Shown: one piece after another, positions 1 to 64,000 of the stretch | Layout: every line of letters starts with the position of its first letter | How positions within the stretch are numbered: position 1 is the first letter of the stretch | From: Magallana gigas | Lineage: Eukaryota | Reading direction: 5' to 3' | Assembly: GCF_963853765.1 (NCBI RefSeq) | Contig: NC_088860.1 | Location: 26,660,001 to 26,724,000, forward strand | Length of the DNA stretch: 64,000 nt | The notes under the pieces: model-generated | Database searches by the model: none | Seen by the model: only the letters and a program-made list of their open reading frames with translations | What the model was told of the DNA's origin: nothing | Translations under genes and position numbers: made by a program

Positions 1-1330
1 TAATATTGACTATTTAAAGAAATAAACTTATGAAATCTACTTTATACCAGCATTCTTTTCGGGAGGATATTGACAAAATAACTTATAATTTTAAGTTAAC
101 AATTTAATTTAAATTTGTGAATGTGAATTAAATCATTGTTTATTCATTGAGAGCTTCAAATGTATATCTCTTGTTAAAAGGTCTTTATATAAACCTTAAA
201 AAAAATCTATAATTTTGTTAGTTTGTTGGAGGGTTTTCACCAGTACAACCAACTAAAAATTAGAATTCATCAGCAAAAGTTAAGAAAATAAAGTTATTTA
301 CTGGAAAATATATGATACTACATGTACCTGTATAACTTCAGACTTTTAGACGGCAACATTTTGAATTCTAGCTGTTGTTGTAGGATTTGATCTATGATTA
401 AATCTTTGGAATTCAATCCTTCATTGAATTTTGAATCCTGAGAAGAATGTTAATTATATTTTTCATTATCATGTTTAAGTATAATCTATAAATTACAGCA
501 AAAAAGAGAACTAGATATGGTGAGCTATATGTATTTGTGAATTTGTACAATACGTGTGTGCCAGTGAATCGTCTAGAGAATCGTAGAAATGATGTAGCCA
601 GAATCTTATAACAAGAATTTACAAATCTAAATATGTGTTTGAATGTTGATTTGGACCATTAAAAATCTGACAAGGCTGTGTCTTTAGAGGGATGTACCAA
701 TGTGATTTAAATTGTCTTTTTTTATTTGTTCATTATGTATTCGGAAGTCCCAGAAATATTGCAAGAATTTATGATCGCACAGAATTTGATGTAGCTTAAT
801 GATGAATACTTCAGTTAAAAAAAGAGGAAAAATACAACCTTCTGTTTATTCAAATGTATATTATATTAAAAAAATGTGCCAGAATCACAGTTTTAAATAG
901 TTAACTATCAAAAAAGACTAGTTCATCAAATTTGTTGTAAACAGATGTTTTGAGTGCTTGCAGTTTGATCGAATCCATGCATCTTAATTGATAAAAAGAA
1001 AAACTCAGTTAAATTATTTTGAATTATTTAAGAATGGATGAAATACTTTCCTTTTCTTTCAAATGTGTTGTTAAATGAGACTTGGCACTGCAAAGCCAAC
1101 TGACGTTCATGTTAATATAATTAACCAATTAATTAAATGATAACAATTAACAATCAACCTTACAAAATATGCTGGAGGACTGGCCTGTGTTCAAGTTTAC
1201 AATTAGTTTGACAAACAGATTAATAAACTTAATAAAAGTGGTGCTCAGTCAAAATCAGTACTGCTTTATAAAGGAGGCTGGGTACTCAACAAATTAACCA
1301 TCGATATCAGATCTACCTTAAATATTCAGA

Positions 1331-1554
1331 TACCGTATATCCGGTAAAGTTCGCGATGATCTAATTTTTGCTTTTTTTGCAATCTCTTTTAAATCGCAAA
1401 TAATTGAATACGCAGAAATTATATATATTCTGTGTCATTTTCTACAACAAACTTTTTTAATTGCAAAAAATGACTAATGCAAATTAAAAAGGCTACAAAT
1501 TTTTCCCCATTTTCGCAAATTTTGTGACACGCAAAAAGAAACGGATATACGGTA
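1331..1554. mobile_element. TA-flanked MITE (~220 bp)
   Basis: Perfect 13-bp terminal inverted repeat taccgtatatccg...cggatatacggta. Confidence 0.85.
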
Positions 1555-2043
1555 TGGTTTTTAAGCTATAAACTATATTAAAGAAGATTTCTTTACCATT
1601 CAGCTGTAAAATTTCAACATTTTCCTGTTATCCTTATACAGAGCTCTTCTTCCCAAGGAGAGTAAAATAGTCTAAAAATGGCCACAACCATCAAACCCTC
1701 TTAAATTAATATGTATTTGACATCATGTGTCATATTGCTCAATTCAGATGCAGTGTTTATTTTTTTTAAATGCAGCTTTATAACTAATCAACATAATTTT
1801 ATGATCTGTTTTAGAATTGTGGTACATTAAAGGCATGACTATAAATGGGTCATTGTGGAATCAACATTCGATCAGCTTAATTCTGTTCTGTTCACAACTT
1901 TAAGCACATGCAATGTTTTTAATTTATTGCACCAATTTTTACTTTGCTTTAATTGAAAAATATATTAACTACAAGATGTAACACTCATGTTAACAAAGTT
2001 TTCTCTATTAATTGATCATTTTTTTCCCCTGATTGATTAAAAG

Positions 2044-5000
2044 CTGATGAAGTGAGGGATATGATTTTGGAAGGTGGAGCAGACTGCGTACTTCTCCACA
2101 AAAAGGGCCTTTATGTGGCTGGTCAAGTAAGTAGTACTGTAGATTTCATACTTTACGCAAGTACTAAATTCTGCGATTTTGTCGTTTTGTGTCATATTGC
2201 AAGAATGTATAATTGCGAGCGTTGAAATTAAAAGGGGGGGGGGGGGTTATAAAATCTGTAGGAGTTGATTGCTTGTCGTGATTAGATGAGGATAAATGTT
2301 CCTCACATTTTATTATGAATTTACAGATGGTATTTACATCATCTTTTAAGTGTAAGAATTATCAATCATTATGGAAGATCATTACATTGTACATCTATGC
2401 TAGGCAAGTTAGATTAAAGATTAACTCCTTTGCTCTCTCTTGGAGGAGAAGAGAAATAGCATTAATCCATGGCTAGCAAAGATATACATTTCGTCAAAAC
2501 CATTTTTTTTTTGGATGATGAGAAATCTATATAGTATAATCATGATCACTTTTCTTTTGACATAGGATGGCATTCTGAGGCTTATTGACTTGAAATCGGA
2601 GGAATTCAAACTCTTGGAGCAGATTCCCATTGGAAATCCAGTAACATCCATGGCATTCTCTCCAAATTACAGACATTTATCTCTGGCAACTGGCAAGGTG
2701 AGTTAATAGATAAAACAAATAAACGTACAATGTGGTGGGTGTATGATTTCTGTAATGCTATTTAATGATAACTGTTCCTTTTTTGTTTTCCGACAGGGAA
2801 CCCTCCATGTCTATGATATTGGGTCACCCCCCGATTCTGTCAAAACCGTGAAGAACATCCACTGGGGCAACGTTGTGGGCGTGTCATGTTTGGCGGGAAA
2901 TGAATACTGTGTGGTAGGCCATTATACTGCTCATTGCTAAGTTAATGGTATATATATGTTGCTTGTGCATCTACATACATTTTAAATGTATTTTGAAATA
3001 TACAGCTCAGTTTCACCAAAGGTACATATTGTAACAATACAGTGTAAATATGTGAGTGTATGATACCCTAAAAAATATTTGTCATAATTATGCCAGCGAT
3101 TTTAGATGAAAAATGGACAAATTAAAGTAATAATGGATGTTAAAGTTTTAATATCCATACAATTTTTCCCATCCTGAAAATGATATTCTATTTTAAAATG
3201 CTGGGCTGCATTTTACAAAAGAACTTACGACAAAGTCGTAAATATTTACTGTCTTGTAAGATGATCTTTAGAGAACTAAATTGACATAAAACCATTTGTT
3301 TAAAAATACTTCAATTCCCATAATTATATTTTCCAGCCATAAGAATAATTCATTGATTAGTTGGTGACTAATTAGCATTCATTAATTTGGTCGTAAGTCG
3401 TAAGTTCTTTTGTAAAACGCCCTGAATCTTCTTATCCTTGTTAATCATAACTAAAATTGAATTCCATATTTTAGATTAAATGTTTCACTGCTGTCCATCA
3501 TATTTAACCTTTACTAGTACAGTACATGTAACAGCTGATGACTTTTTGACTTTTTACAGTCTGTGAGAGAGGACGGGGAACTTCAGGTGTGGACCATCGA
3601 CAAAGGTCTCCTGATCTCCTCAGTGTCTGTGGGCGTCCAGGTACGTATCACAATGAAATTGGGAAGAAAAAACCACAAATAAGTTCTCGTCAAATTAAAC
3701 TATAAGTTCTAGCTGTACTGTGCATGTTAACGCTGGTCTGTTGTCTGTAGGCCCTGTGTCTAGCTTGCTGCCCCATGGTGCATGTGGCTGCAGTGGGGAC
3801 CGTCAGTGGCCACGTTTACTATGTGGATCTGACCTTCCCGAAGAAACCTAGAGTTGTCAAGGCAATGCGAATGTACCAGGGGCCTGTTACACACCTCACG
3901 TAAGTTTTCAGTTTCAAGAAAAAAATAATTATGATTATCTTATCACTGATTATCTTCTGTAATTTGTAAAAAATGTAAACTGAATATATAAATTTGATTA
4001 CTGGTCTTTTTATCTGAAGATTCACCTTAAATTTATTTTTTACAATCATGTCATTTTTGGAAATGTGATTTTAAGATTTGATTCATTTAGATAATACACA
4101 AAATCCTAAAAATAATAGACTGTAGAAGAGAAAAAGAGATCGAATTCTCATTTTATGAACTGACCAGGTTTTTTATCATACATTTGATTGACAGGTACGA
4201 GTCAGATGGGAAATACTTGGTGAGTGGCTCAGATGATGGTCATGTGATCGTGGTCGACGGCCGCGCGTCTGTTAACTTCAAACCAGTGGGATACACTAGT
4301 GAGTCTCATGTCCCTGCAATTTGATACCAAACAGTTGGGCCATCCGGTATCAGTATGATTAATATGCAACCATGAAATTACATTACCACCATTAATATTG
4401 AACTTTTCCGTAAGTTTTAGAACATGATACTATAGACACGGATTCCTAGTTTGTTGAAGAAATTTTAATTTTCATTGTAGGAAGCAACTCTTTTGTCTAA
4501 AGATTTTAGCTTGATATAATAATAAATATGTGTTTGCCAACTTTATGACATAATTTGATTTGCTAGAGATCAATCAATGCATTTGAAATAACTTTGGAAA
4601 ATTTTTACCATTTTTATGTACAGTTCAATCCAGAGTTCCAAAAGTTTTAAGTATTTTCTTAACCCTGCAGCCATTCCTGGAGATATCCAGTCCATTGCTA
4701 CCTTCAGTTCAAACGGAGTGACCCGGATCGTGGTGACCTCCAACACGTCTGGAAACAAGAGGAACGGGGCAGACACTGTGTTATACTTCAGAGTTTCAGA
4801 GGAGATGATGAAAGGTTAGGTCTTAGTTGATTATTACATAAACATAGGCACAGACAGGTTGTTTTAAAGGAGATGATGAAAGGTTAGGTCTTAGTTCATT
4901 ATTAAATAAACATAGGCACAGACAGGTTGTTTTAGAGGAGATGATGAAAGGTTAGGTCTTAGTTCATTATTACATAAACATAGGCACAGACAGGTTGTTT

Positions 5001-8000
5001 TAGAGGAGATGATGAAAGGTTAGGTCTTAGTTCATTATTAAATAAACATAGGCACAGACAGGTTGTTTTAGAGGAGATGATGAAAGGTTAGGTCTTAGTT
5101 CATTATTACATAAACATAGGCACAGACAGGTTGTTTTAGAGGAGATGATGAAAGGTTAGGTCTTAGTTCATTATTAAATAAACATAGGCACAGACAGGTT
5201 GTTTTAGAGGAGATGATGAAAGGTTAGGTCTTAGTTCATTATTGAATAAACATAGGCACATAGAGATGATGAAAAGTTAGGTTTTTAGACATTGTGTAAT
5301 CATGGACTCAGAAGCTCAGATGTAGAGGATGTACCAGAGGAGTTGATTGATGACTGGTACTGATAGGTGTCAAGCCATGTTTAGTTATAGACTCATTTAA
5401 ATAAACGTATATTACATACATTATTTCTCTTCCTACAGATTTGAGAAGTCATGTCAACAGCCTGAAGTACGATTTTAAGGATGCCTCCATCAAAAGGATG
5501 ATCCTGAAGCTGCCTATACCAGGATTTGGTGCAGCTCTAGCTGAGGAGAGCTCTTTCTTCACCATGGGTCAGATGTCCAAGAAACTCTACCAGTTCTCTC
5601 TCCCCGAGGAGCCTCCCAAAAAGGTATGCTTGCAGTCTAGTTCAGTTGTATACTAAGGTTTTTAAATTTTCTTTTTTTTTGGGGGGGGGGGGGGGAGGGG
5701 GGGGATGAGATATTCCCAATGATATGTGGTGGATTATTATAAATTCATTCAAGTGTGAAATAATAGCTTCATTATGCCCCCTGCTTAAGGACTTTGGGGA
5801 TTTTTGTCATCTCTGTCTGAATTTCACCCTTTTTTATGACTCTCAGTCTACACAAATGTGGTACATGTATTTACTCCCGTAACACAAATCTTGTACGGTA
5901 ATATTTTTTTCAAGTACAGGTATATATGCATATAGTTTTTACATGCTCAAATTATTTGTTTTATAATGATGATAAGCCCTATATAACTCCTTCATGCATG
6001 CTACAAAAGAAATATAGCTGGTAAATTTATATCATTATATGGTCAGCTTAGTCATTGAGGAAGGTTTGAGTTTGGTGAAAGTATCAACTTACAGAGTCAT
6101 AGTTTTTTTCAAAACAAAAAGTGAAAGCAGTTAATCATGAAAAAGATTATCATGACAAATTTTCAATTAAAGTGGTTAAATAAACCTCAAAACTACAATT
6201 TCTGTACAAAGGTGGAGGTTGAAATCATAGATCATGGAGTCAAGAAGACAGTTTTGAAAGAGGTAGAAAATACTGAATGTATCAGGACTAATGTTACATT
6301 TAAAACTTGGCACAATGTTTGGTCTTCCCTGTTCCCTCAATTTCACTCATAATTTATCCTTAATCCCCAAGCCACTTTCACAATGTTGTACATGTCACAG
6401 ACACATTAATTTAAAGTGGAAGCTGCGCATGCCCTGTAATAATCCTTATATAGGGCACCTGTAAACTCACCATTTAAGTATTACAAACTCACAACAAAAT
6501 GACAATTGGGTCAAAATCTAGGATGTATTTGGTGGTACATTGTAGTCAGTTAGGTCTATTAATTATATATACTTTCATTATGATTATTATATATTCTAAG
6601 AGCTTGACAACAAACTATGATAATTAGCAAAATTTGACACTTTATATCATTTCGTAAATAATACACCAGGCTTGGAAAAATATTTATTGCAGGCGTGCAC
6701 ACATATTCCTTATTATATATCACTCTTGTTTTAAAGGTATGCGGATCTTATTTAAATGTATTCACATTTTTTGAAATATTTTCGTATCATATGCTTTGAA
6801 CTGAATTTATAGGAGGAGCATCATTTGCACTTTCATATGGTTTGTAACACTTTAAAAACGAGTGCTGCCATTTGTTCCCATATTTTACAAAGCTTTACGT
6901 TTATCGTATATTTCAAGCAGTCCAGCCAGTTTGACGTTTGTTTTGCCACATACCCACCTAGTGTTACACTATATAGTTGTGTTGGATTGTTGCTATTGCC
7001 AGAAAATTTTGCAGGCTTTCACCAAAGGACAAAAAAAATTGTTTAATTTAGTTTTTTATAGATTTTATGTACCAGTATATTTAAAATAACACTGATCAGA
7101 AGAAATGTAATGATTTATACATGTAAAGATAGACTTTATGCATTTAAAAAAATGCATGCAAACTTTGTTGAATATTGTGTTCTGGTGTAGAATAGCATTG
7201 AAGGCATATAAAGAAAGCAATTAAGTTATTACATGTATTTATCTCACAGTTAATTAAGATAAATCAAGATTTACATATATTCTGTTTATTCAAATATACT
7301 TCCTGATTCCCATATTAATTATTTGTATCCTAATCATCAATTAGCATGTTCAATTTGTTAAGATTAGTGTGATAAAACCATTGAAGCAAAAAACACAAAA
7401 AAATTAAACTAAGGCAACCTCTTGAAAATTTTGGTTGGAGCATAAAGAAGTTGTGAAGAAAAATGATTCGTTAATTTAATTTAAACCTTGAATTTGATTG
7501 GTTGCTACACTAGTCAGATGATGATGATGCAATCCTGGAGGTAGATGAGGAGGAACTTGTAGATAGTGAGACTCTGTTGGCAAGGGTAAGACTGGAAAAG
7601 CTGCAGCTTCAACAAATATAACTGCTTATACTGTGCATTAATATAAGGAATGTAGACGGTCAAACTCTTTGTTGCTGGGAAAAAAAAGTTAACACTGATA
7701 AACTTGACAAAATTAATTTAGCTAGATTATCTTCCTGTGACAGTGAGGATGAATATATAATTATATGAAACTCAAATCTCCATTCTGCAGTACTTATATT
7801 AACAATTAAGGGATTCTATTGAGATTAATTATTGTTACTTTAATTTTAATGAGAAAAAAGACTTATCTAATATATTTCCTCTTTATGGTGGTTTTACAGC
7901 ATTTCTTCTAATATTTTGTATACAGAAAAAACAAGCTTATGATTTTTCTTCAATTCTTGGGAATTCTTCAAATGAATTGGCTGATTAGGATCATGGCCGC

Positions 8001-11000
8001 TCTTATGTTTTGACTGACTTTCATTACAGTAACTTCTTACTAATGTGGAAATTAAGAAAGATCAATTCAAATAATTTTGAAATTGTGTTGGATATATATA
8101 ATCCAGAATATGCTTGATAAATTAAACACTTTTAATCTCACACAACTATATAATCAGGTTGAATTTGTTACCTAAATACCTTGTCATACTAACAGCTAAG
8201 TCCGAGTGAGAACTGTTTGAAAATTTCGTGTTCACCAATTTTCAAATTTACTGATTTCTTTTTAATATTTTAGATAATAAAATTTAAGATAGAGTGTGTA
8301 ATAGAAAAAAAATTCAGAACATTAAAATAAAAAGAGAAGAAGAAATATGGAGCTATATTCTAATTATTCATTCATTCAAATACAACATTTTCAGGGAAAG
8401 CCAAATGAACTATTTCCTGAGGCAGAATTTGAATCTCACCAGCTTCCAGGGGGAAAATTGCAGTTATCTCCCCATGGCAAATGGCTGGCTAGTTGTGGCA
8501 CAGATGGAGCTGTACAACTTAGAGCAATGGGAACATTGGTATGCATTTATTCATTTATATATTTAAGAAATATTACTTGAAGTTATACAATAAAGGATAA
8601 AATCCTCCCCCTCTTTTGTGGATATCGATAAAAGTATGATATACTTTTTAACCTACACAGGACAGGTTTGTGGTTATTAATCCCCATGACTACCACCTGG
8701 GTGGAGTCAAGATCGTGGCATTCGCTGAAGACGCCCAGAACTTATTTACTACAGGATATGACGGTGTCCTTTGCTGCTACTCCTGGAAGTAAGTTTAATT
8801 AACTCACATGAATCGATTTCTAAAATCTAAGTTCAAGTGGAGATATAATGTGGATATAAGTAAAATATGAGTGGTTTTTAATTTTGTTAATGAAAACTCA
8901 CACTGATATTGTCTGTGAAATTTTCTTGGATTGGATGGATATAACAAGATGATTAAGCTAAATGACAAATTATACATGTATCAAAAATTTATAGAACAGA
9001 GATTATTGAAACATTTTCATAACTTTCAGCTTCACCTCCACTGGAATCGGGAAAGCCAAATCAGCCATGGAAGCTGCCAGGGCTCGCAAATCCAGGCTGA
9101 TGCAGATACAGAAAGATGAGGATGAGGTGGTGAGGAATTACCCAGAATTCTCAGCACCATCTGCCTCAAGACCAGTCTCAGGGGAAACAACTCAGGCTGA
9201 AAAGGTAAAACAGAATTATAATGCCAGATGCCAGATTTACAAATAACAAATAAAGAAATACATGATAATTAATCTTCATATTCAGGAATACTGCCCCTTA
9301 TGCATTTGACTCTTCCATCTAAATAAAGTGAGTAATTAAAACATTATCAGGTACTTGAGCAGTATTCGTTGCTGCTATAAAACACAAGCATATGAATAGA
9401 CTAGTATTTTTTGACAGCAGATTTATTTAGTAGGTAAAAATTTAGTATTTAGCATGTAAGATGAAGTGAGGATGATGAACACTCTGTGATGACGGAGCAT
9501 GGAGCATGAGCGACTAGTAAACATTGGACGCAAAATTATGAACAAATTTTTACAAAAGCATCATAAGCAATTAAGTTTAGTGCATAATGCTTGTGTTATG
9601 TCTGCAGGAGAAAAAAGCAATGGAGAAAGCCCATGAGAGTGATGAGATATACCGTACTCCCACACCAGTAGCCCCTAATGATGCCACCTGGCAGCAAGTT
9701 CAGGAGTTAGAGGTAAGGCCCACAACTCTGCATCTGTTACAATTTCTACTCCAGATTGATAGACAATAATAGTTGTAATAAGCATATGGAAACAATCCAC
9801 TCTTTAACTTTTGCTTTAATTTCAGTCAATTAAAGAAGAAGACAATGAGTATGCAAGTGTGAAAACTGATCTCAGGGTCCAGATTCGAGACATGAGAAGA
9901 ACTGTGAGTTTTTAATACACAGGTTTTTGGTTTTTTTTTCACAGAAGTCTAAATTGATTTAATAGGGTTTCCTAAGAATTTTTATCCTAAAGCAACAGAA
10001 TGGTTACCATGTTTATTACATTAAAAATGCTGTGAATTGTTGAAATCTTCTACAGGGTTTAGTTTGTAATAATAGTTAGAGAAGTTACAATACCGTAATT
10101 AAAGTTCTGTGAAAGGAATATCAAATACTGATTAATTCATAAAGTTGTTACATTTTTTGTACATGGAATACTTTAATCATTTTCTCCTCTTAGATCCAAG
10201 GGATGTTGAAGCAAAATGAGACTTTACCTGATATTGAGAAACTAGGTCGTCATGAGTTTGACCTTGACATTGAAGAGCAAAACCGCCTGCAGGCTGAGGC
10301 TGATGCTGAGGTCACCAGGGTAAGTGGTNNNNNNNNNNNNNNNNNNNNNNNNNNNNNNNNNNNNNNNNNNNNNNNNNNNNNNNNNNNNNNNNNNNNNNNN
10401 NNNNNNNNNNNNNNNNNNNNNNNNNNNNNNNNNNNNNNNNNNNNNNNNNNNNNNNNNNNNNNNNNNNNNTATTGGAGGGGGTGTTATTCAGGATTTGTTT
10501 TTAAAAAATTGTTTTTGTTTTCAGGTTAGGGAAGAAATAGAATTTGAGAACCTGGCCAAGATTTATTTACGTGAAATGATCAAAAGGGAATGCTGGGATG
10601 AAATGGATGTTAAGGGCCGGGCTCTTCAGGTAAGTCTTATCACACAACACAATTAAATGTCTTCATGCAACAATAATTATTCCTTATCGTAAATTGATTG
10701 ACATACAATGCAATTGCACTTTTCAATTAAAAAGTTCATTTGAGTTGATCAAATCATAAAAAATCAAAAACTCATCAATTTTCTTTTTTAAATGTCATCT
10801 TAGTGGAAATGTCTCTATGGAGAATTAAGGGTAGTAATATTAGGTGAAGAGTAATTCTGACTTAAGTTGATTAAATCCTTCTTTGTGGTATGAAGGCACA
10901 TAAGGCTGGTGCTTATCCTGGTTTCTGTGGAGCAAAGCTGATTAAAGCCCATGACTCCCCTGGATGGGACACTAGTCCATCGCAGGTTAACTCCAACTCT

Positions 11001-12023
11001 AAGTCAGTACCAAATTTCAGCTGGTAGGACCGAGATAATCTAGATAAAGTGCCTCGTCTAAGTGCACAGCACAACATCAAGTGACCAGAACAGGGTTTGA
11101 ACCAGCGACCTTTTGGTTACTGGCCTAATGCCTATTAGCAACACTGAGCCATGTGCTCCACAACTCCACAAATCTGATTTATCATGTAATAAATTTCCAA
11201 GATATCGCACAGCAAACTTTCGTACCTCTAAGGAGGACATAACAGCATACATGTATTTAGTTATTACACGTACATATCTATGAGATATGAAACCAGTGAT
11301 GATATAAAACCAGTAATTTTAAAATTGGCTTTTAAACAATTTTATAATTAACAAACATGATCTGATATCTGACTATTGATTGCAGTCGTTCTTTACAACC
11401 CTGGAAGTCAGTAACTTTCCAATGAGGAAGCGGTCAGTGGCCGCAGAGAAGCAATTGCAAGTGGTGACCACCCGCCGTAAGATTGAACTGGCCGATATAG
11501 CGGTAAGCTTTCATCAATTACACTCCTTTATTTAAAATAAAAATTTGAATCTTTGTATTCATTTTTTAGTGTGCATGTTTCATTCTGTTCTCTTTTAAAT
11601 ATCTTTGGTTTAAATTATATTTATTCTTTAAATGTATGGCTCACTCAATAGTAGCATATTGAAATTATGATAAAAGATGTATGTTTTGAAGAATGCTGAG
11701 ATATTTGAATAGTAAATCCTTAAACATTTTTTTTATTATTGCAAACTGCAAATTATTTCATCATGTATTGAAAATATATCATTATACCTCAGACTGGTGT
11801 ATTTTTTCTGAGTAAATTTACAACAAATAAACCTGCTTTTTTAAAACTATTTTGCGTTTGAAATTTTTGGTATAATAAACTTTTTTTTTCAGGCTCGTAA
11901 AGCAGAACTAGAAGCAACTCGGAAACCAGGGCTGACAACAGCTGTAAGTTTAACGTATACATGTGTGTATACTATATCTAAATAGACAACTATAACACTT
12001 GCAATTTTTTACCAATGTTATTG

Positions 12024-12080
<57 letters not shown>

Positions 12081-15000
12081 GGAGTCCTCTCTTTCAGATT
12101 GTTTATCAAGTGTCAGTATCAGGACATCCTAGTAATGAAAGTTTTACACTGATATGTTGTTCAGAGAGAGTTGTCTGTAAATTGCTGGTATGAGAATATG
12201 CCAAGCATCTGTTTGCAGTTTCTTTCGTTGCTATTCTCCCCTAGATGTTGATAAGTATGTTACAACAGCAGAGCTATGAAAAAGTGAGTAACCAACAGTT
12301 GTCACAGGCTTATTTGGCAGTCTATTTTCAATTCAAATTGTGCATGCTGTTCCAACTGTATACAGCTTTAATTTTATTATTTTGATTTCTTTTTCAAATG
12401 TGACATTATCATTTGATATGCATCTTCGCTAGCCAAGGGTTTTCGGTCCACTTTGCTCCCCGTAAACCCATGGCGGATTTCATTACGAAAACTCGGTGAC
12501 AAGCTCCATTTTGTGATTGGCTGCAGCTGCGAGTAGCTGATCCAATCGCAGTGCTTGTAAATATAAACTTTAAAAGAAAACATATGTGTGATTTTTGGTA
12601 AAACATTCGGTGCCTTTAAGTTGAGACAAAAGTTCTCGAGTACAGAGCTTACCGAACGATGTTCTAAGCACTGTGATTTCATCAATATTCGTTGAATACC
12701 AATTTTCGTGGATTTCGTTGTTTAGTTGATCCACGAAACTAAATGTTCATCGAAGTGCAATATCTATTAACATTTTGTATTGATAGGGTCATTGGCCACG
12801 AATTTACCTATCCTAAAAACTGTGATTTTCACTTTATCCACAAAAATTGATACCCTTGAATATTAATGAAACCACAGTAGTTTGCTTTAAAAACCTATAG
12901 ATATTACTGGGATTGAACATAGTTCTACAAACTTGTCAAGGCTCGCGTGATCAGCATGGGAAGTAAACATGGCGAATGTAGAAGTTGCCTATCCCGTTAA
13001 TACATGTATATACGTTCCTGCTTATGGTTATTGTGCCAAGGGTTTATGGGGAGCAAAGTGGACCGAAAACCCTTGGTTAGCGAAGATGTTTGATATGGGT
13101 CATTTTAAAGTCTTGTTTGTGATACATTTGTTTAATATTTAATGACATTTTCACTGCAGACTTGAGAATTTAAAAGAAAAACACTGAAAGTTGTTATTTA
13201 TTTGATTCATGCATGTACAAAATGTGGATAAAGCAGGCTTTCACAATTTCATTTTAAAAACTGATTGTGTGGTTTCTTTGCATATATTTACAGGTTAAAT
13301 TGCAACCATGCATTTATTTTCATATTGCATGGTTACCATGCATCTATTTTTAGAATGCATGGTTACCATGCATTTATTTTCAGATTGCATGCATGATGGT
13401 TACCATGCATTAATTATCAGACTGCATGGCTACCACTCTTCTCCATACAATATGCAGGATTTTCTTGCATGAATTGATAATTTTGCTTGATATGTTGAAA
13501 CTTTTAAAATTGTTGTATATGTTTTGCAAGAATTTTAGCTTCGGGTAACCAATTTCGTGCCAAGATATATGAAAACAGAACAGTGCTTTAATAATTATTA
13601 CCTTTCATTTGAATGAAGTTGGATTTTGAAAGTTAAACAACTTTCATTGTTTTTTAATTATCAAAAGATAATGGAAGTTGCAGATGTGACTTATTTTACT
13701 GTGTTGAGCAAAGATTTTATTAAAAGGTTTCGAAATTTCTGCTTACAGGATGATGAAGGTGGTGACATTGATGAGGGAGAGGAAGGGACTAAAGAGAAGC
13801 CGTCCACAACTGGCAGTCTAGGTAAGACACAGGCCCAAAATCTCTTTAGGGTCAAAAATATACTAAGTTGTGATCTCTCAGGGGTCAGGAAATTGTCCAT
13901 TCCAAAAAATTTCAGATAAATAAGAGTGTTGTGCTTTCCATTATCTCTCAGTACCGATGTATTTATGTAATCTTTCAAAGGTTAGAGTTTGTGTTCCTCC
14001 CACAAAATTCTCATTGATCAGTGTCCCAACATTATCCATTATCAATTTTTTTTTTGGGGGGGGGGGGGGGGAGGTAAGGGAAAGAGCAGTCTCACCCATA
14101 ATTGTCATAAGGCAGTTTCCTTTGGATGTTCTCCTAGAAATGGGGTTGGTGCTCCTCCCATAATTTTTTGGAGTTTATGTCCCTCCAATAGCTAGATTTA
14201 AAGACTGAGGGGCCGTTCTCTTAATATAGTTCATCAGGGTTGAAAGATATAGTTCCGTTACATAACCTGTGGGAGGTAGGCATTGTCCCTCCAATCATTT
14301 AACTTTTTAACCAATTCACCCTGAAATTCTTAATGATGTAGATGTAGACAAAATGAGGTTTAAATTCTGTGTATGTACTGCCAATGTGATTATACTTATC
14401 TCATTTTTGTTTATATACATAACTGTCAAAAATTCTTAATCTTAGACATTTTAAGTTTACGTTTTTTTTTTATTAAAATTTCATTTGTATGAATGCAGCC
14501 ATTAGTTTTCCAACCCAAGGCTAACAAATAATTATTTAATTGTGATGTCTAACATTAAAGTTAACCTGTTTAATAACTCATACAAGATTTAACAAATAAA
14601 ATGTCCCCTGAACTCTCAAGTGTAATATACTGGTATATTGCAAAAAGATAGTTCTACTGTTTAATGATATTTGACAATGATTATTATGATGATGAAAATG
14701 GTGATGGTGGTGATGAACAAAATATTTTCAATTTGATGATATGTTGATTGCAGATCAGGCAATGAGTATGTTATTATGTGATAAGTATGCAAAATTGAAC
14801 TTTTGAGCAATACTAAATGCCAGAAAAATTGGAACACTCCCAAAAGATATCTATCCAATATGATAAATGTTCCATAATAGTTCTTTTGGAATAATCAACT
14901 GATTATGAAAAAGAAATGTTCTTCATTAAGTGTCGAGAAAATGTGCTGAACCACACCCTACCCCCAGTAATTGATTTTTTTTTTTATTGATTACAGTGTT

Positions 15001-18000
15001 GCTCAAAAGATCTTTTTCTTACCAAATGTACACTCTATCAAAAGCAACAAGCAACTTTGGTCTATGCATAAGGTCTACCAATTATTTCTCTCTGTCTTTA
15101 TACCCACCTCTAGGTTATGGTAAGAGTTACGGTTCCTGCATGTGATATATATCTCTATAGTTAGGGGCACAATTCAGTATGATTTAGTTGGAAAGGGGAA
15201 GCTTCTCAATGCAACTGTTTTGTTTCAGAGATCCTCCAACATAAGTTGTGTAACAACTTTCCTTAATTATCATTAGAAGCAAATATTCAGAATCCATTTT
15301 TCTGTTATATTCACCTATAATAATTAATTTTTGCATGAAATGCTACATTGGAAAAGAAAACTTTTTATATGGGCCCTGAACTAGAGTACAGGTTTTTTTT
15401 TATTATTTGATTGAAATAAAATGGTGTAACAACGTAATATGTATACCATAGTATTATGTGCTTAGAATTGCCGTACCCAATTTATTATACTTCAATATCA
15501 TTTGAGAATAAAATAAAGTTATAAATGTATCACTTGTAAAAAAAACAAAAACCAAAAAACATTATGCTGGATGCAATATAAAGTATATTGGCACATACTT
15601 AAAAAAAAGTCTACTATAAAAATTGCATGGGGGATTTTAAAATTATACTGCAGTCTGCATGTATCTTATGAACAGAGTCAACAAATAAGTTGTACATGTA
15701 CTTATAATATGTACTATTATAGATATTCATTATAAATATGAAGTGCATGAGACACATTTACAAACTAGTTCTATCATTTCTGCATGCTCTAGTCAAAGAC
15801 GATTCTGAAAGTTGATATACATACATTGTAAACTGTCAATCAATAACAGAACTGGCATCAATTAGCTGTACAGTAGAATCTCAGGTCAATGGTGATGGCA
15901 GACATATCATATAGCTCTCCTTGTGCTGAACTAACCAACTATTGCATCTCACTAATTCAACAGCAACAACTAAATGGATTAGATAATGATGTCGGATTGT
16001 TAACAAATTATATTTTATTAATAAATAATGAATTAATTAACTATCAATGTATGTTAACCTGTTGAAATATTCAAACATCTGTATTGCTGCATTTTTTTAA
16101 AGAATGATTTTGTTTTAGACATGAGTTTGTTTTAAATGTCTTTGTTGAATATCTGCTGCACTGTATCAAATGACGCCAGTTTTTTGACAAGTTTTGTGCT
16201 TTGTTAACAGGTGCCATGTATGGGGGAGGAAGCGACCTCTTCTACAGCCAGTTTGACTTACACACCCGGGACCAGAAAAGGAGCCAGATCATTCTTCTAG
16301 AGGTAAATGATCCAGTCAAAGTTTATATGGATAAACCTCTGGTCAATGCTTATCAGAATTGTCAGAAAGTATTTTTTGAAATCTGTAAAAAAGAAAATTC
16401 AGTTAATTAGAATAGGTCTACCTAGTCCTTTTTTTTTTATCTATATTTTTTTGGGGGCATTATTTGATAGGATGCCATCTACCGAATCAAGAACACCTTT
16501 AACAAGGAGTTTGATGATGTGTACCAGAAGAAGCTGTCCGAGATTTCCAAGATAAAGGATAAGAACAAGAGGATCGTGAAGATTCTGCAGGATCTGGACC
16601 TGACAGAGGAAGTGGTCAAGCCAGAACTGTCCATTTATGAGGACCCTGAGTCTCTGCTGACTGTGGAGGATCATGAGGTGGGTAATGGGCGCTTGGGGTG
16701 GTGGGAGGGCAATAGAAGAAGGAAGGGACTCTGAGTCTTACAGCGGGATCATGAGGTGGGTAATGGGCGCTTGGGGTGGTGGGAGGGCAATAGAAGAAGG
16801 AAGGTACTCTAAGTCTTAGTGGGGGATCATGAGGTGGGTAATGGGCGAAAGGGATGTTGGGAGGGCAATAGAAGAAAGTAGGGGCTCTGAGTCTTAGTGG
16901 AGGATCATGAGGTGGGTAATGGGCGAAAGGGATGTTGGGAGGGCAATAGAAGAAAGTAGGGGCTTTGAGTCTTAGTGGAGGATCATGAGGTAGGTAATGG
17001 GCGCTTGGGATGGTGGGAGGCCAATAGAAGTAGGTGGGCTCTGAGTCTTAGCATGTTGTTTGCTACTGGATGGTTGAGATTTGGAACCGCAAGGAAAAGA
17101 GGGAGGGGGAAGGGCTTTAGACTACTTACCCTTTGTTAGTACATGTTTACCTAAGAATTAATTAAATCAGATTGGGTATGTGATAGAGTAGGGTCATAAG
17201 ATATATTAAAGGTTTTTTTGTGAGTTTGGTTGGATAGGGTTGGTATATCCTTTGGATGAACACTTGTTGAAAGAAACTCAATTGATATTGGCTCTTGAAG
17301 GAGGATAATGTTGTAGAAATAGATGTGTTCATGGTTAAAAGACTCTGTCTACTGAATCTACTCCAATGATATTCAATGAGAATCGCTCTTTGTATTATGA
17401 GGTAAATAATTGATGCAATAAAGAGGGAGCATTGAATCAGAAATTTCAGAGTGTGTTTATGATAAAAGCATTCAGTTTCTTGTGTATTATTGAAGGAGCG
17501 GAAGTCACCTGCTCAATGTTGATTATTGGGGGAAATGAGTGATCAAATTGTTCTTCATGGAAGTATACGTTAAATATTTCTGATGATTGAGCTTTTTTTG
17601 TAATACTAGGTAAAAGTGGAGAAATATCTGACAGCTGCACAGAGGAAGGAACAAGAGAGGAAAGAGAAGGAGGAAGAGGAGAGAAGAATCCGGGAGCAAG
17701 GTGACAACGCCCGAGAGAGAGGTCTCGACATGATGATGGGTGGAGTCCTGGAAATCAAGAAAGAGGACGAACTAAAGAAGGTCAGTCCATTTTACTGCTT
17801 CAGCTAGATCTCTTCTTTTCTTTTTTTCTTTTTTTGGCAGTCTTTCATTCTTCATGCATGTATGATTGGATGTTTTACCCTTCAGAAAACAAATATTCAA
17901 GAAGGTCAACAAAGCAACTTTACAAGATGCTTTATTTAAGTAATTTTTCAGTCAAGCATGAATAAAATGTTATGGCATATGAAACTAGATAAAAGTGAGT

Positions 18001-21000
18001 CCTTTTTGGACAGCTTTATATTTGTTGGTTTTGTTACTAGGTTTTTTGGATGCAATTTTTACATGAGAGTACTTCACAGTAAATGAATTATATTCCCTGG
18101 ATCCTGTGTTTTAAAAATGCTACAGTACATAAAAAGAGGGAAAAAAACATGTACCAGTATTCTTTATGCAAGTGAAAATTTCACTGAGGTATGTATATAT
18201 GATTTTTCCACTCAGGATGTCCCTAAGCCACTGTTCATGTCCACCAAGGAACCCACGGACTGGTCGGAGGATGAACAGAAACTGGCCAAAGAATACGAAA
18301 AGAAGGTCAAGGACTTGCAGGAAGAGAGGGAAAAGTACAGAAAGGTCAGCATCATGCAGTGTTAAATGGTTGCTGGTTATGCGGGAAGACTTGGGCCTCT
18401 GACTGTATTTTAACTGTGTATCAATAGATGCATAGGAGACTTCAAAAATTCCTGGCCATCACAAAAAATTTCTTATATATTTATGCAGAAACAAATTTTA
18501 AATGTATTGTACAAATTATTTTTATGTGCATGTACTACTACACATAGCAGGTTCTTTTGGCAGATCTAAAATGTTAAGATATTATGAATTTGTTTTACAA
18601 ACATTCGCAATTTTTTCAATATCAAGATTTTCCATGTAATTAACATACTATAAGGTAGCATAATTTTTGTTACCGGTAACTTTAAATTTGGTGATTTAAT
18701 TTTAACCACCAATATATGCCAAAATAACTATGTTGTAATTAAATGAGAGTTGACAAAGGGTGTGTTCCGTCCTGATGTGGTCTTTAATTTATTTTTATAG
18801 CAACTAGAAACTGAATTGAGAAAACTGCAAAGCATCATCCAAGAGAGCATGCAGGGCTTTGATGATAACCTGACCCAGCTGTTTATGAAGAAGATCAAAA
18901 TCATGATGGTCATTTACCAGGTCAGTCCTACATCTTTTTTTTTTTTAGCAGTACGAGATTTGTCATTTGGCAGTTTAACCAAAATAAGACTTTTGTATGC
19001 TACAATATTTAGAAGGGTAGTGCTGGTTTTACAGATTTTCTATAATAGAGTATGTATTGTAGAGAAATAGAATTTTGTGAAGATTTTTATAAAAGTAATT
19101 TTTCCTCAGTATGTGGATAATTGTATAGCAGGAGTAGGTTGTTAGAATGTGGTCAAGTTCATGCAGTTATTTGTCATTTGAGTGACATTAAATCAGATGA
19201 CAATCTATTTTGTGACATCGGCATTGATTGCATTCATGGTTTGCAGGAGGAGCTGAAGATCCTTCGGCTGAGGTACTCTTTGTTAGTGGAGGAAGAAATG
19301 GAGACCAGAGAGAAGGAGCTGAATCATCTGATGGAACACAAGAAGGCCATGAAGGTATTTAGAGAGACTGTGCCCCATCAATGACCTCTCATAGATTGCC
19401 TTGTGTAATGCTGGGTGGCATGAACCTAATCACCCAAATAAATCTATTTGTCAATTGTTCCAAGGTTTCTCCCATGGTGTTTTGAATGTCAAGCTTATTG
19501 TCAATGATTCAAACCACACAAAGTCTTATAAAGTTAAAACTACCCACAATATTGGTCAAATTTACAAGTAAATTTACAGAGACCTCATAATACATGTTTC
19601 ATATATTAAACATTGAAATTATCAGTTTTTGTGTTTTAAACATTTGCTTTTCTTCACAAGGCTCTGACAGCCACAGCTGTGATGGAGTCCAAGAAACACA
19701 TGGATGCCTTCAGAGGGCACTACGACGATTTGAATGCGGAGGACAAGGTGATGGACAAAGCGTTCAAGCGTGAATTCAACGACGTCACGGCAGTTCAACA
19801 GGATCAGCTGTACAGGCTGTTCAGGAAGAGGCCCAGGTCTGTAGCATTTTGTACCCCCACTTATTAAAGTAAATGTGTACCATTAAGTCTTTTAAGCCCT
19901 AAGCTTATTATGTTGCACAGCAAAATTGTGATTACTTTGGCAATGGTTTAAAAGACAGCCATTTCTTATCCAACTTCATCTTAAGGCAGTATAATTAACT
20001 TAATTAGAGATTGACTTTTATTGATGTCAATGGATACTAAACTGAGTGAACTAAACTTATGAAAAGTAAGAATAGTCAACTCACTTCAGATTTTGTTGAA
20101 GCTAAATAAAATTAAAAGTGGGAGAATCTGAAAAGCTAGTTTTCTTGATTTTTTTATCGATTTATGGAAGCATGTGCTTAGAAATTTTATTGACAATCAA
20201 TGGCTATCATAGACCTATGGTTATTCTAGGCTTTTAAAGGATTTAAAAAAAATTGCTTCTCTTACTATGTGCCTTATCTACATACATTGTACTTGTGTTA
20301 AAAATAATTGCAAATATTAAGTTTTCATTATTTTTTTAATCAGAATCCCCAGACTGAAGGGCTTTGACACGCCCGCTCCATCTACGGCAGACTCCTCCCT
20401 GCCCAATCCGTTTGCTGACCGCCCGTCCACAGCCAGACAGCACGCCCAGGCCAAGTCCCAACTGGAGGCCGCCATTAATGACCTGGACAAAATCTCCAAC
20501 ATGCCCGAGGGCATTGATGAATCAGTGTGGCAACGGCTCTGTGCCTACAGGAGGGAAAAGATTGAGAATGACTTACTGGTAAAACTACCATCAATTTCAC
20601 TAAAGTCTCATATTAGGAACAGTCATAGTCAATTTTATGTTTTGACGGAAAAAATAAAAAAGGATACCTATAATCAACGGTAATATTTATGCCAATTAAA
20701 CTATTTCACAGATCAAACAGAAAGCCTTGGTTCTAGCTGAGATGGATAACTTTTACAAGAAGAGAGTGGAGGAAGATGAGAGGCTGAGGAATGAAATTGA
20801 GGGCATCTTTGACACACTTAACAAGTAAGGCATAGAATCTGGAGCATCCATGGCCCTGAGGCCATAAAACCTAGACAAGCCCACTTTTAATCTCGGTCTC
20901 ACTTTTCAACTAAGCAGTGTCATGTGTATTCCTTTTGTGAAAGTAAGTCTTGGATCAAAAATGAGATTGTCTTAGTTTTTATGGCCAGGTATTTGTATTT

Positions 21001-23605
21001 GTCTAAAAAAAAGGCTGGCTGTATTTTCACTTTCTCTGCTAAGAAAAAAGTTTTGTTTAATTTCATTGATAAGAAACCGAAGGATTAGGCATGGTATATA
21101 AATTCTCTTAATCATAATTGTGAGTGTTAAATTTCTGCGTATGTTGGCATCAACTACCTGACTGTAGATTCTTTATTTAACATGTGACTTGATTACTTAA
21201 TTATGTGATCCAGCTAGTTTGTACTAAATTGCGAGAGGATAAACGCAAATGCAGAACTTTTATCCTACATTAATTGTAATTTCTAATAGTTCTTGATCTT
21301 GAGGGGCACTTCTGACAATTTTAAGCAGTTATCAATTTCTCAAATTAGGAAAATGCAATGTACAGTATTGCATAAGGCCATAGTTTTACTGCAGGGATTC
21401 TGGCAGAGGTTTTGGATTGGTTTCAGTTGTTTTTTTGGTTTTTTCAGATTACATGATGACAGAGTGCGATTCAACCTGAACCTTGAGGTTCAGTTAATGC
21501 TCAAACAAGGTCAGGTGGAGGTGGATCCGACCAACTTCATTCAGGACTACAAGGACAGCGCCCTGATTCACAGGACGGTGGTGGAGGAGCTCAACAGCAA
21601 CATCAAGGTGGGGCACAGGCGTGTAATGGGGGTCAAGGCGGGGGCATGTATGGGAGCTTATCTAGGTCAAGATCCAAAAGTTGAACAATTAGGTCAAGCC
21701 CCATGAATGTTGCAATATACTTCTTGAAGATATTGAATTTGTGTCTATATACAGTCAAACTTCTTTATCTTGAACTTTAATAACTTTGAGATATCAGAGT
21801 ATTTGAGATATGAGGGTAAAATACTTAAAAGATAAGTGGTTTGGACTTACAAATCACTTCGACACATCCATTGTATTAGGGATATTAGTGTTCGAGATAG
21901 CGAAGTTCAACTGTTGAGGGTTTGTTTAACAAGTTAAAAAGATAAGTTGAATATACTTTCAGCATAGATTGTATAGTTTATTACTGTTAGACATATATAA
22001 TATATAAGTTATTCAAATTTTCTTACTTTAAACAGTGTTAAGGTCTAGTTTGGAGGACTTAAGAATGCAGTATTTCAAAGTTTGACTAACCTGGTTTTGG
22101 TCTCTATTCTATTGGAGCATCTGTAGTATATACTATCATTGATACACAATTAAAGTTTATTTCAATTTCTTATTTTGCAGCAACTTGGTGAGAGCAAGAT
22201 AACAAGTATGATGGAGAGCAAGGACTTTAGGAAAGGAATTATACAGCTAGAATGGTAATTAATTGTTAATCATAATGATTATTATTTTTTAATTGATTGC
22301 AATGAGTGTTTGATATATTTTGTATTGCTTAATGGGTAATATATTTCAAAAACGTCTTTTCAAAAAATTCAAGAAGTTGAATACTAATCACTGAGGAAGG
22401 AAATGATTCCAGGGACATTAAGATATTCTCGAAACTTATGGGGTTTGATATATACATGACTTTTTTACAACAGGGAACAAAAGCGAATGTTGATGCAAAT
22501 GGAGGATCTTCAAAATAAAATGAAGGACATTCAGTTTATGAAAGTAACTAGGGAGATTCAATTGGTAAGTTTAGCTTCACATCTATCTCCACAATCTTTT
22601 TCAAATATTTTTATTATGCACTTTATCTAAATCATGCTTGCTATATCTTAAAAAAAATATTTAAATTATTAAAGAAAATTTAAAAAATTACAGTGTATTT
22701 GTATCAAATGCTAGCCAAATCTTGAAAGAAATGTAAAAGGAATTAAAAAATGGTAACCAAATTCTATTTAATAATCTAATCCATACTGTTTTGTTTTGTT
22801 TATAGTATCTATCTAATGAAGATTATGAAGGTAAAAAATCAGAAGAAATTGGAAAGTTGGAACAGACCATTCTTACACAGTTAAAGGTAAAGCATACAGG
22901 GACGTAATTGACAAGGAAGATCTAGATCTTAGGAATACAGAAATCATTTCTATTGGTGTTCTTAATGTCATTCATTTGGTTGCCAGATATTTTTAGCAAT
23001 TTTAATCAAAAACCAAAAGTAGGTATAATTTTAATCAATATTCTTCCAATTTTTTTTGTAGCATCATGAGAAGAATGTCAGAGAAAAGAAGCGAATCATG
23101 AAGGATTTAGGAAAAACAGTAAAATCGCGGGATTCCGAGAACTCTTCCATGGACAATGATTTGGCGGAACTGAATGTGACGGTGAATGAGAGGAGGCATA
23201 TCGATGAAGTCAATGGTAAGTATGTTACTATGGACAACATCTCATGTTTTATAGACATTTTATTGGGAAGACTATAAATACATGTACTTTGCCTTCCTCT
23301 AGATTAGTTTATTTTAGAGATTAAGGATTCTGAGTGATGAAAATCAAATGTAATTGCCACCACAAAAATATTTTAAGGTAACATAAATAGTTATTAGAGG
23401 AAATAATGACCCAAATTTATCATTTTGTTCTTTAGCGGACAGAAGATCCAATACTGGAACAGAAAAACGATATCAAGAAATCGTGCAGCGTCGAAAGTTA
23501 GTCGATCTCGCCAAAGCTCAGGCACAGGAAGTGGCTGTTTTACGAGCAGAAGTAGAGCGATTGAGAATGAGAACTTTCCCAGCTTTAGTTCAGGTTGAAC
23601 ACTAG
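2044..23605 (+). CDS. CFAP43: Cilia- and flagella-associated protein 43 (WD40 + coiled-coil), spliced, 5'-partial
   Basis: 34 GT-AG exons with consistent phases: 2044-2126, 2566-2697, 2797-2913, 3560-3640, 3751-3899, 4195-4298, 4671-4814, 5439-5623, 7514-7585 (possibly cassette), 8395-8538, 8661-8788, 9030-9204, 9608-9712, 9826-9903, 10194-10319, 10525-10629, 11386-11502, 11893-11943, 13749-13821, 16211-16302, 16471-16677, 17610-17780, 18216-18344, 18801-18920, 19247-19354, 19661-19836, 20344-20578, 20712-20824, 21448-21607, 22181-22254, 22474-22564, 22806-22886, 23062-23215, 23436-23605 (TAG). WD40 repeats ([30 protein letters not shown]) are followed by coiled coils and the C-terminus [37 protein letters not shown], which I recognise as the CFAP43 end. 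About 1415 aa here; the first ~250 aa must lie upstream. Confidence 0.95.
3204..3421. mobile_element. PIF/Harbinger-like MITE
   Basis: TIRs ggc..ttttacaaaagaacttacgac / gtcgtaagttcttttgtaaaacgcc, flanked by the 3-bp direct repeat CTG on both sides. Confidence 0.75.
4799..5290 (+). repeat. 68-bp tandem repeat, 7 copies plus a partial, spanning the CFAP43 exon end and donor site
   Basis: Units start at 4799, 4867, 4935, 5003, 5071, 5139 and 5207. Consensus gaggagatgatgaaag|gttaggtcttagttcattatta(c/a)ataaacataggcacagacaggttgtttta. Confidence 0.97.
10329..10469. other. Assembly gap (N run), intronic
   Basis: N run; flanking CFAP43 exons join in frame. Confidence 1.
10890..11159 (-). mobile_element. 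tRNA-derived SINE (CORE-like central domain)
   Basis: The minus strand begins ggagcacatggctcagtgtt (A box)...ggttcaaacc (B box), then gtgcacttagacgaggcactt (CORE-like), aacctgcgatggactagtgtcccatccagggg and a cagaaaccaggataagc tail typical of invertebrate SINE2 families. The exact family was not determined. Confidence 0.8.
12027..12075. repeat. (GA)n microsatellite
   Basis: Pure GA run. Confidence 0.97.
12421..13088. mobile_element. Non-autonomous DNA transposon with ~55-bp TIRs and 9-bp TSD (Mutator-like)
   Basis: catcttcgctagccaagggttttcggtccactttgctcccc at the left end, its reverse complement at 13035-13088. The TSD tttgatatg is at 12412-12420 and 13089-13097. Confidence 0.88.
12671..12877. 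mobile_element. MITE nested in the Mutator-like element
   Basis: TIRs ctgtgatttcatcaatattc / gaatattaatgaaaccacag. Confidence 0.75.
13301..13435. repeat. ~30-bp minisatellite with a palindromic core, ~5 copies
   Basis: tgcatggttaccatgca cores at 13326, 13356, ~13396 and 13423. Confidence 0.85.
16668..17051 (+). repeat. 78-bp G-rich tandem repeat, 5 copies, spanning the CFAP43 exon end and donor site
   Basis: Units start at 16668, 16746, 16824, 16902 and 16980, each beginning ggatcatgag|gt(g/a)ggtaatgggcg. Confidence 0.97.
21752..21913. mobile_element. Tc1/mariner (Tigger/pogo-like) MITE
   Basis: ta|cagtcaaacttctttatcttgaac ... gttcgagatagcgaagttcaactg, imperfect TIRs. Confidence 0.65.
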
Positions 23606-24271
23606 CAAAGGAGAAAATGTGAACACTGTGATCGCTTATTCCTAATGTACAATTATCAGCCGAGTGTTGTCTTCAAAGAATGCAGGACAAATTAATTGCT
23701 TGTTTGAGCTTTATTTTCAATCGGAAGACAAAAATGTGACAAATTAGACCCTTGTTACTATTAATATATTAGTTTGCATGTGTTATACTTGCATTGAATT
23801 TTGTTTAAGGAATTGAATGAAATGTTAAATTTACTGCTTTATTTTCTGCAAATATTAAATGAAGTTATTTTTAAAATTAAAGATACATGTACCTGCCCTA
23901 TATGGCATAAAATTTCAGTACAATTTTATGAGAAAGTTTATACAGATATTTGTTATACTGTGTATATGAAACTGAAACTATTTTATCTCTGTGATATCAC
24001 TACAATGTTTATTTAAAAATGATTTGATGAAATATAAATATTTCGAAAACATTGCTAGTTTCCCTCTCCTCTTTTATGCTTTGTTAATAGACCTGATTTA
24101 TTCCAATTTACATTTAGTGTAACAGCAGAGTGTGGAGAGTGGGCCTCCAGTGTTCAGTAATACATTGTGCTCTGAAATACTCCAAAGCTAATTAAAACTC
24201 CTGCCATACATATTCGATCCAGATGAAGTTAGTGTGGACAGGACTCCCCTTTTGATAAAAGACCTTTTGAC

Positions 24272-24491
24272 TACTGCAGATTCCTAATTAAAGGCAAGAA
24301 ATTAATACCCGCGTAAAATCGCGAGGACCACCCTTCGCGGATTTTAAAATCTTGCCATTATTTTTTGAGAGTTGAAAACTATAAGAAATATATAAGCATA
24401 AAAAATCTCGGGATTTTATATTCTCGCGATTTGATTAAAAACATCGGGATCGCTGAATTAAGTACTCACGTAATATAAGGAATTTACAGTA
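24272..24491. mobile_element. TA-flanked MITE
   Basis: TIRs tactgcagattcct / aggaatttacagta. Confidence 0.75.
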
Positions 24492-24756
24492 TCAATACAT
24501 TTTACTCCAACAGATAATACTCCAAAAGCTAATACTCCAAAACTAATAAAACACTCTGCCATAACTTTTCTCAGAAAAACAAAGTTAGGACAGGACTCGC
24601 ATTTGGATAAAAGACCTTTTGACTATCTTTTTCACCGTGGATCTGAACACTCCTCCCCTAATCGGGTATTAAAACCCAAATCTATGGTATGAACAAATTA
24701 TTCCTATATATTTACATCTACCAAGTATTATTCCCTCTATTTCTTATTAAAACTTA

Positions 24757-24952
24757 TACTGTGGAATCATCATTGTTCGTATGGTAACCCTTGCCTATGA
24801 ATTTACAATCCCAGGAACGTATATACAAGCATTCTTTGTTTATAATAATTAACATCCCGAACTTTCTTACATCCAAATTACGTCCCCATGAACCAGGAAA
24901 AGTTTGGCTACCCAAGAACATGGACCCCACAAATAAAAATGATTCTTAAGTA
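24757..24952. mobile_element. TA-target MITE inserted in a host repeat
   Basis: tactgtggaatcat ... atgattcttaagta. The second copy of the host repeat has the empty site aaactta-ta-gtt at ~41702. Confidence 0.75.
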
Positions 24953-25263
24953 GTTGATTTATAGCTCTATAAAAACAGCCAGACAGAAATCATTATGGTC
25001 AAAACGTAAAGCTAATAAAACTGACAGCACTTAAATCTACATGCCCCTTTTATTAATTGGTTGAAACCTACAGTGACCTAAGAAAAATCAGGGACTGCCA
25101 GAAGTAATTATGATGATGTCAGACTCAAAGTCCCATAGGAGTCGATTTCGCGGTTTCTTTTAGGTAACGTACTGATGTCCATTAACAATAATTTGCAGTT
25201 GGTAAATTTTTCTTACTTTTCACGATAGATTTATGAATTTGTTAAAAGAAAGATGTAAATATA

Positions 25264-26255
25264 AACAACTAGACAACATTGAGATGGTCACCATCTCAAA
25301 GGGCCCCGCTTAACTAATGGACAATATAGGATAATAAGAATTTCATTTTGACCTATAACTTAGAAATTTTCCAGCTGGCATAGAACTTCTAATTCACTCC
25401 CATAACCCTTTACGTATTGGCATTTTTGTTCAATCTGAGCAAGATTTATAAATGGGAAATAATATACAGTACGTCTGATTAGAAAGAAATCTGCTATGAC
25501 CTTCACATTGATGGTTGTAGGTCACTGCATGCCATTAACCAAAAGGTTATGTTTGAGTAAATTATTAGCCAAATAGGGCATAGTGGAGAGTATATATATA
25601 TATTCTCTTAAAAAATGGATTTTGTGTTGTTCAATACGACCTTGACAGTTGACCTACAATCATTATTCAAGGTCACTGCATTTCCTTAGATCAAAGGTAC
25701 CATGTGGGTGAAGTATGAGCCAGATGAGAGCAAAGGGAGAGAAGATATGCTCCGGGAAAGGATTTTTCATATAATTCTGCTATGACCTTAACATTTGACC
25801 TTGAAAAATTATTCAAGGTTACTACACACCCTTTACCCAAAAGCTCTGTTTATGTGAAGTATGAGCCAAATAGGGCTAAGTGGAAAGTACCGGTATATAT
25901 GCTCTGAAAAAAAATTCATATGTTGTCTGATATGACCTTGACCAACATTCCTTATTCAAGGTCACTGCACACCCTTTGACCCTAGTCACTCTGTGAGTGA
26001 AGTATGAGCCATATTGAATCAAGGGGAGAGAAGATATGCCCCAAGATAAGGATTTTATAGAAAATTTTGCTTTGATCTTGTCCATAGACCTAAAGATATG
26101 GTTCAAAGTCACTGCAACCCTTTACCCGAAGGCACTCTGTGGGTGAAGTATGAGCCAGATTTGGCCATGGGGAGAGAAGATATGCTCCAGACAAGCGATC
26201 CTGGACGGACAGACAAACTGATCAATATAGGATGTCCGCAGAGCGGGACCCTAAT
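25264..26255 (+). mobile_element. HINE (non-autonomous Helentron-type; Cg170/CvA-like) with an internal satellite array
   Basis: 5' box aacaactag; 5-6 degenerate ~146-bp units (marker gtgaagtatgagcc at 25708, 25854, 25997, 26143; tgaccttgac and caaggtcactgcac cores); GACG/GACA microsatellite remnant ggacggacagaca; terminal hairpin ggatgtccgcagagcgggaccctaat. This layout matches described oyster HINEs. Confidence 0.85.
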
Positions 26256-27194
26256 AAAATGCTTTCTTTGATGATTCATGTACCGTAGGTAATGAAGGTA
26301 GCGATCATTGCAGAAAAAATTTACAAACCCCACTAATGCGGGTTATGTAATGTCGCCACCTTCATATCCTGCATGAATCACCAAAGAAGGCATTTTATTG
26401 TCTAAATACATGTACTAGTATGTGATAAAATAAATGTACTTGTACAGCTGTATATATTTGAAAAGAGATAAGGTTCAGATTTTGTTAAATATATTTATTG
26501 AAAGACTTTTTTGACATGTATTTTTAAAAAATCACATTAAATAAATACAGCAAAACTCAATACCTTTACAAATGTATATTAAATATTAAACTTCTTGGTC
26601 TGATATTTTGCAAATAACATGTAACCATCCAAATCTCTAAGGAAATTACATACATTTACCATGGTATAACACCATTAACAAAATTAATTTAGTACATAAT
26701 TGTAGGGAAATACCTGGACAGTTATGAGGCAAAACCACCTATTATCCTTTAAAATATATATACATCATTTTTTCTTTTATTTTTTTATTCTTTGTTTCTT
26801 TTTTACCACATCGGTTACAAATGTACTAATACTGTACTAAACCTAATTTAACCATATTGTTTTACAGAGTCAGTTAAGTATGATATGCAAAAGAACCAAG
26901 CAGCTCGAAGCTAAATTGTAGAGCAGTTTTAGTCTGTATTCACAGACACAAAGTACACAGTTTTACCCTGAGACAGTTAAATCAAAGGCGTAGAATCTCA
27001 CTTACAATATCATTTAATGGACATATACTGCAAACTACAAGTTTCAAAAGTCCATTTCACTTTGTAGCTGCTGAAGGGACCTTGTCGCTTGTCAGAACTT
27101 GTTTTTAATTCTTCAGTATTCTTGAATACAATAAAATGTTCAAATCACTTGTAGCAGCTTTCTCATTTTTTTGTATTCTTGGATCCATGTTCAA

Positions 27195-30100
27195 TCACTT
27201 GTAACAGCTGAAGTTAAGGGTCTTGACTTGGACGTCCAATGCGACAAATAGACTGGTGCTGTTGAAGGCCAAGGAATACACAGGACTGTTCCGGTGACCT
27301 GCATAAAAAGTCTGACCAAAAAAAAAAACCAAATAAACAATCAATAAAATGGTGTGACAGACTTTATATGCAAAAAGAAACAAACATGTCATTACTTTAA
27401 AATGATCATCATAATAAATGTTCAGTATTATACATTCTAATCAAAAATGTGCCGAAATAGTTCTACTTATAAATTTTTATGAGCAATGAAAAGAAACTAC
27501 AAAATGAATATAACTTTAATTTGCAACAACTTAAATTTGCAACTTTCAAGATTTCATCTGTTAACAACTTGTTCCCTGCGATTACATTTCACAATTAGGC
27601 CAATAAAAGTAATTATCAACATTTCACAACACAATGAAAGACTGGTTCACAGTAAAAAAAAAAAAAAAATGTATTCAGATGATGCTTTTGTGACTCTCTT
27701 GATATTTTTTTGCATATATCAATTGTGAATGAATATTTTAAAAAAATTTGTTAATGGTACATTACGTGCTTTAAAAATTCCAATATCTTTACTAAAATTT
27801 TTCAATAAAAGCTTACCCTTACAGATGATTGAAGCTAACAACTACAAGTGATTGAAGCTTTGCTTTACAGATGCTAGAAACTTACATGTACCTTAACACC
27901 TTTACATGTGATGGAAGCTAAGGTGATGGATGCTTACTCTTACAGGTGTTGAAAACTTACCTTTACAGATGACGGCAGCTTAACTAGACAGGTGATAGAA
28001 GGTTTACAAATTACTTTTATAGAACCTACCTTTACAGGTGACTTTGTCTGTCGTTTGTCCCACAAATCCATAGAACCGTGTCGAGACGTCCCCGCAAATA
28101 TGTTTCTGTGTCCGTCTGACTGCAGACAGTAGTATGCGGAGTCAAACTGCTGCTCCCAGGAACCAACACTGTCATAAAGAAGTGGCTAATTCATTGATGC
28201 AGTCAAACTACAGCTGGCAAAACTTATCTAATTATAATACGTGTACACATGTACTAATCTTCTTGCAATGATCAAACTAGAAGCTGTAATGAAAAGCCAC
28301 AGTTCTCCATGTAATAAAGAAATAATGACAACCAAAGGGGATATATATATGTGTATTGTAAACAAAATCGCCTTGACCATTGACCAGGTTACATTAAAAG
28401 GTAAACTGCTTATTGTGTTGAATTCATGACACATTACTTGCAAGTATTTGATAAATTAACTGTAGTTTACTTTATCATGTTCACTACAACATATATATAT
28501 AATCCATTCAATTTTGCAAGCTTTTTAACCAGGATATTAATTTGATTTAAATAAAAAGGTCAGAATTATGTAGCATGTTGTTGGGAGTAGGATAAAGGGA
28601 CTGTCATATACCACTGGTTGGTTCGGAGATCCCACATCCGGACGTATGTATCATAGCCACAGGTAAGCAGGGTGTGTTCATCCTCAAACTGCATATCCAG
28701 TACACCAGCACCGATCTTGTGTTCCCGACCCAACTGACTAAGTATGCAAGATCTAAAAGCAACAATAGATGCTGTAACATCTTTTTTCATTGAAGACGTC
28801 TAAAGCATATCTGGTTTCTGATTGTCTGATGTTCCATCATTTCTTTGTTCTAGTTCATCTACATGTACAAGGTATATACAATGTTCCGGGATTGAAAAAG
28901 AAGAGAGATGGAGGGCAATATAGATTTCTTATATTTATCTTTTTCTAGTCACTAATATAAGCAAAACTCAAGTATGATCAAATGCTTTCACTTTTCTTTG
29001 AATCTAAAAGTTGCAAAACTTTGAAAACATAAGGAATAAATCTTGAAGTTCTTACTTATTCAAATCAATTATAGACACAGGTGCATCTCCATCACAGAAA
29101 GCTGTTCCACAAGCACAAAAACTAGAAGAAAAACAACATTGTGGTAATATTAGCCTCTTTTTTAAACTTCATAAAATGTATATCAAGGTGCCAGGAATGA
29201 AGATGTTTTACTAATTTAATGTCAATAAAACTTTGACATTTCCGTTGGATAAATAAAAGAAGCTAACTGAAATGTTTTACCGTTAATAAAACTTTGAAAT
29301 TTCTGTTGTATAATTGAAAGGAACTTACCGACAACACTGGGACAGGGAAACGGACCACACTCGGTCTCCCACTGGAAAACAGCACTTCTCCATGACTCCT
29401 GAGATTCCCCTGTTGTCGTCATACTGTACACTAAAAACCTAAATCATTAAACAGATCTTTTTATTGATGTTTATACAGTATAGAATTTCTTAATCAACAG
29501 ACTAGTTTTCCAACAGCTCATATTAAAGGTACAACAACATCTTTACGTCCAGATCTATAGATGGTTTGAATTGTGAAGTACACAAAGTTATACATGTATT
29601 GAAATTTGAAGATATACTGAATTGTGAAGCACATGATCTATTCATATTGAAATTTAAAGACATCATAACACTCTTTGTGTCAATACTGTTTCAAACTCGA
29701 TAACTTTATAGGTCTATCAAAGACCTTATGCTGAATCAAAAGAGAATTACTGTAGGTATACTCTATAAAATAGACTGACAAAGACTCAGTTTACCTTTAG
29801 AGTTGCGTCCCTTGAGCCTGATACAATGGTACTGCCGTAAGAGTCCACTGCCTGGGTGTCTACACAGTGGGCATTCTTTATCTCAGTGTGTGCTCCACAG
29901 TTGTCCCAGACATGGATGCTTCCATCCCTAACAAATCCCCAAATAATAAATGTTAAGGACTGTGTGTCATTTATATTTCAAATATATGTACTAGAAAATG
30001 TTAATCTGTTTTTAGCTTTCTCTGACTTTTCAAGTTCTTCAAATTTTTAAGTGTCATGGTCACTTTGAAGTTTCTCGGATGTGCACCAGCCAGTTAAAAG

Positions 30101-33100
30101 TTCCCATGATTTTGATATTTAATTTTTCACAGTAGCTCATGTGTGCATGTTTACTTACAAGCACCCACTGACTATTTTTTGGTCTTTGACAACAAACTTG
30201 GTGACATCTGTGTGAAGCTTGCGTCGATTGTTGTCTCGGCTTCGTCTGTTTTTCTTGCCTGCTGAAGGATCAACTGAATGGATCTCATTTTTTGAGGAGA
30301 CCCAAAGCTTTCCATTGTTGTACTGCAGCCATGGCAGTTGTCTGAAAATTAAAATTTATTCAAATCTTATTTCCCAGAAAAATCATTAATAAATAATTAA
30401 TGAAAAACAATAGATAACTCTAAATACATGTAACTTTTAAGTTAAGGTACATACTGGTAAGCATGGGTACTAAAATGTACTTTATCAAACTGAAAATGGA
30501 TTTAATTAAAATTGCTCTTGTATGCTTTTCAGTTTGTTCTAGAACATTTCTCCTAATGCAAAACATTTCAATGAATGATAAAACTGATAAATATCATACT
30601 GTGGTTTCTGGGGAGCAATAAACATACCTTCCAGTGAAATTTATAAAAAGAGATTCTTGATAAACACCCTTTTCTCTGTTACAAGAAATCCGGAACTTCT
30701 CTTTCAATGGAAGTCTGCAAGTAAATGAAATTTGTTTATCATTAATTAAAGTAATAAAAAAAAAAATAATCAACCAATACTGTATAAAACATGATATAAA
30801 AGAAAATTTAAATAATACATAAAAAATATTTTATAACAACTAAAAAAGAATATGTAACTTATTAAATAGATAATACATATATATAGCTTTGGTTCACAAA
30901 CCATAATCTTCCATATTTATAGCTTTTTCAAAACTCCATATATTGTATGTAATCAAATGATGCACACTTATGCCAAAGATTAATCTCAATAACATTTGTT
31001 GAGTCTGAAAAATTTAACTGTCATTTCTTTATACACATTTTGAAATGTGAAATTGGTCTGAGATTCAGAAGAGACATCAGTCAACATTTTTCAGTCTAAA
31101 CTAGTCTCACCGAAATTTACCCAAGTTCAGTTTTTAAGAGTTTTGTGGTGTGAAACAATTTTCCAATCAGTGAGCAATGTTTCAATGCTGTTTATGCTTT
31201 CTAGTTTCTAGTGAAAGTGAACAATGATAGTACGAAGAAAATAGAGACCAGCATGCTTTATATTATTTTTTAAGTATATTATCATAAAAAGAATGGGGCT
31301 CTACACTTGTCCACTGCTATTCTATTGAAAGTGAACATTGATCGTATTTCATCAGTTCATGGAAGGGATATTCCAAACAATTTGGAGTTAGATACCTTGT
31401 GTTATTAATGTTATAAATTTTATCTCAGCAAAATTCGTTGAGACTGTAAAACTTTTTGACTGCATGACTACTTAGATTTGGAAGAAACTTCAATCAAAAT
31501 TTTTCAGCCTCAATGAATCCCGCTGAGATTAGCAGGGTTGTAGATATCCACTTGCCCGCTCACCAATGTGAATAAAATTTTATGTGGGCGATAAGAAATT
31601 TAAAGTCTGGTCGTCCACATGGCGAACGTTTTTTCCAAAATAGGATTTTTTTTATTATTTGTAAGAGTGAGTACCATAGAGTCCTGTGTATAATTCACAT
31701 CTTTATTCAGCCAAAATTTTAATCAAATTTGGGAAATGCGAATTTCATTTTTTCAGAGTGCATTTCTGTTGATATCTCATGTTATGCAAATTGTATGAGT
31801 GTACAATGTACACTATTCATCAAAAATACTTTATTATTAATTTTATTTCCTGTTATGCAGTTTAACATTACTGTGACACAACAGAGATTGGCAACTCCGC
31901 CATTGCCGTGTTTTGTTGTTGAAAAATGGTACGGGACCAACCTAACTTTGAGAATTACATTTTAATGACCAGAGATAATGATCTTAAACCAAAAGTATAT
32001 TGTTTTATTGAAAATTGTGCAAACTTAAGGTTTTAGACATTTTTGAAACAAAAAATTGAAAGATAAGATTAATATATAAAAAATATATTGGCCAGCTATA
32101 AAACATCGGCGAAATCTCGGACGATGGGTAGCTAACTGCCTCCTAAAACTCCTCTTTTAAAATTGTTCATATGACATAAACTCATGAAAATATAATATTT
32201 TGAATGCTTTGGTGATAGGTTATAGCTGTTTATATTTCGATATAATTGTTTATTAGAAAGATATACTGATTTAAACTGGGAAAACTTTACAATAGGGACC
32301 GCGGGATTTCGCAAGATTTCGATCAGCCGCCAATCTCTGTTATTTATGTCGCTGGTCACAAAGATACTGTACATACCTGTTAACCTTTCAAAGCTGCTAT
32401 GTGGGAGAATCTCCCCCTTACCAACTTGGCTAAGGGGGAGATTTTGCGTAAACGACGTTTTTTCAGGTGAAATGCAAATATATATTAAAAATACTGTTAG
32501 ATACCTTAATTTACTATTGTAATTAATGCATTTGCAATCATTTTAAATTTTATTATTTCTATGACTACCAGTGTGCAATTACAACATGTGTTGTGTTCAT
32601 AAAACTATTAATTTGTTTGCATAGTACAATACAAGAAGTCAATAGTGCCACTTTTTATATCAAGTCTTCTTATTGTTCAGTATTGAACAATCACTGCATG
32701 CTGACATCTAGGGTAAACACAGAAAATTTATTTTGCGTATTTTGAACATGCAGTGAGACCCAGTTAAGAAAATACCAGTAAATAATATTCTATAAAATTA
32801 TTTTTTGCCTTATATATAGGAAAGATTTTTAATTCACAAAACAACATGTATTTCTCCAGTATAATTTAAAAATGATCTCTGTTGTAATGTCTATAGCATC
32901 CCTGTAATTCATAGTACCGGTACTATAAACTTTAAAAACTCTTGTGAAATGCTTTTACACTTTTTCCTCGAGCTTCACTTTTATCGGTAGCTTGTATAAA
33001 CACTCTCTGTTCCAAACTCACTTTGATTTTTACCGACCGTGCTGGCCAGACAGAATTAGTCACGACTCACTGCACGTGGCTTGGGTGCTTTACCTGAGCA

Positions 33101-33989
33101 CCTGTAAAGTGACACCACTGGCTGTGTATTGTTTTCTTTGGTGTTACAAAGTAAAATCATGATGTTTTAAGCTTTCACTTACTTTTTTTATAAGGCCTAT
33201 GCATAACTAAATACGTAACTGATTTAAGTCAAAACCGGAAGTAATCGTAAAAAGTAAACTGGACTATAACGGTACTACGGTAGACAGCACTTGGATGGAT
33301 TTTGATATATTCGATCAAGCTACACAGCAGCTTTTTTTTTTTAGCTCAAAATCAGAGAAATTTGCATGTAAAGATTCAGAATTGGGGGGGGGGGGTGTAT
33401 GGGGAAGACAAATACGATTGCGGGAGAAATTTGTCTCCCGCGCGGGAGATAGGTTGGATGCGGGAGATCTTTGATTTTTAGGCCGTTTTGCGGGAGTCTC
33501 CCGCGCAATGCAGGAGGGTTAACAGGTATGACTGTAAAAAAGAAAGATAGTTCATATGTTCGATTTGATATTGACAATAATTTGATAATGATAGTAAAAT
33601 TCATTGATGTAGTATGTATGCCCGTAAGTTTAACTGTGGGCCCATAGACTTTGAAAAGTTAGGAGCCCACATAGCCCCTAAGAATTCAATTGTTAATTAA
33701 ACCCTGATTAGCCCGTTGACAACTGGTGGATATTTATTCTGATTTATTCTGAAACTTACCGGATGCCGTTGTCAGCACGCAGGACATTGAAATTCTTATC
33801 AAAGGGTAGCCAGGCGTGATCACTGCTCAGCAAGTCCTTCAATTTGCGACAAACTCGACATAACACTGATAAGGATGCAATGTCCAGCTGTCTACAAATT
33901 GTAAACAAGACATCGTCAGGAAGTTCTGAAAAACTAACAGGCGGTTGTTGCGATTCCTCATCAACCGAAATTAACGCTGTTCCATTCAT
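27195..33989 (-). CDS. FBXW4: F-box/WD repeat-containing protein 4 (dactylin)-like, 9 exons, 401 aa
   Basis: Minus-strand exons 33989-33760, 30714-30628, 30341-30159, 29927-29795, 29438-29329, 29121-29056, 28752-28612, 28168-28030, 27311-27195 (TGA); 1206 nt, in frame. F-box FSELPDDVLFTICRQLDIASLSVLCRVCRKL. FBXW4-typical motifs: LPLKEKFRISCN, QLPWLQ, IVSGSRDATLK, DRVWSVSL, GAGVLDMQFEDEHTLLTCGYDTYVRMWDLRT, FDSAYYCLQSDG, SPVYSLAF. Confidence 0.9.
27805..28041 (-). repeat. Degenerate short tandem array of the FBXW4 exon-8 end plus donor
   Basis: About 6-7 degenerate copies of tcacctgtaaag|gtaggt, e.g. tcatctgtaaag|gtaagt (27972-27955), acacctgtaaga|gtaagc and tcatctgtaagg|gtaagc. Confidence 0.75.
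32372..33530. mobile_element. ~1.16-kb non-autonomous DNA element with 14-bp TIRs and 6-bp TSD in FBXW4 intron 1
   Basis: catacctgttaacc ... ggttaacaggtatg, with flanking direct repeats actgta (32366-32371, 33531-33536) and multiple subterminal cgggag motifs at 33420-33515. Confidence 0.75.
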
Positions 33990-34808
33990 TATCTGAAATT
34001 TGTTGATCAATCAAGCTACTTTTTATATTATTTTCGATTAATTCGAGCATTTTTAAGATTGTGAAATAAACATTTCTTGTGTAGAAATAATATTCTCAAT
34101 GTTTTATAGAAGCTTGAAATGCTCATGACCCGAACTCATGAAGAAAAGCATATGAAAGACACCAGATCATGAGCATCTAATAGAAAAATTGGATCCGCAA
34201 ACAGTTCCGCGCGGCTCTGCATGTTTGAATGTTTGATTTTTCTCGCATAGTTTAGTCGTCTGTGATATATAAATAAAATTAGATAACATCAGGAAAATAT
34301 TAAAAAAGTAAGCAAACGTTTTCTGTTTGTTTCTAAGACTGAGGACTCTTGCCAGAAATACACAGCCTGGGCGCCCCCCGCCCCCACTTTTTTGTAAAGT
34401 ATGTGTACACATGTATATACATGTATATAGCAACTATTATATGTACATGTAAAGCAATAAGAGCTGCAATTTTCAAATTCTGATTTTTTTTTTACGAAAA
34501 TGTTTATGTTATTTCTACTAAAAAATGACAAAGATATCATGTTTTTTTTCTGTTAGCCTTATTTTTGCGTGAGAAGCCCTAGCTGATTGAAACAAAGTTT
34601 AATTATTGTCGTCCTGTTCAAAAATTGAACTGCTATATATTCATTAGAAGAGAAAGCTTTCTTCTGGCAAAAATTAATTATTTTTTCAAATCTTATTTAT
34701 CATAAAAGTTTTGGTTTTGGGGTTTTTCGGGTTTTTTTTTTTTTTTAAATTATTGTCAAAGACAGTAGAAAAGGATACAAAGGATACAAGTACACATATC
34801 TCACAATG

Positions 34809-34900
34809 CAAACGAAACGAAACGAAATTGAACGAAACGAAACCAATCAAAACGTAACGAAACCAAAAATCGAAACAATACGAAACGGAATTTAAACAAA
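34809..34900 (+). repeat. Degenerate (AAACG)n microsatellite, probably TE-associated
   Basis: gcaaacgaaacgaaacgaaattgaacgaaacgaaacc... Confidence 0.7.
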
Positions 34901-35127
34901 ACTAATATCAATTTTGACTACATAAAAGTGAAAATAAATTCATTAAAATAAATTTTTGAACCATAAAATATAACTACCTGTATGTTTCAGATTGCCGCTG
35001 CAAATTTTTAAGCCGATTATCCGAAATTTGCAAAAATTATATAATTATGTAAATAACTGATGTACATTCCTATACCTTTTAATGTTTCTAATTTGTTTCA
35101 TTAAATGATATTCAGACGTTAACGTTT

Positions 35128-35228
35128 AGAGAGAGAGAGAGAGAGAGAGAGAGAGGCCTTAAAACTTACCAGCGACATCACATAGCAAAATATATACGCA
35201 AGTTTGGGAGAGCGATAGAAAGGAACAA

Positions 35229-35289
<61 letters not shown>

Positions 35290-35317
35290 TGATGATGATG
35301 ATGATGATGATGATGAT
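35128..35317. repeat. Compound microsatellite: (GA)n blocks and (ATG)n
   Basis: GA at 35128-35155 and 35229-35287; ATG at 35289-35317. Confidence 0.95.
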
Positions 35318-35799
35318 ACTGAAGGGGACATTCTAACAACAATTTTGTTTCTATAGATTTGAGATACTGTAAAAATGAATCGATCGAATACAATGTGATT
35401 TATAGCATACTGGTTGGTTACCAGTTTCTAACATATAATAAGAATTGTTTTAATATGTATATCATGAATTTTGACGTCGTAATTTGACAAAATTAACTTG
35501 CAATTATAAAGAGGTTTTTTTTACCTGTGTATTACCTTAAACCAAACATAATCCCCTCTTTCTCTCCCTCTCACACGGACGCACATTTTATTTGATTCAT
35601 TTTTACAATATTTCATATCAATATAAAAAAAAATCGTGTGGTTGGAATGTCTCCGTTAATACTATAAACGTACTATATTTAGGGTGTACACTATTTGGCG
35701 GAATATAATTTTTTAACAAGTAAGCATGGATTTGATTTTAATTAGCGCATTTCTGAATTTACCTTTTTATCTTCTTATATATATATTTAACATTTGGCA

Positions 35800-36101
35800 T
35801 TATCATACTTTCATGTTAAATACTGAAATCTGATTGGTTTAGACGCAGTTGGTAATCCGTTCTATTACCCTCAGCGTTAGCAACACACTTGGCAACGGAT
35901 AACACTATACAATTATTTAATGCTTGAGCAGTCAATAGACCAGAATATTTTTCCCGAGGTGCAGGGAACAGCTCAGTATGATCTTTTGCCCGAGGCCAAC
36001 AGCAGAGAACAGCTCAGTATGATCTATTGCCCTCAGCCAACGGCTACTGAGCTGTTCCCTGCATCAAGGGAAAAATTCTGATCTATTGACTGTTCAAGCA
36101 T
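35800..36101. mobile_element. Hairpin-ended non-autonomous element
   Basis: Arms of ~58 bp (atgcttgagcagtcaatagaccagaat...gaacagctcagta at 35920 and its reverse complement ending at 36101). The loop holds a duplicated gaacagctcagtatgatct. Confidence 0.7.
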
Positions 36102-36725
36102 GGGGATTCTTTAACTTCAATCTTGTGAAGAAAATCATTTGTTGGTATTATTCTATGTAAAATTTGAAATTGTAGCCATATGAGTTTTGACTCTTTAGTA
36201 GTTTTAAATGGAAGTTCAAATATTTTATTCCAGTCATTTATGTACAGATGTACATTTTTTGTAATTGGCTCTCTTTTCTCCTTAATAAGTTCGTCTTTGC
36301 AACCTTTTTCATAGGTGAAGAAGATATTAATGTGACTGGGTATACTTGGTCCAGACTTGTATTTGATATTATTGATATTGTGTTTATTTAATCTTTCAAA
36401 TATTGCTCTTTTTAGGCTTGCATATTCAATAAAATTTGTTTTTATATTTTGATTTTTTATTATTTCTATACTATGAAAAATACCCTCATTATCAAAAAGA
36501 TCTTGTATATGCATAAAACCAGCATTAAAACAGTGTTTTAGAAAAAAAAGAAGTTATCAAATTTAATTTTTGGGTTGATGAGCCAGATGTTTTCAAATGG
36601 AACATTCATAATATCTTGTCTAGTTGCTTTTACAATTAAAATCCAGCTGTTAAAAACTTCTTTCCAAAAAATATTTTTTGTATTTTTACATGAATTAGAT
36701 GTAAAGTCCATACCTTAAACCCATA
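36102..36725 (-). mobile_element. Degenerate L1/Tx1-type LINE ORF2 fragment (region downstream of RT, zf-RVT-like start)
   Basis: The minus-strand translation gives KNIFWKEVFNSW...NIWLINPKIK..(frameshift)..GFMHIQDLFDNEG...IEYASLKRAI...ESKLIWLQFQILHRIIPTNDFLHKIEVKESPC, the zf-RVT-adjacent motif. It is cut off by the hairpin element. Confidence 0.8.
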
Positions 36726-37695
36726 GGTTTTTAATTTTTAAAATTTTATTCTTAAAAGTTTAAGTTAAATGCAGACTAAGCATACTAGCAGGTTTTTGCA
36801 GCAAAATAAAATTCTAAAAAAATACAGCTCATATTGCTTCAAAGCACCACAGGCATTTGACGTTATATATATTCTTTGTAATTAAAATATCCGGTATATC
36901 TTTCAAATACTTTTATAAGGTAGGGGTATATGTATTTTAATGTTTTTCATTGTAATAAAAATATGTGACCCAAGGTGTCTTAGTCCGAAATATCGGACGT
37001 TTTAATGCCTGGCTTTAAAAAAAAATACTACTTTGATATTTTACCTGCCAGGAAAACTGGCAAGTAAAGTAAACTACATGTACATGCTTATAAAATTATG
37101 TTTATAAATGATATTAGATTCTTTTGTTAGATGCATGAGCATGTAATAACAGGTTTAAACCAAGGGGCATTTTTATTGTTCCTCAAATATTTCCAACTGG
37201 CCTGAATTGATTTATCACAGAGTGTGTTGTTTGTTTTCATGAGTCCAACAAAATAATTAGATCACTTGTAGGACATCTGACGACCACTTCTACTGTAACA
37301 CTGTTCTCTACAAACGATAAAATGTCCAATAAGATAGTGGATCAACCGAGTAACAACTCTGAACTTTGAACATATCGATATGTGCTCAACTTTAACAGTT
37401 ACATACATTTATTTTATTTCGTTTTTGACGTCATTTATTTAGATGTCTAAGATGAGGCTAAATATGCCATAACATCGCCAAGAAGATAATTGTTTGAATA
37501 ATTCTTTTAAAAATTTTGATATCGTCGTGACATTTTTGTTGTTCCAAGGCCCTGATGACTGTATGGAGAGAAAAGGGGGAATGGGTCGATTTTATAAAGA
37601 CTTGGTTTCAAATGAATACTGTTGTATTGAAATATATTGTAATTTACTTTATGAATGTATTTGATGTTTGTTTGTAAATTATTAGTTTATCAATA

Positions 37696-37699
<4 letters not shown>

Positions 37700-37738
<39 letters not shown>
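37700..37738. repeat. (GA)n microsatellite
   Basis: Pure GA run. Confidence 0.95.
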
Positions 37739-37745
<7 letters not shown>

Positions 37746-38711
37746 AGGGGGCTTTTGCCTATTGTCTCGTTACATGATCTATGCACTTTAATAAATAAGA
37801 GATTTAATAGCATTTTTCTTCGTTCATAAATCAATTACTCATGCAATGATTGTAGAGAATTCGATACAAGTAATTAATGCTTTTAATGAATTGTTATTTA
37901 TAGAAATCCTGAGATGTTTATTTCTTTGAAGTATTAGTGACAAAGCAGACGGTTTGAAGTTGATGCTTTTAGAGTCATTGACTGATATAGATATGTTACA
38001 TTTACAAGATCTAATATCTCTACGAGGGCTACTGAAAGTATTGACCTGACCCACACACCGAACCGTATAGCACGCTAATTTGGTGTTATGTAAGGATGAG
38101 GTGTATCAGTTATCAGATTTTGCTTTATGCATGTACCAGATACTACACGATTTCAAACAATAACTATGAACAATATCAAGAGTGTAAAGAGATAGTTGCG
38201 TGAAGAAAGTAGTTATAACTGGAGGCAGAAGAATTTTTAGAAACTGCGATATTTACATGGTAAAATAAGTGCTTATCTCGTGCACGTGCACTTGCCACTT
38301 AATTAGGTCATAAATGGTTTATTTGCAATATCTTATGTTAGTGCATGGTATTTCAGTAAAATATTTTTTGGTTTGAACATATCTTATTGAAATTATACAA
38401 GTAGATCGGAAATGAATTCTAACACCTTACTATAGTTCCTCTCAGCATAGAACAACAGTTGTCAAATTTACTAATATATACATTGACAGAAATTTTTAAT
38501 TTACTAAATGTATAAAATGTAAGAATGATTTAATTATTACTATATATTGCATACAGTGGTATTACTTAGTGTAGGTAATACATACAATGGTATATACATG
38601 TATGCAGTGCAGTGGTAAACATAACTCAAATTTTACACTTTTTAAGAACTATACACGCAACATATGTATTATTTAAACCAGTTATGAATTTCTGAACAAT
38701 AGCCAAAAATA

Positions 38712-38912
38712 TTATTATTAAGATCCACAAAAAATGTTCATGACCTCAACGTAATAAGTGGGTATATATTTGTTTATCTCAAATTCAAATTATTATAAAA
38801 TTATTAAATTATTATTAAGATCCACAAAAAATGTTCATGACCTCAACCTAATAAGTGGGTATCTATTTGTTTATCTCAAATTCAAATTATTATAAAATTA
38901 TTAAATTATTAT
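38712..38912. repeat. 97-bp tandem duplication (2 copies)
   Basis: agatccacaaaaaatgttcatgacctcaac at 38721 and 38818. Confidence 0.9.
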
Positions 38913-39240
38913 TTCTATCATTAGAATATTTTCTACAAAAAGCAAAAAAAAAAAAAAAAATGATATGCACCATCGTTTCCACAAGAACAAATGGAACTAT
39001 CTATAGTACTGCGTCTGAATAAATCATAATTAGGTAAGCAGCTGTGTCCTAACTTTTAGTGTGATTTATAATAATACAATCATGTATAACGGTTACTAAG
39101 GGGTGGATTTGAATCCTTTGGAGATAAAGTATTACGAAATATATCAATCGAGGAGGTCTTCCTTGCTTCTGCATTAAATTTTAAAGGATTCCATTTTCGG
39201 ACAGCAGCTGGTACAAATGAACAATTGAATTCTTCCAATT

Positions 39241-39494
39241 TAGAACCATTTTAACAAGACCTTGGACTTTCAGTAAGATGTAGCTATCTAATTCTTGCGT
39301 CAAAACAAGTTAAAATGACGCTGGTTTCAAATGAAATATGCGCCGATTGCGTAGTCTTAGCTCAAAAGCCAGACAAATCTTGTTGATTTCAGAGAGCCAT
39401 GGCTGAATGGCTGACAATGAAATAGACAGGCCTACGTCATATTGCTGTTATGACACAGTTACCCAAAGTCCAAGTTCTTGTTAAAATTGTTCTA
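39241..39494. mobile_element. TA-flanked MITE, copy 1
   Basis: ~30-bp TIRs tagaaccattttaacaagaccttggacttt / aaagtccaagttcttgttaaaattgttcta; second copy at 48426-48678. Confidence 0.85.
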
Positions 39495-40341
39495 CATCTA
39501 GGAGTATCATATTGGTTTTTGTTACGGATATAGTATTTTGAAACGTTTTCTCGTCGACTAGAAACAATTTCTCGTATCTAAAGATATTCAGGTACCACAC
39601 CTGTGTGAATTTTATATAATATTTTCATTTTTCGTAGCGTCGCTTTTATAAAGGTTTCCAGCCTGTTTCAAAATAAAGTGATTCTCATTTGGAGATCAAG
39701 TACATGTACATTCCTTGCGGCGGACAGTTGAGCCTTGTCCTTTTTTTTTCTTATAACGTGCAGCCATACCAAACAACTGAAAAATATTCAAGGAGAGTTC
39801 TTATAAACGTTGCACATTGTATACAATTTTAAAAGCTTTTCCCTCCCAATCGTAAATTGAAGTTTTTCTTAAGAAGACCCAGTTTTTTTTATAACCCATT
39901 GCTTATAATATAATTAACATATTCAGACTATCCGGGGTTTTGCGACAATGATGATGGACTGATACAAATTTAGTCCATCGCCTTGAATAAAAAACGGATT
40001 TTTTATAATAGAAAAAATATCAAATTTGTTTTTTGATGGATTAAATTTAAGAAGCCATTGCAAGACCATTTTTCTAATACATGTAGATCACGGTTTAAAT
40101 TTGATTCAATATCTGATATATTATATAAGGCATGTTGTAGAGAATTGTCATCAGCAAACAGTCATGTCAATAACATGTTAAACATAATTTATATCATTTA
40201 TATATAAAGGATAATTAAAAACCATCCTGTTAGCATGGGTTAAAATTGAAATTTCTGTGAGCGACACATTTGAATGAATCTGATTAAAAGATTATGATGG
40301 CGAAATTTTTGTTGAATCTCTATGCAATTGCTCTAAGAAAA

Positions 40342-40343
<2 letters not shown>

Positions 40344-40415
<72 letters not shown>
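40344..40415. repeat. (CT)n microsatellite ~200 bp upstream of the receptor start codon
   Basis: Pure CT run. Confidence 0.97.
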
Positions 40416-40419
<4 letters not shown>

Positions 40420-40632
40420 AATTTCGGTAGCTGATAATACGGTCATCTTGAAATATAAACCCATTTTAAATATAGCTCGGTCGAACCCACGCAATAAGTA
40501 AATTAAAAGAAATTTTGATTGACGTTTTCATTCGAAGGGCTGTTTTAAAATTTGTATAAATAGAACGACCGTTTTCAAAATACAAAATTTAACAATTCTT
40601 TGACACAGAAGGGTTGCGACATAGAAAAGAAG

Positions 40633-43600
40633 ATGCATCGGATGTGTTGCAGCTGCAAGACTATAGGTTTTGTGATATTCATCTCAACTAAGTTGATTTG
40701 CGTTTTGAGCCAAGGTAAGCATCAGTAATAATAAAATAATCTATTAATTGTCATGAGTTAAATTGCAACGGTGTACACATATAATTTAACCTTTTTTTTT
40801 ACTTGAATAAAAATCGTAAATTATTGAAGTAAATTTTAGGCGCACTTTAATTACATAAAAAGTTGTACATGTATTGAATATTTAATCCATTGTGTAGTGT
40901 TTTAACTACATGTACCTCAACGTATTNNNNNNNNNNNNNNNNNNNNNNNNNNNNNNNNNNNNNNNNNNNNNNNNNNNNNNNNNNNNNNNNNNNNNNNNNN
41001 NNNNNNNNNNNNNNNNNNNNNNNNNNNNNNNNNNNNNNNNNNNNNNNNNNNNNNNNNNNNNNNNNNNNNNNNNNNNNNNNNNNNNNNNNNNNNNNNNNNN
41101 NNNNNNNNNNNNNNNNNNNNNNNNNNNNNNNNNNNNNNNNNNNNNTTACTAACTGTTGCAATTTTTATGGTTTTCTCTTAAACACTCTCCATTTTTACAG
41201 TTTGGGCCAAGATAGAATTACTGTGTTCACTTTGGATTTTTCATTTTTCAGTGGCAAAGTTGTAGGTCAACCATAGATATACCGTGTGTTCCAAACATAT
41301 TAACGGAATGCTCAGAGTATTTCAATTCCTATTTGCCATTTTTTTTGGAAAAGGCCGTTTAGAAGCCTTAATTGGAGCAAAATTTAATTATTGTCGTCCT
41401 GTACAAAAATTGATTTGCTATATGTTCCTTAAAAGAGAAATATTCCTCTGACAAAATTTAATGATTTTTATCTAACCTTATTTATCATAAAAGTTAAAGT
41501 TATATGCAGACTTATCATGCTAGCAGCTTTTTGCAGCAAAATAAAATTCAAAAAAAGTACAGTTCATAATGCTTTAAAAATTCCCGAAAAGAAATATACG
41601 CTTAAATTTTCATCGGTGAAAGAAGAATGTGATAGGTATCTTATCATTCATAAATATACATTTACATCTACCAAGCATAATTTCCTCTATTTCTTACGGA
41701 AACTTATAGTTAATTCATAGCTCTATAGAAACACCCAGACTGATATCTACACGCCCTATTTATCGATTGGTCGAAATCTACAGCGGCTGAAAGTGACAGA
41801 ACTGAAATTGACACGCCCTGTTTATCGATTGGTCTGAATCTTCAGCGACCTTAGTAAAATCCCGGACTGCACGAAATAATCATGACAATGCCAGACTCAA
41901 AGTCTCACAGGAGACGATTTGACTGTTTCTTTCAGCTAACGTACTTTTGTACATTAACAGTAATTTAGGGAATTTTACTAACTTTTTATAATCAGTTTAT
42001 AAATTAGTTAAAGAAAGATGTTAATATAAACAATAAAACGCTTTCTTTGATGATTCATGCGGGTTATGAAGGTAGCGATCATTGCAGGAAAAATTTACAT
42101 AACCCGCTAATGCGGGTTATGTATTTTTCCTGCAATGTCGCTACCTTCATAACCCGAATGAATCACCAAACAAAGAATTTTATTGTTTAAAAAAATTCAG
42201 AGTTCTCTAGGACAATAAGGCAACATCTCTATTTTATATTCTCTAAACAATTTATTTCCAGGCTGTCATTGGCTGCATAAATAATGTACATTTTCAAAAC
42301 TTTTTTCATCCCATATTCATAAAATTCCCTATATATATCATTAATTAAACATTCTTTAGAACACCGGGTGATGACACAGTCGTGTGATGGCGACTGGGTC
42401 CGGTATGGGGACAGCTGTTACCGATATTATACGTCACAGATGAGATGGATGTACGCCTTCAAGACGTGCCAGTCAGACAATGGATTCCTAACAGACATTG
42501 AAAACGCAGACGAGCAAGCCTTTCTGCAAAGTAATTTCAATCAATGTACACTTTGTAGACTTTCTTGCAGAATAATATTTACCAATACTCAACATAAAAA
42601 CTTTTATAAAATATGGATTACATGTTAAAGTTATAATTCATATGACATATCTTATAGATGTTCATCTTGAATGGTGTTTATTGCTTTGCAGATTTAACCA
42701 ATGGAGGCGAGTTTTGGATAGGGGCGTCGGACTGTGCATGGAGATGGCTGTGGTACAGCAGCACCCAGCCCTGGGGGTTTACCAAGTGGGATACACGTAC
42801 GGCATTTCAATTTTTAAAAATCAGATGTGGTTAACGTTCCACCTTTAAATAAATGTTCTATATTCTATTTGTTTAATGTCTAGAATAATTTTCGTTGTAT
42901 TTCTTATGATTGACAGCGTTTGAATGTCAAAAGTCGAGATTTATGTACAAACAAGATACTGGGTCCGGACACTTTTTCTTATGTTAACTGTAAAATCCCT
43001 ATTTTTTTGAAACACTGACAAGTGATAATTGTGATATTAAACTTTTTGAAGAAAAAAAAACCCCACAAAAACAACAACAACTCCCCAAAGAACAACAATA
43101 ACAACAAACCCACAACAACACCGAGATAAATGAAACATTTGCCAATATCACCTATGTAACTATAAAATAGCAGGAGCCCAGTCTACATAACAAAAAATTC
43201 TGAGCTCTTTATTTCTGTTGCATTTCGACATTCAACATTTTGTGAAGAATATTCCGTCAATGCTAGATTCTAGAAACGATGTTAAAAAAAACGAAGATGG
43301 GGTAATAAGATGGCACAAATCCCCACTGATTGAATTGTCAACAAAAAAAGCAATTTCAATTTAGTTTTTTTTTTGGGGATAATTTTCTTAATTACAAAAA
43401 GGAACGTTACCGTCAATTTCGGATATCTACGCAATGCGCAATGCCTTTTGTTTCCAGATTAAGAAATGAAAAGACTGGACATGCAAATAGTGATACGAGA
43501 CAATTTTTGCTTCGATGGATAGAAATCATTAGATAATGTACTGGAATTGACATATCAACTTAAATTGAGAGCGAGTGAACAGGGTACCCTTAACGTGGTT

Positions 43601-46600
43601 CAAAAATCTAATAAAAGCATATATCATGTTAATAAATAAATTAAATAGACAGAGGATATACGCTCTGAAAGAAAGTTAAAAAAAAGGTTCTTACGTCATG
43701 AGCTATATCATAAAGCTACGTTCATGACTTCTTAGAGATTTCGACAAACTGACCGCACTATAATAATATCCAATATACTACACCATCGATTACAAAAAGA
43801 GTAATTATTTACTTTATATATAAATAATGGAAAAAAATGTAAAATAGAGCATCGTTGCCAATTTTTACAGAGCACTAAGTTACGAAATTCTACAAGAACG
43901 CCAAAGATCTAGAAATGACGTCGCTAGCGTGCGGCGACTATCGTTACCTTATGCTCTACAAAATATATTATCTTCAGTAATATTTATCATAACGCATTAA
44001 CATTTACAGATCTGAATTGAATTAGGTAGATATCTCAAAGTACAAGTTCTTGTCACTTTACCTGAATTTTACACGATTTTATCGTAGCTGTGGCATTAGT
44101 TTTGGATCAACCCTCGTATGTAATACAATTGTGCAAAGCGCAATTTTCAACTTTAGGCAATTTAAATATTTTGATTAACACAAAGAAAATTTTAAAAATC
44201 AAACTATCAAGGCATTGAATATCTAGAAATGGCATTATTTTAAGACTTTAGTATTCACATACATCGGTTCAAATCAACATAACTCAAGTAATTATAAATC
44301 GATGCTATGTAAAATATATACATGTATATTGTCTGCAACGATATTATGAAAGAATTATCAGATTTAATTTTTTTAATGGCTCAAATTGTGATCATGCTTT
44401 TCTTACCCTCTAATGGCACTGCATGGATTATCACAATGACTCTTAACACATATAAGCTTTTATTATTTATACATGCATGACCTCTTATATAGACACTAAT
44501 GTCCTATGTGTCTTTTAATATTATGAAATTAATATTTTTTATTAATATAATTAGGACAATTTCATACAATGGCTATGTTATATTACCTTGAGATTACAGT
44601 TTCGAAAATACAGAATTATCTTCCTTCTTTACCGAGAAAACGAGACTTAAACCCGGTAACACTTTTTTGGTGGATCTAGTAAAGATTAGCATCTACGAAT
44701 TCCATATTATGTACTTTAACACAAACGGTATTCGTGGTATGCAATGTAAAAGAATTTGAATCAAGAGGCATCGAGTGATCGTTCAATGAAGATCTATCAA
44801 CAACGAATCAAAATGATTATGAAGCCGTATCGAAACCAGAGATAACTATATGTATATTTTTTTTTAAAATGACATGTTGAATTGAGATGAAATATTATTT
44901 CGGCAAAAATTATTTAAACCACAAAGAGAAAAATGGATTAGTTTGTATTTGCCTTAAAAAATGCAAATGGAGTACTTTAGGTAAAATATTGCACCTGTAA
45001 AATTATTATGAGTGGACTCTATAACATATAACGTAAGTTGACGAATGATTTTAAGTTTACTGCTTTGAACAGATCAGCCCGATAACTCCGGGAATAATGA
45101 ACACTGCGGAGTAATCAGGGCAAACGGCATGTGGAACGACCTCCCATGTAGCCACACTCGGCCATTTGTCTGTAAAAGAAAAGGTGGGTTGTGAGTGTTA
45201 ATTTAGGAGAACATTAAACGTAAATTAAACGATTGAAAAAAAAATGTAATAAACGTAACTGTCAAGATAGAAACAAATGAAAACATAAAGAAATTAAAAA
45301 TATCAAAATTTTATACGTACCATTGGATTGTTTTTTTAAATAATTTTATTCAGTTTTAAAAATTGAATTGAATTTTTAATGTTACACACATTAATTGCAG
45401 CCACCAAAGGCCTGGTTTGAATGATTAATAACAAGTATCAAAACATGTACATGTACCTACAATCAAAGTGTTGATAATTTTTCTTTCAGTTACTTTATTT
45501 TTTTGCGACAAAACATGGAGTACGAGAAAAGGAAGATGCTACAAAAGATTTCCCGGAACGCTGAGGTGGACAAGCTCGTTCGAGCTCTGTCAGTCAAACT
45601 CCGCAACGCTCGTCAACATTGAGAACGATGCTGAGCAGACATACGTAAATGGTCAGTTGATAATTTGTGTGATTGAAATCTTAAATTATTCTATTGATTG
45701 AATGCTATAAATGAATAACTTTATTCACGATTGGTACACAATATAGATTGACATCCAGGTTTAAAAAAAAATCGTCTGTTCGGCAGGTTTATATAACTCT
45801 TATCATCTGTGGGTTGGTGGATTTGATGGGCCCCAAAACGGAGAATGGGCATGGGCAGGAACAACGTTACCTTGGAATTATACGTACTGGGATCGAGGTT
45901 ACCCCTTTTCTATTAGTAAAAACTGTACTCATAGCAAAGAGAACGTTAATCAGTGGTTCTTAGGAGTTGTTTTTGTTGTTGATTTTTTTTAAAAATCTTT
46001 ACGTTTGTCTTTAATCTATTCTAATCTTATTCTAAACTATTTAAGGATACATTTAATATCAATANNNNNNNNNNNNNNNNNNNNNNNNNNNNNNNNNNNN
46101 NNNNNNNNNNNNNNNNNNNNNNNNNNNNNNNNNNNNNNNNNNNNNNNNNNNNNNNNNNNNNNNNNNNNNNNNNNNNNNNNNNNNNNNNNNNNNNNATATT
46201 AGTTCTTTAAATCTATGGGTTGGTCGCAATTTTGTAAGGAGTAGGTAAACACAAGCACTAATCTTCCCATGCTTTCTTATTTCTCTCTGTCAGTAAGAGG
46301 TCAACCGAACAATGGGGCAGAGGACTGTGTAGTGCTCGCTCAAGACAAAGGAAAATGGCATGACATAACTTGTTTAGGATATATACCATATATATCAGTG
46401 ATGTGTGAACGCAATAGTATGTATTGGGATCCTTAACATAACATTTAAATTAAAAAAAATCACTTGGTCAATGATTGAAAAAAAGGTAATTTAAAATAAA
46501 AATATTTTCTACTATTTAACGTTCTGTTTTACAATAAACTAGACTTTGACCCGTGCGTGCACGGGTTGACATTGCATAGTTTTATGATATCGGGCATTTA

Positions 46601-49600
46601 CAAAATAGATACATCATATCGAAACACCGTATATTGTTGACATTTGCATAACAAACTTCAAGTCTGCAATAATGCTAATAATTTCACTACACTCTGCTGA
46701 GTTGGAATAATCTACCTGTGTCTTGGGAAAGGCCTTCACTACAGTTAAAATGCCTCCTATATACCCGTATTGTAGCAGAAAACCGCAGAATCGCTCCAAA
46801 ACGATTTTGGAGAAAATTAATAAAGTTGCATTGAAAATAACAGTCAAATTGTTCATAACAAACCATTTTGAAGCTTTATATACCTTTCTTCAAAAAGTTT
46901 AATTCTATAATTGCAGAATTCAACATATTACAACAACGTTTTTTTTACAAACCATGTTGACATTCGAAACTCTCGGGATTTTTTTTATAGTAAATGCACT
47001 GTATTAGAATTATCTCCCGTATATTTCTTTGACGAACAGAAAAAATTTCCGATGAAAATTACCACGAATTTGTTTTATCGTTTCCAAGTTTATCCATGCA
47101 AGTATGATATTGTGGAAACATAAAGAGCCTCCAATGAGTTAGCGTGAATGTAATGTGCATGCGCAAAATTGTAAAATAAAAAAAAAATCAGATGATTTCC
47201 GGATTTTTTTGAGGAATTTTCGTTGATTATTAATTAACGAAGCTTGGTTGAGAAAAAATAAAAACAAATTGGTAATCTTCAAGTACTAATGATGTTTAAG
47301 ATATATAAAACAAAAGACACTACTCTTTAAAATTCCGATTTATCGGTATTAAAGCCCAAAAATTCGAGTCTATTATTTTAATATAGTAGTATAGATATAA
47401 AATGAAACAACACAAGCTATGCACATCTACTAACATTTTCCATTAACTATTCATTATATCTTTAGCATTTCATTTGACCAACGACCCTGTTTTGACAATG
47501 GCAGTGGAGGCCCCCAGAAATGAAACGAGATTTATCTGTACCTTTAGTTCCAATATTTCGGATGTCGATTTCTTATTGGAGTGGTATCTCAATGATGGAG
47601 TTATCCAAGATCACACATTCACTGACGAAACAGAAAGTTCACTGCACGAAAGAGATTTACCATTGTTAAAGCAAGAAGATCAGGTATAATTGTACAATGC
47701 AATGTTGCTTAACACTAAATTCAGAATGCAAAAATAATAATCCGCTGTTATCATTATATATTTACATTTTTCAGTGTCTTTGCCTGTGATAACACTACGC
47801 TATATATTTTCTTGTTCAGATTTTCATCTTCTCCAAAATTAGTGAACGCTACCTGGAATCAAACCGATATCTTTTGATTTATTTTATATATTTTTTTCTT
47901 CAAATAAAAGATAAAATGTGCCGTAACCCCATGCATGCCGGGAAACTGCAGTATGAGAGGATCTCCTGGCGAAAGCAACGTTATCACAGCAAAGGTCCAG
48001 GTATGATGTATATGATAATATGTGAATTACTTCCCCTTAATACTTATTGATCGAAATGTGAGGTTGCATGAATAATGATGTGTTTATCTTTCACATGACA
48101 GGTGGCTAGCGAGTCCCGGATCACGGTGGCTGAGAGCTCAGGCCCCGCCTACATCAATGTCACCAGTACAGTCCCCCTACAACTGTTTTGTGAACAAAGT
48201 CACCGAGATAACATCGAACTATGTAACGCACATGTCTCCATCGAACTAGTGAGAGGTGGCATATACTTTCTACACTTAAATTCTTCTTTTTGTTGAGTCA
48301 TATTTTTTTTAAAGATTGCATACTTTGAATTATTTTATCAATAATTCAAATTCGCGTTTTCAAAGTGCGAGAAATTGACCGTTAGTTTGCCTGGTAAATT
48401 AGAAAAGGTTTCTTATTCGCTCCATTAGAACCATTATAACAAGATCTTGGACTTTCAGTAGGACGTAACTATCTATTTGATGCTCAAAACGAGTTAAAAA
48501 TGACGCTGGTTTCAAATGAAATATATACTGATTGCGTAGTCTTAGCTCAAAACCCAGACAAATCTTGTTGATTTCAAAGTGCAATGGCCAAGTGGCCTTC
48601 ATGAAATAGACAGGCCTACGTCACATTGCTGTTTGACACCAACTACCCAAAGTCCAAGCTCTTGTTAAAATGGTTCTAAGTATCATTGGATAAGATGAAA
48701 ATATGTTTTGTACCTTTTAGGACGAGAAATGACCTGTGGTAGATTTCATGTCCCCGTCAGTCAAGCAGTATTTGGTATGTTCAGTCCGCACTCCAAAGCG
48801 TGCACGTACCAAATGAACACGTGGTCGTCTGGAGTGTTGATTCCTGTAAAGGCAGCACTCGACGGCATAATAGACAGAAACCAAAACAGAAATATACGAG
48901 TTCTTTTTACCGCTTCAAATGTCACAAAATTAATCTCAACCGTGGAGGTAAGATCTGGCTGTTGGACCATAAAACTCTCCGGTGACGGAGCCTGATTTAA
49001 ATTGCTTATCATAAGCACAATTCAATAGATATAATTGCAAAGAATATTTTATTTCTTCTAAATTAAGTGATACGTACCTTTACTTCTAACTATATACATG
49101 TTTCCAGCTGAAAACCTTTAAATGATATCACCGAAGATCGACATGTGCTGCCTACATTTTTGAGTTAATATTTCAATTAAGTAAAATACTTTTTGGTGTG
49201 CCTAGAACACAGTTATTATTTTAAAGTTGTCGTACTTTAATATCTTTTGTTGTACACTAGCTAACTGTTGTGGATGAAGATAGGGTAGCAACATGTTCAT
49301 CTATAAACGACCCTCACATGACAACATTTGATGGAAGGTACATCAATACTCAGATTTTTTCCACTAAATAATGTCTTTTTGTGACTTTTACGTTTTCGAT
49401 TCATCTTTGTACATGTATCTAAATATTAATGACATTGGTTTGTAGATATTATGACAACTACCTGGAGGGTGAATTTATTTTGTACAAACACAAAACTCTG
49501 CCCTATGAGGTATGGTTTATGCATTACGGGTTATGCATTCGTTCAAATAAAAATAAATATCTAAAGAGAAGAAAGATTTTTAAGGCTACCGAAATCAAGT

Positions 49601-52600
49601 CTTACGAGATTATTGGTTAAAGAATTTGCACATGAAAATATTCTAATTCAAGTTTTTACAAATATAACTTGAGTAAATTGTATAGTTGTACAATTATTAT
49701 AATCAAGAAAATTAAGACAATTTATATTTTGTAAAGTAGAAGCATACATTTGTCAAGGCTATGATGGGTAGACGCTATCGACAGATGACGGTTTACAGAG
49801 ATACATTGTTACCTATCGATGAAATATTTGTGCAATTCAGTACCATGTAATGGTGTAATGGGTAGCAAACGTTATATTTTAATTGGGATAATCTCTAGTA
49901 TAACAGAGAGGAAGTTTGCACATATTTGGATACCTATGAGTTAACAGTCACAGTCAGACCTCCAAAGACTTTTCCCAATTACCCAGTTTTCATTAAAAAA
50001 AATTCTATATCCAATTCCAAAAAAAAAAAATTCAAAAAAATTAAAATTGGATATAGAATTTTTTTAAACATAACTTTGTTTTAGGTGCGGACCTATTACC
50101 GTAGATGTAACTTAGTAGCCGCTTGCAATTGTGCAGTTGCGGTAAAGTCCGGTAATGACGTCATCCTAGTTGATGTTTGCGGACCCTCAAGAGGGGCATC
50201 CACGAAAAGAACTATTTTTACCATAAAGATGTATTTGAATGGAGAACTCACCCCGGGAACTGAGGTTATTTCACATAACGGAGGAAAAACATTCGAGGTT
50301 GTTTCATCTATCTGAAATCATCGTTCATAATCATTTAAAACGCAGATTTGGCAGTCTTATTTTGACATTTCAGGTTTTTCAATCTTGTTTTAATGCATGT
50401 GGTGTATATATTGACTGCAGGAAACCCGGTATGTGGGGCCCCCTCTAATTAGTAGTGATCTGTCTAACAACATTGTCCAAAGCATAGTAGTATTCATATT
50501 CAGTTGACTCAAACTGGCTTTAAATTTACCTAAATATTGAATGTTGGTATAGGGTGGTAATTGGCTTCGTTTAAAGGGACTTGGAGACGATTTTAGATCA
50601 AAAATTTTATTTTTATTTTTTATGTACAAAATGGTTTACTGGTGCATTTTAAATGATTGACCAAAATATTGAATGTTAAAGTCAAGTTACAAGCGAGATA
50701 CAGAGGTAAGAATTGATTGTTATGTAAGCAAAACTCGAGTCTTATAGTTGTATACAAAAATGTAATGTAAAGAATTACCACGTCGTGGACAAAATGACAT
50801 GTTAAAAACAATTTAAACTAATTCAATATCTCCATAAATTCTATTATCAACAAAAGAAGAGACATTTGAGTGAAACTTACACCAATACAACACATATGTA
50901 AAAATGACAATATTCGAGCTTTGTTTACAAAACAAAGAATTATGAACTCTGTATCTTGCTTATAACTTGATATTTGACTTTCAAATTTTGATATAGCATT
51001 ATAAAATTCTATATTTATCCGTATAAACATTGAAAATGGAAAAAATAAAATTTGAAAATCTAAAGTCAAATCGTGTTTAAGTCCCTTTAAAGACTTTGTC
51101 AAAGATCAAGGTCATGGCATATATACACAAAAAACAACCTTACATACATTTCCATTTTCATATCTTGATTAGACTTTACCAAAATACTGCTTACTTGAAA
51201 GAGATGCCCTGACCCAAATTGTAAGATCAACGGTAAAAAATAAGAAGATAAGAAGAACTGGACGTTAATTTTCTCCCTTGACTCCAACTGCCTTTATAAA
51301 CTTATACACTTAACGAGTGTTTTTTAAAAAAAAAAAACCAGTTACCATAAAGTTTTATAATTCATTAGATTTCTTAACGGCTGTTAATAGGAAATCAAAG
51401 TCTTTTAGATTGCTTTTTATGCTGGCGTTATAACTGGATTCTTAAAAATGGTACCTTCTTAAAGATGTTTAAGTATTACTTGATTTAACTAGGTTGTACT
51501 ACCAAACGGAGCAAGGACCATGATAATGACTGGAGCGATGGCCAGAAATCAACGTTTCCTTAATGTTAAAGTAGTAGCCTCCACGTTTGATTTCAATCAA
51601 ACAGAAGGTAAGTGGTCTTTGTCTTCTAGCGGATATCATGGGATGTAAAGATCACGAGAATTTTGAAAGACAATGTTTGAATGAAGAAATGAATATTTTT
51701 AAAATAGATAAACCAATAATAGAAATAACGAATATAATGTCATCACTTGTTGTTTATTCATTCGATTCTATTTGCGGCAAATTTTTCCTTCACATTATTA
51801 ACGTGTTTTGACAAAAATATAGTAACAGTTTTAAAAGTAATTCCTACAAAACATTAACTATACCTTAGAAATAAGAGGTCAGAGAAAATATTGTTCAAAA
51901 GATTAATTGCAAGGAAACACAAACTTTTGAAAAATGTTTGAGACCAGTTAAAGACATTAACTTTTGAACCATTGTGACCTAAAAAGTATGAAAAAAAAGT
52001 TCTTTCTCTCTCATACACATAAATAGTAGAATTTGTGATAAAGTTCTGACCGGAAACTACTATGATTTGTTATGGTATTCTAGCAGTATGCCTTGGCCGT
52101 GTCATAAAATCGGCATGGAGTTCCTGGCAATATTTTCGTCAAGTTTTGATATTTTTTTTCTCATAATACGAACTCAAACTCAAAGTTCTTTAACGTATTG
52201 TCTATACATTAAAATTTCCAAGAGAAAGTATATACATTTTGAGAAAGAAGAAAACCAATATTAGTGGGAAAAGATTAATGAAATAGAGAGACAAAATAAT
52301 TTATTGTTTAGGACTTTGTGGGACATTTGATGGAAACAGAAATAACGATTTGATGAAAAGGGATGGTGATTTGTACACAAGAGGAGGCAAACAGCCGAAC
52401 GAGTTCTCCTTGTCTTGGAGGTAATCGATGCTTTTAACAAAAGATATCATTATTGATTTAAAACACCTTGTTTAACAATAAAAAAATTTATAAATAAAAC
52501 TGGGTAATTTTGTAAAAAATAACCCAAAAAATCAAACAAACTGATAAACAAAAAGAAATTTCAATTTTTTTTTAATTTCACTGTTTTCATAACTTTTTCC

Positions 52601-55600
52601 GAATTTATCAAGGGTTTCTGAGGAGGAGTCGTTATTTAGAGGTGATTGCAGGACATCAACTTCCAGCATCGCTGAAAAGGGCATTTATTGCGATTGTATG
52701 GAGAGACAAACTGCTGTTTGTCAGCAAGGATTAGATGTGATGACATGTGCTGAGATTCAGAAGAGGAAAGGACTTTTAAATGGACAAAAAGGTCTGGGTT
52801 AAACTCCAGCTAAGTATTATAATAAGAAGGGATTGTAGATTGAAAATTGACAAAGTTGTTCCGTTAAAGTCTACATAATTATTTAGTGTTTCATAATACA
52901 AAAAAGACAAATTTCTAAATGCGTATACATGTACATACACTTGAACTATCGTTTATGCACTTTTTATGGGGTTTGACGGCTATGTGAAAATGATACTGCC
53001 TGGAACCCAGGTGCTGTCTTCAATTTGAAACAATTTCGCCCTAGTTTTGATAACTAACTACCTATAAAAACTTTTTTTCTCTCTTAGGAGTCAAACTTAT
53101 CACGCAAGACTTGATACAAGATGCCGAGTCCCCTCCTCTTCGATGCGTGTCACCTCGGAAGTCAGACTCATTTGAGTTTGACCCAGAGCATATGCCACCG
53201 GTATTTATTGTACACATACACTCAAAAAATATTTTTCGTCATAACACAACAATGTTGAGGTATACCTATCCTTCTTTTAAACCATAAATAAGTTTTGCAA
53301 TTAAATCTTATGGTAATTACATGAGCTGATAAAAAATTGAAAATGAAATAAAATTTGATGTTAGCGTGTGTGAATCAACTATACTGGTATTGTACCAGTT
53401 ATCGGCTAAGACCAGTTATCGGCTTAACTGAGGGTTCGGGTCTATAGCACGCGAATATCCGAGATTTTTTAATTCAGTCATCTGTTTCTAATAAAGAAAA
53501 GTAAGTTTGCTTGAAAACTTTCTTCAATATGTTTTAAACCTGAGCTTTAACGATCAGTGTTTACCGCTGATTTACATCTTTGCACTTTCAGCTGAGAGGG
53601 AAGTGACGTAATAAGTTAAAAATAGAATATGACCTCTTTGTGATACATAATTATATCCCTTCTTTGATTTGACATATAATATCAATACATATAACATTTA
53701 TAAAGAAAAGGAACTCACTAAATTCCGAGAGATTCATGGCGCAGTTGAACACCTGATTGTATAATTATGCATTGATTAGCGTACAATTGTGTGTATTACC
53801 TATCATGATTAAAGAATAATTTAATGAGTTTAATTTATGTATAATTACCCCTACGACCTATAGGCTGACCCCGCAAGGGACATAATTCAATCAACACTTT
53901 GCAGAATATAAAATCAACATGTACAAGGATTTTACTATGTTATTATCACGAAGCCGATAACTGGTACAGTAAATCATAAAACCTAGGCAAATTCGGGGCT
54001 TCCTAAAAAGCCCAGAAACAATATGTTTTAGGTTCTAAATGATGATATAATCTAACCGATGGATAAATAAGGAGTTCACAATTTAAGGTATGAAAAGTTT
54101 TATTCCAATATATCAAGAAATAAGGAAACACGAGAAGAAAACGTAAAATTATAGCCGATAACTGGTACAGTGCCAGTATCTCTTACATAACTTGTTTATT
54201 TTTTTAAGATCCATAATATATTTAAGTAATGACTATATAGGGTGGGAATTATTTTTGTCTGTTTATTTTTTTTTAAATTAATTATCAATTATTTTGACCA
54301 GTATTGATTACAAATAAATCATTAATTTAAAAATATTTGTAATATGAAATTGCACCCTTTATCTGTATGTGCTATGCTTATAAATGCTTAAGGATAACTT
54401 GATGATAAACAGTGACACCAAAAAAAACAAACTTAAACATGAAACTGGTGTCCATGATACATGACTGATGCTTTTTGATAAAGAATATATGTATTTTGAA
54501 CATACATCAATAGCATAGTTTTCGCTTGTATGATCAAGAGTCAACCTGCCTTTATTTTCTATTCCAAATTATAGGACCCAATATGGCCTACCCCAAAAAA
54601 TATCACAGAGGACATGGCAAAGAAAACTTGTGAAGATTTTTTGGGAAGTGACAAAGCAGGAGCATTATGTACGAAACTGCCAGGATTAGATCTAAATCCT
54701 ATACTGCAAGGCTGTATTACTGACATACAGGCGAGTGGTTATTTCACTTTTTTAGCAATCATATGGTATCAACATACTGTTATGATTCCGTTTTCAACGT
54801 AGAATTCTGATTTTTTTTTTCATTGATAGTACATGAATATTTTACAGTGATATTTAAGTTTGAAGATTACGAAGTTCATTAGAGTTTCATCACCTTTAAT
54901 TTTTTTTTATAGTTTTATCCGTTTAACTGTTGTGTAGATTTAAATTCAATATGTAAACAACAAATCTAAACTTAAATATTGATATGTTGCAAATATCTTT
55001 CATGCTGAGGGAGCAAACACAGATACACAGTCCGAGATAGCAACGACTGCTCCCCAGTCTAATATCAAATAAATGTATTTTCTGCTTTCCATATATAAAG
55101 GCAATCTTTACAGAAATTACTAGTTATCACAATCCCCTTTTTTATCTTCTCAATCAAAGAATTAAAGGCTACTTGAAGTTGAAAGTATTTGTATTTAAAT
55201 GTCCATTTTATCATCATTTATGGATCGTTAGAGTATCATTTCTAAAGCAAGATAACGTTGTTCAAAGAAGGATATATGCCCTTAATTTTTTATACGAATT
55301 TTTTGTATTTTTTTACGCAAAAATAGAAAATCTGTTTTGTTTGCAAGTAACGCATTGCTGAGTTTAAAATTTGATGTGAATAAATGCATAATATAAATAT
55401 CTAATAAATCATGTCCAGTAATGTCAAAAAGACGTTTTATTTTTTTTAATTGAAAAAAAATATTTATGAAAATTAAGAACTTTTTTTAATAATATTTTTC
55501 AAACCTATGGATAAAATTTTCTAAAGAAACGTATTCTATAGAAAGGAAATGCAAGGCAATCATCTTTAAAAAGAAATCAAATTGAATCAAATTGGCGAAA

Positions 55601-57723
55601 TTTTAGAAATAAGGCAAATTTTCAAAATTGAACCACACCCGATCGAAATTAAACTGATCCCGACTTGAATGATAGAAATTTTAAATATATAACAATTTCA
55701 CCCCAAAACTAGGATGTTTGGTTGTAATATGGCTTGTAAATTAGGAGAACAATTAAAAATCCAATTGATTTCTTTTCTGCACATGAAAAAATACTGTTGA
55801 TTTTTCATTTTTTTGTCTCTAATCGGGATCGGCCAAATTTTGAAAATTAGCAATATTTCTAAAATTTCGTCAATTTGATTCAATTTCTTTATAAAAAGTG
55901 ATTGCCTTATATTCTTTCTCCATAATACACGCATCTTTAAAAAAGTTTATCAGTAGGTTTGAAAAGTATGAACAAAAGATGTTTTCTATTTTCATAAATA
56001 ATTTTATATGAAAAAATTTACTTGCAACCAAAACAAATTTTCCATCTTTTCGTAAAAAATGCCAAAAAAAAATGTATGAAAAATTAAGGGCATATATCCT
56101 TCTTTGAACAATGTCAATTTGCTTTAAACATGATACTCTAACGATCTATAAAATAACATTTTGGTGTAGCATTCCACCTTAAATTGTAATCGGAAAAATA
56201 CAGTTTATGAACTGAAAATGTCTATAACGTTTTAATTAAAGGTTCAAATCCACTCAAAATGGAAACGTTTGTAATTTATTATGTGTCCTCTCGACATATG
56301 CAAAGAAATAATTAGAACTTTAGGTAAAAAAAAAAATATGGTGTATAAACACGACTGCATTTGTATGAATTTATCAGTTTTCATTGAATTCCGCGATTTC
56401 AACTAAAATGCTCTATAAACTGATATAGATTATTGTCACTTCACTTAACATTACTTAATCTGTGTAAAAAACAAAATTTAAAGGCAAGAAAAATTGGTTT
56501 TAAAACCGATTATGGTAAAATACTCCGGAAAGCTCCTGATGACGTAATGCGACAATCAACTGGCCTGAACAATTACAATGATTATTATAATATTATACTA
56601 GACTTTGATCAGTACGTGCACGGGTTGAGTTGACAATGCATATGATATCGGACATTTACAAAATAGATACATCAACACACCGTATTGATGACATTTACAT
56701 AACCAAGCTTTAAGCTTACAATAATGCTATTAATTTCACTTCACTCTGCTTAGTTAAAATAATCTTTGTCTCGGGACAGGCCTTCACCACAGTTAAAATG
56801 CCTCCCATTTACCCGTTATGTAGCAAAACATTGCCGTGAGAATCGCTCCTAAACGATTATGGAGAAAATTAATGAAGCTGCATTGAAAATAACAGTCAAA
56901 TTATTCATAACAAACCATTTTGAGGCTGTAAGTACCTTTCATCTAAAAATTTGATTCAATCATTGAAGAATTCAACACTTTTTCATCAACGTTTTTACTC
57001 GCTTCGAATTTACATACCATGTTGACATTCGGAACTCTCATATTAAATGCACTGAGTTAGAGTTACCTCCCGTTTTTTTCTTTGATGAACAGAATTTATT
57101 GCATGTTTCCAATAGTGAAAATTTACACGTATTTGTATTATCGTTTCGGAGTTTATCCATGCAAATGTGATATTGTGGAAGCATAAACTAATAAAGAGCC
57201 TCCCGTGATTTAGGGTGAATGTAATGCGCAAGCGCAAGATTGTTAAAATCCAAAAAATCCAGATGATTTGTGGATTTTAAAAAAAAATGTTTTTGTTGAT
57301 TATTAATTAGCGAAGCTTGATTGATAAAAAATAAAAACAAATTGGTAATCTTCAAGTACCAATGATGTTTAGAATATAGAAAACAAAAGACAGTACTCTT
57401 CCGATTTCTCGGTATTAAAGCCCAAAAATTCGAGTCTATTATTTTAATATAGAAGTATAGATTAAAACAAGTGTAAATGAACTTTTTGAGCTTTGTCTTT
57501 GGACTCGTTTTCATCCAGCAATTTTCTTGTTCTTTAAAAGCTTACAGACAGTACTGATTGGGCGAAGGAAAGCCTTGTCAATTTGCTACGAGAATGTATT
57601 ACCATAGTGGAGACGGACACAGACCAGTGGAGCAATGAGACAGAGGAGGCTGGTCCACCACCGGGTATTACCAACCTCATCTGTCCAAACAACTGCCAGG
57701 GCAACGGAAACTGTACTGAAGGT

Positions 57724-57785
<62 letters not shown>

Positions 57786-60700
57786 ACTGTAATCGTATCG
57801 TTATCGTGTTAAGGAAATGCGTGGCGTTTCATTGTTGCATTTAAAAAAGTCTTTTTTTATGAATTCCTATTATCAGGACTTTGTCAGTGCTTTCATCCCT
57901 GGATTGGAGACGATTGCTCCGTCAACAGTACTGTGCCACCACAGTTTGATCAAGTTGGCGATGGAGAGCCGTGTGACGCTGTTTGTTCAGAGTGTCTCTC
58001 TGTCAGATTATACGGCGAGAACTTTGTTGATGTTGAAAATCTTACATGCCACTATAAAGTACTGAATGTAGGTATTATTTGAAATCGTTTAAATCAAGCA
58101 TTTCAAAATTTTGTATACGCCTAAAAATTGAGTTACTTCTTTATCATTTGTAAGAGCTTTACTTTTATATTCAATATTCATTTGAAAATAGCTTATAATT
58201 AGGTAAACCTATGTTGAATTTCTCTATTCAATTTTAAACCTTATTTTGTCATTTTTTTTTCAGCTGAGACTGGATCCTATTTCAGATGTTAAAACAATAA
58301 AGGCGGCGTATCTTAACAGTGAAATAGTCAAGTGCACTCTTCCAGATGTAGCATTGTATGAAATTGCAGTCAGCAACGACGGAGAAATAACCAGTGAATA
58401 CAAACAATACATTGTTTTCAACAGTAACTGTCACCAATGCAACAGTTCTTGGTGTACAACAAGGGTATGCATAGGCTAATTATAAAATATTGTTTCTTTT
58501 GAAATTAGAAATAAAAGGAACGAGCTATTTTAATTTGTTATAAACATAATTCCTAACATGCATTATAAGATCATTTGATAAATACAATTTTATTGGTGTA
58601 ATTTTGAATTCATCATTAGCACGTTTCTCTTTTTCTCTTCTTGTACTTGTTTGCCCCATTGAAATTATCAGTGCATTCGTATAGAATAATATCTGCAAAA
58701 TTAATGGTGAGTGTCTGGACCATGGATTTGTGAATCCCAGGAACCAATTGGAAGTTTGCAACGTTACACTCTCTAAAATTCAGTGGTCTACTTTAAATGG
58801 TTAGTTAATGGAAAAACAGGTCTTTGATATAAACAATGATACCTGAAATAATGATTTTGCTGTAAAACACACCTTTCTCATTTAACCTTTCTCATTTATT
58901 AAGTTTTTCTCATGTGTTTTTTTTTATTCTCGTCCAATTATTATAAACAACTTCATTTAAAGATACATTACAATATTTCTAAGAAATGACATTGATAAAT
59001 GTTATCCATGTGGTAAACAATACATTTTATCTTGGTCTACTTTACATGATTTGCAGTTAAAGACATTCCAAAGAAGAGTTACGATTTTCAAGATATTTCT
59101 GGTCCCTTTGTTTTGACGAAGGATTCCAAAGTTTTAGTTGGGGGGACTGGTTATCCAGCAATAACAACTGGTTCTTCAGGAGGGAAAGCTCTCATGCTGG
59201 ATGGAAACCAGTACCTGTCAATGGGCGATTTAGTAAAAACAAGTACTTGTTTCGGTGATGCAGAAAAGAATCCACTTGGTATAACTATAAACCTTGATGT
59301 CAGACTAACAAGAAGCGCAAGCACCTGTTTTGTTTTCAGTACTGGCGGAGAGGAAGTTTCTCATTACGGATACGCTATTTGGCTCGAGAATGACAGTCTA
59401 TATGCCAGAGCTAGCAACAGTAGGCACGAATGGTCTGTTTCCATATCCAGCGTTCAGATGGATGAATTTATTCGTATACAGATGATGTGGAGTCTGCAAA
59501 GTGGATTACTTTTAAGCATCGATAACAACACAAAAGTATCAAGCAAGAAATGCATTTCAAGACCAGTCTCACATTACACCACTATTGAAGAATTTGTACT
59601 TGGAGGATCTTCAAAAAAAGACAAAAACTGCAAACTTGCTATAGAACGTCTTACCACTGTGTGTGCTTCTTGTGAAATTGTTAACAGAAGAGATCTATGT
59701 TTTATAGGTCAGTAACAAATTCCTTTCTTAAAATTCAAACATATATTTTTTTAGGAGTTTGGTCTATAAATGTTAAAGTAATAATTTGAAGTAAAGATGG
59801 ACGTTCAGCACTGAAGATCATACTTACATGTTGTACTCATTTTCTTTCAGAGCGAATCCCTCCGGTACCAAGTAACTCGTGCATAAGATCTTCGGCATCG
59901 ACTGCATTAGAAGCTGCAGTCATCTCTACATCTGTTCTTTCCGGAATTTCATTTTCCATCATCTGTTGCATATGTTTTATTTTCGGGTAGGGTAAAACAT
60001 ATATATTCATACGTAATAGTGACACACAAGCCATACTTTTAACTTAACTATATCTTAAATTTTTACACCAACTAAAGATTAAATTTTTAATTGAGAACAT
60101 TAATTCAGCGACAGATATTCTTATAATTACAGATGCAAACGACGGCGCAAGAAGAAGAAGCGGTACAATCATCTGATATCAGCTGAGCAGAGCAAAGGTG
60201 ATTGGAAAACGAAGTCTAAAAAAGCTGTACTAAATCCTGTATTCTTAGACGATTCCGGAACCTCCGCATACAGACATCACTGGACTGGAGAAAACCCTGC
60301 CTGGAGGATGTACAGGTACGTGTAAACACATGGACAAACATTGTTTGATTTTAAAAATGAGAATTATAATTTCAAAATGATTGATTAAGATGTAAACATC
60401 GATGAAAACCCTTTTAAAATATTTATTGTATATATCTAGGTACGAAGGGCATAACCAAGCCATTCCGCATGAAAGAGAAATAACAAATCGTGACGTCAAA
60501 CAAACCCATGACACAGGCATTCCATTTTACCAGGAAACAACTACAGGTAAAGTTGTACAAGGGTTTTCTGATGAAACAAGTGGAAGATCGTTTGCTCGCA
60601 CCACTCATGAAATCAGAACAGATCACATAGAAAAGACTAATTATAGAAGAAAAACTAGTTTTTCAGCGAATGACGAACATGGAAACCAATTCATTGATGG

Positions 60701-62830
60701 ACCTTTGGTCAATGAAGCAGTACGTATGTCAGCTCCAGAACATGAATCAAGCTTTTCTTTGTACCAAATATCAGAAAAGGAAAACCATAAAGAGTCGGCA
60801 GACTATAAACTCCAAAGACATGAAACGTTTACGGATAGAAGTCAAGCAATGATCAACACGAGATATGCAGAAAATCAAAGTCATGAGAAAACGATCAAAA
60901 CAATAAATACTAGCTTCTCGAAAAATGATCAGTCAAATGAAAGCCGATACCTTTGTTCATACTGTACGAGTCATGGTGAATTACATGGAGTAATGCTTAA
61001 AAGCCGTAACACAAGTGAGAAAAATTATTTTAAAGACAGCAGCTGTCAAACAGAAGCTTATTACTTACACTCAAGAGAAACGCAGAATGACATTGCTGAT
61101 AACAATAAAGACAAATTAACTTGCATGAAACAAAGCCATATCTCTGGATATCAAAGAGATGATGAAACGAATGTTTTGTCCTCTGCCAAATCATGCTTAA
61201 CTGTTTCGACCAGCCAAGCAACAACAAGTGAGCACCAAGATGTAGTATACGATGTCGAGGATAACCCAAGGCAAGTGGTGTTGGGTAGCATGGGTCATGC
61301 CATAGCTGAGGAAAGAGAAACAACACAATCAAGAACGCTTAGTGCGGCAAGAGAAGAAATTGCGGAGCTTTCCCCAAAAATCAATCCAACAGAGTCAAGC
61401 ATTGAATTGCTAGACAACGCGGTGTATTTATCAGAGAAAAACAAAGATAAAAAGAGATTGAGCCTTGAAGAACAAGAAAAAATGATTTGGTTGCAAAGCG
61501 AATATGAAGAGAATGAAATTAGTTCATTGCCTACTAGAATAGAGCAGCCACATGCGAAATATTCTAATGAGGCGACAGGAATACAGAGAAAGGAAAGCAG
61601 TGATGAATCATATGAAATAATAACGGAGTGGATTCCAGAAAACAAAATGAAAATTTATACAACGTCGCACAGCCTGTCGGAAAATTATGGCGTTTCAAAC
61701 CCTAAGGCATCAGAAAATGGAAGTGGCTACTCTCGACAAGGCCTTTTTGTTAGTAAGACCAGTGGAAAGGTTGACGCAGAGAAAATTGATGAAAAATCCG
61801 ACAATGCTGTTGGAAAAATACTTAAGTCTGAGAAGGAGATTGATCTTGGAAGTAACATTCAGAATAAAGAAATGATTTCAACGGACTCTGCGAAAGGGTT
61901 TATCATCCAATATGCAAATGATAATGAAACACAACCGAGTTATAAATCATATACAGCAGGCGAAACGATGAGAGACGGGGGTGAAGTTCATCATGCAAGA
62001 ATATTAAGGCATTCAAAGAGCGAACAGCAAAGCCGGGTAAATGCTTATCAAATGAATGAACAGAAGGCTATCGCAGAAAATAAAAAGTCGTGTCAACATT
62101 GTGGTGAAGTCATGAATACTGCAGATTGTATACCACTAGTTTCAGGGTCAGCTCGAAATCCCACTCAAGCTAAGCCGGACACATTAACCATTGTAGAGTC
62201 TAGCAAGAGCACTGAAATGGAAATGAAACCAGAATGTCAAAGCATCTATGTTATCAGGCGGTCAGCTGCTGAGATAGTCGAAGAGAAACCAGAAAAACAT
62301 TTTCATAGAACACTCTCTCGAAAATCAGGGGAAACGAGCGACGACTTTCTTGAATATGAATATAGCAGAGTAAACCATCGCTCTGATGAACAAAAACAAA
62401 AATTTGCTGCTGGTGTTCAGACACCTGAGATGAGACCAGTGGTCAAATCTTTCCAAAACGGGGATATCAAATATGATGTTTCCCAAATAGGAACTCGAAA
62501 AACAACATTGCAAAGGTATGATGTGAATACAGCTAAGAAAGTGGATTCTTCGGTAGATGATGAAAGCCTCGTCTATTACAAGCCGGATGGAATTATGTAC
62601 AGGTATTTTATATTTGGTAAATGCTCTTACTATTATGAGTTGGGGGGGGGGGGGGAGTTTTGTAAGAACATATTCATGCTTTTGTTCATTTGTTTAGATA
62701 CAAACCATGCGGATCAAAAGAATATGTGTCGGATAGCTATAGTTTTGTTTCTAGATCTAAAGTTAAGGAGCCACTCCAAGGAGAGTCGGTCGTCACATCT
62801 CAGAACAGGACAAGAAGAGATTCCTGCTAA
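40633..62830 (+). CDS. Type-I membrane protein: signal peptide - 2x C-type lectin - Ig-like/VWDE-like - VWD - EGF - LamG/ConA-like - TM - long disordered tail (VWDE-like family), ~2170 aa
   Basis: Phase-consistent exons: 40633-40714 (MHRMCCSCKTIGFVIFISTKLICVLSQ), 42360-42530, 42692-42796, 45073-45183, 45490-45651, 45787-45897, 46294-46416, 47466-47683, 47911-48000, 48102-48255, 48721-48947, 49261-49337, 49446-49509, 50085-50297, 51493-51607, 52312-52420, 52613-52791, 53088-53200, 54575-54730, 57541-57721, 57877-58067, 58264-58464, 58685-58799, 59057-59707, 59851-59986, 60133-60315, 60440-62602, then a terminal exon 62698-62830 (or 63225-63318). The terminal exon choice is uncertain. Confidence 0.85.
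40927..41145. other. Assembly gap (N run), intronic
   Basis: N run. Confidence 1.
41661..42190 (+). repeat. Interspersed host repeat, copy 2 (intact), ending in a ~164-bp palindrome
   Basis: Shares tttacatctaccaag, cagactcaaagtc, aaagaaagatgt and the hairpin 42027-42190 with copy 1. Confidence 0.85.
42360..46416 (+). CDS. Two tandem C-type lectin domains (six exons) of the receptor gene
   Basis: CTLD1: CDGDWVRYGDSCY...FWIG...QPDNSGNNEHC...WNDLPCSHTRPFVC. CTLD2: CDKTWSTRKGRCY...LWVG...GQPNNGAEDC...WHDITC...VMC. Each domain has the classic three-exon, phase-1 layout. Confidence 0.93.
46065..46195. other. Assembly gap (N run), intronic
   Basis: N run. Confidence 1.
46539..47395 (-). mobile_element. 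Non-autonomous Helitron, copy 1
   Basis: Minus strand A|TCTATACTACTATATT...; 3' hairpin CCCGTGCACGCACGGG followed by TCAAAGTCTAG|T. Confidence 0.88.
48426..48678. mobile_element. TA-flanked MITE, copy 2
   Basis: Same TIRs and internal sequence as 39241-39494. Confidence 0.85.
49261..58067 (+). CDS. VWD domain, Cys-rich (C8-like) segment and EGF-like module of the receptor gene
   Basis: VWD start CSSINDPHMTTFDG; GLCGTFDGNRNNDL...FSLSWR; EGF ICPNNCQGNGNCTEGLCQCFHPWIGDDC. Confidence 0.9.
49993..50067. other. AT-rich inverted repeat just upstream of a 3' splice site
   Basis: ttaaaaaaaattctatatccaatt ... aattggatatagaatttttttaa. Confidence 0.8.
50571..51090. mobile_element. TTAA-flanked non-autonomous element (Kolobok-like)
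   Basis: ttaa|agggacttggagacgattt ... aaatcgtgtttaagtccct|ttaa; the RR termini after TTAA argue against piggyBac. Confidence 0.75.
53382..54178. mobile_element. TA-flanked non-autonomous DNA transposon (~800 bp)
   Basis: 27-bp TIRs tactggtattgtaccagttatcggcta / tagccgataactggtacagtgccagta, with internal sub-terminal copies of accagttatcggc. Confidence 0.85.
55217..56152. mobile_element. Foldback-type element with long degenerate inverted arms
   Basis: 55217-55350 pairs with 56019-56152, and 55490-55635 pairs with 55830-55970. Confidence 0.8.
56598..57461 (-). mobile_element. Non-autonomous Helitron, copy 2
   Basis: Colinear with 46539-47395 over the whole length and with the same ends; the 3' hairpin is partly degenerate. 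Confidence 0.88.
57727..57782. repeat. (GA)n microsatellite directly after a donor site
   Basis: gaag|gtgag is followed immediately by the GA run. Confidence 0.97.
59057..60315 (+). CDS. LamG/concanavalin A-like domain, transmembrane helix and basic stop-transfer segment
   Basis: Exon 59057-59707 encodes ALMLDGNQYLSMG...GITINLDVR...FVFSTGG...GYAIW...L.IDN, a beta-sandwich pattern. Exon 59851-59986 encodes the hydrophobic AAVISTSVLSGISFSIICCICFIFG. The next exon starts CKRRRKKKKR (positive-inside rule). Confidence 0.8.
60440..62602 (+). CDS. 2163-nt single exon encoding ~721 aa of low-complexity S/E/T/K-rich cytoplasmic tail
   Basis: Core of ORF 60402-62867. Acceptor tctag|gtac at 60439/60440 and donor cag|gtattt at 62602/62603, both phase 2. 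Confidence 0.75.
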
Positions 62831-63224
62831 TGAAAGGACAAAAAAGTTTACAGGTATTTTATCCTAAGCAATAACGATATAGAGGGCAGCTGATTGATTG
62901 ATATATTGATTACTGAATAATATTGCATTCAAGACAAATCAATTAGTAAAGAAGTAATATCATACATGTGTCAAGGAACAAATAAAATAGTAACCAACAT
63001 TATTTAATAATAGAAAACGCGACAAGTAGTTACTATTCATGCCAAAGCATTACTAATAGATAAAATTATAAAATTTATTGACCGAGAATTCTTGCGATTG
63101 TAACATCTAAGAATATTTAATGTATAATAATTAAATTAGTGTTACAATGTTTGAAACAGACTACGGCAGTGATAGCTGAACTATTTAGATAATTATTAGT
63201 TTTGTTACCCTGCAATTTTTTCAG

Positions 63225-63318
63225 GTCTTACACAGATACGTCAAATGCAGCAGAAGAAGAAAAGGATACCATCACTACATACAAGTTATGGGAAGTTGAC
63301 AAGAAAGCTGGTGATTAA
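63225..63318 (+). CDS. Candidate alternative terminal coding exon of the receptor gene
   Basis: Polypyrimidine acceptor tttttcag|g. The phase-2 reading gives (R)SYTDTSNAAEEEKDTITTYKLWEVDKKAGD*. Confidence 0.5.
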
Positions 63319-64000
63319 CATTACTAAACGCCATTAAAATCATCAAGGTTTTGGTTATTTTTTTCTAAAGTTTACTAAGCTTTGCTTTTCCAAAATTCTC
63401 GTGTTCAAACCATGTAATCGTTTCAGTTGGTACATTGTATATAATATCAGTCTTATGCGATATGCACTTTATCCAATTATTCTATCTATATAATCGAAAA
63501 GTATTATTTAAACTTTTATAAGAAGGTTTAATCATAATATATTCATGTATGTACATGTTTAAAGTTACAAGTTTATAATTTTGTGATTGAACATGTTTTT
63601 GGTTTGTGGACAATCTCTGAAAAAAATTCTTTTCCTTTAAGTTTTACTATGAATGTGTTACAAACAAAGCAACGTGAGGTATGTCCTGAACAAACTTTTT
63701 TGTGTTAATTTCTAATGCCTCCTGCCTCCATAAAGTATCAAGATTTGTTTCAGCATTGTGTAATGTTAATTCAATATCATTGGAAACTCTATGTTTTCTG
63801 AAATGTCCTTAATTAAATAAAGAAGAAGGCGAGAAATATGCCTATATGAAGAGGGATAAGATACTGCAAAGTTAAAATATCAACAAGTCTGATAAATTAT
63901 CTTTAAATAAATAAAAAGAACATCGGTTTGTTACACTTTATGTATGTTAGATATTTAGAATAGATTGATTTACAGTGGCGAAAACCCTCCAAATCCTCAA

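Follow-up and report, generated by a model that had tools for sequence, protein, structure and literature searches.

The DNA between positions 40633 and 63318 of the 64,000-nucleotide window from Magallana gigas raises the question of whether a single gene here joins C-type lectin domains (CTLDs) to a VWDE-like membrane protein and, if so, what such a protein might do. Rebuilding the coding chain from sequence gave one open frame on the + strand, the first copy (A1) of five in tandem, with 28 exons (29 with an optional cassette exon) encoding 2164 aa and a stop codon at 63316-63318, in good agreement with the 28 exons and ~2170 aa of the first-pass annotation.

Gene structure and transcript evidence

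The exon chain contains 26 GT-AG introns and one GC-AG intron (E19/E20), and every junction coincides with the C. gigas NCBI model, the cassette exon excepted. Junctions E1/E2 and E15 to the tail are placed by splice logic, by the NCBI models of orthologs and by a single long contig. The features, with P0123 and P0151 denoting NCBI models and A2, A3, B1 and B2 the other tandem copies, are as follows.

40633..40714, +, exon 1: signal peptide with its start codon, 27 aa and one further base (donor AAG/gtaagc, phase 1)
40927..41145, assembly gap in the E1/E2 intron, flanks colinear with A2
42360..42530, +, exon 2: CTLD1 first third (Pfam Lectin_C 2.5e-4; phase 1-1)
42692..42796, +, exon 3: CTLD1 middle, WIGL-type core (agrees with P0123)
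45073..45183, +, exon 4: CTLD1 sugar/Ca2+ loop, QPD, E, WND (Lectin_C 1.9e-7; loop alignment)
45490..45651, +, exon 5: CTLD2 first third (Lectin_C 2.1e-3)
45787..45897, +, exon 6: CTLD2 middle (exon chain from sequence)
46065..46195, assembly gap in the E6/E7 intron, flanks colinear with A2
46294..46416, +, exon 7: CTLD2 loop, QPN ... WHD (Lectin_C 6.1e-4; RNA pieces 46292-46416, joint to 47466)
47466..47683, +, exon 8: first Ig-like sandwich (RNA joints at both ends; fold model)
47911..48000, +, exon 9: end of first Ig-like sandwich (RNA joints)
48102..48255, +, exon 10: second Ig-like sandwich (RNA joints)
48721..48947, +, exon 11: second Ig-like sandwich (RNA joints; fold model)
49261..49337, +, exon 12: VWD start, NDPH..TFDG signature (RNA joints)
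49446..49509, +, exon 13: VWD (RNA joints)
50085..50297, +, exon 14: VWD (RNA joints)
51493..51607, +, exon 15: VWD (RNA joint 50297>51493; start of a 5556-nt contig continuing downstream)
52312..52420, +, exon 16: VWD end, GLCGTFDGN (Pfam VWD 5.1e-4)
52613..52791, +, exon 17: Cys-rich region following VWD (same junctions as P0123)
53088..53200, +, exon 18: Cys-rich region (exon chain; P0123)
54575..54730, +, exon 19: GC donor CAG/gcgagt (comparison with P0123)
57541..57721, +, exon 20: linker, then the first half of the EGF-like domain (comparison with P0123)
57877..58067, +, exon 21: rest of the EGF-like domain, which is of tenascin/teneurin type, and the module after it (Pfam DUF7949/EGF_Teneurin)
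58264..58464, +, exon 22: beta-rich module preceding LamG (exon chain; P0123)
58685..58799, +, exon 23: small Cys-rich (EGF-like) module (exon chain; P0123)
59057..59707, +, exon 24: LamG / ConA-like jelly-roll in a single exon (AF2 model, fold matches)
59851..59986, +, exon 25: stem and transmembrane helix (hydropathy)
60133..60315, +, exon 26: K/R stop-transfer run, with the NPVF motif next to the membrane (sequence, motif conservation)
60440..62602, +, exon 27: bulk of cytoplasmic tail, 721 aa (~0.9 of exon words present in 20 RNA runs)
62698..62853, +, possible 156-nt cassette exon, phase 2-2 (included by the NCBI model of C. gigas; in-frame stop in A1)
63225..63318, +, last coding exon, 30 aa and stop (A2/A3 83-87% identical; weak conservation in B1/B2)

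The signal peptide has a hydrophobic core score of 2.4, and P0123 and P0151 begin with the same exon. Each CTLD is built from three exons with phase-1 introns on both flanks, and every intron from E1/E2 through E7/E8 is in phase 1, a pattern that fits exon shuffling of lectin modules as originally proposed. The last large exon forms an 821-codon open frame, and the DNA there has a GC content of ~33%. Because the cassette exon of A1 carries a stop, the C-terminus of the protein is ambiguous.

Both assembly gaps are intronic, and continuity of the frame derives from splicing rather than from the gap letters. The gap-free paralog A2, 34 kb downstream, has corresponding stretches of 127 and 153 nt, and in both C. 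gigas and C. angulata the NCBI models link the same exons across the gaps. CTLD2 is complete across its gap, as the end of exon 6 and the start of exon 7 match the domain positions of exons 3 and 4 in CTLD1.

Eight joints are confirmed by RNA contigs, which come from three studies, together with stranded raw reads, and stranded run X24 places the RNA on the + strand. Spliced contigs of the three studies show the joint between lectin and stalk (46416>47466, GT..AG; runs X5, X6 and X24); it is followed by 47683>47911, 48000>48102, 48255>48721, 48947>49261, 49337>49446, 49509>50085 and 50297>51493, all GT..AG. Bivalves abound in lectin-only genes, and P0032 (51% identical), the nearest relative of the first stalk exons, has LamG rather than lectin before them; the locus might thus be read as two genes, one for a small tandem lectin that is secreted and one for a VWDE-like membrane protein, linked only by read-through or exon chaining. 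This two-gene reading is contradicted, and we regard it as extremely improbable, since the last lectin exon is spliced to the first VWDE-like exon in all three runs, and a single contig holds exons 8-15 together with 430 nt that lie upstream of exon 7. Exon phases are moreover compatible, predicted proteins of four oyster species have this fusion too, and no stop or polyA-type end lies behind CTLD2. The separate lectin and VWD genes that the first-pass annotation had named as its own counter-case are therefore not what the RNA reveals, and its single type-I membrane protein with the proposed domain order is upheld by the open frame, the domains and this joint.

Tandem copies and their evolution

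Over most exons and introns A1 is 94-99% identical to A2, which, together with the N gaps within the locus, might suggest that A1 is a young decaying duplicate or partly an assembly duplicate of its neighbor, so that the family is functional and this locus adds nothing. Decay does occur in the cluster, as evidenced by a premature stop in A2 and 5' truncation of B2; the cassette exon of A1 contains its in-frame stop, and the tail is nearly neutral among the A copies (dN/dS 0.8-1.0). However, the A1 frame is intact over 28 exons, and the RNA contigs of all three studies match A1 (0-2 mismatches per exon) rather than A2 or A3, copies that show 2-7% divergence. A1 also owns a distinct CTLD2 loop exon (QPN, 123 nt versus 108 nt), and the stalk dN/dS of 0.25-0.36 shows purifying selection. 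We therefore consider decay or duplication artifact an unlikely account of this copy.

Among the five copies the lectin domains change faster than the rest. Exon 7 is the most divergent exon (78-80% nucleotide identity to A2/A3), and in comparisons with A1 amino acid changes are overrepresented in the CTLDs compared with the stalk (Fisher p = 6e-6 and 0.012). CTLD dN/dS was not significantly above 1 and did not rise in the A2-A3 pair; relaxed constraint thus explains the pattern as well as diversifying selection does.

Domain architecture and proposed function

The encoded protein runs from a signal peptide through two CTLDs, two predicted Ig-like sandwiches (fold model), a VWD, a Cys-rich/EGF region and LamG to a transmembrane helix and tail. 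Pfam detected parts of Lectin_C in four lectin exons out of six, with VWD and EGF pieces downstream; in the full-length C. gigas protein, which is 93% identical, it found Lectin_C twice (8.6e-34), VWD (1.6e-12) and EGF. CTLD1 retains a complete galactose-type Ca2+/sugar site by loop alignment, and the CTLD2 site (QPN, WHD) is non-canonical. The ~1000-aa stalk bears the VWDE family signature S-I-N-D-P-H-x-T-T-F-D-G and matches vertebrate VWDE (E 1e-47 to 1e-52), which substantiates the VWDE-like assignment made at first sight. LamG was modeled with an AF2 pLDDT of 93, and Laminin_G_3 was found in 13 of 44 homologs. The transmembrane helix (aa 1335-1353, 19 residues with a mean hydropathy of 2.41) is followed by an 811-aa cytoplasmic tail that looks mostly unstructured, judged by composition. 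Three tail motifs, a juxtamembrane NPxF/Y (NPVF rather than NPVY in Crassostrea), SYEIxTEWIPE and an acidic W-L-Q, are kept among the Crassostrea A and B copies and Ostrea, although the tails as a whole share just 17% identity. Being so short, NPVF and YEII can have arisen by chance.

On these grounds we propose, with moderate confidence, that this expressed oyster gene encodes a cell-surface receptor, most likely one that recognizes glycans in a Ca2+-dependent manner and is coupled to uptake or signaling. The distal lectin pair would bind carbohydrate on microbes, particles or mucus, and the tail, through its conserved motifs, would couple binding to internalization or signaling.

The same protein could instead serve mainly in adhesion or as an organizer of mucus or matrix, the stalk binding matrix or polymerizing in a mucin-like manner, the lectins tethering it to the oyster's own mucus glycans, and the tail connecting to the cytoskeleton rather than to endocytosis. 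VWD, EGF and LamG are modules typical of matrix and adhesion proteins, the LamG fold matches LG domains of agrin, laminin and neurexin (Z 12-17.5), no other part is as well conserved between genera as VWD (71-75%), and infection transcriptomes list oyster VWDE genes among matrix and adhesion genes. However, the VWD is single and lacks the C8/TIL array used in mucin polymerization (Pfam, C. gigas protein), the best PDB sequence matches of the CTLD pair are endocytic lectin receptors (PLA2R, DEC-205, Endo180, MRC1, ASGPR), and the juxtamembrane NPxF/Y motif is conserved. The lectin loops, moreover, vary between copies and genera, which would be odd for a fixed self-ligand. An adhesive or matrix role is a less likely possibility. 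Of the roles suggested in the first-pass annotation, pattern recognition, particle selection and adhesion are candidates, and nothing in the analysis points to biomineralization. Glycan recognition remains our preferred reading.

Relation to known receptors

The first-pass annotation did not recognize this architecture, but it is already predicted in databases: uncharacterized LOC105328884 of Crassostrea gigas (XP_034327587.1, 2215 aa, 93% identical to the A1 protein), LOC128180252 of C. angulata, LOC125658012 and LOC130050218 of Ostrea edulis and a 'VWDE-like, partial' protein of Saccostrea cucullata share the domain order from signal peptide to tail, with the transmembrane helix at the same place and common tail motifs. 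The Crassostrea proteins are 92-98% identical to A copies of the locus, none being identical to A1, and the Ostrea and Saccostrea ectodomains are 54-56% identical. Isoforms of LOC130050218 end at or just past the transmembrane helix, without the long tail, and sugar-site tripeptides differ among the oyster proteins (QPD, EPN, EPD, QPN). Relatives of this design are found throughout the oyster family Ostreidae. They are not the characterized widespread family that the first-pass annotation had allowed for: these are computer predictions without a described function, and no description of the architecture was found in the searchable literature.

CED-1, Draper and MEGF10 are single-pass engulfment receptors with NPxY and YxxL/I tail motifs and an ectodomain of EMI and many EGF repeats. 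The conserved oyster NPVF/NPVY and YEII may recall those tails, a motif match that is weak by itself; the ectodomain is unrelated and no sequence similarity to these receptors was found. Members of the mannose receptor family (MRC1, PLA2R, DEC-205/LY75, Endo180/MRC2, FcRY) are, like the oyster protein, type-I membrane proteins with tandem CTLDs, and they provide the best PDB matches of the oyster CTLD pair (E 1e-25 to 1e-47). Their tails carry an aromatic NxxY-type uptake motif, which NPVF/NPVY resembles. We reject membership in this family because the oyster protein has only two CTLDs, no cysteine-rich ricin-type or FNII domain and a VWDE stalk instead, and its tail is ~20 times longer.

Vertebrate VWDE is homologous over VWD and the neighboring region (28% identity), and both proteins have the x-DPH-x-x-TFDG signature and Ig-like domains ahead of VWD. 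Vertebrate VWDE lacks lectin domains, LamG and a transmembrane helix (P0133 has no hydrophobic segment) and ends in a long EGF array, whereas the oyster protein has one or two EGF-like modules followed by LamG, transmembrane helix and long tail. Invertebrate VWDE-like proteins (Argonauta, Aplysia, Biomphalaria, Bulinus, Lottia, Lineus; P0008, P0012, P0079, P0119-P0131) consist of one or several ~1000-aa units, often two to five, and oyster residues 291-1305 match such a unit over its whole length (identity 28-36%, E as low as 1e-151). Many have a C-terminal transmembrane helix, with short tails of ~60-100 aa, and in some of these other lophotrochozoans the same stalk carries lectin-type heads (F5/8C discoidin, PAN or FN2); among the VWDE-like proteins found outside oysters none has C-type lectin heads or this tail. 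Membrane anchoring is thus common in invertebrate VWDE-like proteins, and the special features of the oyster protein are its lectin heads and long tail. As the gene is predicted but uncharacterized in oyster databases, this lectin-headed VWDE receptor is of interest as a candidate receptor for glycans and not as a novel type of molecule.

Exon structure and transcription of A1

The coding pieces of the studied gene, A1, are recognisable in stop-free stretches of the + strand from 40.6 to 63.3 kb, and the exon chain was built from AG and GT sites picked for matching phases. An initial version with 27 exons and one ORF of 2221 aa was replaced by a final model of 28 exons and one ORF of 2164 aa, in line with the 28 exons and ~2170 aa of the first-pass annotation, and we regard the gene and its architecture as modelled as close to certain.

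Features of A1 in the window
40633-63318, + strand: A1
40927-41145: N run in the exon 1-exon 2 intron; the matching gap-free stretch in paralog A2 is 127 nt
46065-46195: N run in the exon 6-exon 7 intron; the matching gap-free A2 stretch is 153 nt
62698-62853, + strand: cassette exon of 156 nt, phase 2-2, used in the C. gigas NCBI model, with its reading conserved in Ostrea

Both gaps have flanks colinear with the sequence of A2, the gap-free paralog lying 34 kb downstream. CTLD2 is whole across the 46065-46195 gap, its three exons mirroring the three of CTLD1 in identical phases, and orthologous NCBI models connect the same CTLD2 exons across it; the frame across both gaps comes from splicing, with no gap letters read or filled. 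Exons 1-8 are separated by seven introns, all in phase 1, and therefore each three-exon CTLD is a symmetric 1-1 module, as the phase-1 CTLD modules described earlier had it. Farther downstream, a splice between exons 19 and 20 at donor 54737 and acceptor 57548 was rejected because the paralogs carry GG at that acceptor, a change that is synonymous within the true exon. The true junction joins a GC donor at 54730, the end of exon 19, to an exon 20 start at 57541; the C. gigas NCBI model has this junction as well and reads I-Q-L-T-D there. The intron so defined (54731-57540) is GC-AG, and its donor, CAG/gcgagt, is the sole non-GT donor in A1. A (CT)n microsatellite (40337-40427) lies ~200 nt 5' of the start codon, and a (GA)n run (57722-57790) directly follows the exon 20 donor.

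The 2221-aa reading, in which the 821-codon frame is read on to a stop at 62867, was ruled out on three grounds: downstream of a G run the frame differs between public alleles, the spliced reading is kept in Ostrea, and the last exon is conserved. This G run, in a small intron at ~62640-62650, differs in length between public contigs and thereby changes the apparent frame of unspliced ORFs, as between P0117 and P0118, two ORFs from such contigs. The large tail frame exits at donor 62602 to a final exon at 63225-63318. Because the cassette exon holds an in-frame stop in A1, two C-termini are possible, either the conserved 30-aa last exon, with the cassette skipped, or a slightly shorter end. 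The cassette is framed by two occurrences of a 13-nt donor motif, TACAG/gtatttta (62598-62610 and 62849-62861), 251 nt apart and in the same phase.

Splice joints were surveyed by mapping four public RNA runs on window positions 46200-52199. The lectin-to-stalk joint 46416>47466, GT..AG, occurs in three runs, and further GT..AG joints were recovered at 47683>47911, 48000>48102, 48255>48721, 48947>49261, 49337>49446, 49509>50085 and 50297>51493. With exon 9 fixed by RNA at 47911-48000, a competing ORF at 47793-48047, in a different frame, was discarded. A 2586-nt contig holds exons 8-15 plus 430 nt upstream of exon 7, and a 5556-nt contig begins in exon 15 and continues downstream, its length sufficing to cover a 3' UTR as well as the 4.5 kb of coding sequence still to come. 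That the lectin and VWD parts are two separate genes is very improbable against a GT..AG joint seen in three runs; the earlier claim of a single gene holds, as spliced RNA links lectin exon 7 to exon 8 and the two parts do not lie on separate transcripts. Logan members of the protein clusters, being single-exon ORFs, are uninformative on splicing.

In a stranded raw-read run the first mates of exon reads lie on the minus strand, so the A1 RNA is on the + strand. Contigs from runs X5 and X6 differ from A1 by 0-2 mismatches per exon and the neighbouring copies diverge by 2-7%; the contigs fit A1 better than its neighbours, and so A1 itself is transcribed. The contig of run X1 is A1-like in exons 8-15 and carries 18 substitutions and 9 missing letters in exon 7 (46294-46416), a span of 114 nt, as homology mapping gave for A2 and A3 (108 nt after acceptor correction); it is either an allele from exchange between copies or a chimeric contig. 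Four intronic stretches (47200-47399, 47600-47799, 48400-48800 and 50600-51100) have very high contig depth with many loose ends in every RNA run; they are not A1 exons but repeats or fragments of transposons that are transcribed elsewhere. In 20 public runs from 9 studies the fraction of tail-exon words present is about 0.9, and almost none are present in three further runs from 2 of those 9 studies; this near-absence within contributing studies suggests that A1 RNA is tissue- or condition-dependent.

Domains of the predicted protein

Pfam was run on single A1 exons and, as a stand-in for the spliced A1 protein, on the full-length P0123 (C. gigas XP_034327587.1), which also served for the Ig-like fold model.

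Predicted domains of the A1 protein
aa 1-27: signal peptide, hydrophobic core 2.4
aa 36-156: CTLD1 (Pfam Lectin_C)
aa 163-288: CTLD2 (Pfam Lectin_C)
aa 290-520: two tandem Ig/FN3-like sandwiches (AF2 model of P0123:284-522)
aa 525-711: VWD (Pfam VWD and family signature)
aa 712-1089: Cys-rich region, one tenascin/teneurin-type EGF, further small modules
aa 1090-1306: ConA-like/LamG jelly roll encoded by a single exon (predicted fold)
aa 1335-1353: TM, followed by a K/R stop-transfer run
811 aa: cytoplasmic tail, rich in S, E, K and T, Cys-poor

Lectin_C (PF00059) matches four of the six A1 lectin exons and P0123 twice (8.6e-34), and the CTLD pair matches 149 PDB CTLD sequences. Judged from sequence, Ca2+ site 2, the sugar site, consists in CTLD1 of QPD, E (in NEHC) and WND, and all five Ca2+-site ligands are retained in a galactose-type form; the CTLD2 counterpart reads QPN, E and WHD, with one ligand altered. 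Pfam on single A1 exons gave no Ig-like match before VWD; in the AF2 model of P0123:284-522 (pLDDT 89) the chain forms a pair of beta-sandwiches, which match FN3, Ig and PapD-like folds at Z 8-10. For VWD, Pfam found a fragment in exon 16 and the domain at 1.6e-12 on the 93%-identical P0123, and aa 532-543 (S-I-N-D-P-H-M-T-T-F-D-G) carry the VWDE signature S-x-x-D-P-H-x-x-T-F-D-G, common to mollusc and vertebrate VWDE. Pfam Vwde (PF26129) is a precomputed annotation on P0123 and on the orthologous predictions P0129 and P0130, and is absent from our own Pfam scan of P0123. SAND and RNase_PH matches on single exons fell below the cut-off and were dismissed.

The LamG exon was modelled as a jelly roll of the 13-14-stranded type with pLDDT 93 and pTM 0.90, and the model matches ConA-like toxin HCN domains in Foldseek (E about 2e-8) and CBM40, pentraxin and laminin/agrin/neurexin LG domains in VIA (Z 12-17.5). 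The match to clostridial neurotoxin HCN domains is no sign of toxin kinship, only the ConA-like fold being in common, at 8-20% identity. The Laminin_G_3 profile gave no match on the A1 exon at E <= 0.01 and matched 13 of 44 aligned homologs (best E 3e-13).

Tandem copies and sequence change

The window spans G000:C8:26660001-26724000. Four more copies lie downstream of it on the same strand (loci L001-L014), and the A1 type of tail occurs nowhere in the genome outside this cluster.

Tandem copies on G000:C8
26733871-26757563, + strand: A2, one premature stop at codon 2019, in the tail
26764139-26780911, + strand: B1, diverged full-length type
26809064-26835845, + strand: A3, intact
26843361-26863732, + strand: B2, without the 5' part (signal, lectin and first Ig exons)

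Degradation is thus visible in A2 and B2; that A1, with its single ORF and its own RNA, is likewise a decaying duplicate we consider unlikely. Between A1 and A2, ~5.4 kb past the window end, lies a lone exon-11-like remnant (L001:5353-5610) with 74% identity to aa 436-519. A lost copy may have left it behind, possibly one of B type on a likeness judged by eye; if that likeness holds, the cluster comprises three repeats of an A-B pair. At 26985000-27041000 (L015-L021) an array follows on the same strand, with six or more VWDE-like units of ~8 kb each and no lectin, TM or tail exons; it probably represents either several single-unit genes or a single giant gene of many units, and is a plausible source of the A1 stalk.

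Most exons and introns of the A copies are 94-99% identical, and the segment around exon 7 only 79-81%. In comparisons with A1 the CTLDs carry 44-54 non-synonymous versus 7-17 synonymous changes and the stalk has a dN/dS of 0.25-0.36 (CTLD versus stalk, Fisher p = 6e-6 and 0.012). The CTLD excess is not significant against strict neutrality (binomial p 0.17-0.98), leaving positive selection on the CTLDs unsupported, and the A2-A3 pair has no CTLD non-synonymous excess. Across copies and genera the sugar-site tripeptide is QPD, EPN or EPD in CTLD1 and QPN, EPD or QPD in CTLD2. Cross-genus conservation of the ectodomain is lowest in the CTLDs (43-48%) and highest in VWD (71-75%). The tail is 17% identical overall between Crassostrea and Ostrea, with conserved islands at the K/R run, V-L-N-P-V-F/Y, CxxC, an acidic W-L-Q, S-Y-E-I-x-T-E-W-I-P-E and Y-Y-K-P-D-G.

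Tentatively, the five genes might form an oyster-specific variable lectin receptor family, in which a constant VWDE stalk and tail would carry CTLD sugar loops (QPD/EPN/EPD/QPN, WND/WHD) diversified between copies, individuals and genera through recent tandem duplication and inter-copy exchange. If so, hemocytes or mucosal epithelia would be equipped with a limited set of endocytic receptors for pattern recognition or particle sorting, and the long signalling tail with its motifs would be of a new kind.

Relatives and proposed role

Over its whole length, the unit formed by residues 291-1305 aligns with mollusc units at 28-36% identity (E down to 1e-151), the mollusc relatives being large proteins in which it is repeated two to five times. 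In Pfam terms, mollusc and nemertean relatives contain VWD (PF00094), Vwde, Ig_VWDE (PF25776), EGF_Tenascin and Laminin_G_3. Many invertebrate VWDE-like members have a C-terminal TM helix and a short tail, and some bear other lectin-type heads (F5/8C, PAN, FN2).

Oyster relatives of A1
C. gigas: XP_034327587.1, uncharacterized protein LOC105328884, 2215 aa, 93% identical, complete architecture
C. angulata: LOC128180252, 98% identical to A3, complete architecture
Ostrea edulis: LOC125658012, 2369 aa, homologous long tail
Ostrea edulis: LOC130050218, ends at TM
Saccostrea cucullata: partial prediction

The Saccostrea contig stops 330 nt past the TM exon, so the tail is outside its reach. The O. 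edulis LOC130050218 isoforms (P0139-P0141) terminate in the TM exon or immediately beyond it, and therefore a tail-less receptor version exists beside the long-tailed LOC125658012; a contig search found no contigs encoding the O. edulis protein. The LamG exon searched against 1.84 billion representatives yielded for the most part fragments from single exons, with no full-length protein among the close matches, and the tail returned only two genomic-type Logan ORFs. The architecture had first been taken as unrecognised, which does not stand, as databases already hold its prediction in four oyster species. In the literature searched, no publication names the A1 locus or its predicted oyster orthologs; oyster VWDE genes appear there only in lists of infection-changed genes (10.64898/2026.05.15.723513; PMC9679248), and the text of a bivalve C-type lectin survey makes no mention of VWD partners (PMC10140915). 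We conclude that A1 represents the invertebrate membrane VWDE-like family in a variant form with lectin heads and a long tail, conserved in Ostreidae, of a type already predicted in databases and neither described nor characterised.

The CTLD1 ligands, the likeness of the CTLDs to endocytic receptors and the conserved tail islands favour reading the protein as a surface glycan receptor, and we think it somewhat probable that lectin heads at the surface would recognise glycan and couple binding to uptake or signalling. The main rival, an adhesion or mucus-organising role, is possible and appreciably less probable. Of the original proposal, the observed membrane receptor with two CTLDs, a VWDE-like part, LamG, TM and a long tail is confirmed; its interpretation as a glycan or matrix receptor is upheld only in part. 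Bivalve C-type lectins number in the hundreds and nearly all studied ones are small and secreted; to our knowledge, the transfer of glycan recognition into the bivalve cell is poorly known. A mannose-receptor-like lectin pair joined to a VWDE stalk and a conserved, motif-bearing tail is a concrete candidate for this missing link, readily testable because the lectin heads can be expressed alone, and the tandem copies with their changing sugar-site motifs offer a natural series for the evolution of lectin specificity.

Among known systems, ASGPR/CLEC10A and the endocytic mannose-receptor family, through its tandem CTLDs, resemble the CTLD pair most closely. Mannose receptors have a ricin-type Cys-rich domain, FNII and 8-10 CTLDs, whereas A1 has two CTLDs right after the signal peptide, and Pfam found no ricin-B or FN2 domain in the A1 lectin exons or P0123. 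Vertebrate VWDE is a secreted, regeneration-associated protein with a long terminal EGF array; amphibian and bird sequences match at E 1e-36 to 1e-52 and ~28-31% identity, whereas A1 has one clear EGF-like module followed by LamG, TM and tail. The A1 protein belongs to the invertebrate membrane branch of VWDE and not to the vertebrate type, and VWDE is one member of a far larger invertebrate family, mostly bound to the membrane, in which lectin-type heads are interchangeable.
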